Source: Aplysia californica (lineage: Eukaryota). Taken from it: DNA of 64,000 nucleotides. The notes under the pieces were generated by a model. It ran no database searches and had not been told where the DNA came from. It saw nothing but the letters and a program-made list of their open reading frames with translations. The position numbers and the translations under genes are program-made. Position 1 is the stretch's first letter; every line of letters begins with the position of its first letter. Where the stretch lies: contig NW_004798575.1 of NCBI RefSeq assembly GCF_000002075.1, positions 5,359 to 69,358 on the forward strand, read 5' to 3'. Below are positions 1 through 64,000 of this stretch, one piece after another.

Positions 1-289
1 GGGGGGGGGTGGATAGGCCCCAGACAATTATTATTATACCTCCAGATGACCATTACTGCTGTGCACGCCAATCACAAGCTCGCGGCCTACTTTTTTTTTT
101 TTTACTGCTTTGGATGACGTGTGTTTGCCTGTCGTCATGGTTCACTTACCGCGGAGTCAACCCCGGCTCTATTTATAGCTGTATGCGATGTCGTGTCTAC
201 ACGATCTTTGGGTATACGCACAGAATTCTACACTTAGTACTAAGTGTAGAATACTGTGGGTATACGACAACGATATGTCATAATTTATG

Positions 290-526
290 CAGCCGAAACT
301 GTCTACGACGGCTAGCCAATATCCAGGAGAAAAGTCGTTGTCTTAGACAGACAGACGTATTACACAATGTCAGTAAAATGTAAAAAAAACACAACAACAA
401 CAGCAACGAAAGTTTTTTAAAAAGGGGGAAAAAAGCGCATGTGAGGAAATTGGATGTGATCGTTTGTACACATAAGTGATTGTCTTATACAGGTGGGAGT
501 TAGTTAGACTAGGTTAAATTCGACTA
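290..526. mobile_element. Degenerate MITE-like dispersed repeat; second copy at about 7635-7892
   Basis: Both copies share cagccgaaac/cggtcgaaat...ggagaaaagt...tgattgtctt...gttag...taggt; ends resemble CAGTCGAA/TTCGACTG inverted termini. Confidence 0.45.
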
Positions 527-659
527 TATTATGCTCCTTGGCCGGGACTCCTGCATCCACAAACTACCAAGCTTCCTTTTTGACCCTGTGTTTAAAATAA
601 AAAAGAGGAAGAAAAATAATATAGGTATTTACAACTACCCATCGACACAGTTAAGATCA

Positions 660-857
660 TTTAGGAGGCGGTCTTCCGATCCTGCCTGTCATGAGGACCA
701 GCTCGGGCCTAGAGGGACACAAATACCATACAGTATATCCAATCAGAAGGACTGTCGAGATACATTGTACTTATTATTGGTACAAATTCTGCCCACTCGG
801 GAATCAAACTCGGATCTCTTGCATGCGACAGTGAAGCACCTAACCGCTACACCACAG
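660..857 (-). mobile_element. tRNA-derived SINE (family 1)
   Basis: Minus strand reads ctgTGGTGTAGCGGttaggtgcttcac...gaGTTTGATTCCcgag (Pol III A and B boxes); no complete cloverleaf; related copies at 1028 and 14918. Confidence 0.65.
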
Positions 858-1027
858 ACTCTGGTTTGTACCAGAGCAGAACTCGAGAGGAACACCCGCA
901 CACGTTTTAATTGTATACCTTGGCCATCAATAATTTGTTTATAGAGGCACCAGCCATCCATGTCCAGGTGCTGTTTTAATCTTTAATTCTATATACATGT
1001 ATAATAATGTATCATGTACACCAGTGC

Positions 1028-1215
1028 CGGTGGTGTAGCAGTTAGACGCTTCGCTGACGCACCCAGGAGAACCAAGTTCGATTCCCTTGGGGAGAAACTA
1101 CAATAATAATAATATAGTTATGGAGTAGCTCGGTCTTCCTGCTGGGATATAATGATATATCCTTCACAGCCGGATTTGTCCTGTAGGCTTGAGGCAGGGT
1201 CGGCCTACTAAATTA
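1028..1215 (+). mobile_element. tRNA-derived SINE (family 1)
   Basis: TGGTGTAGCAG A box and aGTTCGATTCC B box; body similar to the 660-857 copy. Confidence 0.65.
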
Positions 1216-3507
1216 TATAAATTATTGTGTCGATGGGGGCTTAAAAATACCTTTATATTATAGATAAAAGTATAATACAGGCGCTACCTGCTTGTACGAA
1301 AGATTCCCTACTACACGATCTTTGCTTGTACCCTGTCTTTCCCCTTGGCGCTCATATGACCTAATGCAGTCGCGAGCGCCGTAAAACTTCTACTAAAACT
1401 AAACGTGTCTATTCCCCCATGCTGTCTACACCCTTTGTCACTGATCCACAGGCGCACCGTTAGCTCGATTGGTGTCATGTTGAACATAGGATTAAATGAC
1501 CCTGTTGTGTACGAATCCCAGATTGAGCATTCTTGACCTCTTGTCATTTTGAGAAGTTTTTCAATGCTCTCAACCATATAGCTCGATCCTGTTGGAGCTG
1601 GAGACAAACATGAAATTCGAAGTCCCTGCCTCTTAAATAACATGATAGTTTTGAAAGGAAAGGGGCGTTAGGCCAAGACTGTAGACATTTTACTGCTCCA
1701 TTGTTCCAGAAGTCCTTTATGTTCTCCAGACNNNNNNNNNNNNNNNNNNNNNNNNNNNNNNNNNNNNNNNNNNNNNNNNNNNNNNNNNNNNNNNNNNNNN
1801 NNNNNNNNNNNNNNNNNNNNNNNNNNNNNNNNNNNNNNNNNNNNNNNNNNNNNNNNNNNNNNNNNNNNGAGGGNNNNNNNNNNNNNNNNNNNNNNNNNNN
1901 NNNNNNNNNNNNNNNNNNNNNNNNNNNNNNNNNNNNNNNNNNNNNNNNNNNNNNNNNNNNNNNNNNNNNNNNNNNNNNNNNNNNNNNNNNNNNNNNNNNN
2001 NNNNNNNNNNNNNNNNNNNNNNNNNNNNNNNNNNNNNNNNNNNNNNNNNNNNNNNNNNNNNNNNNNNNNNNNNNNNNNNNNNNNNNNNNNNNNNNNNNNN
2101 NNNNNNNGNNNNNNNNNNNNNNNNNNNNNNNNNNNNNNNNNNNNNNNNNNNNNNNNNNNNNNNNNNNNNNNNNNNNNNNNNNNNNNNNNNNNNNNNNNNN
2201 NNNNNNNNNNNNNNNNNNNNNNNNNNNNNNNNNNNNNNNNCCGAACACCCTGAACAGTGGTCAGCCACAGAAAATAACCATTTCATTTGAAGAGAATTAA
2301 GGAGGTAACAGATCTCACAAGGGAAAGAGTTTTAAAAGTTGAATCTCCAACTCAGTGCTCCAAACTTAGAAAAAGCTTAATTGTTGGCCCTTCCCGGAAA
2401 CAATTTTAGGGCCGGGGTGTGTATTATTGTTGTAGATCTTGGTGAAGGCTCAAGGCCTACTGTGACAGAACTCTGAACGCTAATTCCCGTTTTCTCCTAT
2501 AAGATGGAGGACGACGAGGAGGATTATTATGACGATCATTGGGATGACGACTATAACAGTGACGGACCCAGCATTATCGCCCTGTGCGTACCAGAGGACA
2601 AATCCCAGACCAGAACTTCGTGCTCCTGTACAAACGGAGATATCTTAAAATCAAGGCTTGGACGATATTCACTTGGACTTAGTGTAGCGGTAAGAATAAT
2701 AATTTTATTAAAAAATGTTGGACAAAAATAATATCGTTTGGTCTTTGTAAAAAGTAAATCGTTTTTGGTTGTTGTTGCTTTGTTGTTTTTTTTTTGGTGT
2801 CCATGCGTTCAATTCAGATAACCCAGCCTTAGTTACTAGGCTACTGCATTTTTCGAAGTCCTTGACTGATATTTTCGAGTGGATGGTCATCCCAGTGCAA
2901 TTTATAAAAAGTAGATTCTTACTAGATCTACATCCTATACATTTCACAGTTAATTATTCTAATTCTCGAAAGTAATTCCTATATATAACTATAACCCACC
3001 CAGCTCTATCTTATCCTTTAATAAGATGTTTTCAATATATTTGTTGTGGCCAACACAATAAGTGAAGTTTTGAAAAGTCTAGGCCTACAAGTACGAGAAA
3101 AAAGGGGGAAATTAGCCGACAATTTGACTATCCGCTAGGCCTTGATCTACAATAGGCCTAAGACGCTTTTTTAGCCTACTCTTTTTTGAAGCACCGGCAT
3201 CTCGTTCATTGTGCAATACGTCGACAATTAAGCTTGCCTCTTTGTCTCGCAAACTTTGTCCATAACGTGGAGAACGCTAAGAGAATGTTACTAAAAACAA
3301 GCAAAAATAAAGGGGACACGTGTTATCAAGTTATGTCATCAAATTTGAAAAGTAATTCAAGTAAAACAATAAATTGTGCATGCTGGATGGATGACTAAGA
3401 AAAGCAAAGCTGTACGGGTTAACCTACCCTACAGATAGCGCTACAGATCTTTGGAACGAAAGTGAAAAACCTGGCAAACCAAGCCAGATTTCCATTTTCG
3501 GAGCAAC

Positions 3508-3531
3508 ATGGCTGAACGCGATAGTGAACCT
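3508..3531 (+). CDS. eIF4E: eIF4E coding exon 1 (MAERDSEP)
   Basis: caacATGg good Kozak context, followed by donor cct|gtaag; phase 0 matches exon 2. Confidence 0.88.
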
Positions 3532-6500
3532 GTAAGAAATCCTTTTCATATTTTGTTCCTTTCACTTGGATATTTTAAATATATGTGGTTTCAGTCTTGT
3601 TTATGAATGTCCATTTTCCATTGTACAATATTCAGGGTAAATATGATTTCGAAATTTCAACCTGTCATCCTTCCAGTATGGAAAGAAAAACGGTGCGGTC
3701 TCGTTTCTGTCACTGTTGACGCTGACAGCACGGCATGAGAGACACGAGTTCACGCCGGCAATAAACAGTCCAGACTTATCTTCTAAAATGTACCTATACC
3801 GTACTGTATATCTGGGTTGTTTCAATTAATTTTGTATTTGAAGAGAATTCTGGTCGGCTATTGAGTAGGGGAATTACGTTTACGTTGTCTCTTCTCTAAG
3901 AGTGGATTTAGACCCTCTAGTTTGTAGTGTAATCGAGTCTGGAAGATGTTTCAAAGTTTGGTTAGAGAATGTTGAGCTGACTTTTTTGTCATGAACTTGT
4001 TGGCCTTGGCAATGAGGCTTATGACTATGACTAGATCAGTCTAGATTAGATATCTAGATCTAGATCTTAGACTTTGAGATTTTTTGTCCAGGCATTTTGC
4101 TTTGTTAGATTTTGTTTCCACTGCTGGATAATCCAACTGCTCATGATTAGCCTAGTTACCTGGTTGATAGAATGCCTGTGACTGTGACAGTGAAGTGTGA
4201 AGGTCGGTCCATGGCATCAAAATATGTTGCATTGTTTTAGTCTTAGCCTAGAGAGACTAATTATTTACTTATTTTTGCTATTCTGTATGAGATGTCAATG
4301 AACATGTTTGCACTGTGTCTTGAAAAGTAGTTGCTCCCAAGTTTTTTTTGCTTTCTAAGACAGGGCAAGGGTCAATTCAAATTGGTTCATTTTTCTTGCA
4401 GTACTCAGTAGCGAAGATGTGGAAGCTTTTCTGACTCTGCACCTGTAACGATTGTCTAGATCTAGATCTAGGCCTAATTTTTTTTTTTTTAAACGATCTT
4501 TTGGTAAGATTGTACTTTACCGGACCACCGGTCGGAACTACTTTCGCTATGGCGCCCCTGGTGCCTAGTGGCCTGCTATTCTTCGTTTCCGAGCTCCCCT
4601 ACTCACTCTCTTACTCAGTTTTCTACGTCCTCACTCTTCAACTGCCAGCAATCGACTGACGTCTATTACCGGGTTTTTCAGTCATCACGACCATGCCCTT
4701 TGACCCATGACCCTGACATCTTGAGGCTAATTGGTCAATCTAATCACGTGGTCCACTATTCATATATTTGCTCGCAACTCTGCTGGCCTGGCCTAGGCCT
4801 ACTCCTGGTCCGGCAAAGTACAATGGAGGGCTAGAGACGAGATGCGCACGAGAGCTCATTTGCATAATTGCAACCCCCTCGGCCCTGCTCGCGACTTGGC
4901 GAATATCTACCCCGATTGTCCGTTCATGCTTTTGTTTATAATATAATGTGCGTGTGAGTGTCTTTAAATTATTGTTGCCAGGGGGGCTAGCCCCCCTGAA
5001 ACCCCCCCCTCCCCCCACTGTTGTTACATTGATATGTAAACACGACTGTCCGCTCATGTTATTGTTTCGCATTTTTGTGTTTTCTTTATTATAGTTTCCA
5101 GGGGGGCAAGCCCCCCTGAATCCCCCTCCCCACTGTTGGTATGATACACCATGGTCCACCAAAGTTAAATCCCCTGCCCACTCTCAACCACCAACTCTCG
5201 CTCACCTCGCCTCGCCAGTTGCCGCTGGCTTGCGCTGTAAGTGCGCGAAGTCGCCCGCGGAACTACCTTTTGTCCGCACTCAGAGTACTATGACTATGAG
5301 AGCGTAGTTAGGCTAGGTGTGCGTAGTAATCACGGGCCGAGACGGGTGGTCCGGTAAAGTACAATCCAGCTGATCTTTTTTTTTACTGGATTTGTCTCCA
5401 TTGGTTTGGTTTGTCTTTGTGCGAAAAGTTTGAAGATGAATGATAATATTGGTGTGAATTCATAGAGGCTTTACAGACAGTTCTGCATCAATTTTTATTA
5501 AAAATTTTATTTCAAAAGTATTTGATTACATTGATTTCAATGTGTATAAATGGATTATGTTCTGATGTCTGATGTTCGTTTTTCTTCTTTCCAGCGAGTG
5601 AATATCATCCGACCTGATGATGAGCCAGAAGTGGAGGAGGAGAGAGTTCCTGATCCCGACATGGTGATCAAACACCCGCTACAGAACTCATGGGCTATGT
5701 GGTTCTTCAAAAACGACAAGTCACGAGACTGGAAAGACAACCTGAGGGTGATCACCACATTCGACACTGTTGAGGACTTTTGGGGGTATGTTCTGTTCTT
5801 AGTGCGTGTTTTTGTGGAGTGTGAAACTGGAAAGTTTTGTGAAATAAGATATGTCTTTATTGTCCAGATCCTGGCACATTGGTTTGGTGTTTCACCATGT
5901 ACACACATATATACGCACATACACTTACACACACAAACATGCACAGACACGCAGGCTTACAGTCACACGCATTCAGTAATAAAAACAATAATCTTTTAAG
6001 CTAGATACATACGTACTCGGTATTCTGATTGTAACTCAAATGTGATTCTTATATACATGCTCTAAGATTATATGAATACTTGTAACAAGGGTGTGTTTGA
6101 TGGCTCTCCAGGTCTACTAATTTGTTAGTAGTAATGTTAACTGGACTGTATTGACCACAGGTGTCAAACTCGTGGCCCGTGGGCTGGTAAGAATTCTATG
6201 TAACCCGTTCTGAGAATCTTGACAACATAAAACCTTTTTCCAAAATAAACATGAATTTGTTGCCATGGAAATATGTCGAACATCTGGCTCTTACAAATTT
6301 GCATGACAAGCGTGAAAATTTATTTGTCTTGATTTGTTACTCTCTTTTTTAATCTGTTTTAATTTGGCATGTCAATGTTTTAAAAAGGTTTAGTTCACTA
6401 CTGCTCGGTGAGTGTTTTTATCCCGTTTGGCCTGCAACCTGAAATTTGAGCTGAGCTGACCCGCTGAGGGATTGAGTTTGACACCCCCTAGTATAGATCA

Positions 6501-9500
6501 TCGTATTAAGCTCAGTAGTCATGCTGCGGATGGCCTAAAAAAGTCTGATATATGTGAAATATTTTGAGTCATCAAAGATTGTATTTTATTGAAGGCTTTG
6601 TTTGTTGAAGTTATGTTATATATAGCAGGTCTGTGGTACACTCTGATAAATTCATTCATTGTTATAATATAACTATTTTTTATTTCCATTTTCAGTGTTT
6701 TTACAAATTGGCTCTTAATTTCTTTTTTTCAGCTTGTACAACCACACACTTCCAGCTAGCAAATTACAGTCAGGCTGTGATTACAGCGTGTTTAAGGTAA
6801 ACGAGAACTGGTTGTTTATTATGGTCTTGTTGACTCTTTTTATTGCCTCGTTCGATCTATTATTGTTAGATATGATGTGGATAGGTGGTTGGCGGGTGCT
6901 CTGGTGTGGTTTGTTTTTTCTGTTCTATCAGACGTCTATCGTTCTTATCTCTCCTTTTTTTGTGTTTGTTACTCTCTTGTAATACCTGTAACCTTTGGTG
7001 TTTATTTATAGGACCTAATTGTGCTGCATGTGCCGTAAAATACTTACTAAAACAAACAAGAACTGAAGTGACATTTTTTTTCTCTATTTACTTTCAAAAT
7101 CCTATGCTATGTTTATTCTTCAATCTGACTGTTCTCCTCCTCCTCCTCCCCCTCCCCCCACCTTTAGAATCTCCTCTCCCACCTCCTCCCTAACCCCTCC
7201 TTTAGAATCTCCTCTCCAACCTCCTCCCTAACCCCTCCTTTAGAATCTCCTCTCCCACCTCCTCCCTAACCTCCCACCTTTAGAATCTCCTCTCCTACCT
7301 CCTCCCTAGCCCCTCTCTTTCCCTACTTGGGAGGAATACTGTTGTTAGTTTTGAAATTCTCTCATACTTTTTGATGACAGACATAGATGCTTGAATCTGT
7401 TTTGTGCTTCTTTCTGAATTTCAATTTAGGTGTCCCCTGTTAACCTCTTTGCTGCTCCCTCACATCATCATCATGTTTTTGTTATTTCTCTCTTTTTTCC
7501 CTAGGCCGGCATCCAGCCTATGTGGGAGGACGCACAGAATAAGAAGGGAGGAAGATGGTTGATCAACCTGAACAAAACTCAGCGCCAGACACATTTAGAC
7601 GATTTCTGGTTAGAAACGGTGAGTGTCGGTACCTCGGTCGAAATTGTGTAAGACGGCCCACCTATTTTCAAGGAGAAAAGTGGATGTCTTGCACAGTGTC
7701 GTTATAGTGTGTACAAAAAAAAAATACCCTGCAAGGGTGGGAATGGGAAATGATTGTTTGTACAAATGATTGTCTGTTTTTACAGATGATTGTCTGTTTT
7801 TAACAGATGATTGTCTGTTTTTAACAGATGATTGTCTGTTTTTACAGATGATTGTCTTCTACACGTGGCAGTTAGAATAGGTAAATGAACTGTACTTCCC
7901 TTTTTTACTCTTTATGTACGTGCTTGAAGTAGTATTTGGCTTGTGTGGTGTGCTGAACATTGAGCCTATGACAAGTCTTAAGAATGTGACAACTATTCTA
8001 TCAGTCTCTGCAGTTCCCAAGTTCCTCCAGATAAAGTCTATTTTAAGTAATTTGATCTCATAGTCATGCTGTTGTCTCTTCTATACTTCTTCTAAGTTCT
8101 ATGACTTTTTATTTCTCTGCAAATTTGTTCATCATTTCTACTGAATCTAATGTTGAGTGGATGACTCTTGTGGTGTTATGCTTTTGTTGTAGAACCCCAA
8201 AAAATAAAATAAAACATGAATCTAATGTTCCATACACTGGTTGTTGTAGTAGTAGGTTCATAGTCATGAGCTGAGGACCGTAGGCCTAGTGTCCTAAAGC
8301 CTCTCATTTAGAAATGTGGCATCTAAGCAATGTGTTGACTGATATCGATGGTTCAGTTGTGTGTAGACTTTTGTGAATATATGGGTTCACATGTAGAAAG
8401 TGGAATGTATTGTTAATGTTTTCAACAATTTCGTCTTATTTGATGGCTGCATTCTACTAAGAATTATTGGCCTGGTGGGGCGAACTGGAATTTTGTAGTT
8501 TTACTGTTATTATTATAGGATCTTTGATAGCAGATATCATGCTGGTAGTTATGTATCACGAGTATGTGGATGACCTGATTAAACAAAATAATTTTTTGGT
8601 GTTATTTACCTTTCCCTGGAGTATTGCTTAATTGATTTTATAGTTTTACTGTTGCCTTATATGATCTGTTGCTGTGTGCGTCATTTATGACTGTATCTTT
8701 GACCCAATTCTTATGAAGTTATCCATGTTTTCCCTCAGCTTTTATGTTTGATTGGTGAGGGCTTCGACGAACATTCAGAAGAGATCTGTGGTGCTACTGT
8801 AAATATAAGAAACAAAGGAGACAAACTTGGATTGTGGACTAGAGATGCACAGAAGACTGAAGCCACAAAGAAAATTGGGTGAGGAATACAAGAATGGTTT
8901 AAACATTTTTTTAAAATTGTCTTCATTTCCCCTTTTTAAGAAGTTTTGTTGTGTGTAAAATGAAATGATAAGATAAGATACATCTTTATTGTCCAGATCC
9001 TGGCACATTGGTTTGGTGTTCCACACACACACACACACGTGCACACACAAGTAGGCTTACAATCACATGCATAATATAAATGAGCAAGAATATAAACAAT
9101 AATAATCGTAAGCTAGATACACACTCAATGTTATTTTGATGCATGCTTTAAGGTCGTAAGTACACTAAACAAGATGGTTAAGATGGAAGCATTTTGATAG
9201 ATGATGGTAGAAATGACCTTCTGTATCTTTCTTTGTTACAGATCAGAAGCATGGGTCTTTTACTTCTGACTGATGTTTTTATTTTAGGGAACATGGGATG
9301 TTTGTTGTCTAAAGAGATGGAATTAATTTTCTTAGTTCAAGCTGTTATGTACAATTCATCCAAGTAAGGGAATGAAGATGTTGAAATTTTACATGCTTTC
9401 CGTATTAGTCGATTTAATTTTTCTTAAAATTTTGGTAGTTGTGGTGCTAGTTTTGCATGTCTGTCTCCTGGCCTTCAAGGTTACTTAAAGTAAATTGCTA

Positions 9501-10926
9501 TGTATATAGTAGTAGTAGTCAATTAATTTTTTTTAATTGACATTTTTTCTCAAGATTACTTTCCTGTTGCAGTAAAATAAATGCTTGTTTTTTGGGTTTT
9601 TTTTTTTTAATTCTTGCATTAACAGTACCCTAAATAGCTGTTTGGTCATTTGACCAGGTATATAATTTATTGTTGAAATGTCCTTTATTGTATTTTGCTA
9701 TACGCATTTAAAGAGCGTCCAATTGTTCAATGTTTTTGTATTTTGTATCTAAAGCTTTTATTTATTTGACATTTACAGAATCAAGTTGAAGGAATCCCTC
9801 AGTGTCCCTCCCAAAATTGTCATTGGATTCCAGGTAAGTTTGAGTATTCAATCTGGATGTTATTGTGATGAATACTGAATTGCATAGGTATATTATGATT
9901 GTAAAAAGAGAGACAGAGAAAAAGATTCAATAGAAGGGGTAAGAAGGCTGGGTATTCTGGATTTGTGAGTAAAAGAGAAGTAATGTGACACTGCTGGTCT
10001 GTTATGTAAGGCTATGTGTCATGGTTATGTACATGCAATCTTGAGGAAATGTTGAACACATGTTGCGTGCCCATTTTGTGGCTGCCTCAGGGCTGCCACC
10101 ATTATGAATGGCACGGTTTTCAGAAATACACAATCTAAGACTTGTGGCACACTCTGTCGTTCCTTCTGTTTCTTTAGTTTTTACAAAATTGAAGCTCACG
10201 GCCAATAACTACCCCATATATCGAAGTTTGACTACATTGATCTGATTCTACGTCTTTTCACATTTCTATTCTTATAATTAATTCATGGTGGAAAGTGGGC
10301 GCTATCGTGCTGTCTTGACAAATATATACAGATGTTCTGGCTCAGTATTTTTTTGGGTTCTTATAAGGGGGTGGGGTGGCAACAGGTTCAACTTTATAAT
10401 TTTTATTACTGAAGCACACAAGATATAGCATGTGGGGATTTGAGTACATTATACGATCTGGTACGCTCAATGCAAACACGCACTTAGGGTTTGGGTTATG
10501 AGGTCCTGAATTTTTTCTTTCACGTAAATTTTTTTAAAAATTTACAGCATAAGAAATTTTTTTTATATGTATCACAAAGATTTCTGCATCAGGCCAAGTT
10601 CGCTACCATGTGTGTGCTAGACTGTATATATCCCAAAACATTTACTTTTGCTTTGAAGAATTGTAACCTTTTCTGAGGATGTGTAGATTTCGTTTGTAAT
10701 TTTGAATTGTAAGGAATTCTTTTGAAAGGTTTTAGGTTCAGCTACTGAGCCAGTGGTTAGGACAATTTGTATTTAGCTCGGAATGACGTACATGAAACAG
10801 TGGATAACCCTGACTTTTGTCGTTGATTGTTGTTGTAATTTGTTTTGTTTTTGTCTTTATCCACAGGCCCACTCGGACACAGCAGGCAAGGCTGGATCGA
10901 CGGTGAAAAACCGCTTTACAGTATAA
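3508..10926 (+). CDS. eIF4E: Eukaryotic translation initiation factor 4E, class I cap-binding protein; 7 coding exons joined 3508-3531, 5595-5785, 6733-6796, 7505-7618, 8739-8878, 9779-9833, 10867-10926; 215 aa
   Basis: Manual splice gives MAERDSEP|RVNIIRPDDEPEVEEERVPDPDMVIKHPLQNSWAMWFFKNDKSRDWKDNLRVITTFDTVEDFWG|LYNHTLPASKLQSGCDYSVFK|AGIQPMWEDAQNKKGGRWLINLNKTQRQTHLDDFWLET|LLCLIGEGFDEHSEEICGATVNIRNKGDKLGLWTRDAQKTEATKKIG|IKLKESLSVPPKIVIGFQ|AHSDTAGKAGSTVKNRFTV*. All introns are GT-AG with consistent phases. Hallmark motifs HPLQ, TVEDFW, PMWED, GGRW are present, with Trp at both class I diagnostic positions. Confidence 0.97.
4503..5371. mobile_element. Non-autonomous DNA transposon (MITE) in eIF4E intron 1
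   Basis: Perfect 22-bp inverted repeat gattgtactttaccggaccacc (4508-4529) / ggtggtccggtaaagtacaatc (5345-5366); flanking 8-bp direct repeat gatctttt (4495-4502, 5372-5379); extra internal TIR-like copy at 4806-4824. Confidence 0.8.
5595..5785 (+). CDS. eIF4E: eIF4E coding exon 2
   Basis: Acceptor ttcttctttccag; encodes KHPLQNSWAMWFF...TVEDFW; donor gg|gtatg. Confidence 0.97.
5847..6080 (-). mobile_element. 3' tail of a LINE or LINE-related SINE, homologous to about 8970-9150
   Basis: Shared ataagata..tctttattgtccagatcctggcacattggtttggtgtt..(CA)n..aggcttaca..aagctagatac. Confidence 0.65.
6156..6490. mobile_element. hAT (Charlie-like) MITE
   Basis: Termini cacaggtgtcaaactc / gagtttgacacccccta; flanks gtattgac / gtatagat form an imperfect 8-bp TSD. 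Confidence 0.7.
6733..6796 (+). CDS. eIF4E: eIF4E coding exon 3
   Basis: Acceptor tttttttcag; LYNHTLPASKLQSGCDYSVFK; donor aag|gtaaa. Confidence 0.97.
6884..7065 (+). mobile_element. Dispersed retroposon 3'-end fragment (family 2); other copies at about 14643-14890, 16055-16565, 21305-21460
   Basis: Shared ggttggcgggtgctctggtgtggtttg...actctcttgtaa...gtgccgtaaaa...cttactaaaac with A-rich tail. Confidence 0.7.
7153..7312. repeat. Minisatellite, about 38-39 bp x4
   Basis: cctttagaatctcctctcccacctcctccctaacccct repeated. Confidence 0.9.
7505..7618 (+). CDS. eIF4E: eIF4E coding exon 4
   Basis: Acceptor ttttttccctag; AGIQPMWED...GGRW...FWLET; donor acg|gtgag. Confidence 0.97.
7748..7858. repeat. 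Minisatellite, about 20-21 bp x5
   Basis: acagatgattgtctgttttt repeated, inside the MITE-like repeat at 7635-7892. Confidence 0.9.
8739..8878 (+). CDS. eIF4E: eIF4E coding exon 5
   Basis: Acceptor ttttccctcag; LLCLIGEGFD...KGDKLGLWT; donor gg|gtgag. Confidence 0.97.
8966..9450 (-). mobile_element. 5'-truncated LINE (L2/Rex-Babar/CR1-like) ORF2 C-terminus plus 3' UTR
   Basis: Minus-strand translation ...KHPMFPKIKTSVRSKRPMLLICNKERYRRSFLPSSIKMLPS* resembles the HP...R...SF.P..I C-terminal motif of these clades; ends in a (tctta)n tail. Confidence 0.65.
9779..9833 (+). CDS. eIF4E: eIF4E coding exon 6
   Basis: Acceptor atttacag; IKLKESLSVPPKIVIGFQ; donor cag|gtaag. Confidence 0.95.
10867..10926 (+). 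CDS. eIF4E: eIF4E coding exon 7 (to TAA)
   Basis: Acceptor ctttatccacag; AHSDTAGKAGSTVKNRFTV*; Ser207 aligns with the Mnk phosphorylation site (mammalian Ser209). Confidence 0.96.
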   Translation, partial: AHSDTAGKAGSTVKNRFTV

Positions 10927-11027
10927 CAGCGGCAGATTGTTTAGTCAGACTCCCTTGTTGTTCATTCAAACGACTGCTACACACACGCATACACACACTC
11001 ACACACACACACACACATACACACACT

Positions 11028-11058
<31 letters not shown>

Positions 11059-14000
11059 ACACACACACACACAAAGATACACTGCTATCTGCTGTCCCAT
11101 TCACACACACTTTGTTGCACACACACACACACACACGCGCGCGTCTCCTGGAACTTCTGACATACCTCTTTGTCTGTCTTGCATTTGCCTCCCACACACA
11201 CACACACTGAACACATCAGCCATTTCTTCATATGTTCATACGAAGCGAAAATAATGCTGCCAGCATTTGTCCTCGAAGGGGCTCTGACAAAATTGCCAGA
11301 GTTAATATTGTAAGACAGTTTCCATTTCCCAGGGTATTGTCTTTTGCTGTTTGAAATAACGATTTGTTCTGTTTTGTGAACTTTACTCAACTTGCGACTG
11401 TCAGTAGGAAAGAGATTTTGTTTTCATTTATCTTTTGTGCTTGCATTTATTGTGTTATTGGTGACGTGTCCTCTAGCATTAAGTACCCTTGTATCTATTT
11501 CAATAAGTTGTCAAGTTCGTTCCTGCCCCCCCCCCCCCCCTACCTCCAGAAAATCACAGTGCTTCTTTTTCCCATGATTCGAAATAAATTTCCTAACCCT
11601 CATTAATTGTCGTTCTTAATTACAAGTGTGTGTGTGTATTACAGTTTTGTTCACTAGTTGTTTTTTTTCCTTCTGTATTCTTTATTATTCATTCATTATG
11701 TTCGGCCAGTCAGTGGACATAGAGACTTGCGTCCAGGTTCTTGTGCGGCCATTTCTTTCTTCCTTCCTTCCTTGCGTTGAATGCCATGTTCTGCTGTTTC
11801 AGCTGGCTGATTCTATTACACTTGTATAACTAGGAGGCTTTTGGTTTAGATTTGGGTTAGGGTTCTGTTTTAATTTCCTTATAATTACCGTACGATTTAT
11901 ATGTGTGTACATACGTTGCTTTGGAGCTGTGTTGTTTCTTATCGTTTTGTACTTGATGCTTCCTTTAGTAGTCATTGTTGTGAAGTATTTCCGAGGTGTG
12001 TTTTGTGTGTCATTATCTTGTTTGCATTTTGTTGCACCGTATGGGGGTAGGAAATATTTCCTTTGTAAACCACACCTCCTTCCTTCACCGTGGGCGTGCA
12101 GGTCGTTTGTGCACAGCGGTCTGCTGGGGAATGAAACGCGCGTGGGTTTGTTTTGTTTTGTGTTTTTTGTTTGTTGTTGTTTTTTGTTGGAGCGATGACT
12201 CGGAAATAACTATTTTATACAATGCAGGTTGATGTTGCTGGGTGTCTGCCTTGAAAATGAAAATTGAGCTAGTTTTTTATTTTCTGTTGTGATTTTGAGT
12301 TTGAATCGCTGAGACCGCTCTTATGATGACATCTTTACATTCTAGTAATTTTGTTTCAACTGCTTTGACTAAATGAAAATCTCGCAGTAATTTTGAGCTT
12401 TCTGCTCTGTAGACCAAATGACAATCTTGTACAGAGATATAGTTTTAAACTGCTTGAGCAGCCGTTATCAAAGTTACACATAGAGTCATAGAGTGCTGAA
12501 AAATGAATTAAGTTGGGTTGTGTGTTTGTTAGTTGTTGTTTTTTTTGTTGAAATTTTGAAATGTACCATGTCGGGCAGATGTTAATTGTATAAAATGTTG
12601 TGTATGGTGTGGTCTGTTACCCTGGGTTTGTATGAGTGAAGAAATGACTTGTCATTCAGATTGTGTGGTGGTGAAGATTGGTCAACTGCGGTTAGCCCTG
12701 TTGTTTGAGTGAATCGTCTGTGGAGATGTATCGTAATGTATGTGGTGGTGGTGGTGGTGATTGGTCAACGAGGAAACGCCTGACGCTATTATCATATATG
12801 GCATGGGTGGACTGTTTGTGTGTGGTTGTGAAGAAGAACAAATGTGCGAGTTTGCTTTCCCCCTCCTCTGTGATGACTTGTTCTGTATATGGTGTGTGTC
12901 ATCGGCTGGCTGTGTCACGTGTGTGTGTGTGTGTCGCGCACGCCGGTCACAGGGAAGGGAGCCGTGTCGTCGCCGCCGCCGCTCCCCTTTTTTGTCAGAG
13001 TCCCCTCTCGGACAAGTGCTTTTTGTCCACACTGTATTTATTACTGAGAGAGTTTTTTTGGGAGGAGTTTTGTGAACGTGGATGGTGGAGAAGGGTGCAA
13101 GGCTTTGTACAGTACGCCAGAGTTGTTGTACAAAAACTTAACAAAGAGTTTCGTTTTGTGGCTTTGTATTATGATGCTTTGGATTTGTTCCGTGTTTTTG
13201 TTCGCTTTTTTTTTTTTTCTTTTTGTTCTTAGTTAGTGTCTCATGAGATTTGAAGTCAATGATAGCATTTTGTCTTTGTTTTGGTTGAATGCATGGATTT
13301 ATTTTTTGGAGCTCGTTTTGTGACTTTGCGCATAAAAAAATTTTGAGAAGTGTCAGTTGTATCTTTTGCATAGTTAGTTTCAGACTTCTTTAGGCCAGGG
13401 TCAGAAGTCAGTGCAAGTGTGAACTGAAATATAGAGAAAAGGTCAAATTTCATCTCACAGGTTTTTACAGCTTTTGGAGGCAGGGGAAACTTTTAGACGA
13501 AAGAGCAGAAATTAATTTTTCATACCACTTTCAGAAGCTGGGGAAAAGTATAGAAAAAGTGACCAGATTGTTAGCGTGTTATTCTTAGTTGCTTGCCAGA
13601 ACGAGAAGATTTTGACAGTTAAGTTTGAGTTGATTTTCTTGCTGTGTAACCTATTCTAAAGTTTTCAAATTCACTAAAAAAAAAAATTTTTTAAAGAAAT
13701 GAATGAGTTATGATTTTTTTTTCCATCTCGGTCAAGCTTATCGTGTGTAAGATTTTCAATCTTGTATTGTACTGGACATCAGTTATAATAGGGCATGCTC
13801 ATTTTTATCACCGCATTCATTGACTTTGAATTATTCTTGGAATGGGCACCATCAAATGGATGAATGATGAGTTGACATTTATTTCACCTAGAGATCTAGT
13901 AAATGGTATTTTGTGGATTTTTTGTTTTGTATTTTAATTAATTTTTTTCCCCCTCCCTCTCAATAAGTATAAAAAGCAATCTGGTCACGCATGGGTGACT

Positions 14001-14620
14001 CTGACCTCCTGTGGTGGATTGACAGAAACTGCTGTCTGTGATCAGGGATGGATCTTAGCTGAACTTGTGAGACATTTAGAAACTTACCAACACTGGTTGG
14101 TAGATATGTCAGTTTTGTACATGTTTTCAAAAAAAGTTCGGGGTTTTACAAACTTATTGAAGGATGACGATAGACATTTGTTTGGGTGTTTTTTTCCCCC
14201 CATTTTTCACAGTGTTTAACCAAGTTATAGAAATAATTTATTGATCTAAGCATATTTTTTCTTTTTTTCTGTAAAAAAAGGAAAGACATTGCACTAAACA
14301 GTAAGCAGAGAGGGGAGATAGCTCCCTCCCCCACGCCCATTTCTTTCTCAAGCTTGGAATAAAATTCTCGCATGGTCGATTTTGTTATTAAGTAAGGTCA
14401 GGGAGTTAATTATTTTCTCTATGAATTGCAGTAGGTTCTATTTTTGCTGCCAAGTTTTTCTGTAAACATGTGCTTGTATCATAGAGAATATTTTGTCCCC
14501 AGAATGGTTTGTTTTTCTTCCTCCAATGACTCCCAACTCTGTAAAGAATCTTGATCAGATGTGTACATGCAAAGATGATTATTAAATAATAAACTTTTGG
14601 AATTCACTCTCCTCTCTTGT
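10927..14620 (+). other. Probable long eIF4E 3' UTR with alternative poly(A) signals
   Basis: U/GU-rich stretch with no recognisable transposon after the stop codon; AATAAA at 11583, 14358 and 14588; dispersed repeats resume at about 14640, right after the last signal. Confidence 0.55.
10979..11207. repeat. (CA)n microsatellite cluster in the eIF4E 3' UTR
   Basis: Interrupted CA runs. Confidence 0.95.
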
Positions 14621-14642
14621 TGTAGATTTTGTCTGTACGGTA

Positions 14643-14890
14643 GATGGTTGGCAGGTGTTCAGGTGTGGTTTATTGTTTTACAAGAGCTATAAAACTGACA
14701 GAGTGGGTAGTTGGCGGGTGCTCTGGTGTGGTTTGCTTGTCCTTTTTTCCTATCAAACATCTAGCATATCTTTCTCCCTTCCTTCATTGTTGTGTTTGTT
14801 ACTGCCTTGTAACACCTCTAGTCTTCGGCACTTATATGACCTTATTGTGTTGCAAGTGCCATAAAACTCTTAAAGAAAAAAAAAGAAGCT
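14643..14890 (+). mobile_element. Retroposon 3'-end fragment (family 2)
   Basis: Similar to 6884-7065; ends in an A-rich tail. Confidence 0.65.
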
Positions 14891-14916
14891 GACAAAAACT
14901 TTAAAAAAGGATTTGT

Positions 14917-14990
14917 CTGTGGTGTAGTGGTTAGGCGCTTCACCGCCGCACCCAGAAGACATGGGTTCTCATTCCTTCGTGGGGAGAATT
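14917..14990 (+). mobile_element. tRNA-derived SINE head (family 1), truncated
   Basis: ctgtggtgtagtggttaggcgcttcacc...gggttctcattcc matches the 1028 and 857 copies. Confidence 0.6.
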
Positions 14991-14994
14991 TTCA

Positions 14995-15350
14995 AAGATT
15001 ATCTGTCAGATCAGATGGACAGAAGGGGTCACCAATGTAGAAGTGTTAAAAGGAAAACAAGACAGATCCCAGTCAGAGATGAGGCAGGAAGAAGGCGGTG
15101 GCGATGGATTGGACATACTCTCAGGAAGTCAGGCAGCTGCATAACAGAGAAAGTTTTGGATTGGAACCCTCAGGGTAATAGATCAAGTCAAGGGGAAGAC
15201 CGCGTGGAACCTGGAGAAGAATCACAGAAATCAATGTACAGAAAAGTGGGAAGACATGGAGTAACACCAAGTATCAAGAGGCTATCCCGGGATAGAGAAA
15301 GGAGGAAAGTGTTTGTCCGTGGCCTGTACCCTGGTGCAGGGTGAGAAAGG
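14995..15350 (+). mobile_element. RTE-clade LINE fragment (ORF C-terminus)
   Basis: [13 protein letters not shown]...KVLDWNPQG, then a frameshifted GRPRGTWRR; typical RTE C-terminal motifs. Confidence 0.85.
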
Positions 15351-15404
15351 CAATGATCTGTCAGCTGTGACATCATGTTTACTTTACTTTCTACTTTGAT
15401 CCCC

Positions 15405-15630
15405 CGCTTATACCCTTTGGGCATTTTGGGTGTCGTGGGAAGAAAAAGGCGTCTCTCTGTCACCAGCCGGAGAGCTTGGGTCATGGGGATGCCATGAGTT
15501 GTTAGTCACTAGTGTTTCCCTGACTCCATCTATCCAGGTCTTTCTCCGTCGCCCTCTGGCCTTGTTGCCATTGAAAAGTTGCAGGCTAACGGGGCTCTGG
15601 TGAAACTGTGACAGGCCTAGCAAGTCGGCT
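15405..15630 (-). mobile_element. RTE-like LINE 3' fragment
   Basis: Minus strand GNKARGRRRKTWIDGVRETL; inverted homologue of about 15850-16010. Confidence 0.75.
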
Positions 15631-15689
15631 GTGGATTATATTTTATTATTGCTACAAAAACTGCCTTAGAAAAGCAGTAAACAAGACCA

Positions 15690-16030
15690 GGCGAGACAAA
15701 ATTAGAAACTCAGTACATTGTAATCCCAGAAATGGCGGGCACAAATGATGTCATGCATCACATCCAACACCAAAGAATCAAATGGTTCGGACATCTCCTT
15801 CGATTACCACACACCATCCAGCATAACGTGCCTACATTTTAAAAAATCGATGGCAACAAGGCTAGAGGGCGACCGAGAAAGACCTGGATAGATGTCTCGG
15901 AGTCAAGGAAACATTAACCACCCACGGCATCCCCCTGACCCAAGCTCTCCGGCTGGCGACAGAGAGACGTCTCTTTCTTCCCGCGACACCCAAAAGGGTA
16001 TAAGTATAAGCGGCGGATAAAAGTAAATTG
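15690..16030 (+). mobile_element. RTE-like LINE 3' fragment
   Basis: QRIKWFGHLLRLP...GNKARGRPRKTWID; ends in taagtataag. Confidence 0.8.
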
Positions 16031-16054
16031 AAAATAAAGCTACAAAAACTAAGA

Positions 16055-16565
16055 AAAAAAAGAAACCACATTATGTAACCCTCCCAATGTGGGGTGGGCC
16101 TGACAGGCTGGGTGTGGGTGGTTGGCGGGTGCTCTGGAGTGGTTTGCTTCTTCTTTCCTATTAAACATATAGTCGCTTTTGAGGACAAGCGGACTAACCC
16201 ATATTTCGGAGGTTTCCAGAAATCTTGACCTACACCAAAAGTGGGCATTGCCCTACCAATAGGAGAAGTTTGGTTTCATTGGTGTGTATAATTGTTAGGT
16301 TATAGAGAAAACTCTCCTTGTCCTTTTTAAAGAAACTGACCAAGGCGCAAAAACTTTATATCTTCGATTTTCTCACTACAGCATTTTTCGGGATAGCCCC
16401 CTTGTCCTTAAAAAAAGCGACCAATTGACCATAATATATCGTCTTTATCTCCACTCCTTCTTTTTGGTGTTTGTTACTCTCTTGTAACACCTCTAATCTT
16501 CGGCACTTATATGATCTTATTGTGTTGCAAGTGCCGTAAAACTCTTACTAAAACTAAACTAAAAC
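16055..16565 (+). mobile_element. Family 2 retroposon fragment interrupted by a MITE
   Basis: Family 2 sequence stops at about 16170 and resumes at about 16435. Confidence 0.65.
16172..16421. mobile_element. MITE with imperfect TIRs
   Basis: gtcgcttttgaggacaagcggacta / tagcccccttgtccttaaaaaaagcgac. Confidence 0.65.
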
Positions 16566-16705
16566 CTTTTCACCGCCCTGTTGTCTTCCTGATTTTTAGC
16601 CAAAGTAGTACAATGTACAATTTGATTCTCAAATCTTATGTCAAGGTATACGATAATCTTTCATCACAACATTTAGAGGAGGAAGTCACACTTTTACCCT
16701 ACCCT

Positions 16706-16711
<6 letters not shown>

Positions 16712-16786
<75 letters not shown>
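16712..16786. repeat. (CT)n microsatellite
   Basis: Perfect CT run. Confidence 0.97.
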
Positions 16787-16788
<2 letters not shown>

Positions 16789-17742
16789 ATTTCTGAGTAC
16801 GTGTGCTTGCACTTCATTCACCCCCCTNNNNNNNNNNNNNNNNNNNNNNNNNNNNNNNNNNNNNNNNNNNNNNNNNNNNNNNNNNNNNNNNNNNNNNNNN
16901 NNNNNNNNNNNNNNNNNNNNNNNNNNNNNNNNNNNNNNNNNNNNNNNNNNNNNNNNNNNNNNNNNNNNNNNNNNNNNNNNNNNNNNNNNNNNNNNNNNNN
17001 NNNNNNNNNNNNNNNNNNNNNNNNNNNNNNNNNNNNNNNNNNNNNACAAAAGATATTATAATTTGACATAATAAGTAATAAGACAAAATTCGACCATGAC
17101 CTTCGAAAATTACATGTACATGTATTGAATTTGTCAATCCACGGTCATTTTTAAAAATATTTTAGACAATTTTACAATAACTTTAAGATTGAAAAACAAA
17201 AACAAAACTAGATCTAGATTCTAGATCTATATTTAAATCATGGTTTAAAATAAATCAAACGAAAATTGTCTCCTTATTCCTGTTCTGGTTTCAAGTTTCA
17301 GTTGAAAATTAAAAGTTCTTTCCATTTATTTCATGCCTCTATAACCTTTTTCACATCACATGTTTGACACTTGTTAGTTGGGATTGATTCACACAACAAC
17401 CTGCCTGATCCTTCTCTCTATATAAAGTCCATAGAAAGTAGAAAGTGTATGGGTGAGAACCACCCAGCCAGTATTTCCTTACAAAAAAATGCACGGGTGG
17501 ACAACACCCACCTGGTAGGAATCGCCATAAAAATTTTTGACCCGTAGTCATCTCCCACACATTTATTATATGAACATTTCTGATACTGATAGATCAGAGC
17601 GTTAAATACACCCCATTTGAGGATTACATAGAAGCACAAGTGTGTGGATTGAACGCTTTCGGAGTTATGTCCTTACAAAGTGGTCAGGTGGGTGTATTAC
17701 ACCCAGCCGGTGGGGAAAGGGTTTTAACGTTGCTTTACGTTT

Positions 17743-18251
17743 TGTTTTTGTAAGTGTTTTACGGCGCATAAGGTCATATGAGCGCGCGGGACACACTAAA
17801 CTTTTTCAGTTGGTAGGAAATTTTGAATTTTGCCCGGGTGGCGGCCGAAGCCTACTCTTATCGATTTTAGACCACCAAGGGATCTTTAACGTGCACAACT
17901 TGCACACGGGACCTCCGAGATTTTTCGCCCTTGTCCGAGAAGGCTAGGTGTAGATCTTTCCTACCAGAAGATCAGGGGTGTGGCTGAAAGACAGCAGTAA
18001 GAAGAAGCCAATGAGTAGCAGTAGAAAGGCTGCAGAAAGAATCAGGAGCCCAGAGGAGGGGGCAAAGGAGGTGAAGGGGTGGGGGCAGAAAGAGGAGACG
18101 AAAGCAGACGACAGAACATTGCTAGAGAGAAGCAAAGGAGGTGAAAGGAGACAAATTTAGAGAAGAAAATATTTTGGTCGCTACCCGGATTCGAACCCGG
18201 GTGCTTTGAATGAGAGGCGAACACCTTAACCTCTAGGCCACGAGAGCCCCC
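17743..18251 (-). mobile_element. Full-length tRNA-derived SINE with a conserved-type central domain and an 11-bp TSD
   Basis: Minus-strand head gggctctcgTGGCCTAGAGGttaagg...GGTTCGAATCCggg (18249-18176); central gaggtcccgtgtg..gtgcacgttaaagatcccttggtggtc resembles, from memory, the Meta/MESC-type SINE domain; TSD gctttacgttt at 17732-17742 and 18252-18262. Confidence 0.85.
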
Positions 18252-20963
18252 GCTTTACGTTTAGAGAGAGTACGATCATAGGCTACGTGAAATGGAAAGC
18301 GAGGACAAAAGAAAACTGCTCAATTACTCTCATTCCCATAGTCATACTCTCGATAACTTTATCGTTTAAAAGTGTGCCGTTATGAATATTCATGAATTGA
18401 AACACTCATTGGCGCGCGCCTCGATTTCGCTTTGACTTTGAGGGCGCGAGACAATTTAAATTTAAAATACTCGTTGATTGGTTTTCCAGGAGCTCGGCTA
18501 TTTCAACATTGCCGAGGTCAATAACGATTATTAAAAACTGCGACGGTCGAAAAATTGAGAGAGGGTGGCTACCCAGTTTGACTCTTTAAACAAAATTCCA
18601 AAATGTGTCTATAACATTAACCATGGAATCTAACTTTATTTTTGGTTAGATTGTAAAAGTAAATAAGATTCGAGATTACTTTATTTTAATAATACAATTA
18701 AAAAAGAGGAATTTTGTCGTTTGATTTGATCTATTGTTGGTTCAAACAAGTTTCACCATTGCCACTTTGAGTTTTAGTAGGCTATGGACCATCATTCTTC
18801 CGAAAGTCTAAATAATAAAATGCAAATCCGCGATCGCCAAAATTAAGAAAAGTAGGCCTAATAATGATTTTGTACTAGATTCTATAACTGAACAATACTT
18901 ATTATCACAAATGCTCACGTGATGCTTAACACTCATATATTTTACTAAATTGTTACTGTTTATTTAAATATAAAAATATAAATATATTGCACAGCCTAAT
19001 TTGTGTATCACCTATCCCCGCTCAACAGCAAGCTCTTGCGCTTAATGTCCAGAGGGGCTAGACTATCGTAATATTTCATTCTTTTTAAAGACTTATAACT
19101 TATGCTAACTTTCTTTCTCAAGTTGCAAAGGTTTATAGGCTTGAATTTAACAAGGCAAATGATATTAGGCCTAGGCTATAATTCAATCTGTGTTCTGAAA
19201 AAAAAAGATGAGTGCTTGACAAACTGGCACAACTTCGACTTGAAAGGTCAGTGCGCAAGTCAAAAGTTAACAAGACTCACCAGCGGGCAGCGGAGCAGAC
19301 GACAGACGACAGACGAAGACGAGTCACAGTTTGTTGGGCGCGACTTCACGAGCAGTAGATTTATCTACCCAAGTTCCGAGTTCCGAGGGGAAACGCCGTG
19401 TGCCATACTCTACATGTGAACAAGATGATTATATCTGCACAAACTGATCAGGTCTGTTGTTAATCATTAGTCTTTCTTACTTTCCCTTTTCGAAAAATCT
19501 CCCCGACTTTATTATTGTTTGTTCTGATGATGATAGGCGAATCATCATCACCACGAAGTGCCAGACGGATCATCATCGGCGATCTTGGTTCTCCGTTTAT
19601 TTTCTCCCCTCGGATGCTCTCAAAATTCTTACGTCCTCGTGTTTCCTCGTCACATGTCTCCTCAGTTTCCCATTTTATACTTCTCTGGGTCTGCCCCTGC
19701 CTCCTCCCTTCAATCTGCCCGGAGTGATGATTGATTGAAGCCCTTTATGTCCAGTCTTAGAAACCACAATTTTGTCGCCTTCCAATTGTTCTTGTTAGGC
19801 AGGAGAGCAGCTCACTCAGGCTTCTTTCATAAGCCGTTAGGATTAAATCTAGATCTAGATCTCTCGTTTGATGGATTTTCTATCCATAAAATTCTCAAAA
19901 GTCCTCCAGAATGTTATGATACCAAAATGTGATATTATTGTATCTTGATTTTGTGTGTATATGTCGCACAGGGNNNNNNNNNNNNNNNNNNNNNNNNNNN
20001 NNNNNNNNNNNNNNNNNNNNNNNNNNNNNNNNNNNNNNNNNNNNNNNNNNNNNNNNNNNNNNNNNNNNNNNNNNNNNNNNNNNNNNNNNNNNNNNNNNNN
20101 NNNNNNNNNNNNNNNNNNNNNNNNNNNNNNNNNNNNNNNNNNNNNNNNNNNNNNNNNNNNNNNNNNNNNNNNNNNNNNNNNNNNNNNNNNNNNNNNNNNN
20201 NNNNNNNNNNNNNNNNNNNNNNNNNNNNNNNNNNNNNNNNNNNNNNNNNNNNNNNNNNNNNNNNNNNNNNNNNNNNNNNNNNNNNNNNNNNNNNNNNNNN
20301 NNNNNNNNNNNNNNNNNNNNNNNNNNNNNNNNNNNNNNNNNNNNNNNNNNNNNNNNNNNNNNNNNNNNNNNNNNNNNNNNNNNNNNNNNNNNNNNNNNNN
20401 NNNNNNNNNNNNNNNNNNNNNNNNNNNNNNNNNNNNNNNNNNNNNNNCCCCATCCCCTTCCTTGCCCTCCCTTTTTGTCTCCCTCTCTGTCTGTCTCTCT
20501 CTTTCTCTCTGTATGTAGACTCTAGGCCCTAAATGTGTTTATATATTGATCTAGATCTAGATCTACATAATAAAAACCTGTCTTTATACAGCCAACCTTG
20601 GGATGAGCATCAAGTGGACTGGTCTTTTTCAAGGGAAGCAATTCTGCCTTTACTCACTAAGATTAAGGACAAGATGATGAGTTAATTCCCTTTCCTATTT
20701 CCTTCTGGAAAAGAAAATGGCCTTCAGGCTTTCTTTCACCGTGTTATGATCCCTCCTAACTCACCGCAACAGATTCGTTTGTGAGAGCGGGAGGCCATCT
20801 TGTCAAGTAGCCTATTGGAAAAAGGAAATAACTTATTTAAAAAATTATGGTCTTTTCCGTAGTCTTGACCATTGACAGAATTATTTCCCCTCGATGTTGG
20901 CCAGTCTGAGAGGATAGATCTCTAGCATTAGCTGGCTCATCATTGGAGATGCACGTTTTTGTT

Positions 20964-21111
20964 GGAATGACTTCCGTAACGAGCGACTACCCTATCAAAC
21001 ACAATAAAGAAGAGGCCTAACCCTACCCCTACCCCTACCCCTAAACCTACCCCTACCCCTAGCCCTCAATCCTGCTGTCTCATAGTGGTCGCTCGTTACG
21101 GAAGTCCTCCC
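20964..21111. mobile_element. Small MITE with an internal telomere-like (CCCTAC/CCCTAA) run
   Basis: 22-bp IR gacttccgtaacgagcgactac (20969-20990) / gtggtcgctcgttacggaagtc (21085-21106), one mismatch; ttttgtt on both flanks. Confidence 0.7.
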
Positions 21112-21304
21112 ATTTTGTTAATCGACATGCTTGTTTTCGTGACGATGTAGCGTATCTTTGTTTTTCATACAGATTTTCTATTCAGTTTCAGTTAAACTTA
21201 CAGTTAAAAAAGCAGGCAACAAAGTGCAGTTTTGTGACAAAGTGTGATATAGAATCTGGGCATTTCTAGCTCTCTCCATTTTTCTGGCTTTCAGAAAAAT
21301 TAAA

Positions 21305-21460
21305 TGGTTGGCGAGTGCTCTGTTTTGGTTTGTTTCTTCTTCCCTATTAAACATCGTCCTTAAAAATCTCTTCTCCTTTTTTGTTTGTTACTCTCTAGTA
21401 ACACCTCTAATATCTTAGGCACTTATATGACCTGATTGTGCCATAAAACTTACTAAAACT
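21305..21460 (+). mobile_element. Retroposon 3'-end fragment (family 2)
   Basis: ggttggcgagtgctctg...gtaacacctctaa...ggcacttatatgacc...cttactaaaact. Confidence 0.65.
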
Positions 21461-22012
21461 ATTTTGATACTTATGAATTTTTTTTCGCACAGGGGATGTT
21501 CAGCACTCCCAACAGCCTGCCCGCCATTACTAGACTTGGCAGAGGACCCAAAGCATGGCATTTCTAATGGACCACAAAGGTTTGTTTTGTTTTAATGTCC
21601 AAACGGGAAGTTAGTGTGAAGGTTGGGGTGGTGGTAGAAATGTTATAAATTAATACAAGGATGCCAAATGTCCGTTTTTTCCGGGTTTTTTTCATCCATT
21701 TTTGTTTGCTCATTTATAAGCTTTTCAAGGTTCGGTTTAGGTGAGATGTGATGCTCCACTCATTTTCAGTTTTTTTTTCTCCAAAAATCATTTGTCATCC
21801 CTGTTATAATTAGAAAGTATTTGAAAGATAGCCAGCTCAGGTGGAAATACAACCTTTCTATTGTAAATAAAAAGGAGACGCACGTTCTGACCTATTGTAA
21901 CGTTTCATTTTGTTTAGCATATGCAAATATATTAATATAGACATTTTGCACAGGGATTGTACTCCTTGAAACACTCGAGTGAAATTTAAGCATGTTGAGG
22001 CCTAAGCAAGGA

Positions 22013-25000
22013 AATAAAAACTGCAGATTCAACTTTTAAGGAAATACATAATTAGCTCTCTCCTGTTTTTTAGATATTTATTCAGAATACATTTTTATGG
22101 ATGTGTCTAGTATTTTTGTCAACCATTGAAGTGGGAATATTTTAATTTCTTTAGGGTATGGAACCTTCCTTCTGATTTTGTATTTTTTGACAAGAATCAT
22201 GCCCTATAAAAACCTGGTCCTTCATTTTGAACCTTGAGTGAAAATTTGAGTGAGGTGTGGCCAAAGCATGGAAATCAAGCTGTAAAGACTTCCTGTTTTT
22301 GGATAGAGCATTAGTTTTCTCCTTTTAAAAAATTTGTCAGAGTACATCCAGTTTGAAGAGATGCATTGTGGAAGAGCATGGAGTCATGTAGGACCAGCCA
22401 ACAGAGATGGTGGGAATTGCAATGTTTTTTGCCTTCTTTGGCCCGTTTTCAATTGTCTCAGAGTATATCCTTGTTGCGAGTCCTAAGTGGCAGAAACAGC
22501 ACATAAGGTTATCGAGCTGCTGCCAATAACTATTGAAGCCAATACAGTGCGGGTACTTAAAATGCAGTTATCTTTTCAACATTTGCGCCACTATGGCGAT
22601 GACCTGACTGAAACAGCCCCTAAGCTCAGCAAGCTGCAGTCAGTGAGGAAATAGAATCTGGCATTTACGGTTGGCAGAAACAGCACCTAAGAATAGCAAA
22701 GCTGCTGCCTATAAAACCGAAATAGATGAAGATTGGCCATGAACATCGATAGATGAAAATTGTCAGTGATCATTTGTGAGAAAAGTACTATGTAAGGAAA
22801 AGAAATGTGGCTATCTCTGAGACAATTATAACCATCATGGTGAGGACTGATGGTTGTGGTTTTATTGTTGTTGTTTTTTAAAATTTTGGAACATTTCAAA
22901 TGTTTGTTGGTTTCATTTTCCTTTGTTTTGAACTCCTTTACCTGTTTGAGCAGCGTTTTTGAAGTTCGCTGAAATTTTCTCTTTCAGATTTTCTCCGCTT
23001 TATGTTCGGAGTTGAAAACGTTCAATTTCCTTTTTGTGTTGAACTTTTCTCCTTTATCTGTTTGAGCAGCGTTTTTGAAGTTCGCTGAAATTTGCACTTT
23101 GAGATTTTCTCCGCTTTATGTTCGGAGTTGAAAACGTTGCAGAAGAATTCTTTTGAGTTGTCCGTTTGAAGATTCGAAATTGAATTTCGTTCGTTTGGTT
23201 TTCTTCTTGATTGATTTTCCAAACCACAGATATTTAAAAAAATAGTCTGTTACTTTTGTGAGTAGGTCGGTGTAGCGTAGGATGGTTGACTGAAACAGCC
23301 CCTAAAGTGAACAAGCTGCAGTCAAAAGATTGTTCCTGGCAGAAACAGCACCTAAAGTTATCTAGCTGCTGCCAGTAAGTTGTGCCACTAGTAAACTATA
23401 TCAGCTAATATCATTGTGCAAGTACTTAAAATGCAGTTATCTTTTGGACATTTTGAGCCAGTATGCCGATGACTGAAACAGCACCTAAGCTCAGCAAGCT
23501 GCAGTCAATGAGGAAATAAAATATGTGGCATTTACGGTTGGCAGATACAGCACCTAAGAATAGCAAAGCTGCTGCCTTTTGAACATGGATAGATGAAGAT
23601 TGGCCGTGATAATTTCTGATGAAACCAGTGATCATTTTGAGCCGCTATGGCGATGACTGAAACAGCCCCTAAGCTCAGCAAGCTGCAGTCAGTGAGGAAA
23701 TAGAATCTGGCATTTACGGTTGGCAGAAACAGCACCTAAGAATAGCAAAGCTGCTGCCTATAAAACCGAAATAGATGAAGATTGGCATGATAATTTCTGA
23801 TGAAACCAGTGATCATTTTGAGCCACTATGGCGATGACTGAAACAGCCCCTAAGCTCAGCAAGCTGCAGTCAATGAGGAAATAGAATATGGTATTTCGGA
23901 TCGGCAGAAACAGCCCCTAAGAATATCAAGCTGCTGCCTGTAGAGCCACAATAGATGATGATTGCCCTTGATAATTTTTGATGAAACCATTGAAGGCAGT
24001 ACTATGTGAATGAAACATGTGCGACATTCTTGTAGACATTTTGAAGTATTATCATCACAGGGCGTGACAGTTGTCAGAACCAGCACCTGAGACTAGCAAG
24101 TGTCTTTCTGGAGAGGACGTTCAGCACTTCCCCCTACCCTCCGGCCTGGGCAGAGGACCAGCGGCGGAGGAGCCAGACCAGGGCACTTCTAACAGACCGT
24201 TAAGGTTTGTTTGTTTTGAGTGGATGTCCGAGAGGGAACTTGGGCTGAGGTTAGGGTGGGAAGTGTGATAGTAAGAGAGTTTTAGAAAGACCGCCCGTCA
24301 CGGTGGAAATGCAACCGTTCTATTGTAAATCTGGAAATGTTTCATTTTGTTGTTCATACCGTCCAGAGGTTGTGAACTGGTATTTTTTCCACGAGCACTG
24401 TACTTCATGAAAACTTGGTTGTTAATTCTGCTCTGTGAGTAAGACTGAAATTCTATTGTTTTTCAGAGTACATCCCGTTTCAAGAGATGTATTCTGGAAG
24501 AGCCTCGAGTCATGTAGGACCAGCCAAGTGAAAAAGTAAGAATTTGCAATTTTGTTAGTCTTCTTTGCTTTTGAAGTGAATAATTTATGTATGTGAAAGG
24601 GGAAATAAGTTATGAGGGAGAATGGAGAAAATTAGACTTTTGTCGGTGAATTAAAGGAAATGCATATATTTTGAGACCATTTCATGTTCCATTGTCTTTG
24701 ACAAGTGANNNNNNNNNNNNNNNNNNNNNNNNNNNNNNNNNNNNNNNNNNNNNNNNNNNNNNNNNNNNNNNNNNNNNNNNNNNNNNNNNNNNNNNNNNNN
24801 NNNNNNNNAATAAAAACTGCAGATTCAACTTTTAAGGAAATACATAATTAGCTCTCTCCTGTTTTTTAGATATTTATTCAGAATACATTTTTATGGATGT
24901 GTCTAGTATTTTTGTCAACCATTGAAGTGGGAATATTTTAATTTCTTTAGGGTATGGAACCTTCCTTCTGATTTTGTATTTTTTGACAAGAATCATGCCC

Positions 25001-28000
25001 TATAAAAACCTGGTCCTTCATTTTGAACCTTGAGTGAAAATTTGAGTGAGGTGTGGCCAAAGCATGGAAATCAAGCTGTAAAGACTTCCTGTTTTTGGAT
25101 AGAGCATTAGTTTTCTCCTTTTAAAAAATTTGTCAGAGTACATCCAGTTTGAAGAGATGCATTGTGGAAGAGCATGGAGTCATGTAGGACCAGCCAACAG
25201 AGATGGTGGGAATTGCAATGTTTTTTGCCTTCTTTGGCCCGTTTTCAATTGTCTCAGAGTATATCCTTGTTGCGAGTCCTAAGTGGCAGAAACAGCACAT
25301 AAGGTTATCGAGCTGCTGCCAATAACTATTGAAGCCAATACAGTGCGGGTACTTAAAATGCAGTTATCTTTTCAACATTTGCGCCACTATGGCGATGACC
25401 TGACTGAAACAGCCCCTAAGCTCAGCAAGCTGCAGTCAGTGAGGAAATAGAATCTGGCATTTACGGTTGGCAGAAACAGCACCTAAGAATAGCAAAGCTG
25501 CTGCCTATAAAACCGAAATAGATGAAGATTGGCCATGAACATCGATAGATGAAAATTGTCAGTGATCATTTGTGAGAAAAGTACTATGTAAGGAAAAGAA
25601 ATGTGGCTATCTCTGAGACAATTATAACCATCATGGTGAGGACTGATGGTTGTGGTTTTATTGTTGTTGTTTTTTAAAATTTTGGAACATTTCAAATGTT
25701 TGTTGGTTTCATTTTCCTTTGTTTTGAACTCCTTTACCTGTTTGAGCAGCGTTTTTGAAGTTCGCTGAAATTTTCTCTTTCAGATTTTCTCCGCTTTATG
25801 TTCGGAGTTGAAAACGTTCAATTTCCTTTTTGTGTTGAACTTTTCTCCTTTATCTGTTTGAGCAGCGTTTTTGAAGTTCGCTGAAATTTGCACTTTGAGA
25901 TTTTCTCCGCTTTATGTTCGGAGTTGAAAACGTTGCAGAAGAATTCTTTTGAGTTGTCCGTTTGAAGATTCGAAATTGAATTTCGTTCGTTTGGTTTTCT
26001 TCTTGATTGATTTTCCAAACCACAGATATTTAAAAAAATAGTCTGTTACTTTTGTGAGTAGGTCGGTGTAGCGTAGGATGGTTGACTGAAACAGCCCCTA
26101 AAGTGAACAAGCTGCAGTCAAAAGATTGTTCCTGGCAGAAACAGCACCTAAAGTTATCTAGCTGCTGCCAGTAAGTTGTGCCACTAGTAAACTATATCAG
26201 CTAATATCATTGTGCAAGTACTTAAAATGCAGTTATCTTTTGGACATTTTGAGCCAGTATGCCGATGACTGAAACAGCACCTAAGCTCAGCAAGCTGCAG
26301 TCAATGAGGAAATAAAATATGTGGCATTTACGGTTGGCAGATACAGCACCTAAGAATAGCAAAGCTGCTGCCTTTTGAACATGGATAGATGAAGATTGGC
26401 CGTGATAATTTCTGATGAAACCAGTGATCATTTTGAGCCGCTATGGCGATGACTGAAACAGCCCCTAAGCTCAGCAAGCTGCAGTCAGTGAGGAAATAGA
26501 ATCTGGCATTTACGGTTGGCAGAAACAGCACCTAAGAATAGCAAAGCTGCTGCCTATAAAACCGAAATAGATGAAGATTGGCCATGATAATTTCTGATGA
26601 AGCCAGTGATCATTTTGAGCCACTATGGCGATGACTGAAACAGCCCCTAAGCTCAGCAAGCTGCAGTCAATGAGGAAATAGAATATGGTATTTCGGATCG
26701 GCAGAAACAGCCCCTAAGAATATCAAGCTGCTGCCTGTAGAGCCACAATAGATGATGATTGCCCTTGATAATTTTTGATGAAACCATTGAAGGCAGTACT
26801 ATGTGAATGAAACATGTGCGACATTCTTGTAGACATTTTGAAGTATTATCATCACAGGGCGTGACAGTTGTCAGAACCAGCACCTGAGACTAGCAAGTGT
26901 CTTTCTGGAGAGGACGTTCAGCACTTCCCCCTACCCTCCGGCCTGGGCAGAGGACCAGCGGCGGAGGAGCCAGACCAGGGCACTTCTAACAGACCGTTAA
27001 GGTTTGTTTGTTTTGAGTGGATGTCCGAGAGGGAACTTGGGCTGAGGTTAGGGTGGGAAGTGTGATAGTAAGAGAGTTTTAGAAAGACCGCCCGTCACGG
27101 TGGAAATGCAACCGTTCTATTGTAAATCTGGAAATGTTTCATTTTGTTGTTCATACCGTCCAGAGGTTGTGAACTGGTATTTTTTCCACGAGCACTGTAC
27201 TTCATGAAAACTTGGTTGTTAATTCTGCTCTGTGAGTAAGACTGAAATTCTATTGTTTTTCAGAGTACATCCCGTTTCAAGAGATGTATTCTGGAAGAGC
27301 CTCGAGTCATGTAGGACCAGCCAAGTGAAAAAGTAAGAATTTGCAATTTTGTTAGTCTTCTTTGCTTTTGAAGTGAATAATTTATGTATGTGAAAGGGGA
27401 AATAAGTTATGAGGGAGAATGGAGAAAATTAGACTTTTGTCGGTGAATTAAAGGAAATGCATATATTTTGAGACCATTTCATGTTCCATTGTCTTTGACA
27501 AGTGATTGTTACGGATGTGTTTAGTATTTTAGTCAAGCATTGTAGTGGGAATATTTTAATTTCTTTAGCATATGGAACCTTCCTTCTGATTTTGTATTTT
27601 TCGACAAGAATCGTACCCCATGAAAACCTGGTTCTTAATTCTGAACATGAAAATTGAGCGAGGTGTGGCCAAAGCATGGAAATCAAGCTGCACAGACTTC
27701 CTGTTTTGGGATAGAGCATTAGTTTTCTCCTTTTGAAAAATTTCTCAGAGTACATCCAGTTTGAAGAGATGCATTGTGGAAGAGCATGGAGTCATGTAGG
27801 ACCAGCCAACAGAGATGGTGGGAATTGCAATGTTTTTTGCCTTCTTTGGCCCGTTTTCAATTGTCTCAGAGTATATCCTTGTTGCGAGTCCTAAGTGGCA
27901 GAAACAGCACATAAGGTTATCGAGCTGCTGCCAATAACTATTGAAGCCAATACAGTGCGGGTACTTAAAATGCAGTTATCTTTTCAACATTTGCGCCACT

Positions 28001-31000
28001 ATGGCGATGACCTGACTGAAACAGCCCCTAAGCTCAGCAAGCTGCAGTCAGTGAGGAAATAGAATCTGGCATTTACGGTTGGCAGAAACAGCACCTAAGA
28101 ATAGCAAAGCTGCTGCCTATAAAACCGAAATAGATGAAGATTGGCCATGAACATCGATAGATGAAAATTGTCAGTGATCATTTGTGAGAAAAGTACTATG
28201 TAAGGAAAAGAAATGTGGCTATCTCTGAGACAATTATAACCATCATGGTGAGGACTGATGGTTGTGGTTTTATTGTTGTTGTTTTTTAAAATTTTGGAAC
28301 ATTTCAAATGTTTGTTGGTTTCATTTTCCTTTGTTTTGAACTCCTTTACCTGTTTGAGCAGCGTTTTTGAAGTTCGCTGAAATTTTCTCTTTCAGATTTT
28401 CTCCGCTTTATGTTCGGAGTTGAAAACGTTCAATTTCCTTTTTGTGTTGAACTTTTCTCCTTTATCTGTTTGAGCAGCGTTTTTGAAGTTCGCTGAAATT
28501 TGCACTTTGAGATTTTCTCCGCTTTATGTTCGGAGTTGAAAACGTTGCAGAAGAATTCTTTTGAGTTGTCCGTTTGAAGATTCGAAATTGAATTTCGTTC
28601 GTTTGGTTTTCTTCTTGATTGATTTTCCAAACCACAGATATTTAAAAAAATAGTCTGTTACTTTTGTGAGTAGGTCGGTGTAGCGTAGGATGGTTGACTG
28701 AAACAGCCCCTAAAGTGAACAAGCTGCAGTCAAAAGATTGTTCCTGGCAGAAACAGCACCTAAAGTTATCTAGCTGCTGCCAGTAAGTTGTGCCACTAGT
28801 AAACTATATCAGCTAATATCATTGTGCAAGTACTTAAAATGCAGTTATCTTTTGGACATTTTGAGCCAGTATGCCGATGACTGAAACAGCACCTAAGCTC
28901 AGCAAGCTGCAGTCAATGAGGAAATAAAATATGTGGCATTTACGGTTGGCAGATACAGCACCTAAGAATAGCAAAGCTGCTGCCTTTTGAACATGGATAG
29001 ATGAAGATTGGCCGTGATAATTTCTGATGAAACCAGTGATCATTTTGAGCCGCTATGGCGATGACTGAAACAGCCCCTAAGCTCAGCAAGCTGCAGTCAG
29101 TGAGGAAATAGAATCTGGCATTTACGGTTGGCAGAAACAGCACCTAAGAATAGCAAAGCTGCTGCCTATAAAACCGAACTAGATGAAGATTGGCCATGAT
29201 AATTTCTGATGAAACCAGTGATCATTTTGAGCCACTATGGCGATGACTGAAACAGCCCCTAAGCTCAGCAAGCTGCAGTCAGTGAGGAAATAGAATCTGG
29301 CATTTACGGTTGGCAGAAACAGCACCTAAGAATAGCAAAGCTGCTGCCTATAAAACCGAAATAGATGAAGATTGGCCATGATAATTTCTGATGAAGCCAG
29401 TGATCATTTTGAGCCACTATGGCGATGACTGAAACAGCCCCTAAGCTCAGCAAGCTGCAGTCAGTGAGGAAATAGAATCTGGCATTTACGGTTGGCAGAA
29501 ACAGCACCTAAGAATAGCAAAGCTGCTGCCTATAAAACCGAAATAGATGAAGATTGGCATGATAATTTCTGATGAAGCCAGTGATCATTTTGAGCCACTA
29601 TGGCGATGACTGAAACAGCCCCTAAGCTCAGCAAGCTGCAGTCAGTGAGGAAATAGAATCTGGCATTTACGGTTGGCAGAAACAGCACCTAAGAATAGCA
29701 AAGCTGCTGCCTATAAAACCGAAATAGATGAAGATTGGCCATGATAATTTCTGATGAAACCAGTGATCATTTTGAGCCACTATGGCGATGACTGAAACAG
29801 CCCCTAAGCTCAGCAAGCTGCAGTCAGTGAGGAAATAGAATCTGGCATTTACGGTTGGCAGAAACAGCACCTAAGAATAGCAAAGCTGCTGCCTATAAAA
29901 CCGAAATAGATGAAGATTGGCATGATAATTTCTGATGAAACCAGTGATCATTTTGAGCCACTATGGCGATGACTGAAACAGCCCCTAAGCTCAGCAAGCT
30001 GCAGTCAGTGAGGAAATAGAATCTGGCATTTACGGTTGGCAGAAACAGCACCTAAGAATAGCAAAGCTGCTGCCTATAAAACCGAAATAGATAAAGATTG
30101 GCCATGATAATTTCTGATGAAGCCAGTGATCATTTTGAGCCACTATGGCGATGACTGAAACAGCCCCTAAGCTCAGCAAGCTGCAGTCAGTGAGGAAATA
30201 GAATCTGGCATTTACGGTTGGCAGAAACAGCACCTAAGAATAGCAAAGCTGCTGCCTATAAAACCGAAATAGATAAAGATTGGCCATGATAATTTCTGAT
30301 GAAGCCAGTGATCATTTTGAGCCACTATGGCGATGACTGAAACAGCCCCTAAGCTCAGCAAGCTGCAGTCAGTGAGGAAATAGAATCTGGCATTTACGGT
30401 TGGCAGAAACAGCACCTAAGAATAGCAAAGCTGCTGCCTATAAAACCGAAATAGATGAAGATTGGCCATGAACATCGATAGATGAAAATTGTCAGTGATC
30501 ATTTGTGAGAAAAGTACTATGTAAGGAAAAGAAATGTGGCTATCTCTGAGACAATTATAACCATCATGGTGAGGACTGATGGTTGTGGTTTTATTGTTGT
30601 ACTTTTTAAAAATTTTTGAACATTTCAAATGTTTGTTGGTTTCATTTTCCTTTGTTTTGAACTCCTTTACCTGTTTGAGCAGCGTTTTTGAAGTTCGCTG
30701 AAATTTTCTCTTTCAGATTTTCTCCGCTTTATGTTCGGAGTTGAAAACGTTCAATTTCCTTTTTGTGTTGAACTTTTCTCCTTTATCTGTTTGAGCAGCG
30801 TTTTTGAAGTTCGCTGAAATTTGCACTTTGAGATTTTCTCCGCTTTATGTTCGGAGTTGAAAACGTTGCAGAAGAATTCTTTTGAGTTGTCCGTTTGAAG
30901 ATTCGAAATTGAATTTCGTTCGTTTGGTTTTCTTCTTGATTGATTTTCCAAACCACAGATATTTAAAAAAATAGTCTGTTACTTTTGTGAGTAGGTCGGT

Positions 31001-34000
31001 GTAGCGTAGGATGGTTGACTGAAACAGCCCCTAAAGTGAACAAGCTGCAGTCAAAAGATTGTTCCTGGCAGAAACAGCACCTAAAGTTATCTAGCTGCTG
31101 CCAGTAAGTTGTGCCACTAGTAAACTATATCAGCTAATATCATTGTGCAAGTACTTAAAATGCAGTTATCTTTTGGACATTTTGAGCCAGTATGCCGATG
31201 ACTGAAACAGCACCTAAGCTCAGCAAGCTGCAGTCAATGAGGAAATAAAATATGTGGCATTTACGGTTGGCAGATACAGCACCTAAGAATAGCAAAGCTG
31301 CTGCCTTTTGAACATGGATAGATGAAGATTGGCCGTGATAATTTCTGATGAAACCAGTGATCATTTTGAGCCGCTATGGCGATGACTGAAACAGCCCCTA
31401 AGCTCAGCAAGCTGCAGTCAATGAGGAAATAGAATATGGTATTTCGGATCGGCAGAAACAGCCCCTAAGAATATCAAGCTGCTGCCTGTAGAGCCACAAT
31501 AGATGATGATTGCCCTTGATAATTTTTGATGAAACCATTGAAGGCAATACTATGAGAATGAAACATGTGCGACATTCTTGTAGACATTTTGAAGTATTAT
31601 CATCACAGGGCGTGACAGTTGTCAGAACCAGCACATGAGACTAGCAAGTGTCTTTCTGGAGAGGACGTTCAGCACTTCCCCCTACCCTCCGACCTGGGCA
31701 GAGGACCAGCGGCGGAGGAGCCAGACCAGGGCACTTCTAACAGACCGTTAAGGTTTGTTTGTTTTGAGTGGATGTCCGAGAGGGAACTTGGGCTGAGGTT
31801 AGGGTGGGAAGTGTGATAGTAAGAGAGTTTTAGAAAGACCGCCCGTCACGGTGGAAATGCAACCGTTCTATTGTAAATCTGGAAATGTTTCATTTTGTTG
31901 TTCATACCGTCCAGAGGTTGTGAACTGGTATTTTTTCCACGAGCACTGTACTTCATGAAAACTTGGTTGTTAATTCTGCTCTGTGAGTAAGACTGAAATT
32001 CTATTGTTTTTCAGAGTACATCCCGTTTCAAGAGATGTATTCTGGAAGAGCCTCGAGTCATGTAGGACCAGCCAAGTGAAAAAGTAAGAATTTGCAATTT
32101 TGTTAGTCTTCTTTGCTTTTGAAGTGAATAATTTATGTATGTGAAAGGGGAAATAAGTTATGAGGGAGAATGGAGAAAATTAGACTTGTCGCTGAATTAA
32201 AGGAAATGCATATATTTTGAGACCATTTCATGTTCCATTGTCTTTGACAAGTGGTTGTTACGGATGTGTTTAGTATTTTAGTCAAGCATTGTAGTGGGAA
32301 TATTTTAATTTCTTTAGCGTATGGAACCTTCCTTCTGATTTTGTATTTTTCGACAAGAATCGTACCCCATGAAAACCTGGTTCTTAATTCTGAACATGAA
32401 AATTGAGCGAGGTGTGGCCAAAGCATGGAAATCAAGCTGCAAAGACTTCCTGTTTTGGGATAGAGCATTAGTTTTCTCCTTTTGAAAAATTTCTCAGAGT
32501 ACATCCAGTTTGAAGAGATGCATTGTGGAAGAGCATGGAGTCATGTAGGACCAGCCAACAGAGATGGTGGGAATTGCAATGTTTTTTGCCTTCTTTGGCC
32601 CGTTTTCAATTGTCTCAGAGTATATCCTTGTTGCGAGTCCTAAGTGGCAGAAACAGCACATAAGGTTATCGAGCTGCTGCCAATAACTATTGAAGCCAAT
32701 ACAGTGCGGGTACTTAAAATGCAGTTATCTTTTCAACATTTGCGCCACTATGGCGATGACCTGACTGAAACAGCCCCTAAGCTCAGCAAGCTGCAGTCAG
32801 TGAGGAAATAGAATCTGGCATTTACGGTTGGCAGAAACAGCACCTAAGAATAGCAAAGCTGCTGCCTATAAAACCGAAATAGATGAAGATTGGCCATGAA
32901 CATCGATAGATGAAAATTGTCAGTGATCATTTGTGAGAAAAGTACTATGTAAGGAAAAGAAATGTGGCTATCTCTGAGACAATTATAACCATCATGGTGA
33001 GGACTGATGGTTGTGGTTTTATTGTTGTTGTTTTTTAAAATTTTTGAACATTTCAAATGTTTGTTGGTTTCATTTTCCTTTGTTTTGAACTCCTTTACCT
33101 GTTTGAGCAGCGTTTTTGAAGTTCGCTGAAATTTTCTCTTTCAGATTTTCTCCGCTTTATGTTCGGAGTTGAAAACGTTCAATTTCCTTTTTGTGTTGAA
33201 CTTTTCTCCTTTATCTGTTTGAGCAGCGTTTTTGAAGTTCGCTGAAATTTGCACTTTGAGATTTTCTCCGCTTTATGTTCGGAGTTGAAAACGTTGCAGA
33301 AGAATTCTTTTGAGTTGTCCGTTTGAAGATTCGAAATTGAATTTCGTTCGTTTGGTTTTCTTCTTGATTGATTTTCCAAACCACAGATATTTAAAAAAAT
33401 AGTCTGTTACTTTTGTGAGTAGGTCGGTGTAGCGTAGGATGGTTGACTGAAACAGCCCCTAAAGTGAACAAGCTGCAGTCAAAAGATTGTTCCTGGCAGA
33501 AACAGCACCTAAAGTTATCTAGCTGCTGCCAGTAAGTTGTGCCACTAGTAAACTATATCAGCTAATATCATTGTGCAAGTACTTAAAATGCAGTTATCTT
33601 TTGGACATTTTGAGCCAGTATGCCGATGACTGAAACAGCACCTAAGCTCAGCAAGCTGCAGTCAATGAGGAAATAAAATATGTGGCATTTACGGTTGGCA
33701 GATACAGCACCTAAGAATAGCAAAGCTGCTGCCTTTTGAACATGGATAGATGAAGATTGGCCGTGATAATTTCTGATGAAACCAGTGATCATTTTGAGCC
33801 GCTATGGCGATGACTGAAACAGCCCCTAAGCTCAGCAAGCTGCAGTCAATGAGGAAATAGAATATGGTATTTCGGATCGGCAGAAACAGCCCCTAAGAAT
33901 ATCAAGCTGCTGCCTGTAGAGCCACAATAGATGATGATTGCCCTTGATAATTTTTGATGAAACCATTGAAGGCAATACTATGAGAATGAAACATGTGCGA

Positions 34001-37000
34001 CATTCTTGTAGACATTTTGAAGTATTATCATCACAGGGCGTGACAGTTGTCAGAACCAGCACATGAGACTAGCAAGTGTCTTTCTGGAGAGGACGTTCAG
34101 CACTTCCCCCTACCCTCCGACCTGGGCAGAGGACCAGCGGCGGAGGAGCCAGACCAGGGCACTTCTAACAGACCGTTAAGGTTTGTTTGTTTTGAGTGGA
34201 TGTCCGAGAGGGAACTTGGGCTGAGGTTAGGGTGGGAAGTGTGATAGTAAGAGAGTTTTAGAAAGACCGCCCGTCACGGTGGAAATGCAACCGTTCTATT
34301 GTAAATCTGGAAATGTTTCATTTTGTTGTTCATACCGTCCAGAGGTTGTGAACTGGTATTTTTTCCACGAGCACTGTACTTCATGAAAACTTGGTTGTTA
34401 ATTCTGCTCTGTGAGTAAGACTGAAATTCTATTGTTTTTCAGAGTACATCCCGTTTCAAGAGATGTATTCTGGAAGAGCCTCGAGTCATGTAGGACCAGC
34501 CAAGTGAAAAAGTAAGAATTTGCAATTTTGTTAGTCTTCTTTGCTTTTGAAGTGAATAATTTATGTATGTGAAAGGGGAAATAAGTTATGAGGGAGAATG
34601 GAGAAAATTAGACTTGTCGCTGAATTAAAGGAAATGCATATATTTTGAGACCATTTCATGTTCCATTGTCTTTGACAAGTGGTTGTTACGGATGTGTTTA
34701 GTATTTTAGTCAAGCATTGTAGTGGGAATATTTTAATTTCTTTAGCGTATGGAACCTTCCTTCTGATTTTGTATTTTTCGACAAGAATCGTACCCCATGA
34801 AAACCTGGTTCTTAATTCTGAACATGAAAATTGAGCGAGGTGTGGCCAAAGCATGGAAATCAAGCTGCAAAGACTTCCTGTTTTGGGATAGAGCATTAGT
34901 TTTCTCCTTTTGAAAAATTTCTCAGAGTACATCCAGTTTGAAGAGATGCATTGTGGAAGAGCATGGAGTCATGTAGGACCAGCCAACAGAGATGGTGGGA
35001 ATTGCAATGTTTTTTGCCTTCTTTGGCCCGTTTTCAATTGTCTCAGAGTATATCCTTGTTGCGAGTCCTAAGTGGCAGAAACAGCACATAAGGTTATCGA
35101 GCTGCTGCCAATAACTATTGAAGCCAATACAGTGCGGGTACTTAAAATGCAGTTATCTTTTCAACATTTGCGCCACTATGGCGATGACCTGACTGAAACA
35201 GCCCCTAAGCTCAGCAAGCTGCAGTCAGTGAGGAAATAGAATCTGGCATTTACGGTTGGCAGAAACAGCACCTAAGAATAGCAAAGCTGCTGCCTATAAA
35301 ACCGAAATAGATGAAGATTGGCCATGATAATTTCTGATGAAGCCAGTGATCATTTTGAGCCACTATGGCGATGACTGAAACAGCCCCTAAGCTCAGCAAG
35401 CTGCAGTCAGTGAGGAAATAGAATCTGGCATTTACGGTTGGCAGAAACAGCACCTAAGAATAGCAAAGCTGCTGCCTATAAAACCGAAATAGATGAAGAT
35501 TGGCCATGAACATCGATAGATGAAAATTGTCAGTGATCATTTGTGAGAAAAGTACTATGTAAGGAAAAGAAATGTGGCTATCTCTGAGACAATTATAACC
35601 ATCATGGTGAGGACTGATGGTTGTGGTTTTATTGTTGTTGTTTTTTAAAATTTTTGAACATTTCAAATGTTTGTTGGTTTCATTTTCCTTTGTTTTGAAC
35701 TCCTTTACCTGTTTGAGCAGCGTTTTTGAAGTTCGCTGAAATTTTCTCTTTCAGATTTTCTCCGCTTTATGTTCGGAGTTGAAAACGTTCAATTTCCTTT
35801 TTGTGTTGAACTTTTCTCCTTTATCTGTTTGAGCAGCGTTTTTGAAGTTCGCTGAAATTTGCACTTTGAGATTTTCTCCGCTTTATGTTCGGAGTTGAAA
35901 ACGTTGCAGAAGAATTCTTTTGAGTTGTCCGTTTGAAGATTCGAAATTGAATTTCGTTCGTTTGGTTTTCTTCTTGATTGATTTTCCAAACCACAGATAT
36001 TTAAAAAAATAGTCTGTTACTTTTGTGAGTAGGTCGGTGTAGCGTAGGATGGTTGACTGAAACAGCCCCTAAAGTGAACAAGCTGCAGTCAAAAGATTGT
36101 TCCTGGCAGAAACAGCACCTAAAGTTATCTAGCTGCTGCCAGTAAGTTGTGCCACTAGTAAACTATATCAGCTAATATCATTGTGCAAGTACTTAAAATG
36201 CAGTTATCTTTTGGACATTTTGAGCCAGTATGCCGATGACTGAAACAGCACCTAAGCTCAGCAAGCTGCAGTCAATGAGGAAATAAAATATGTGGCATTT
36301 ACGGTTGGCAGATACAGCACCTAAGAATAGCAAAGCTGCTGCCTTTTGAACATGGATAGATGAAGATTGGCCGTGATAATTTCTGATGAAACCAGTGATC
36401 ATTTTGAGCCGCTATGGCGATGACTGAAACAGCCCCTAAGCTCAGCAAGCTGCAGTCAATGAGGAAATAGAATATGGTATTTCGGATCGGCAGAAACAGC
36501 CCCTAAGAATATCAAGCTGCTGCCTGTAGAGCCACAATAGATGATGATTGCCCTTGATAATTTTTGATGAAACCATTGAAGGCAGTACTATGTGAATGAA
36601 ACATGTGCGACATTCTTGTAGACATTTTGAAGTATTATCATCACAGGGCGTGACAGTTGTCAGAACCAGCACCTGAGACTAGCAAGTGTCTTTCTGGAGA
36701 GGACGTTCAGCACTTCCCCCTACCCTCCGGCCTGGGCAGAGGACCAGCGGCGGAGGAGCCAGACCAGGGCACTTCTAACAGACCGTTAAGGTTTGTTTGT
36801 TTTGAGTGGATGTCCGAGAGGGAACTTGGGCTGAGGTTAGGGTGGGAAGTGTGATAGTAAGAGAGTTTTAGAAAGACCGCCCGTCACGGTGGAAATGCAA
36901 CCGTTCTATTGTAAATCTGGAAATGTTTCATTTTGTTGTTCATACCGTCCAGAGGTTGTGAACTGGTATTTTTTCCACGAGCACTGTACTTCATGAAAAC

Positions 37001-40000
37001 TTGGTTGTTAATTCTGCTCTGTGAGTAAGACTGAAATTCTATTGTTTTTCAGAGTACATCCCGTTTCAAGAGATGTATTCTGGAAGAGCCTCGAGTCATG
37101 TAGGACCAGCCAAGTGAAAAAGTAAGAATTTGCAATTTTGTTAGTCTTCTTTGCTTTTGAAGTGAATAATTTATGTATGTGAAAGGGGAAATAAGTTATG
37201 AGGGAGAATGGAGAAAATTAGACTTGTCGCTGAATTAAAGGAAATGCATATATTTTGAGACCATTTCATGTTCCATTGTCTTTGACAAGTGGTTGTTACG
37301 GATGTGTTTAGTATTTTAGTCAAGCATTGTAGTGGGAATATTTTAATTTCTTTAGCGTATGGAACCTTCCTTCTGATTTTGTATTTTTCGACAAGAATCG
37401 TACCCCATGAAAACCTGGTTCTTAATTCTGAACATGAAAATTGAGCGAGGTGTGGCCAAAGCATGGAAATCAAGCTGCAAAGACTTCCTGTTTTGGGATA
37501 GAGCATTAGTTTTCTCCTTTTGAAAAATTTCTCAGAGTACATCCAGTTTGAAGAGATGCATTGTGGAAGAGCATGGAGTCATGTAGGACCAGCCAACAGA
37601 GATGGTGGGAATTGCAATGTTTTTTGCCTTCTTTGGCCCGTTTTCAATTGTCTCAGAGTATATCCTTGTTGCGAGTCCTAAGTGGCAGAAACAGCACATA
37701 AGGTTATCGAGCTGCTGCCAATAACTATTGAAGCCAATACAGTGCGGGTACTTAAAATGCAGTTATCTTTTCAACATTTGCGCCACTATGGCGATGACCT
37801 GACTGAAACAGCCCCTAAGCTCAGCAAGCTGCAGTCAGTGAGGAAATAGAATCTGGCATTTACGGTTGGCAGAAACAGCACCTAAGAATAGCAAAGCTGC
37901 TGCCTATAAAACCGAACTAGATGAAGATTGGCCATGATAATTTCTGATGAAACCAGTGATCATTTTGAGCCACTATGGCGATGACTGAAACAGCCCCTAA
38001 GCTCAGCAAGCTGCAGTCAGTGAGGAAATAGAATCTGGCATTTACGGTTGGCAGAAACAGCACCTAAGAATAGCAAAGCTGCTGCCTATAAAACCGAACT
38101 AGATGAAGATTGGCCATGATAATTTCTGATGAAACCAGTGATCATTTTGAGCCACTATGGCGATGACTGAAACAGCCCCTAAGCTCAGCAAGCTGCAGTC
38201 AGTGAGGAAATAGAATCTGGCATTTACGGTTGGCAGAAACAGCACCTAAGAATAGCAAAGCTGCTGCCTATAAAACCGAAATAGATGAAGATTGGCCATG
38301 ATAATTTCTGATGAAGCCAGTGATCATTTTGAGCCACTATGGCGATGACTGAAACAGCCCCTAAGCTCAGCAAGCTGCAGTCAGTGAGGAAATAGAATCT
38401 GGCATTTACGGTTGGCAGAAACAGCACCTAAGAATAGCAAAGCTGCTGCCTATAAAACCGAAATAGATGAAGATTGGCCATGATAATTTCTGATGAAACC
38501 AGTGATCATTTTGAGCCACTATGGCGATGACTGAAACAGCCCCTAAGCTCAGCAAGCTGCAGTCAGTGAGGAAATAGAATCTGGCATTTACGGTTGGCAG
38601 AAACAGCACCTAAGAATAGCAAAGCTGCTGCCTATAAAACCGAAATAGATGAAGATTGGCCATGATAATTTCTGATGAAGCCAGTGATCATTTTGAGCCA
38701 CTATGGCGATGACTGAAACAGCCCCTAAGCTCAGCAAGCTGCGGTCAGTGAGGAAATAGAATCTGGCATTTACGGTTGGCAGAAACAGCACCTAAGAATA
38801 GCAAAGCTGCTGCCTATAAAACCGAAATAGATGAAGATTGGCCATGAACATCGATAGATGAAAATTGTCAGTGATCATTTGTGAGAAAAGTACTATGTAA
38901 GGAAAAGAAATGTGGCTATCTCTGAGACAATTATAACCATCATGGTGAGGACTGATGGTTGTGGTTTTATTGTTGTTGTTTTTTAAAATTTTTGAACATT
39001 TCAAATGTTTGTTGGTTTCATTTTCCTTTGTTTTGAACTCCTTTACCTGTTTGAGCAGCGTTTTTGAAGTTCGCTGAAATTTTCTCTTTCAGATTTTCTC
39101 CGCTTTATGTTCGGAGTTGAAAACGTTCAATTTCCTTTTTGTGTTGAACTTTTCTCCTTTATCTGTTTGAGCAGCGTTTTTGAAGTTCGCTGAAATTTGC
39201 ACTTTGAGATTTTCTCCGCTTTATGTTCGGAGTTGAAAACGTTGCAGAAGAATTCTTTTGAGTTGTCCGTTTGAAGATTCGAAATTGAATTTCGTTCGTT
39301 TGGTTTTCTTCTTGATTGATTTTCCAAACCACAGATATTTAAAAAAATAGTCTGTTACTTTTGTGAGTAGGTCGGTGTAGCGTAGGATGGTTGACTGAAA
39401 CAGCCCCTAAAGTGAACAAGCTGCAGTCAAAAGATTGTTCCTGGCAGAAACAGCACCTAAAGTTATCTAGCTGCTGCCAGTAAGTTGTGCCACTAGTAAA
39501 CTATATCAGCTAATATCATTGTGCAAGTACTTAAAATGCAGTTATCTTTTGGACATTTTGAGCCAGTATGCCGATGACTGAAACAGCACCTAAGCTCAGC
39601 AAGCTGCAGTCAATGAGGAAATAAAATATGTGGCATTTACGGTTGGCAGATACAGCACCTAAGAATAGCAAAGCTGCTGCCTTTTGAACATGGATAGATG
39701 AAGATTGGCCGTGATAATTTCTGATGAAACCAGTGATCATTTTGAGCCGCTATGGCGATGACTGAAACAGCCCCTAAGCTCAGCAAGCTGCAGTCAGTGA
39801 GGAAATAGAATCTGGCATTTACGGTTGGCAGAAACAGCACCTAAGAATAGCAAAGCTGCTGCCTATAAAACCGAAATAGATGAAGATTGGCCATGAACAT
39901 CGATAGATGAAAATTGTCAGTGATCATTTGTGAGAAAAGTACTATGTAAGGAAAAGAAATGTGGCTATCTCTGAGACAATTATAACCATCATGGTGAGGA

Positions 40001-43000
40001 CTGATGGTTGTGGTTTTATTGTTGTACTTTTTAAAAATTTTTGAACATTTCAAATGTTTGTTGGTTTCATTTTCCTTTGTTTTGAACTCCTTTACCTGTT
40101 TGAGCAGCGTTTTTGAAGTTCGCTGAAATTTTCTCTTTCAGATTTTCTCCGCTTTATGTTCGGAGTTGAAAACGTTCAATTTCCTTTTTGTGTTGAACTT
40201 TTCTCCTTTATCTGTTTGAGCAGCGTTTTTGAAGTTCGCTGAAATTTGCACTTTGAGATTTTCTCCGCTTTATGTTCGGAGTTGAAAACGTTGCAGAAGA
40301 ATTCTTTTGAGTTGTCCGTTTGAAGATTCGAAATTGAATTTCGTTCGTTTGGTTTTCTTCTTGATTGATTTTCCAAACCACAGATATTTAAAAAAATAGT
40401 CTGTTACTTTTGTGAGTAGGTCGGTGTAGCGTAGGATGGTTGACTGAAACAGCCTCTAAAGTGAACAAGCTGCAGTCAAAAGATTGTTCCTGGCAGAAAC
40501 AGCACCTAAAGTTATCTAGCTGCTGCCAGTAAGTTGTGCCACTAGTAAACTATATCAGCTAATATCATTGTGCAAGTACTTAAAATGCAGTTATCTTTTG
40601 GACATTTTGAGCCAGTATGCCGATGACTGAAACAGCACCTAAGCTCAGCAAGCTGCAGTCAATGAGGAAATAAAATATGTGGCATTTACGGTTGGCAGAT
40701 ACAGCACCTAAGAATAGCAAAGCTGCTGCCTTTTGAACATGGATAGATGAAGATTGGCCGTGATAATTTCTGATGAAACCAGTGATCATTTTGAGCCGCT
40801 ATGGCGATGACTGAAACAGCCCCTAAGCTCAGCAAGCTGCAGTCAGTGAGGAAATAGAATCTGGCATTTACGGTTGGCAGAAACAGCACCTAAGAATAGC
40901 AAAGCTGCTGCCTATAAAACCGAACTAGATGAAGATTGGCCATGATAATTTCTGATGAAACCAGTGATCATTTTGAGCCACTATGGCGATGACTGAAACA
41001 GCCCCTAAGCTCAGCAAGCTGCGGTCAGTGAGGAAATAGAATCTGGCATTTACGGTTGGCAGAAACAGCACCTAAGAATAGCAAAGCTGCTGCCTATAAA
41101 ACCGAAATAGATGAAGATTGGCCATGAACATCGATAGATGAAAATTGTCAGTGATCATTTGTGAGAAAAGTACTATGTAAGGAAAAGAAATGTGGCTATC
41201 TCTGAGACAATTATAACCATCATGGTGAGGACTGATGGTTGTGGTTTTATTGTTGTTGTTTTTTAAAATTTTTGAACATTTCAAATGTTTGTTGGTTTCA
41301 TTTTCCTTTGTTTTGAACTCCTTTACCTGTTTGAGCAGCGTTTTTGAAGTTCGCTGAAATTTTCTCTTTCAGATTTTCTCCGCTTTATGTTCGGAGTTGA
41401 AAACGTTCAATTTCCTTTTTGTGTTGAACTTTTCTCCTTTATCTGTTTGAGCAGCGTTTTTGAAGTTCGCTGAAATTTGCACTTTGAGATTTTCTCCGCT
41501 TTATGTTCGGAGTTGAAAACGTTGCAGAAGAATTCTTTTGAGTTGTCCGTTTGAAGATTCGAAATTGAATTTCGTTCGTTTGGTTTTCTTCTTGATTGAT
41601 TTTCCAAACCACAGATATTTAAAAAAATAGTCTGTTACTTTTGTGAGTAGGTCGGTGTAGCGTAGGATGGTTGACTGAAACAGCCCCTAAAGTGAACAAG
41701 CTGCAGTCAAAAGATTGTTCCTGGCAGAAACAGCACCTAAAGTTATCTAGCTGCTGCCAGTAAGTTGTGCCACTAGTAAACTATATCAGCTAATATCATT
41801 GTGCAAGTACTTAAAATGCAGTTATCTTTTGGACATTTTGAGCCAGTATGCCGATGACTGAAACAGCACCTAAGCTCAGCAAGCTGCAGTCAATGAGGAA
41901 ATAAAATATGTGGCATTTACGGTTGGCAGATACAGCACCTAAGAATAGCAAAGCTGCTGCCTTTTGAACATGGATAGATGAAGATTGGCCGTGATAATTT
42001 CTGATGAAACCAGTGATCATTTTGAGCCGCTATGGCGATGACTGAAACAGCCCCTAAGCTCAGCAAGCTGCAGTCAGTGAGGAAATAGAATCTGGCATTT
42101 ACGGTTGGCAGAAACAGCACCTAAGAATAGCAAAGCTGCTGCCTATAAAACCGAAATAGATGAAGATTGGCCATGAACATCGATAGATGAAAATTGTCAG
42201 TGATCATTTGTGAGAAAAGTACTATGTAAGGAAAAGAAATGTGGCTATCTCTGAGACAATTATAACCATCATGGTGAGGACTGATGGTTGTGGTTTTATT
42301 GTTGTTGTTTTTAAAAATTTTTGAACATTTCAAATGTTTGTTGGTTTCATTTTCCTTTGTTTTGAACTCCTTTACCTGTTTGAGCAGCGTTTTTGAAGTT
42401 CGCTGAAATTTTCTCTTTCAGATTTTCTCCGCTTTATGTTCGGAGTTGAAAACGTTCAATTTCCTTTTTGTGTTGAACTTTTCTCCTTTATCTGTTTGAG
42501 CAGCGTTTTTGAAGTTCGCTGAAATTTGCACTTTGAGATTTTCTCCGCTTTATGTTCGGAGTTGAAAACGTTGCAGAAGAATTCTTTTGAGTTGTCCGTT
42601 TGAAGATTCGAAATTGAATTTCGTTCGTTTGGTTTTCTTCTTGATTGATTTTCCAAACCACAGATATTTAAAAAAATAGTCTGTTACTTTTGTGAGTAGG
42701 TCGGTGTAGCGTAGGATGGTTGACTGAAACAGCCCCTAAAGTGAACAAGCTGCAGTCAAAAGATTGTTCCTGGCAGAAACAGCACCTAAAGTTATCTAGC
42801 TGCTGCCAGTAAGTTGTGCCACTAGTAAACTATATCAGCTAATATCATTGTGCAAGTACTTAAAATGCAGTTATCTTTTGGACATTTTGAGCCAGTATGC
42901 CGATGACTGAAACAGCACCTAAGCTCAGCAAGCTGCAGTCAATGAGGAAATAAAATATGTGGCATTTACGGTTGGCAGATACAGCACCTAAGAATAGCAA

Positions 43001-46000
43001 AGCTGCTGCCTTTTGAACATGGATAGATGAAGATTGGCCGTGATAATTTCTGATGAAACCAGTGATCATTTTGAGCCGCTATGGCGATGACTGAAACAGC
43101 CCCTAAGCTCAGCAAGCTGCAGTCAGTGAGGAAATAGAATCTGGCATTTACGGTTGGCAGAAACAGCACCTAAGAATAGCAAAGCTGCTGCCTATAAAAC
43201 CGAAATAGATGAAGATTGGCCATGATAATTTCTGATGAAGCCAGTGATCATTTTGAGCCACTATGGCGATGACTGAAACAGCCCCTAAGCTCAGCAAGCT
43301 GCAGTCAATGAGGAAATAGAATATGGTATTTCGGATCGGCAGAAACAGCCCCTAAGAATATCAAGCTGCTGCCTGTAGAGCCACAATAGATGATGATTGC
43401 CCTTGATAATTTTTGATGAAACCATTGAAGGCAGTACTATGTGAATGAAACATGTGCGACATTCTTGTAGACATTTTGAAGTATTATCATCACAGGGCGT
43501 GACAGTTGTCAGAACCAGCACCTGAGACTAGCAAGTGTCTTTCTGGAGAGGACGTTCAGCACTTCCCCCTACCCTCCGGCCTGGGCAGAGGACCAGCGGC
43601 GGAGGAGCCAGACCAGGGCACTTCTAACAGACCGTTAAGGTTTGTTTGTTTTGAGTGGATGTCCGAGAGGGAACTTGGGCTGAGGTTAGGGTGGGAAGTG
43701 TGATAGTAAGAGAGTTTTAGAAAGACCGCCCGTCACGGTGGAAATGCAACCGTTCTATTGTAAATCTGGAAATGTTTCATTTTGTTGTTCATACCGTCCA
43801 GAGGTTGTGAACTGGTATTTTTTCCACGAGCACTGTACTTCATGAAAACTTGGTTGTTAATTCTGCTCTGTGAGTAAGACTGAAATTCTATTGTTTTTCA
43901 GAGTACATCCCGTTTCAAGAGATGTATTCTGGAAGAGCCTCGAGTCATGTAGGACCAGCCAAGTGAAAAAGTAAGAATTTGCAATTTTGTTAGTCTTCTT
44001 TGCTTTTGAAGTGAATAATTTATGTATGTGAAAGGGGAAATAAGTTATGAGGGAGAATGGAGAAAATTAGACTTGTCGCTGAATTAAAGGAAATGCATAT
44101 ATTTTGAGACCATTTCATGTTCCATTGTCTTTGACAAGTGGTTGTTACGGATGTGTTTAGTATTTTAGTCAAGCATTGTAGTGGGAATATTTTAATTTCT
44201 TTAGCGTATGGAACCTTCCTTCTGATTTTGTATTTTTCGACAAGAATCGTACCCCATGAAAACCTGGTTCTTAATTCTGAACATGAAAATTGAGCGAGGT
44301 GTGGCCAAAGCATGGAAATCAAGCTGCAAAGACTTCCTGTTTTGGGATAGAGCATTAGTTTTCTCCTTTTGAAAAATTTCTCAGAGTACATCCAGTTTGA
44401 AGAGATGCATTGTGGAAGAGCATGGAGTCATGTAGGACCAGCCAACAGAGATGGTGGGAATTGCAATGTTTTTTGCCTTCTTTGGCCCGTTTTCAATTGT
44501 CTCAGAGTATATCCTTGTTGCGAGTCCTAAGTGGCAGAAACAGCACATAAGGTTATCGAGCTGCTGCCAATAACTATTGAAGCCAATACAGTGCGGGTAC
44601 TTAAAATGCAGTTATCTTTTCAACATTTGCGCCACTATGGCGATGACCTGACTGAAACAGCCCCTAAGCTCAGCAAGCTGCAGTCAGTGAGGAAATAGAA
44701 TCTGGCATTTACGGTTGGCAGAAACAGCACCTAAGAATAGCAAAGCTGCTGCCTATAAAACCGAAATAGATGAAGATTGGCCATGAACATCGATAGATGA
44801 AAATTGTCAGTGATCATTTGTGAGAAAAGTACTATGTAAGGAAAAGAAATGTGGCTATCTCTGAGACAATTATAACCATCATGGTGAGGACTGATGGTTG
44901 TGGTTTTATTGTTGTTGTTTTTTAAAATTTTGGAACATTTCAAATGTTTGTTGGTTTCATTTTCCTTTGTTTTGAACTCCTTTACCTGTTTGAGCAGCGT
45001 TTTTGAAGTTCGCTGAAATTTTCTCTTTCAGATTTTCTCCGCTTTATGTTCGGAGTTGAAAACGTTCAATTTCCTTTTTGTGTTGAACTTTTCTCCTTTA
45101 TCTGTTTGAGCAGCGTTTTTGAAGTTCGCTGAAATTTGCACTTTGAGATTTTCTCCGCTTTATGTTCGGAGTTGAAAACGTTGCAGAAGAATTCTTTTGA
45201 GTTGTCCGTTTGAAGATTCGAAATTGAATTTCGTTCGTTTGGTTTTCTTCTTGATTGATTTTCCAAACCACAGATATTTAAAAAAATAGTCTGTTACTTT
45301 TGTGAGTAGGTCGGTGTAGCGTAGGATGGTTGACTGAAACAGCCCCTAAAGTGAACAAGCTGCAGTCAAAAGATTGTTCCTGGCAGAAACAGCACCTAAA
45401 GTTATCTAGCTGCTGCCAGTAAGTTGTGCCACTAGTAAACTATATCAGCTAATATCATTGTGCAAGTACTTAAAATGCAGTTATCTTTTGGACATTTTGA
45501 GCCAGTATGCCGATGACTGAAACAGCACCTAAGCTCAGCAAGCTGCAGTCAATGAGGAAATAAAATATGTGGCATTTACGGTTGGCAGATACAGCACCTA
45601 AGAATAGCAAAGCTGCTGCCTTTTGAACATGGATAGATGAAGATTGGCCGTGATAATTTCTGATGAAACCAGTGATCATTTTGAGCCGCTATGGCGATGA
45701 CTGAAACAGCCCCTAAGCTCAGCAAGCTGCAGTCAATGAGGAAATAGAATATGGTATTTCGGATCGGCAGAAACAGCCCCTAAGAATATCAAGCTGCTGC
45801 CTGTAGAGCCACAATAGATGATGATTGCCCTTGATAATTTTTGATGAAACCATTGAAGGCAGTACTATGTGAATGAAACATGTGCGACATTCTTGTAGAC
45901 ATTTTGAAGTATTATCATCACAGGGCGTGACAGTTGTCAGAACCAGCACCTGAGACTAGCAAGTGTCTTTCTGGAGAGGACGTTCAGCACTTCCCCCTAC

Positions 46001-49000
46001 CCTCCGGCCTGGGCAGAGGACCAGCGGCGGAGGAGCCAGACCAGGGCACTTCTAACAGACCGTTAAGGTTTGTTTGTTTTGAGTGGATGTCCGAGAGGGA
46101 ACTTGGGCTGAGGTTAGGGTGGGAAGTGTGATAGTAAGAGAGTTTTAGAAAGACCGCCCGTCACGGTGGAAATGCAACCGTTCTATTGTAAATCTGGAAA
46201 TGTTTCATTTTGTTGTTCATACCGTCCAGAGGTTGTGAACTGGTATTTTTTCCACGAGCACTGTACTTCATGAAAACTTGGTTGTTAATTCTGCTCTGTG
46301 AGTAAGACTGAAATTCTATTGTTTTTCAGAGTACATCCCGTTTCAAGAGATGTATTCTGGAAGAGCCTCGAGTCATGTAGGACCAGCCAAGTGAAAAAGT
46401 AAGAATTTGCAATTTTGTTAGTCTTCTTTGCTTTTGAAGTGAATAATTTATGTATGTGAAAGGGGAAATAAGTTATGAGGGAGAATGGAGAAAATTAGAC
46501 TTGTCGCTGAATTAAAGGAAATGCATATATTTTGAGACCATTTCATGTTCCATTGTCTTTGACAAGTGGTTGTTACGGATGTGTTTAGTATTTTAGTCAA
46601 GCATTGTAGTGGGAATATTTTAATTTCTTTAGCGTATGGAACCTTCCTTCTGATTTTGTATTTTTCGACAAGAATCGTACCCCATGAAAACCTGGTTCTT
46701 AATTCTGAACATGAAAATTGAGCGAGGTGTGGCCAAAGCATGGAAATCAAGCTGCAAAGACTTCCTGTTTTGGGATAGAGCATTAGTTTTCTCCTTTTGA
46801 AAAATTTCTCAGAGTACATCCAGTTTGAAGAGATGCATTGTGGAAGAGCATGGAGTCATGTAGGACCAGCCAACAGAGATGGTGGGAATTGCAATGTTTT
46901 TTGCCTTCTTTGGCCCGTTTTCAATTGTCTCAGAGTATATCCTTGTTGCGAGTCCTAAGTGGCAGAAACAGCACATAAGGTTATCGAGCTGCTGCCAATA
47001 ACTATTGAAGCCAATACAGTGCGGGTACTTAAAATGCAGTTATCTTTTCAACATTTGCGCCACTATGGCGATGACCTGACTGAAACAGCCCCTAAGCTCA
47101 GCAAGCTGCAGTCAGTGAGGAAATAGAATCTGGCATTTACGGTTGGCAGAAACAGCACCTAAGAATAGCAAAGCTGCTGCCTATAAAACCGAACTAGATG
47201 AAGATTGGCCATGATAATTTCTGATGAAACCAGTGATCATTTTGAGCCACTATGGCGATGACTGAAACAGCCCCTAAGCTCAGCAAGCTGCAGTCAGTGA
47301 GGAAATAGAATCTGGCATTTACGGTTGGCAGAAACAGCACCTAAGAATAGCAAAGCTGCTGCCTATAAAACCGAAATAGATGAAGATTGGCCATGAACAT
47401 CGATAGATGAAAATTGTCAGTGATCATTTGTGAGAAAAGTACTATGTAAGGAAAAGAAATGTGGCTATCTCTGAGACAATTATAACCATCATGGTGAGGA
47501 CTGATGGTTGTGGTTTTATTGTTGTTGTTTTTAAAAATTTTTGAACATTTCAAATGTTTGTTGGTTTCATTTTCCTTTGTTTTGAACTCCTTTACCTGTT
47601 TGAGCAGCGTTTTTGAAGTTCGCTGAAATTTTCTCTTTCAGATTTTCTCCGCTTTATGTTCGGAGTTGAAAACGTTCAATTTCCTTTTTGTGTTGAACTT
47701 TTCTCCTTTATCTGTTTGAGCAGCGTTTTTGAAGTTCGCTGAAATTTGCACTTTGAGATTTTCTCCGCTTTATGTTCGGAGTTGAAAACGTTGCAGAAGA
47801 ATTCTTTTGAGTTGTCCGTTTGAAGATTCGAAATTGAATTTCGTTCGTTTGGTTTTCTTCTTGATTGATTTTCCAAACCACAGATATTTAAAAAAATAGT
47901 CTGTTACTTTTGTGAGTAGGTCGGTGTAGCGTAGGATGGTTGACTGAAACAGCCCCTAAAGTGAACAAGCTGCAGTCAAAAGATTGTTCCTGGCAGAAAC
48001 AGCACCTAAAGTTATCTAGCTGCTGCCAGTAAGTTGTGCCACTAGTAAACTATATCAGCTAATATCATTGTGCAAGTACTTAAAATGCAGTTATCTTTTG
48101 GACATTTTGAGCCAGTATGCCGATGACTGAAACAGCACCTAAGCTCAGCAAGCTGCAGTCAATGAGGAAATAAAATATGTGGCATTTACGGTTGGCAGAT
48201 ACAGCACCTAAGAATAGCAAAGCTGCTGCCTTTTGAACATGGATAGATGAAGATTGGCCGTGATAATTTCTGATGAAACCAGTGATCATTTTGAGCCGCT
48301 ATGGCGATGACTGAAACAGCCCCTAAGCTCAGCAAGCTGCAGTCAGTGAGGAAATAGAATCTGGCATTTACGGTTGGCAGAAACAGCACCTAAGAATAGC
48401 AAAGCTGCTGCCTATAAAACCGAAATAGATGAAGATTGGCCATGAACATCGATAGATGAAAATTGTCAGTGATCATTTGTGAGAAAAGTACTATGTAAGG
48501 AAAAGAAATGTGGCTATCTCTGAGACAATTATAACCATCATGGTGAGGACTGATGGTTGTGGTTTTATTGTTGTTGTTTTTTAAAATTTTTGAACATTTC
48601 AAATGTTTGTTGGTTTCATTTTCCTTTGTTTTGAACTCCTTTACCTGTTTGAGCAGCGTTTTTGAAGTTCGCTGAAATTTTCTCTTTCAGATTTTCTCCG
48701 CTTTATGTTCGGAGTTGAAAACGTTCAATTTCCTTTTTGTGTTGAACTTTTCTCCTTTATCTGTTTGAGCAGCGTTTTTGAAGTTCGCTGAAATTTGCAC
48801 TTTGAGATTTTCTCCGCTTTATGTTCGGAGTTGAAAACGTTGCAGAAGAATTCTTTTGAGTTGTCCGTTTGAAGATTCGAAATTGAATTTCGTTCGTTTG
48901 GTTTTCTTCTTGATTGATTTTCCAAACCACAGATATTTAAAAAAATAGTCTGTTACTTTTGTGAGTAGGTCGGTGTAGCGTAGGATGGTTGACTGAAACA

Positions 49001-52000
49001 GCCCCTAAAGTGAACAAGCTGCAGTCAAAAGATTGTTCCTGGCAGAAACAGCACCTAAAGTTATCTAGCTGCTGCCAGTAAGTTGTGCCACTAGTAAACT
49101 ATATCAGCTAATATCATTGTGCAAGTACTTAAAATGCAGTTATCTTTTGGACATTTTGAGCCAGTATGCCGATGACTGAAACAGCACCTAAGCTCAGCAA
49201 GCTGCAGTCAATGAGGAAATAAAATATGTGGCATTTACGGTTGGCAGATACAGCACCTAAGAATAGCAAAGCTGCTGCCTTTTGAACATGGATAGATGAA
49301 GATTGGCCGTGATAATTTCTGATGAAACCAGTGATCATTTTGAGCCGCTATGGCGATGACTGAAACAGCCCCTAAGCTCAGCAAGCTGCAGTCAATGAGG
49401 AAATAGAATATGGTATTTCGGATCGGCAGAAACAGCCCCTAAGAATATCAAGCTGCTGCCTGTAGAGCCACAATAGATGATGATTGCCCTTGATAATTTT
49501 TGATGAAACCATTGAAGGCAGTACTATGTGAATGAAACATGTGCGACATTCTTGTAGACATTTTGAAGTATTATCATCACAGGGCGTGACAGTTGTCAGA
49601 ACCAGCACCTGAGACTAGCAAGTGTCTTTCTGGAGAGGACGTTCAGCACTTCCCCCTACCCTCCGGCCTGGGCAGAGGACCAGCGGCGGAGGAGCCAGAC
49701 CAGGGCACTTCTAACAGACCGTTAAGGTTTGTTTGTTTTGAGTGGATGTCCGAGAGGGAACTTGGGCTGAGGTTAGGGTGGGAAGTGTGATAGTAAGAGA
49801 GTTTTAGAAAGACCGCCCGTCACGGTGGAAATGCAACCGTTCTATTGTAAATCTGGAAATGTTTCATTTTGTTGTTCATACCGTCCAGAGGTTGTGAACT
49901 GGTATTTTTTCCACGAGCACTGTACTTCATGAAAACTTGGTTGTTAATTCTGCTCTGTGAGTAAGACTGAAATTCTATTGTTTTTCAGAGTACATCCCGT
50001 TTCAAGAGATGTATTCTGGAAGAGCCTCGAGTCATGTAGGACCAGCCAAGTGAAAAAGTAAGAATTTGCAATTTTGTTAGTCTTCTTTGCTTTTGAAGTG
50101 AATAATTTATGTATGTGAAAGGGGAAATAAGTTATGAGGGAGAATGGAGAAAATTAGACTTGTCGCTGAATTAAAGGAAATGCATATATTTTGAGACCAT
50201 TTCATGTTCCATTGTCTTTGACAAGTGGTTGTTACGGATGTGTTTAGTATTTTAGTCAAGCATTGTAGTGGGAATATTTTAATTTCTTTAGCGTATGGAA
50301 CCTTCCTTCTGATTTTGTATTTTTCGACAAGAATCATACCCCATGAAAACCTGGTTCTTAATTCTGAACATGAAAATTGAGCGAGGTGTGGCCAAAGCAT
50401 GGAAATCAAGCTGCAAAGACTTCCTGTTTTGGGATAGAGCATTAGTTTTCTCCTTTTGAAAAATTTCTCAGAGTACATCCAGTTTGAAGAGATGCATTGT
50501 GGAAGAGCATGGAGTCATGTAGGACCAGCCAACAGAGATGGTGGGAATTGCAATGTTTTTTGCCTTCTTTGGCCCGTTTTCAATTGTCTCAGAGTATATC
50601 CTTGTTGCGAGTCCTAAGTGGCAGAAACAGCACATAAGGTTATCGAGCTGCTGCCAATAACTATTGAAGCCAATACAGTGCGGGTACTTAAAATGCAGTT
50701 ATCTTTTCAACATTTGCGCCACTATGGCGATGACCTGACTGAAACAGCCCCTAAGCTCAGCAAGCTGCAGTCAGTGAGGAAATAGAATCTGGCATTTACG
50801 GTTGGCAGAAACAGCACCTAAGAATAGCAAAGCTGCTGCCTATAAAACCGAAATAGATGAAGATTGGCCATGAACATCGATAGATGAAAATTGTCAGTGA
50901 TCATTTGTGAGAAAAGTACTATGTAAGGAAAAGAAATGTGGCTATCTCTGAGACAATTATAACCATCATGGTGAGGACTGATGGTTGTGGTTTTATTGTT
51001 GTTGTTTTTTAAAATTTTTGAACATTTCAAATGTTTGTTGGTTTCATTTTCCTTTGTTTTGAACTCCTTTACCTGTTTGAGCAGCGTTTTTGAAGTTCGC
51101 TGAAATTTTCTCTTTCAGATTTTCTCCGCTTTATGTTCGGAGTTGAAAACGTTCAATTTCCTTTTTGTGTTGAACTTTTCTCCTTTATCTGTTTGAGCAG
51201 CGTTTTTGAAGTTCGCTGAAATTTGCACTTTGAGATTTTCTCCGCTTTATGTTCGGAGTTGAAAACGTTGCAGAAGAATTCTTTTGAGTTGTCCGTTTGA
51301 AGATTCGAAATTGAATTTCGTTCGTTTGGTTTTCTTCTTGATTGATTTTCCAAACCACAGATATTTAAAAAAATAGTCTGTTACTTTTGTGAGTAGGTCG
51401 GTGTAGCGTAGGATGGTTGACTGAAACAGCCCCTAAAGTGAACAAGCTGCAGTCAAAAGATTGTTCCTGGCAGAAACAGCACCTAAAGTTATCTAGCTGC
51501 TGCCAGTAAGTTGTGCCACTAGTAAACTATATCAGCTAATATCATTGTGCAAGTACTTAAAATGCAGTTATCTTTTGGACATTTTGAGCCAGTATGCCGA
51601 TGACTGAAACAGCACCTAAGCTCAGCAAGCTGCAGTCAATGAGGAAATAAAATATGTGGCATTTACGGTTGGCAGATACAGCACCTAAGAATAGCAAAGC
51701 TGCTGCCTTTTGAACATGGATAGATGAAGATTGGCCGTGATAATTTCTGATGAAACCAGTGATCATTTTGAGCCGCTATGGCGATGACTGAAACAGCCCC
51801 TAAGCTCAGCAAGCTGCAGTCAGTGAGGAAATAGAATCTGGCATTTACGGTTGGCAGAAACAGCACCTAAGAATAGCAAAGCTGCTGCCTATAAAACCGA
51901 ACTAGATGAAGATTGGCCATGATAATTTCTGATGAAACCAGTGATCATTTTGAGCCACTATGGCGATGACTGAAACAGCCCCTAAGCTCAGCAAGCTGCA

Positions 52001-55000
52001 GTCAGTGAGGAAATAGAATCTGGCATTTACGGTTGGCAGAAACAGCACCTAAGAATAGCAAAGCTGCTGCCTATAAAACCGAACTAGATGAAGATTGGCC
52101 ATGATAATTTCTGATGAAACCAGTGATCATTTTGAGCCACTATGGCGATGACTGAAACAGCCCCTAAGCTCAGCAAGCTGCAGTCAGTGAGGAAATAGAA
52201 TCTGGCATTTACGGTTGGCAGAAACAGCACCTAAGAATAGCAAAGCTGCTGCCTATAAAACCGAAATAGATGAAGATTGGCCATGATAATTTCTGATGAA
52301 GCCAGTGATCATTTTGAGCCACTATGGCGATGACTGAAACAGCCCCTAAGCTCAGCAAGCTGCAGTCAGTGAGGAAATAGAATCTGGCATTTACGGTTGG
52401 CAGAAACAGCACCTAAGAATAGCAAAGCTGCTGCCTATAAAACCGAAATAGATGAAGATTGGCCATGAACATCGATAGATGAAAATTGTCAGTGATCATT
52501 TGTGAGAAAAGTACTATGTAAGGAAAAGAAATGTGGCTATCTCTGAGACAATTATAACCATCATGGTGAGACTGATGGTTGTGGTTTTATTGTTGTTGTT
52601 TTTTTTATATTTTTGAACATTTCAAATGTTTGTTGGTTTCATTTTCCTTTGTTTTGAACTCCTTTACCTGTTTGAGCAGCGTTTTTGAAGTTCGCTGAAA
52701 TTTTCTCTTTCAGATTTTCTCCGCTTTATGTTCGGAGTTGAAAACGTTCAATTTCCTTTTTGTGTTGAACTTTTCTCCTTTATCTGTTTGAGCAGCGTTT
52801 TTGAAGTTCGCTGAAATTTGCACTTTGAGATTTTCTCCGCTTTATGTTCGGAGTTGAAAACGTTGCAGAAGAATTCTTTTTGAGTTGTCCGTTTGAAGAT
52901 TCGAAATTGAATTTCGTTCGTTTGGTTTTCTTCTTGATTGATTTTCCAAACCACAGATATTTAAAAAAATAGTCTGTTACTTTTGTGAGTAGGTCGGTGT
53001 AGCGTAGGATGGTTGACTGAAACAGCCCCTAAAGTGAACAAGCTGCAGTCAAAAGATTGTTCCTGGCAGAAACAGCACCTAAAGTTATCTAGCTGCTGCC
53101 AGTAAGTTGTGCCACTAGTAAACTATATCAGCTAATATCATTGTGCAAGTACTTAAAATGCAGTTATCTTTTGGACATTTTGAGCCAGTATGCCGATGAC
53201 TGAAACAGCACCTAAGCTCAGCAAGCTGCAGTCAATGAGGAAATAAAATATGTGGCATTTACGGTTGGCAGATACAGCACCTAAGAATAGCAAAGCTGCT
53301 GCCTTTTGAACATGGATAGATGAAGATTGGCCGTGATAATTTCTGATGAAACCAGTGATCATTTTGAGCCGCTATGGCGATGACTGAAACAGCCCCTAAG
53401 CTCAGCAAGCTGCAGTCAGTGAGGAAATAGAATCTGGCATTTACGGTTGGCAGAAACAGCACCTAAGAATAGCAAAGCTGCTGCCTATAAAACCGAAATA
53501 GATGAAGATTGGCCATGATAATTTCTGATGAAGCCAGTGATCATTTTGAGCCACTATGGCGATGACTGAAACAGCCCCTAAGCTCAGCAAGCTGCAGTCA
53601 ATGAGGAAATAGAATATGGTATTTCGGATCGGCAGAAACAGCCCCTAAGAATATCAAGCTGCTGCCTGTAGAGCCACAATAGATGATGATTGCCCTTGAT
53701 AATTTTTGATGAAACCATTGAAGGCAGTACTATGTGAATGAAACATGTGCGACATTCTTGTAGACATTTTGAAGTATTATCATCACAGGGCGTGACAGTT
53801 GTCAGAACCAGCACCTGAGACTAGCAAGTGTCTTTCTGGAGAGGACGTTCAGCACTTCCCCCTACCCTCCGGCCTGGGCAGAGGACCAGCGGCGGAGGAG
53901 CCAGACCAGGGCACTTCTAACAGACCGTTAAGGTTTGTTTGTTTTGAGTGGATGTCCGAGAGGGAACTTGGGCTGAGGTTAGGGTGGGAAGTGTGATAGT
54001 AAGAGAGTTTTAGAAAGACCGCCCGTCACGGTGGAAATGCAACCGTTCTATTGTAAATCTGGAAATGTTTCATTTTGTTGTTCATACCGTCCAGAGGTTG
54101 TGAACTGGTATTTTTTCCACGAGCACTGTACTTCATGAAAACTTGGTTGTTAATTCTGCTCTGTGAGTAAGACTGAAATTCTATTGTTTTTCAGAGTACA
54201 TCCCGTTTCAAGAGATGTATTCTGGAAGAGCCTCGAGTCATGTAGGACCAGCCAAGTGAAAAAGTAAGAATTTGCAATTTTGTTAGTCTTCTTTGCTTTT
54301 GAAGTGAATAATTTATGTATGTGAAAGGGGAAATAAGTTATGAGGGAGAATGGAGAAAATTAGACTTGTCGCTGAATTAAAGGAAATGCATATATTTTGA
54401 GACCATTTCATGTTCCATTGTCTTTGACAAGTGGTTGTTACGGATGTGTTTAGTATTTTAGTCAAGCATTGTAGTGGGAATATTTTAATTTCTTTAGCGT
54501 ATGGAACCTTCCTTCTGATTTTGTATTTTTCGACAAGAATCGTACCCCATGAAAACCTGGTTCTTAATTCTGAACATGAAAATTGAGCGAGGTGTGGCCA
54601 AAGCATGGAAATCAAGCTGCAAAGACTTCCTGTTTTGGGATAGAGCATTAGTTTTCTCCTTTTGAAAAATTTCTCAGAGTACATCCAGTTTGAAGAGATG
54701 CATTGTGGAAGAGCATGGAGTCATGTAGGACCAGCCAACAGAGATGGTGGGAATTGCAATGTTTTTTGCCTTCTTTGGCCCGTTTTCAATTGTCTCAGAG
54801 TATATCCTTGTTGCGAGTCCTAAGTGGCAGAAACAGCACATAAGGTTATCGAGCTGCTGCCAATAACTATTGAAGCCAATACAGTGCGGGTACTTAAAAT
54901 GCAGTTATCTTTTCAACATTTGCGCCACTATGGCGATGACCTGACTGAAACAGCCCCTAAGCTCAGCAAGCTGCAGTCAGTGAGGAAATAGAATCTGGCA

Positions 55001-58000
55001 TTTACGGTTGGCAGAAACAGCACCTAAGAATAGCAAAGCTGCTGCCTATAAAACCGAAATAGATGAAGATTGGCCATGAACATCGATAGATGAAAATTGT
55101 CAGTGATCATTTGTGAGAAAAGTACTATGTAAGGAAAAGAAATGTGGCTATCTCTGAGACAATTATAACCATCATGGTGAGACTGATGGTTGTGGTTTTA
55201 TTGTTGTTGTTTTTTTTATATTTTTGAACATTTCAAATGTTTGTTGGTTTCATTTTCCTTTGTTTTGAACTCCTTTACCTGTTTGAGCAGCGTTTTTGAA
55301 GTTCGCTGAAATTTTCTCTTTCAGATTTTCTCCGCTTTATGTTCGGAGTTGAAAACGTTCAATTTCCTTTTTGTGTTGAACTTTTCTCCTTTATCTGTTT
55401 GAGCAGCGTTTTTGAAGTTCGCTGAAATTTGCACTTTGAGATTTTCTCCGCTTTATGTTCGGAGTTGAAAACGTTGCAGAAGAATTCTTTTGAGTTGTCC
55501 GTTTGAAGATTCGAAATTGAATTTCGTTCGTTTGGTTTTCTTCTTGATTGATTTTCCAAACCACAGATATTTAAAAAAATAGTCTGTTACTTTTGTGAGT
55601 AGGTCGGTGTAGCGTAGGATGGTTGACTGAAACAGCCCCTAAAGTGAACAAGCTGCAGTCAAAAGATTGTTCCTGGCAGAAACAGCACCTAAAGTTATCT
55701 AGCTGCTGCCAGTAAGTTGTGCCACTAGTAAACTATATCAGCTAATATCATTGTGCAAGTACTTAAAATGCAGTTATCTTTTGGACATTTTGAGCCAGTA
55801 TGCCGATGACTGAAACAGCACCTAAGCTCAGCAAGCTGCAGTCAATGAGGAAATAAAATATGTGGCATTTACGGTTGGCAGATACAGCACCTAAGAATAG
55901 CAAAGCTGCTGCCTTTTGAACATGGATAGATGAAGATTGGCCGTGATAATTTCTGATGAAACCAGTGATCATTTTGAGCCGCTATGGCGATGACTGAAAC
56001 AGCCCCTAAGCTCAGCAAGCTGCAGTCAGTGAGGAAATAGAATCTGGCATTTACGGTTGGCAGAAACAGCACCTAAGAATAGCAAAGCTGCTGCCTATAA
56101 AACCGAACTAGATGAAGATTGGCCATGATAATTTCTGATGAAACCAGTGATCATTTTGAGCCACTATGGCGATGACTGAAACAGCCCCTAAGCTCAGCAA
56201 GCTGCAGTCAGTGAGGAAATAGAATCTGGCATTTACGGTTGGCAGAAACAGCACCTAAGAATAGCAAAGCTGCTGCCTATAAAACCGAAATAGATGAAGA
56301 TTGGCCATGAACATCGATAGATGAAAATTGTCAGTGATCATTTGTGAGAAAAGTACTATGTAAGGAAAAGAAATGTGGCTATCTCTGAGACAATTATAAC
56401 CATCATGGTGAGACTGATGGTTGTGGTTTTATTGTTGTTGTTTTTTTTATATTTTTGAACATTTCAAATGTTTGTTGGTTTCATTTTCCTTTGTTTTGAA
56501 CTCCTTTACCTGTTTGAGCAGCGTTTTTGAAGTTCGCTGAAATTTTCTCTTTCAGATTTTCTCCGCTTTATGTTCGGAGTTGAAAACGTTCAATTTCCTT
56601 TTTGTGTTGAACTTTTCTCCTTTATCTGTTTGAGCAGCGTTTTTGAAGTTCGCTGAAATTTGCACTTTGAGATTTTCTCCGCTTTATGTTCGGAGTTGAA
56701 AACGTTGCAGAAGAATTCTTTTGAGTTGTCCGTTTGAAGATTCGAAATTGAATTTCGTTCGTTTGGTTTTCTTCTTGATTGATTTTCCAAACCACAGATA
56801 TTTAAAAAAATAGTCTGTTACTTTTGTGAGTAGGTCGGTGTAGCGTAGGATGGTTGACTGAAACAGCCCCTAAAGTGAACAAGCTGCAGTCAAAAGATTG
56901 TTCCTGGCAGAAACAGCACCTAAAGTTATCTAGCTGCTGCCAGTAAGTTGTGCCACTAGTAAACTATATCAGCTAATATCATTGTGCAAGTACTTAAAAT
57001 GCAGTTATCTTTTGGACATTTTGAGCCAGTATGCCGATGACTGAAACAGCACCTAAGCTCAGCAAGCTGCAGTCAATGAGGAAATAAAATATGTGGCATT
57101 TACGGTTGGCAGATACAGCACCTAAGAATAGCAAAGCTGCTGCCTTTTGAACATGGATAGATGAAGATTGGCCGTGATAATTTCTGATGAAACCAGTGAT
57201 CATTTTGAGCCGCTATGGCGATGACTGAAACAGCCCCTAAGCTCAGCAAGCTGCAGTCAGTGAGGAAATAGAATCTGGCATTTACGGTTGGCAGAAACAG
57301 CACCTAAGAATAGCAAAGCTGCTGCCTATAAAACCGAAATAGATGAAGATTGGCCATGATAATTTCTGATGAAGCCAGTGATCATTTTGAGCCACTATGG
57401 CGATGACTGAAACAGCCCCTAAGCTCAGCAAGCTGCAGTCAATGAGGAAATAGAATATGGTATTTCGGATCGGCAGAAACAGCCCCTAAGAATATCAAGC
57501 TGCTGCCTGTAGAGCCACAATAGATGATGATTGCCCTTGATAATTTTTGATGAAACCATTGAAGGCAGTACTATGTGAATGAAACATGTGCGACATTCTT
57601 GTAGACATTTTGAAGTATTATCATCACAGGGCGTGACAGTTGTCAGAACCAGCACCTGAGACTAGCAAGTGTCTTTCTGGAGAGGACGTTCAGCACTTCC
57701 CCCTACCCTCCGGCCTGGGCAGAGGACCAGCGGCGGAGGAGCCAGACCAGGGCACTTCTAACAGACCGTTAAGGTTTGTTTGTTTTGAGTGGATGTCCGA
57801 GAGGGAACTTGGGCTGAGGTTAGGGTGGGAAGTGTGATAGTAAGAGAGTTTTAGAAAGACCGCCCGTCACGGTGGAAATGCAACCGTTCTATTGTAAATC
57901 TGGAAATGTTTCATTTTGTTGTTCATACCGTCCAGAGGTTGTGAACTGGTATTTTTTCCACGAGCACTGTACTTCATGAAAACTTGGTTGTTAATTCTGC

Positions 58001-61000
58001 TCTGTGAGTAAGACTGAAATTCTATTGTTTTTCAGAGTACATCCCGTTTCAAGAGATGTATTCTGGAAGAGCCTCGAGTCATGTAGGACCAGCCAAGTGA
58101 AAAAGTAAGAATTTGCAATTTTGTTAGTCTTCTTTGCTTTTGAAGTGAATAATTTATGTATGTGAAAGGGGAAATAAGTTATGAGGGAGAATGGAGAAAA
58201 TTAGACTTGTCGCTGAATTAAAGGAAATGCATATATTTTGAGACCATTTCATGTTCCATTGTCTTTGACAAGTGGTTGTTACGGATGTGTTTAGTATTTT
58301 AGTCAAGCATTGTAGTGGGAATATTTTAATTTCTTTAGCGTATGGAACCTTCCTTCTGATTTTGTATTTTTCGACAAGAATCGTACCCAATGAAAACCTG
58401 GTTCTTAATTCTGAACATGAAAATTGAGCGAGGTGTGGCCAAAGCATGGAAATCAAGCTGCAAAGACTTCCTGTTTTGGGATAGAGCATTAGTTTTCTCC
58501 TTTTGAAAAATTTCTCAGAGTACATCCAGTTTGAAGAGATGCATTGTGGAAGAGCATGGAGTCATGTAGGACCAGCCAACAGAGATGGTGGGAATTGCAG
58601 TGTTTTTTGCCTTCTTTGGCCCGTTTTCAATTGTCTCAGAGTATATCCTTGTTGCGAGTCCTAAGTGGCAGAAACAGCACATAAGGTTATCGAGCTGCTG
58701 CCAATAACTATTGAAGCCAATACAGTGCGGGTACTTAAAATGCAGTTATCTTTTCAACATTTGCGCCACTATGGCGATGACCTGACTGAAACAGCCCCTA
58801 AGCTCAGCAAGCTGCAGTCAGTGAGGAAATAGAATCTGGCATTTACGGTTGGCAGAAACAGCACCTAAGAATAGCAAAGCTGCTGCCTATAAAACCGAAA
58901 TAGATGAAGATTGGCCATGAACATCGATAGATGAAAATTGTCAGTGATCATTTGTGAGAAAAGTACTATGTAAGGAAAAGAAATGTGGCTATCTCTGAGA
59001 CAATTATAACCATCATGGTGAGGACTGATGGTTGTGGTTTTATTGTTGTTGTTTTTTAAAATTTTTGAACATTTCAAATGTTTGTTGGTTTCATTTTCCT
59101 TTGTTTTGAACTCCTTTACCTGTTTGAGCAGCGTTTTTGAAGTTCGCTGAAATTTTCTCTTTCAGATTTTCTCCGCTTTATGTTCGGAGTTGAAAACGTT
59201 CAATTTCCTTTTTGTGTTGAACTTTTCTCCTTTATCTGTTTGAGCAGCGTTTTTGAAGTTCGCTGAAATTTGCACTTTGAGATTTTCTCCGCTTTATGTT
59301 CGGAGTTGAAAACGTTGCAGAAGAATTCTTTTGAGTTGTCCGTTTGAAGATTCGAAATTGAATTTCGTTCGTTTGGTTTTCTTCTTGATTGATTTTCCAA
59401 ACCACAGATATTTAAAAAAATAGTCTGTTACTTTTGTGAGTAGGTCGGTGTAGCGTAGGATGGTTGACTGAAACAGCCCCTAAAGTGAACAAGCTGCAGT
59501 CAAAAGATTGTTCCTGGCAGAAACAGCACCTAAAGTTATCTAGCTGCTGCCAGTAAGTTGTGCCACTAGTAAACTATATCAGCTAATATCATTGTGCAAG
59601 TACTTAAAATGCAGTTATCTTTTGGACATTTTGAGCCAGTATGCCGATGACTGAAACAGCACCTAAGCTCAGCAAGCTGCAGTCAATGAGGAAATAAAAT
59701 ATGTGGCATTTACGGTTGGCAGATACAGCACCTAAGAATAGCAAAGCTGCTGCCTTTTGAACATGGATAGATGAAGATTGGCCGTGATAATTTCTGATGA
59801 AACCAGTGATCATTTTGAGCCGCTATGGCGATGACTGAAACAGCCCCTAAGCTCAGCAAGCTGCAGTCAGTGAGGAAATAGAATCTGGCATTTACGGTTG
59901 GCAGAAACAGCACCTAAGAATAGCAAAGCTGCTGCCTATAAAACCGAAATAGATGAAGATTGGCCATGATAATTTCTGATGAAGCCAGTGATCATTTTGA
60001 GCCACTATGGCGATGACTGAAACAGCCCCTAAGCTCAGCAAGCTGCAGTCAGTGAGGAAATAGAATCTGGCATTTACGGTTGGCAGAAACAGCACCTAAG
60101 AATAGCAAAGCTGCTGCCTATAAAACCGAAATAGATGAAGATTGGCCATGATAATTTCTGAAGCCAGTGATCATTTTGAGCCACTATGGCGATGACTGAA
60201 ACAGCCTCTAAACTCAGCAAGCTGCAGTCAGTGAGGAAATAGAATATGGTATTTCAGATCGGCAGAAACAGCCCTTAAGAATAGCAAGCTGCTGCCTTTT
60301 GAACATCGATAGATGAAAATTGTCAGTGATCATTTCTGAGAAAAGTACTATGTAAGGAAAAAAAATGTGGCTATCTCTGAGACAATTATAACCATCATGG
60401 TGAGGACTGATGGTTGTGGTTTTATTGTTGTTCTTTTAAAAAAAATTTTGAACATTTCAAATGTTTGTTTTCATTTTCCTTTGTTTTGAACTCCTTTACC
60501 TGTTTGAGCAGCGTTTTTGAAGTTCGCTGAAATTTTCTCTTTCAGATTTTCTCCGCTTTATGTTCGGAGTTGAAAACGTTGCAGAAGAATTCTTTTGAGT
60601 TGTCCGTTTGAAGATTCGAAATTGAATTTCGTTCGTTTGGTTTTCTTCTTGATTGATTTTCCAAACCACAGATATTTAAAAAAATAGTCTGTTACTTTTG
60701 TGAGTAGGTCGGTGTAGCGTAGGATGGTTGACTGAAACAGCCCCTAAAGTGAACAAGCTGCAGTCAAAAGATTGTTCCTGGCAGAAACAGCACCTAAAGT
60801 TATCTAGCTGCTGCCAGTAAGTTGTGCCACTAGTAAACTATATCAGCTAATATCATTGTGCAAGTACTTAAAATGCAGTTATCTTTTGGACATTTTGAGC
60901 CAGTATGCCGATGACTGAAACAGCACCTAAGCTCAGCAAGCTGCAGTCAATGAGGAAATAAAATATGTGGCATTTACGGTTGGCAGATACAGCACCTAAG

Positions 61001-64000
61001 AATAGCAAAGCTGCTGCCTTTTGAACATGGATAGATGAAGATTGGCCGTGATAATTTCTGATGAAACCAGTGATCATTTTGAGCCGCTATGGCGATGACT
61101 GAAACAGCCCCTAAGCTCAGCAAGCTGCAGTCAGTGAGGAAATAGAATCTGGCATTTACGGTTGGCAGAAACAGCACCTAAGAATAGCAAAGCTGCTGCC
61201 TATAAAACCGAAATAGATGAAGATTGGCCATGAACATCGATAGATGAAAATTGTCAGTGATCATTTGTGAGAAAAGTACTATGTAAGGAAAAGAAATGTG
61301 GCTATCTCTGAGACAATTATAACCATCATGGTGAGGACTGATGGTTGTGGTTTTATTGTTGTTCTTTTAAAAAAAATTTTGAACATTTCAAATGTTTGTT
61401 TTCATTTTCCTTTGTTTTGAACTCCTTTACCTGTTTGAGCAGCGTTTTTGAAGTTCGCTGAAATTTTCTCTTTCAGATTTTCTCCGCTTTATGTTCGGAG
61501 TTGAAAACGTTGCAGAAGAATTCTTTTGAGTTGTCCGTTTGAAGATTCGAAATTGAATTTCGTTCGTTTGGTTTTCTTCTTGATTGATTTTCCAAACCAC
61601 AGATATTTAAAAAAATAGTCTGTTACTTTTGTGAGTAGGTCGGTGTAGCGTAGGATGGTTGACTGAAACAGCCCCTAAAGTGAACAAGCTGCAGTCAAAA
61701 GATTGTTCCTGGCAGAAACAGCACCTAAAGTTATCTAGCTGCTGCCAGTAAGTTGTGCCACTAGTAAACTATATCAGCTAATATCATTGTGCAAGTACTT
61801 AAAATGCAGTTATCTTTTGGACATTTTGAGCCAGTATGCCGATGACTGAAACAGCACCTAAGCTCAGCAAGCTGCAGTCAATGAGGAAATAAAATATGTG
61901 GCATTTACGGTTGGCAGATACAGCACCTAAGAATAGCAAAGCTGCTGCCTTTTGAACATGGATAGATGAAGATTGGCCGTGATAATTTCTGATGAAACCA
62001 GTGATCATTTTGAGCCGCTATGGCGATGACTGAAACAGCCCCTAAGCTCAGCAAGCTGCAGTCAATGAGGAAATAGAATATGGTATTTCGGATCGGCAGA
62101 AACAGCCCCTAAGAATATCAAGCTGCTGCCTGTAGAGCCACAATAGATGATGATTGCCCTTGATAATTTTTGATGAAACCATTGAAGGCAGTACTATGTG
62201 AATGAAACATGTGCGACATTCTTGTAGACATTTTGAAGTATTATCATCACAGGGCGTGACAGTTGTCAGAACCAGCACCTGAGACTAGCAAGTGTCTTTC
62301 TGGAGAGGACGTTCAGCACTTCCCCCTACCCTCCGGCCTGGGCAGAGGACCAGCGGCGGAGGAGCCAGACCAGGGCACTTCTAACAGACCGTTAAGGTTT
62401 GTTTGTTTTGAGTGGATGTCCGAGAGGGAACTTGGGCTGAGGTTAGGGTGGGAAGTGTGATAGTAAGAGAGTTTTAGAAAGACCGCCCGTCACGGTGGAA
62501 ATGCAACCGTTCTATTGTAAATCTGGAAATGTTTCATTTTGTTGTTCATACCGTCCAGAGGTTGTGAACTGGTATTTTTTCCACGAGCACTGTACTTCAT
62601 GAAAACTTGGTTGTTAATTCTGCTCTGTGAGTAAGACTGAAATTCTATTGTTTTTCAGAGTACATCCCGTTTCAAGAGATGTATTCTGGAAGAGCCTCGA
62701 GTCATGTAGGACCAGCCAAGTGAAAAAGTAAGAATTTGCAATTTTGTTAGTCTTCTTTGCTTTTGAAGTGAATAATTTATGTATGTGAAAGGGGAAATAA
62801 GTTATGAGGGAGAATGGAGAAAATTAGACTTGTCGCTGAATTAAAGGAAATGCATATATTTTGAGACCATTTCATGTTCCATTGTCTTTGACAAGTGGTT
62901 GTTACGGATGTGTTTAGTATTTTAGTCAAGCATTGTAGTGGGAATATTTTAATTTCTTTAGCGTATGGAACCTTCCTTCTGATTTTGTATTTTTCGACAA
63001 GAATCGTACCCCATGAAAACCTGGTTCTTAATTCTGAACATGAAAATTGAGCGAGGTGTGGCCAAAGCATGGAAATCAAGCTGCAAAGACTTCCTGTTTT
63101 GGGATAGAGCATTAGTTTTCTCCTTTTGAAAAATTTCTCAGAGTACATCCAGTTTGAAGAGATGCATTGTGGAAGAGCATGGAGTCATGTAGGACCAGCC
63201 AACAGAGATGGTGGGAATTGCAATGTTTTTTGCCTTCTTTGGCCCGTTTTCAATTGTCTCAGAGTATATCCTTGTTGCGAGTCCTAAGTGGCAGAAACAG
63301 CACATAAGGTTATCGAGCTGCTGCCAATAACTATTGAAGCCAATACAGTGCGGGTACTTAAAATGCAGTTATCTTTTCAACATTTGCGCCACTATGGCGA
63401 TGACCTGACTGAAACAGCCCCTAAGCTCAGCAAGCTGCAGTCAGTGAGGAAATAGAATCTGGCATTTACGGTTGGCAGAAACAGCACCTAAGAATAGCAA
63501 AGCTGCTGCCTATAAAACCGAAATAGATGAAGATTGGCATGATAATTTCTGATGAAGCCAGTGATCATTTTGAGCCACTATGGCGATGACTGAAACAGCC
63601 TCTAAACTCAGCAAGCTGCAGTCAGTGAGGAAATAGAATATGGTATTTCAGATCGGCAGAAACAGCCCTTAAGAATAGCAAGCTGCTGCCTTTTGAACAT
63701 CGATAGATGAAAATTGTCAGTGATCATTTCTGAGAAAAGTACTATGTAAGGAAAAAAAATGTGGCTATCTCTGAGACAATTATAACCATCATGGTGAGGA
63801 CTGATGGTTGTGGTTTTATTGTTGTTCTTTTAAAAAAAATTTTGAACATTTCAAATGTTTGTTTTCATTTTCCTTTGTTTTGAACTCCTTTACCTGTTTG
63901 AGCAGCGTTTTTGAAGTTCGCTGAAATTTTCTCTTTCAGATTTTCTCCGCTTTATGTTCGGAGTTGAAAACGTTGCAGAAGAATTCTTTTGAGTTGTCCG
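22013..64000. repeat. Hierarchical tandem array (macrosatellite): 182-bp monomer, 1049-bp block, 2428-bp unit; runs off the window end
   Basis: Near-identical ORFs recur in the ORF track: 11 copies of the exon-A block (24061, 26858, 31609, 34037, 36647, 43496, 45924, 49583, 53789, 57630, 62253) and 20 complete copies of the AT-rich block. Confidence 0.98.
29060..30470. repeat. Long pure run of the 182-bp monomer (about 7-8 copies); similar runs at about 37800-38850 and 51790-52470
   Basis: gactgaaacagcccctaagctcagcaagctgcagtc...ttggcagaaacagcacctaagaatagcaaagctgctgcc...ctgatgaa(a/g)ccagtgatcattttgagccactatggcgat, period 181-182. Confidence 0.97.

What the first reader, a model, noticed from the sequence alone, without database searches (positions are those of the whole stretch)
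22487..63690. About 200 copies of one covarying bulged stem-loop across a >41 kb array: candidate new structured-RNA system
Seen in sequence: every module carries the same fold, an outer stem, a 5' AAA bulge, a CAGC/GCTG stem and a 15-16 nt loop usually starting (C/A)CCTAA. The outer stem differs between variants but always pairs: CTGACTG/CAGTCAG (22604-22643), TTGACTG/CAGTCAA, TGACTG/CAGTCA, GGCAG/CTGCC (22673-22709), CTGGCAG/CTGCCAG, TGGCAG/CTGCCA. The 3' half of the loop drifts freely (gctcagcaa, agtgaacaa, gaatagcaaa, agttatcta, gaatatcaa). Hairpins mostly come as GACTG-type plus GGCAG-type pairs, and a hand count from module numbers gives about 200. Inference: compensatory changes with an invariant inner stem and near-invariant bulge are not expected of a neutral satellite. 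They suggest a protein-binding or processed RNA motif amplified into a multivalent scaffold, by analogy only to roX stem-loops, the Xist A-repeat, Rsx or hsr-omega. I do not recognise the motif as a known family.
Basis: partly seen in the sequence, partly recalled or inferred. Interest (0 to 1): 0.85.

Follow-up and report, generated by a model that had tools for sequence, protein, structure and literature searches.

The report
Conserved hairpins inside a repeated non-coding gene
The ~200 small hairpins are real and look selected, but they sit in the introns of a tandemly repeated, spliced non-coding gene found at ten or more places in this sea-slug genome, so they look like an unclassified intron-borne RNA element, not a satellite and not the body of a scaffold RNA.

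Summary
There are 210 hairpins on the + strand between 22487 and 63690, against 0.06 expected by chance. They comprise only about 16 distinct sequences of two types: A (GACUG/CAGUC, 99 copies) and B (GGCAG/CUGCC, 111 copies).

The array is not a plain satellite. It consists of 11 or more tandem units of a three-exon non-coding gene: X 144 nt, E1 69 nt, E2 69 nt. Contigs from two RNA-like runs carry a GT..AG join from X to E1 on the + strand. Each stretch from E2 to the next X holds 9 to 41 hairpins that alternate b,a,...,b. This stretch is inferred to be an intron; its own splice was not seen.

The same unit occurs at 10 or more loci in the genome. Across these loci the hairpins, and a UGAUGA-containing tail after type A, are 80-87% identical, while the sequence between them is 27-45% identical. 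Pairing is kept, with roughly seven or eight two-sided changes by my hand tally.

No Rfam family matches. The elements also fail the tests I could apply for C/D and H/ACA snoRNAs, miRNA precursors, ribozymes, SECIS, Helitron ends and U6.

My best reading is a selected intronic RNA module, possibly released as a small RNP in the way intron-encoded snoRNAs are. Its function is unproven: no small-RNA data, strand-specific wobble signal or cross-species data were available.

The parts
21493..21579 (+). Diverged first copy of exon X (cacag|GGGATGTTCAGC...CACAAAG|gtttg).
   Evidence: Read from the sequence. Homology to exon X and the splice-site dinucleotides are inferred; no reads were checked here.
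22341..22409 (+). First copy of exon E2 (69 nt). Twelve copies lie in the window, starting at 22341, 25137, 27749, 32498, 34926, 37536, 44385, 46813, 50472, 54678, 58519 and 63142.
   Evidence: E2 is spliced to E1 only in a paralog-type contig. Its use in this locus is not shown.
22487..63690 (+). 210 bulged hairpins (99 type A, 111 type B). They form runs of 9-41 alternating b,a,...,b between each E2 and the next exon X.
   Evidence: 210 found against 0.06 expected.
22604..22646 (+). Example of a type A hairpin: CUGACUG-AAA-CAGC-loop-GCUG-CAGUCAG.
22671..22711 (+). Example of a type B hairpin: GGCAG-AAA-CAGC-AC-CUA-AGAA-UAG-CAAA-GCUG-CUGCC. It has three tiers: outer stem, 3-nt bulge, inner stem, internal loop and a 3-bp apical stem.
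   Evidence: minimum free energy -11.4 kcal/mol, same fold as proposed.
23694..23708 (+). Conserved single-stranded tail after hairpin A. It reads GUGAGGAAAUAGAAU here and AAUGAUGAAAUAGR in the paralogs.
   Evidence: 0.87 identity across families, the highest of any segment.
24709..24808 (.). Assembly gap inside an E1-E2 intron. The flanks are not in register, with 78 extra bases on the right.
26858..27001 (+). Exon X (144 nt, G+C-rich). Eleven copies lie in the window and 13 on the contig. Its first 45 nt hold a decayed hairpin homologue (about 26866-26900) that no longer pairs.
   Evidence: contig starts exon X at 26858 after an AG, with 29 further upstream letters, and joins it to E1; relic.
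27002..27263 (+). Intron between X and E1, removed in RNA.
   Evidence: a join skipping 262 nt with GT..AG ends, at depth 100 in X5 and 61.5 in X11.
27264..27332 (+). Exon E1 (69 nt). Eleven copies lie in the window.
27749..27817 (+). Exon E2 (69 nt) of the same unit.
   Evidence: Depth here is only intron-like in X5 and X11.
27818..31608 (+). Example of a hairpin-bearing stretch between E2 and the next exon X, with 29 hairpins. It is read as an intron.
   Evidence: for the map. Its removal is inferred from the X acceptor and the depths; the join itself was not seen.
28857..30471 (+). Longest block of 182-bp A+B dimers: 8.9 copies, 97% alike.

Best explanation
Window position 21.5 kb to contig position 75.5 kb is one locus of a multi-locus non-coding gene family. 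About 13 tandem units each carry the exons X, E1 and E2. The locus is transcribed on the + strand and spliced.

The long stretch from E2 to the next X is read as an intron. It is filled with two old, distinct hairpin types. Each has a 5-6 bp outer stem, a 3-nt bulge of free sequence, a 4-bp inner stem, a small internal loop, a 3-bp apical stem CUA/UAG and a 4-nt tip. Each is followed by a conserved single-stranded tail containing UGAUG.

Shown: the anatomy, the X-to-E1 splice, the family, and selective conservation of the hairpins with their pairing kept.

Inferred: the hairpin-plus-tail modules act as RNA in the primary transcript, as repeated binding sites for one or two proteins. They are most likely cut out of the excised intron as small stable RNPs, the way intron-encoded snoRNAs come from tandem non-coding host genes. 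Tandem amplification would then simply raise the dose.
For: - Count and chance: 210 hairpins found against 0.06 expected.
- Unit map: 11 full units, each with 9-41 hairpins between E2 and X.
- Splicing: a GT..AG join from 27001 to 27264 in contigs of two runs, from two studies and two organism labels. Exon depth is 100/67 and 80/34, against 9-16 for plain intron. This exon X exists only in this locus.
- Non-coding: stops in all three frames of X. The one nearly open frame gains UAA or UAG in paralogs, and substitutions there are not silent-biased (sequences).
- Family: the same architecture at C20, C57, C203, C220, C256, C634, C1363, C1371 and C2084.
- Conservation islands: hairpin A 0.80, its tail 0.87 and hairpin B 0.81, against 0.27-0.45 for the sequence between them. 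Hairpins are 84-92% identical against 66-72% for the rest of the unit.
- Recent variation in 73 units of five arrays: stems 0-0.6%, loop 1.8%, bulge 13.7%, spacer 10.8%.
- Pairing: 90% of cells paired, against 7-57% for slid controls. The covariation score is 0.133 against 0.058 in shuffles, reached by 0 of 500.
- Two-sided changes: G-C to A-U and A-U to U-A between types A and B; C-G via A.G to A-U in the inner stem; C-G to U-A in the apical stem.
- Three different complementary 3-4 bp stem extensions occur in C1363.
- The hairpin homologue inside exon X has lost pairing in all families.
Against: - No small-RNA or strand-specific read data exist. Hairpin contigs in the RNA-like runs sit at about intron level per copy, so no stable product is shown.
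- A poly(A) raw-read run gave only 2 partial reads, so expression is restricted or the RNA is not polyadenylated.
- The splice that would remove the hairpin stretch (E2 or E1 to the next X) was not observed.
- There is no excess of G.U over A.C mismatches on the sense strand (3 against 11), so DNA-level pairing is not excluded.
- Most covariation comes from one old A/B split, and all sequences come from one genome.
- The window's own hairpins are thermodynamically ordinary.
- No complementarity to rRNA, U4 or U6 above chance.
Confidence: 0.45

Rival explanations
1. The hairpins act in cis on the nascent or retained transcript as a multivalent protein platform and are never released. They might, for example, hold the RNA at its locus, control splicing of the repeated exons, or sponge a protein.
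For: There are many identical sites per transcript. Loop and tail sequence are conserved, as expected of a protein site. Hairpin and intron depth is a fairly high share of exon depth, about 0.1-0.2 per copy by my estimate. The loops are near-palindromic (CUAAGCUUAG / CUAAGAUUAG) and could kiss each other.
Against: No retention or localisation data exist. The exons are much more abundant than the hairpin stretches. The data cannot separate this from the processed small-RNP reading.
Confidence: 0.25
2. The palindromes matter, or merely persist, at the DNA level. They could be satellite-like 86/182-bp repeats whose inverted repeats are kept by replication or repair templating, or used by a selfish amplification system such as rolling-circle or Helitron-like copying. 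In this reading RNA structure plays no part.
For: The periods of 86 and 182 bp are satellite-like. There is no sense-strand G.U excess. Four loci share flanks with common boundaries, so the whole locus has been copied as a block. One subfamily has CTAG just after hairpin B, as at Helitron 3' ends. Earlier scan notes report other hairpin genes spread by transposons in this genome.
Against: The hairpins are not dispersed. Every listed match lies in the same few gene-like loci, in one orientation relative to the exons (the best 150 model matches; the first 100 of 244 strict pattern matches). CTAG is absent in the other subfamilies. Loop and tail, not only the arms, are conserved while flanks decay to 27-45%. 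Templated palindrome repair does not explain that. The exonic homologue lost its pairing. No transposase or Rep-like ORF lies in the shared flanks.
Confidence: 0.15
3. The hairpin runs are precursors of small silencing RNAs, for example a piRNA- or siRNA-type cluster, and the hairpins are incidental or act as processing marks.
For: The locus is long, single-stranded, repeated and non-coding, and is expressed in only some samples. From general knowledge, molluscs express piRNAs broadly.
Against: Such clusters are not expected to conserve 40-nt islands with kept pairing. The 13-bp stems are too short for Dicer or Drosha substrates. No small-RNA data were available.
Confidence: 0.07

Closest known systems
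Tandem non-coding host-gene arrays with intron-encoded small RNAs (SNORD116/IPW-A and SNORD115 at the mammalian Prader-Willi locus; PMC12429941, PMC4742849)
   Same: Both have tandemly repeated units of short non-coding exons that are spliced together. In both, the best-conserved element lies in the intron, and both show local amplification with near-identical copies. Several loci exist here, and two clusters in mammals.
   Different: The intronic element here is not a C/D snoRNA. It has no D box with a terminal stem and no rRNA complementarity. There are 9-41 elements per intron instead of one, and two alternating element types. No mature small RNA is shown, and nothing is known about imprinting.
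Repeat-built scaffold lncRNAs (Xist A-repeat, roX stem-loops, NORAD units)
   Same: Many copies of a short conserved hairpin with a conserved single-stranded motif lie on one transcript, which would suit multivalent protein binding.
   Different: In those RNAs the repeats are part of the mature RNA. Here they lie between exons and reach only about intron-level depth. There is no sequence likeness, and no Rfam match.
Transcribed satellite DNA with structured monomers (for example hammerhead-bearing satellites of newts, schistosomes and retrozymes)
   Same: The monomers are nucleosome-sized (182 bp), tandem and transcribed, and hold conserved hairpins.
   Different: No ribozyme core was found. 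The monomers are embedded in a spliced gene unit with exons. The hairpins are conserved far beyond the monomer flanks.

Membership tests
Any Rfam 15 family | Covariance-model match at the family's gathering score | tested here: not met
   No match in the whole window. Permissive scans of one unit and of a paralog gave only chance-level hits, E 0.77-9, at less than half the gathering score.
Box C/D snoRNA | C box RUGAUGA near the 5' end | tested here: inconclusive
   AAUGAUGA follows hairpin A in most paralogs. The window copies read GUGAGGA or AUGAGGA. UGAUGU follows hairpin B in the 86-nt units. A box-like word is present, but its role is unknown.
Box C/D snoRNA | D box CUGA near the 3' end, brought next to the C box by a 4-5 bp terminal stem | tested here: not met
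   The only conserved CUGA lies inside the paired 5' arm of hairpin A, upstream of the box. No complementary flanks were found. The consensus fold shows only the two hairpins.
Box C/D or H/ACA snoRNA | Guide complementarity of 10 nt or more to rRNA or snRNA | tested here: not met
   The longest Watson-Crick runs of loops and tails against this genome's 18S, 28S, U4 and U6 are 4-8 nt, no better than shuffles.
H/ACA snoRNA | Hairpin-ANANNA-hairpin-ACA with two-sided pseudouridylation pockets | tested here: not met
   Each hairpin has only a one-sided 3-nt bulge and is about 40 nt long. The ANANNA and ACA words are not conserved across families.
miRNA precursor | Stem of about 22 bp or more in a hairpin of about 60-70 nt | tested here: not met
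   There are 13 bp in three short tiers and about 40 nt in total.
Self-cleaving ribozyme satellites (hammerhead and others) | Conserved catalytic core and helices | tested here: not met
   No ribozyme family matched even at E up to 10. By eye, CUGAUGA and GAAA words are not in a hammerhead arrangement.
SECIS element | AUGA / GA non-Watson-Crick quartet, helix II of 9 bp or more, AAR in the apical loop | tested here: not met
   AUGA precedes hairpin A only in this locus, and its GA is Watson-Crick paired. The AAA lies 3 nt after it. No conserved reading frame exists.
Helitron 3' end | Tight hairpin about 10 nt upstream of a CTRR terminus, in dispersed copies inserted between A and T | tested here: not met
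   CTAG follows hairpin B in one subfamily only. The listed copies are confined to about 10 gene-like loci. No transposon library was available for a direct comparison.
U6 snRNA-derived repeat | Colinear similarity to U6 | tested here: not met
   Only a 10-nt shared word (AAGAUUAGCA) in the 86-nt paralog unit, p = 0.02 before correction. Nothing was found in the window's unit, and there was no U6 model hit.
Tandem non-coding host gene with intron-borne RNA elements | Repeated non-coding exons spliced together | tested here: met
   X-to-E1 join in two runs. 11-13 units. No conserved frame.
Tandem non-coding host gene with intron-borne RNA elements | The intronic element is better conserved than the rest of the intron | tested here: met
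   0.80-0.87 against 0.27-0.45. 0-1.8% against 10.8% variability.
Tandem non-coding host gene with intron-borne RNA elements | A stable small RNA is released from the intron | not testable with these tools
   Only contigs of standard libraries and one poly(A) run could be laid, and the single reads call was used.
Scaffold lncRNA of repeated hairpins (Xist A-repeat / roX type) | The hairpin repeats are part of the mature RNA | tested here: inconclusive
   Hairpin contigs are present in the RNA-like runs, but at about 0.1-0.2 of exon depth per copy by my estimate. Contigs cannot show isoforms.

The most novel reading that the evidence does not exclude
The hairpin-plus-tail modules are a new class of intron-encoded small RNP. 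They would be mass-produced from tandem non-coding host genes at ten or more loci, as a mollusc counterpart of the mammalian SNORD115/116 arrays but built on a different RNA fold and with two alternating partner types.
Probability: 0.3. Interest if true: 0.8.

Novelty: new variant of a known kind. Interest (0 to 1): 0.62.

Why it matters
If the modules prove to be functional RNA, this would be a previously undescribed structured RNA motif with hundreds to thousands of copies in a classic neurobiology model animal. It would also be a second, independent example of the unusual gene design in which tandem non-coding exons serve mainly to deliver intronic RNAs. So far that design is known chiefly from imprinted mammalian snoRNA clusters, whose own function is still debated. 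The family offers many natural variants for structure-function work. If the modules are instead only a DNA-level palindrome, the case still shows that a 'satellite' can be a spliced multi-exon gene.

Tried and rejected
- Rfam: gathering and permissive scans found nothing.
- U6 or U4 origin, or a U4-sponge role: suggested by the shared word AAGAUUAGCA. Rejected, since p = 0.02 uncorrected in the 86-nt paralog unit only, and nothing was found in the window's unit.
- Guide-like complementarity of loops and tails to 18S, 28S, U4 or U6: none above shuffles.
- Coding or selenoprotein reading: the exons are 144, 69 and 69 nt, all multiples of three, and one frame has only UGA stops in this locus. However, paralogs carry UAA or UAG in that frame, and the changes are mostly non-silent. 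Frames were judged exon by exon.
- C/D, H/ACA, miRNA, hammerhead, SECIS and Helitron end: see the membership table.
- Larger conserved structure around the A-B pair: the consensus fold finds only the two hairpins.
- Strand test by G.U against A.C mismatches: 3 against 11, so no RNA-strand signal.
- Terminal inverted repeats around the loci: only one weak pair at C220, plus a common interspersed repeat around this locus. No case for a carrier transposon. ORFs in the shared flanks have no Pfam domain.
- Other species: two metagenome pattern scans found nothing. No mollusc genomes were within reach.
- Literature searches found no description of this family.
- Earlier scan notes hold nothing on this place or sequence.

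Full report
**Observation.**
- A pattern for the inner stem plus the 3' arm finds 210 sites, all on the + strand, from 22497 to about 63690. Shuffles give 0.06 (searches agree).
- 111 sites have the outer stem GGCAG/CUGCC (type B) and 99 have GACUG/CAGUC (type A). Two of the type A sites carry a U.G pair.
- The bulge is AAA in 190 copies and AUA in 20. Ten loop variants occur.
- Only about 16 distinct 56-nt versions exist in the window, so the large count reflects recent amplification.
- RNA folding of single copies gives the expected fold but ordinary energies: -10 to -11.4 kcal/mol, z -1.1 to -1.5.

**The gap.**
- The sequence left of 24709 is 100% identical to 27100-27505.
- The sequence right of 24808 is 100% identical to 22013-22500. 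It rejoins the usual unit only at 24887.
- The two sides are therefore not shown to be continuous, and the unit order there may be an assembly effect.
- The gap lies in an intron, not in a hairpin.

**What the array is.**
- Tandem Repeats Finder sees 182-bp A+B dimers in blocks of 2 to 9 copies.
- Anchor motifs show these blocks are nested in mosaic units of 2.4 to 6.8 kb.
- Each unit carries three short segments with splice-site flanks: X (26858-27001, 144 nt), E1 (27264-27332, 69 nt) and E2 (27749-27817, 69 nt).
- The window holds 11 full units. Between each E2 and the next X lie 9 to 41 hairpins that always alternate b,a...,b.
- A diverged exon X at 21493-21579 starts the locus.
- The array ends near contig position 75,470, followed by a diverged E-like exon.

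**Transcription.**
- I laid four public runs on 25100-28900.
- Two RNA-like contig sets come from different studies and carry different organism labels. Both hold a contig that joins 27001 to 27264, skipping 262 nt with GT..AG ends on the + strand. Depths at the join are 100 and 61.5.
- In one of these contigs exon X starts at 26858, directly after an AG, and is preceded by 29 letters of an upstream exon.
- This form of exon X exists only in this locus, in 13 copies, so the RNA comes from here.
- Plain intron has depth 9-16 and hairpin contigs 13-59. Allowing for copy number, my estimate is that the hairpin stretches sit at about 0.1-0.2 of exon level, the same as other intron.
- E2 of this locus also shows only intron-like depth. 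E1-to-E2 and X-to-E1 splices of a paralog type appear as loose ends.
- A tiny run with an even, unspliced 1.4-kb contig is probably DNA.
- A poly(A) raw-read run gave only two partial reads, so expression is restricted or the RNA lacks a poly(A) tail.
- The splice that removes the hairpin stretch itself was not seen. That step is inferred.

**Coding potential.**
- Exon X has stops in all three frames.
- One frame across the three exons has only UGA stops here. In that frame the paralogs carry UAA (E2 of C220) or UAG (E1 of C20), and the differences are mostly non-silent.
- I judged frames exon by exon and left out any joined-exon search.
- ORFs in the conserved flanks of paralogs have no Pfam match.

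**The family.**
- The genome has 927,310,431 bases in 4332 contigs. From memory this matches the Aplysia californica assembly, and earlier scan notes call it a sea hare.
- The same unit, with the same exon order and hairpins on the exon strand, occurs on C20, C57, C203, C220, C256, C634, C1363, C1371 and C2084.
- In several of these loci the repeating module is an 86-nt unit with one type B hairpin.
- A covariance model of the hairpin finds its best 150 matches only in such arrays.
- A strict pattern finds 244 sites. The first 100 listed all lie on the family contigs above, and the backwards control finds none.
- Four loci (C220, C256, C57, C1371) share flanks at 84-94% identity, over 6 kb or more upstream and 4.3 kb or more downstream, with common boundaries. 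Whole loci have therefore been copied.
- I found no convincing terminal inverted repeats.

**Selection.**
- Between families the unit aligns at 66-72% overall, the exons at 77-84% and the hairpins at 84-92%.
- In an alignment of A-B modules from six loci, identity is 0.80 for hairpin A, 0.87 for the 15-nt tail after it (AAUGAUGAAAUAGR) and 0.81 for hairpin B. The flanks and spacers score 0.27-0.45.
- In 73 units of 86 nt from five arrays, the minor-allele fraction is 0-0.6% in the stems, 1.8% in the loop, 13.7% in the bulge and 10.8% in the spacer. The first 12 nt after the hairpin are also nearly invariant.
- The whole hairpin and its tail are therefore constrained, while the bulge sequence is free.
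- On 84 distinct versions, 90% of cells pair, against 7-57% when partners are slid. The covariation score is 0.133 against 0.058 in shuffles, reached by 0 of 500 (one search covers the longer outer stem).
- By hand I tally about seven or eight two-sided changes:
  - two pairs differ between types A and B;
  - the closing pair of the inner stem goes from C-G through A.G to A-U;
  - the apical pair goes from C-G to U-A, with six U.G cases;
  - the pair outside the core, and the 3-4 bp extensions in C1363, differ yet stay complementary.
- A hairpin homologue at the start of exon X has lost pairing in every family.
- Against an RNA-only reading, sense-strand G.U mismatches (3) do not exceed A.C mismatches (11).

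**Identity.**
- No Rfam family matches.
- The elements fail the defining features of C/D and H/ACA snoRNAs, miRNA precursors, ribozymes, SECIS and Helitron ends. The membership table gives details.
- A 10-nt word shared with U6 is not significant and is absent from this locus.
- Loops and tails have no complementarity to rRNA, U4 or U6 above chance.
- Metagenome scans, literature searches and earlier scan notes gave nothing.

**Reading.**
- The anatomy is that of a tandem non-coding host gene whose introns carry the conserved elements. The closest parallel is the SNORD116/IPW-A and SNORD115 arrays (PMC12429941, PMC4742849).
- I therefore favour hairpin-plus-tail modules that act as RNA, bind protein and are probably released as small RNPs. 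This last step is inference.
- The rivals are a cis-acting multivalent platform on the nascent RNA, a DNA-level palindrome, and a small-silencing-RNA cluster.

Noticed in passing
window 20963-21112: A 28-nt inverted repeat, 89% complementary, encloses a (CCCTAC)n-like microsatellite at 21016-21066. It looks like a small fold-back element just upstream of the gene's first exon.
   Followed up: partly
L013 7780-8140 (contig C1305 about 76.8-77.1 kb) and L037 5340-5700: A G/T-rich minisatellite (GGTCGAAGTTGTTGTCATGG-like) lies just after this array. A related one lies just before the single unit on C20, in the same orientation. It may belong to the ancestral locus.
   Followed up: no
L042-L049 (C220, C256, C57, C1371 flanks): Four paralogous arrays share flanks at 84-94% identity with common end points: 6 kb or more upstream and 4.3 kb or more downstream. 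Whole ~30-kb loci were duplicated or moved as blocks. The mechanism is unknown.
   Followed up: partly
window 17750-18251 and contig C1305 about 82,924-83,451: A 530-bp repeat, 83% alike, lies in inverted orientation on either side of the locus. Copies also lie near other arrays, so it is probably a common interspersed element and not a terminal repeat.
   Followed up: partly
window 26858-27001, 27264-27332, 27749-27817: All three exons are multiples of three in length, and E1 and E2 keep 69 nt in the C220 paralog, although no frame is conserved. The word GGACCAG recurs in X, E1 and E2. The reason is unknown.
   Followed up: partly
hairpin loops, e.g. L026 1215-1257 and L037 4563-4605: The family consensus loops are near-palindromes: CUAAGCUUAG in type A and CUAAGAUUAG in type B. 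They could form the small apical stem within one hairpin or loop-loop contacts between hairpins.
   Followed up: partly
window 7133-7320 and 7755-7857: Two short tandem arrays lie upstream and are unrelated to the hairpin family: 38-nt units x4.9 and 21-nt units x5.1.
   Followed up: no
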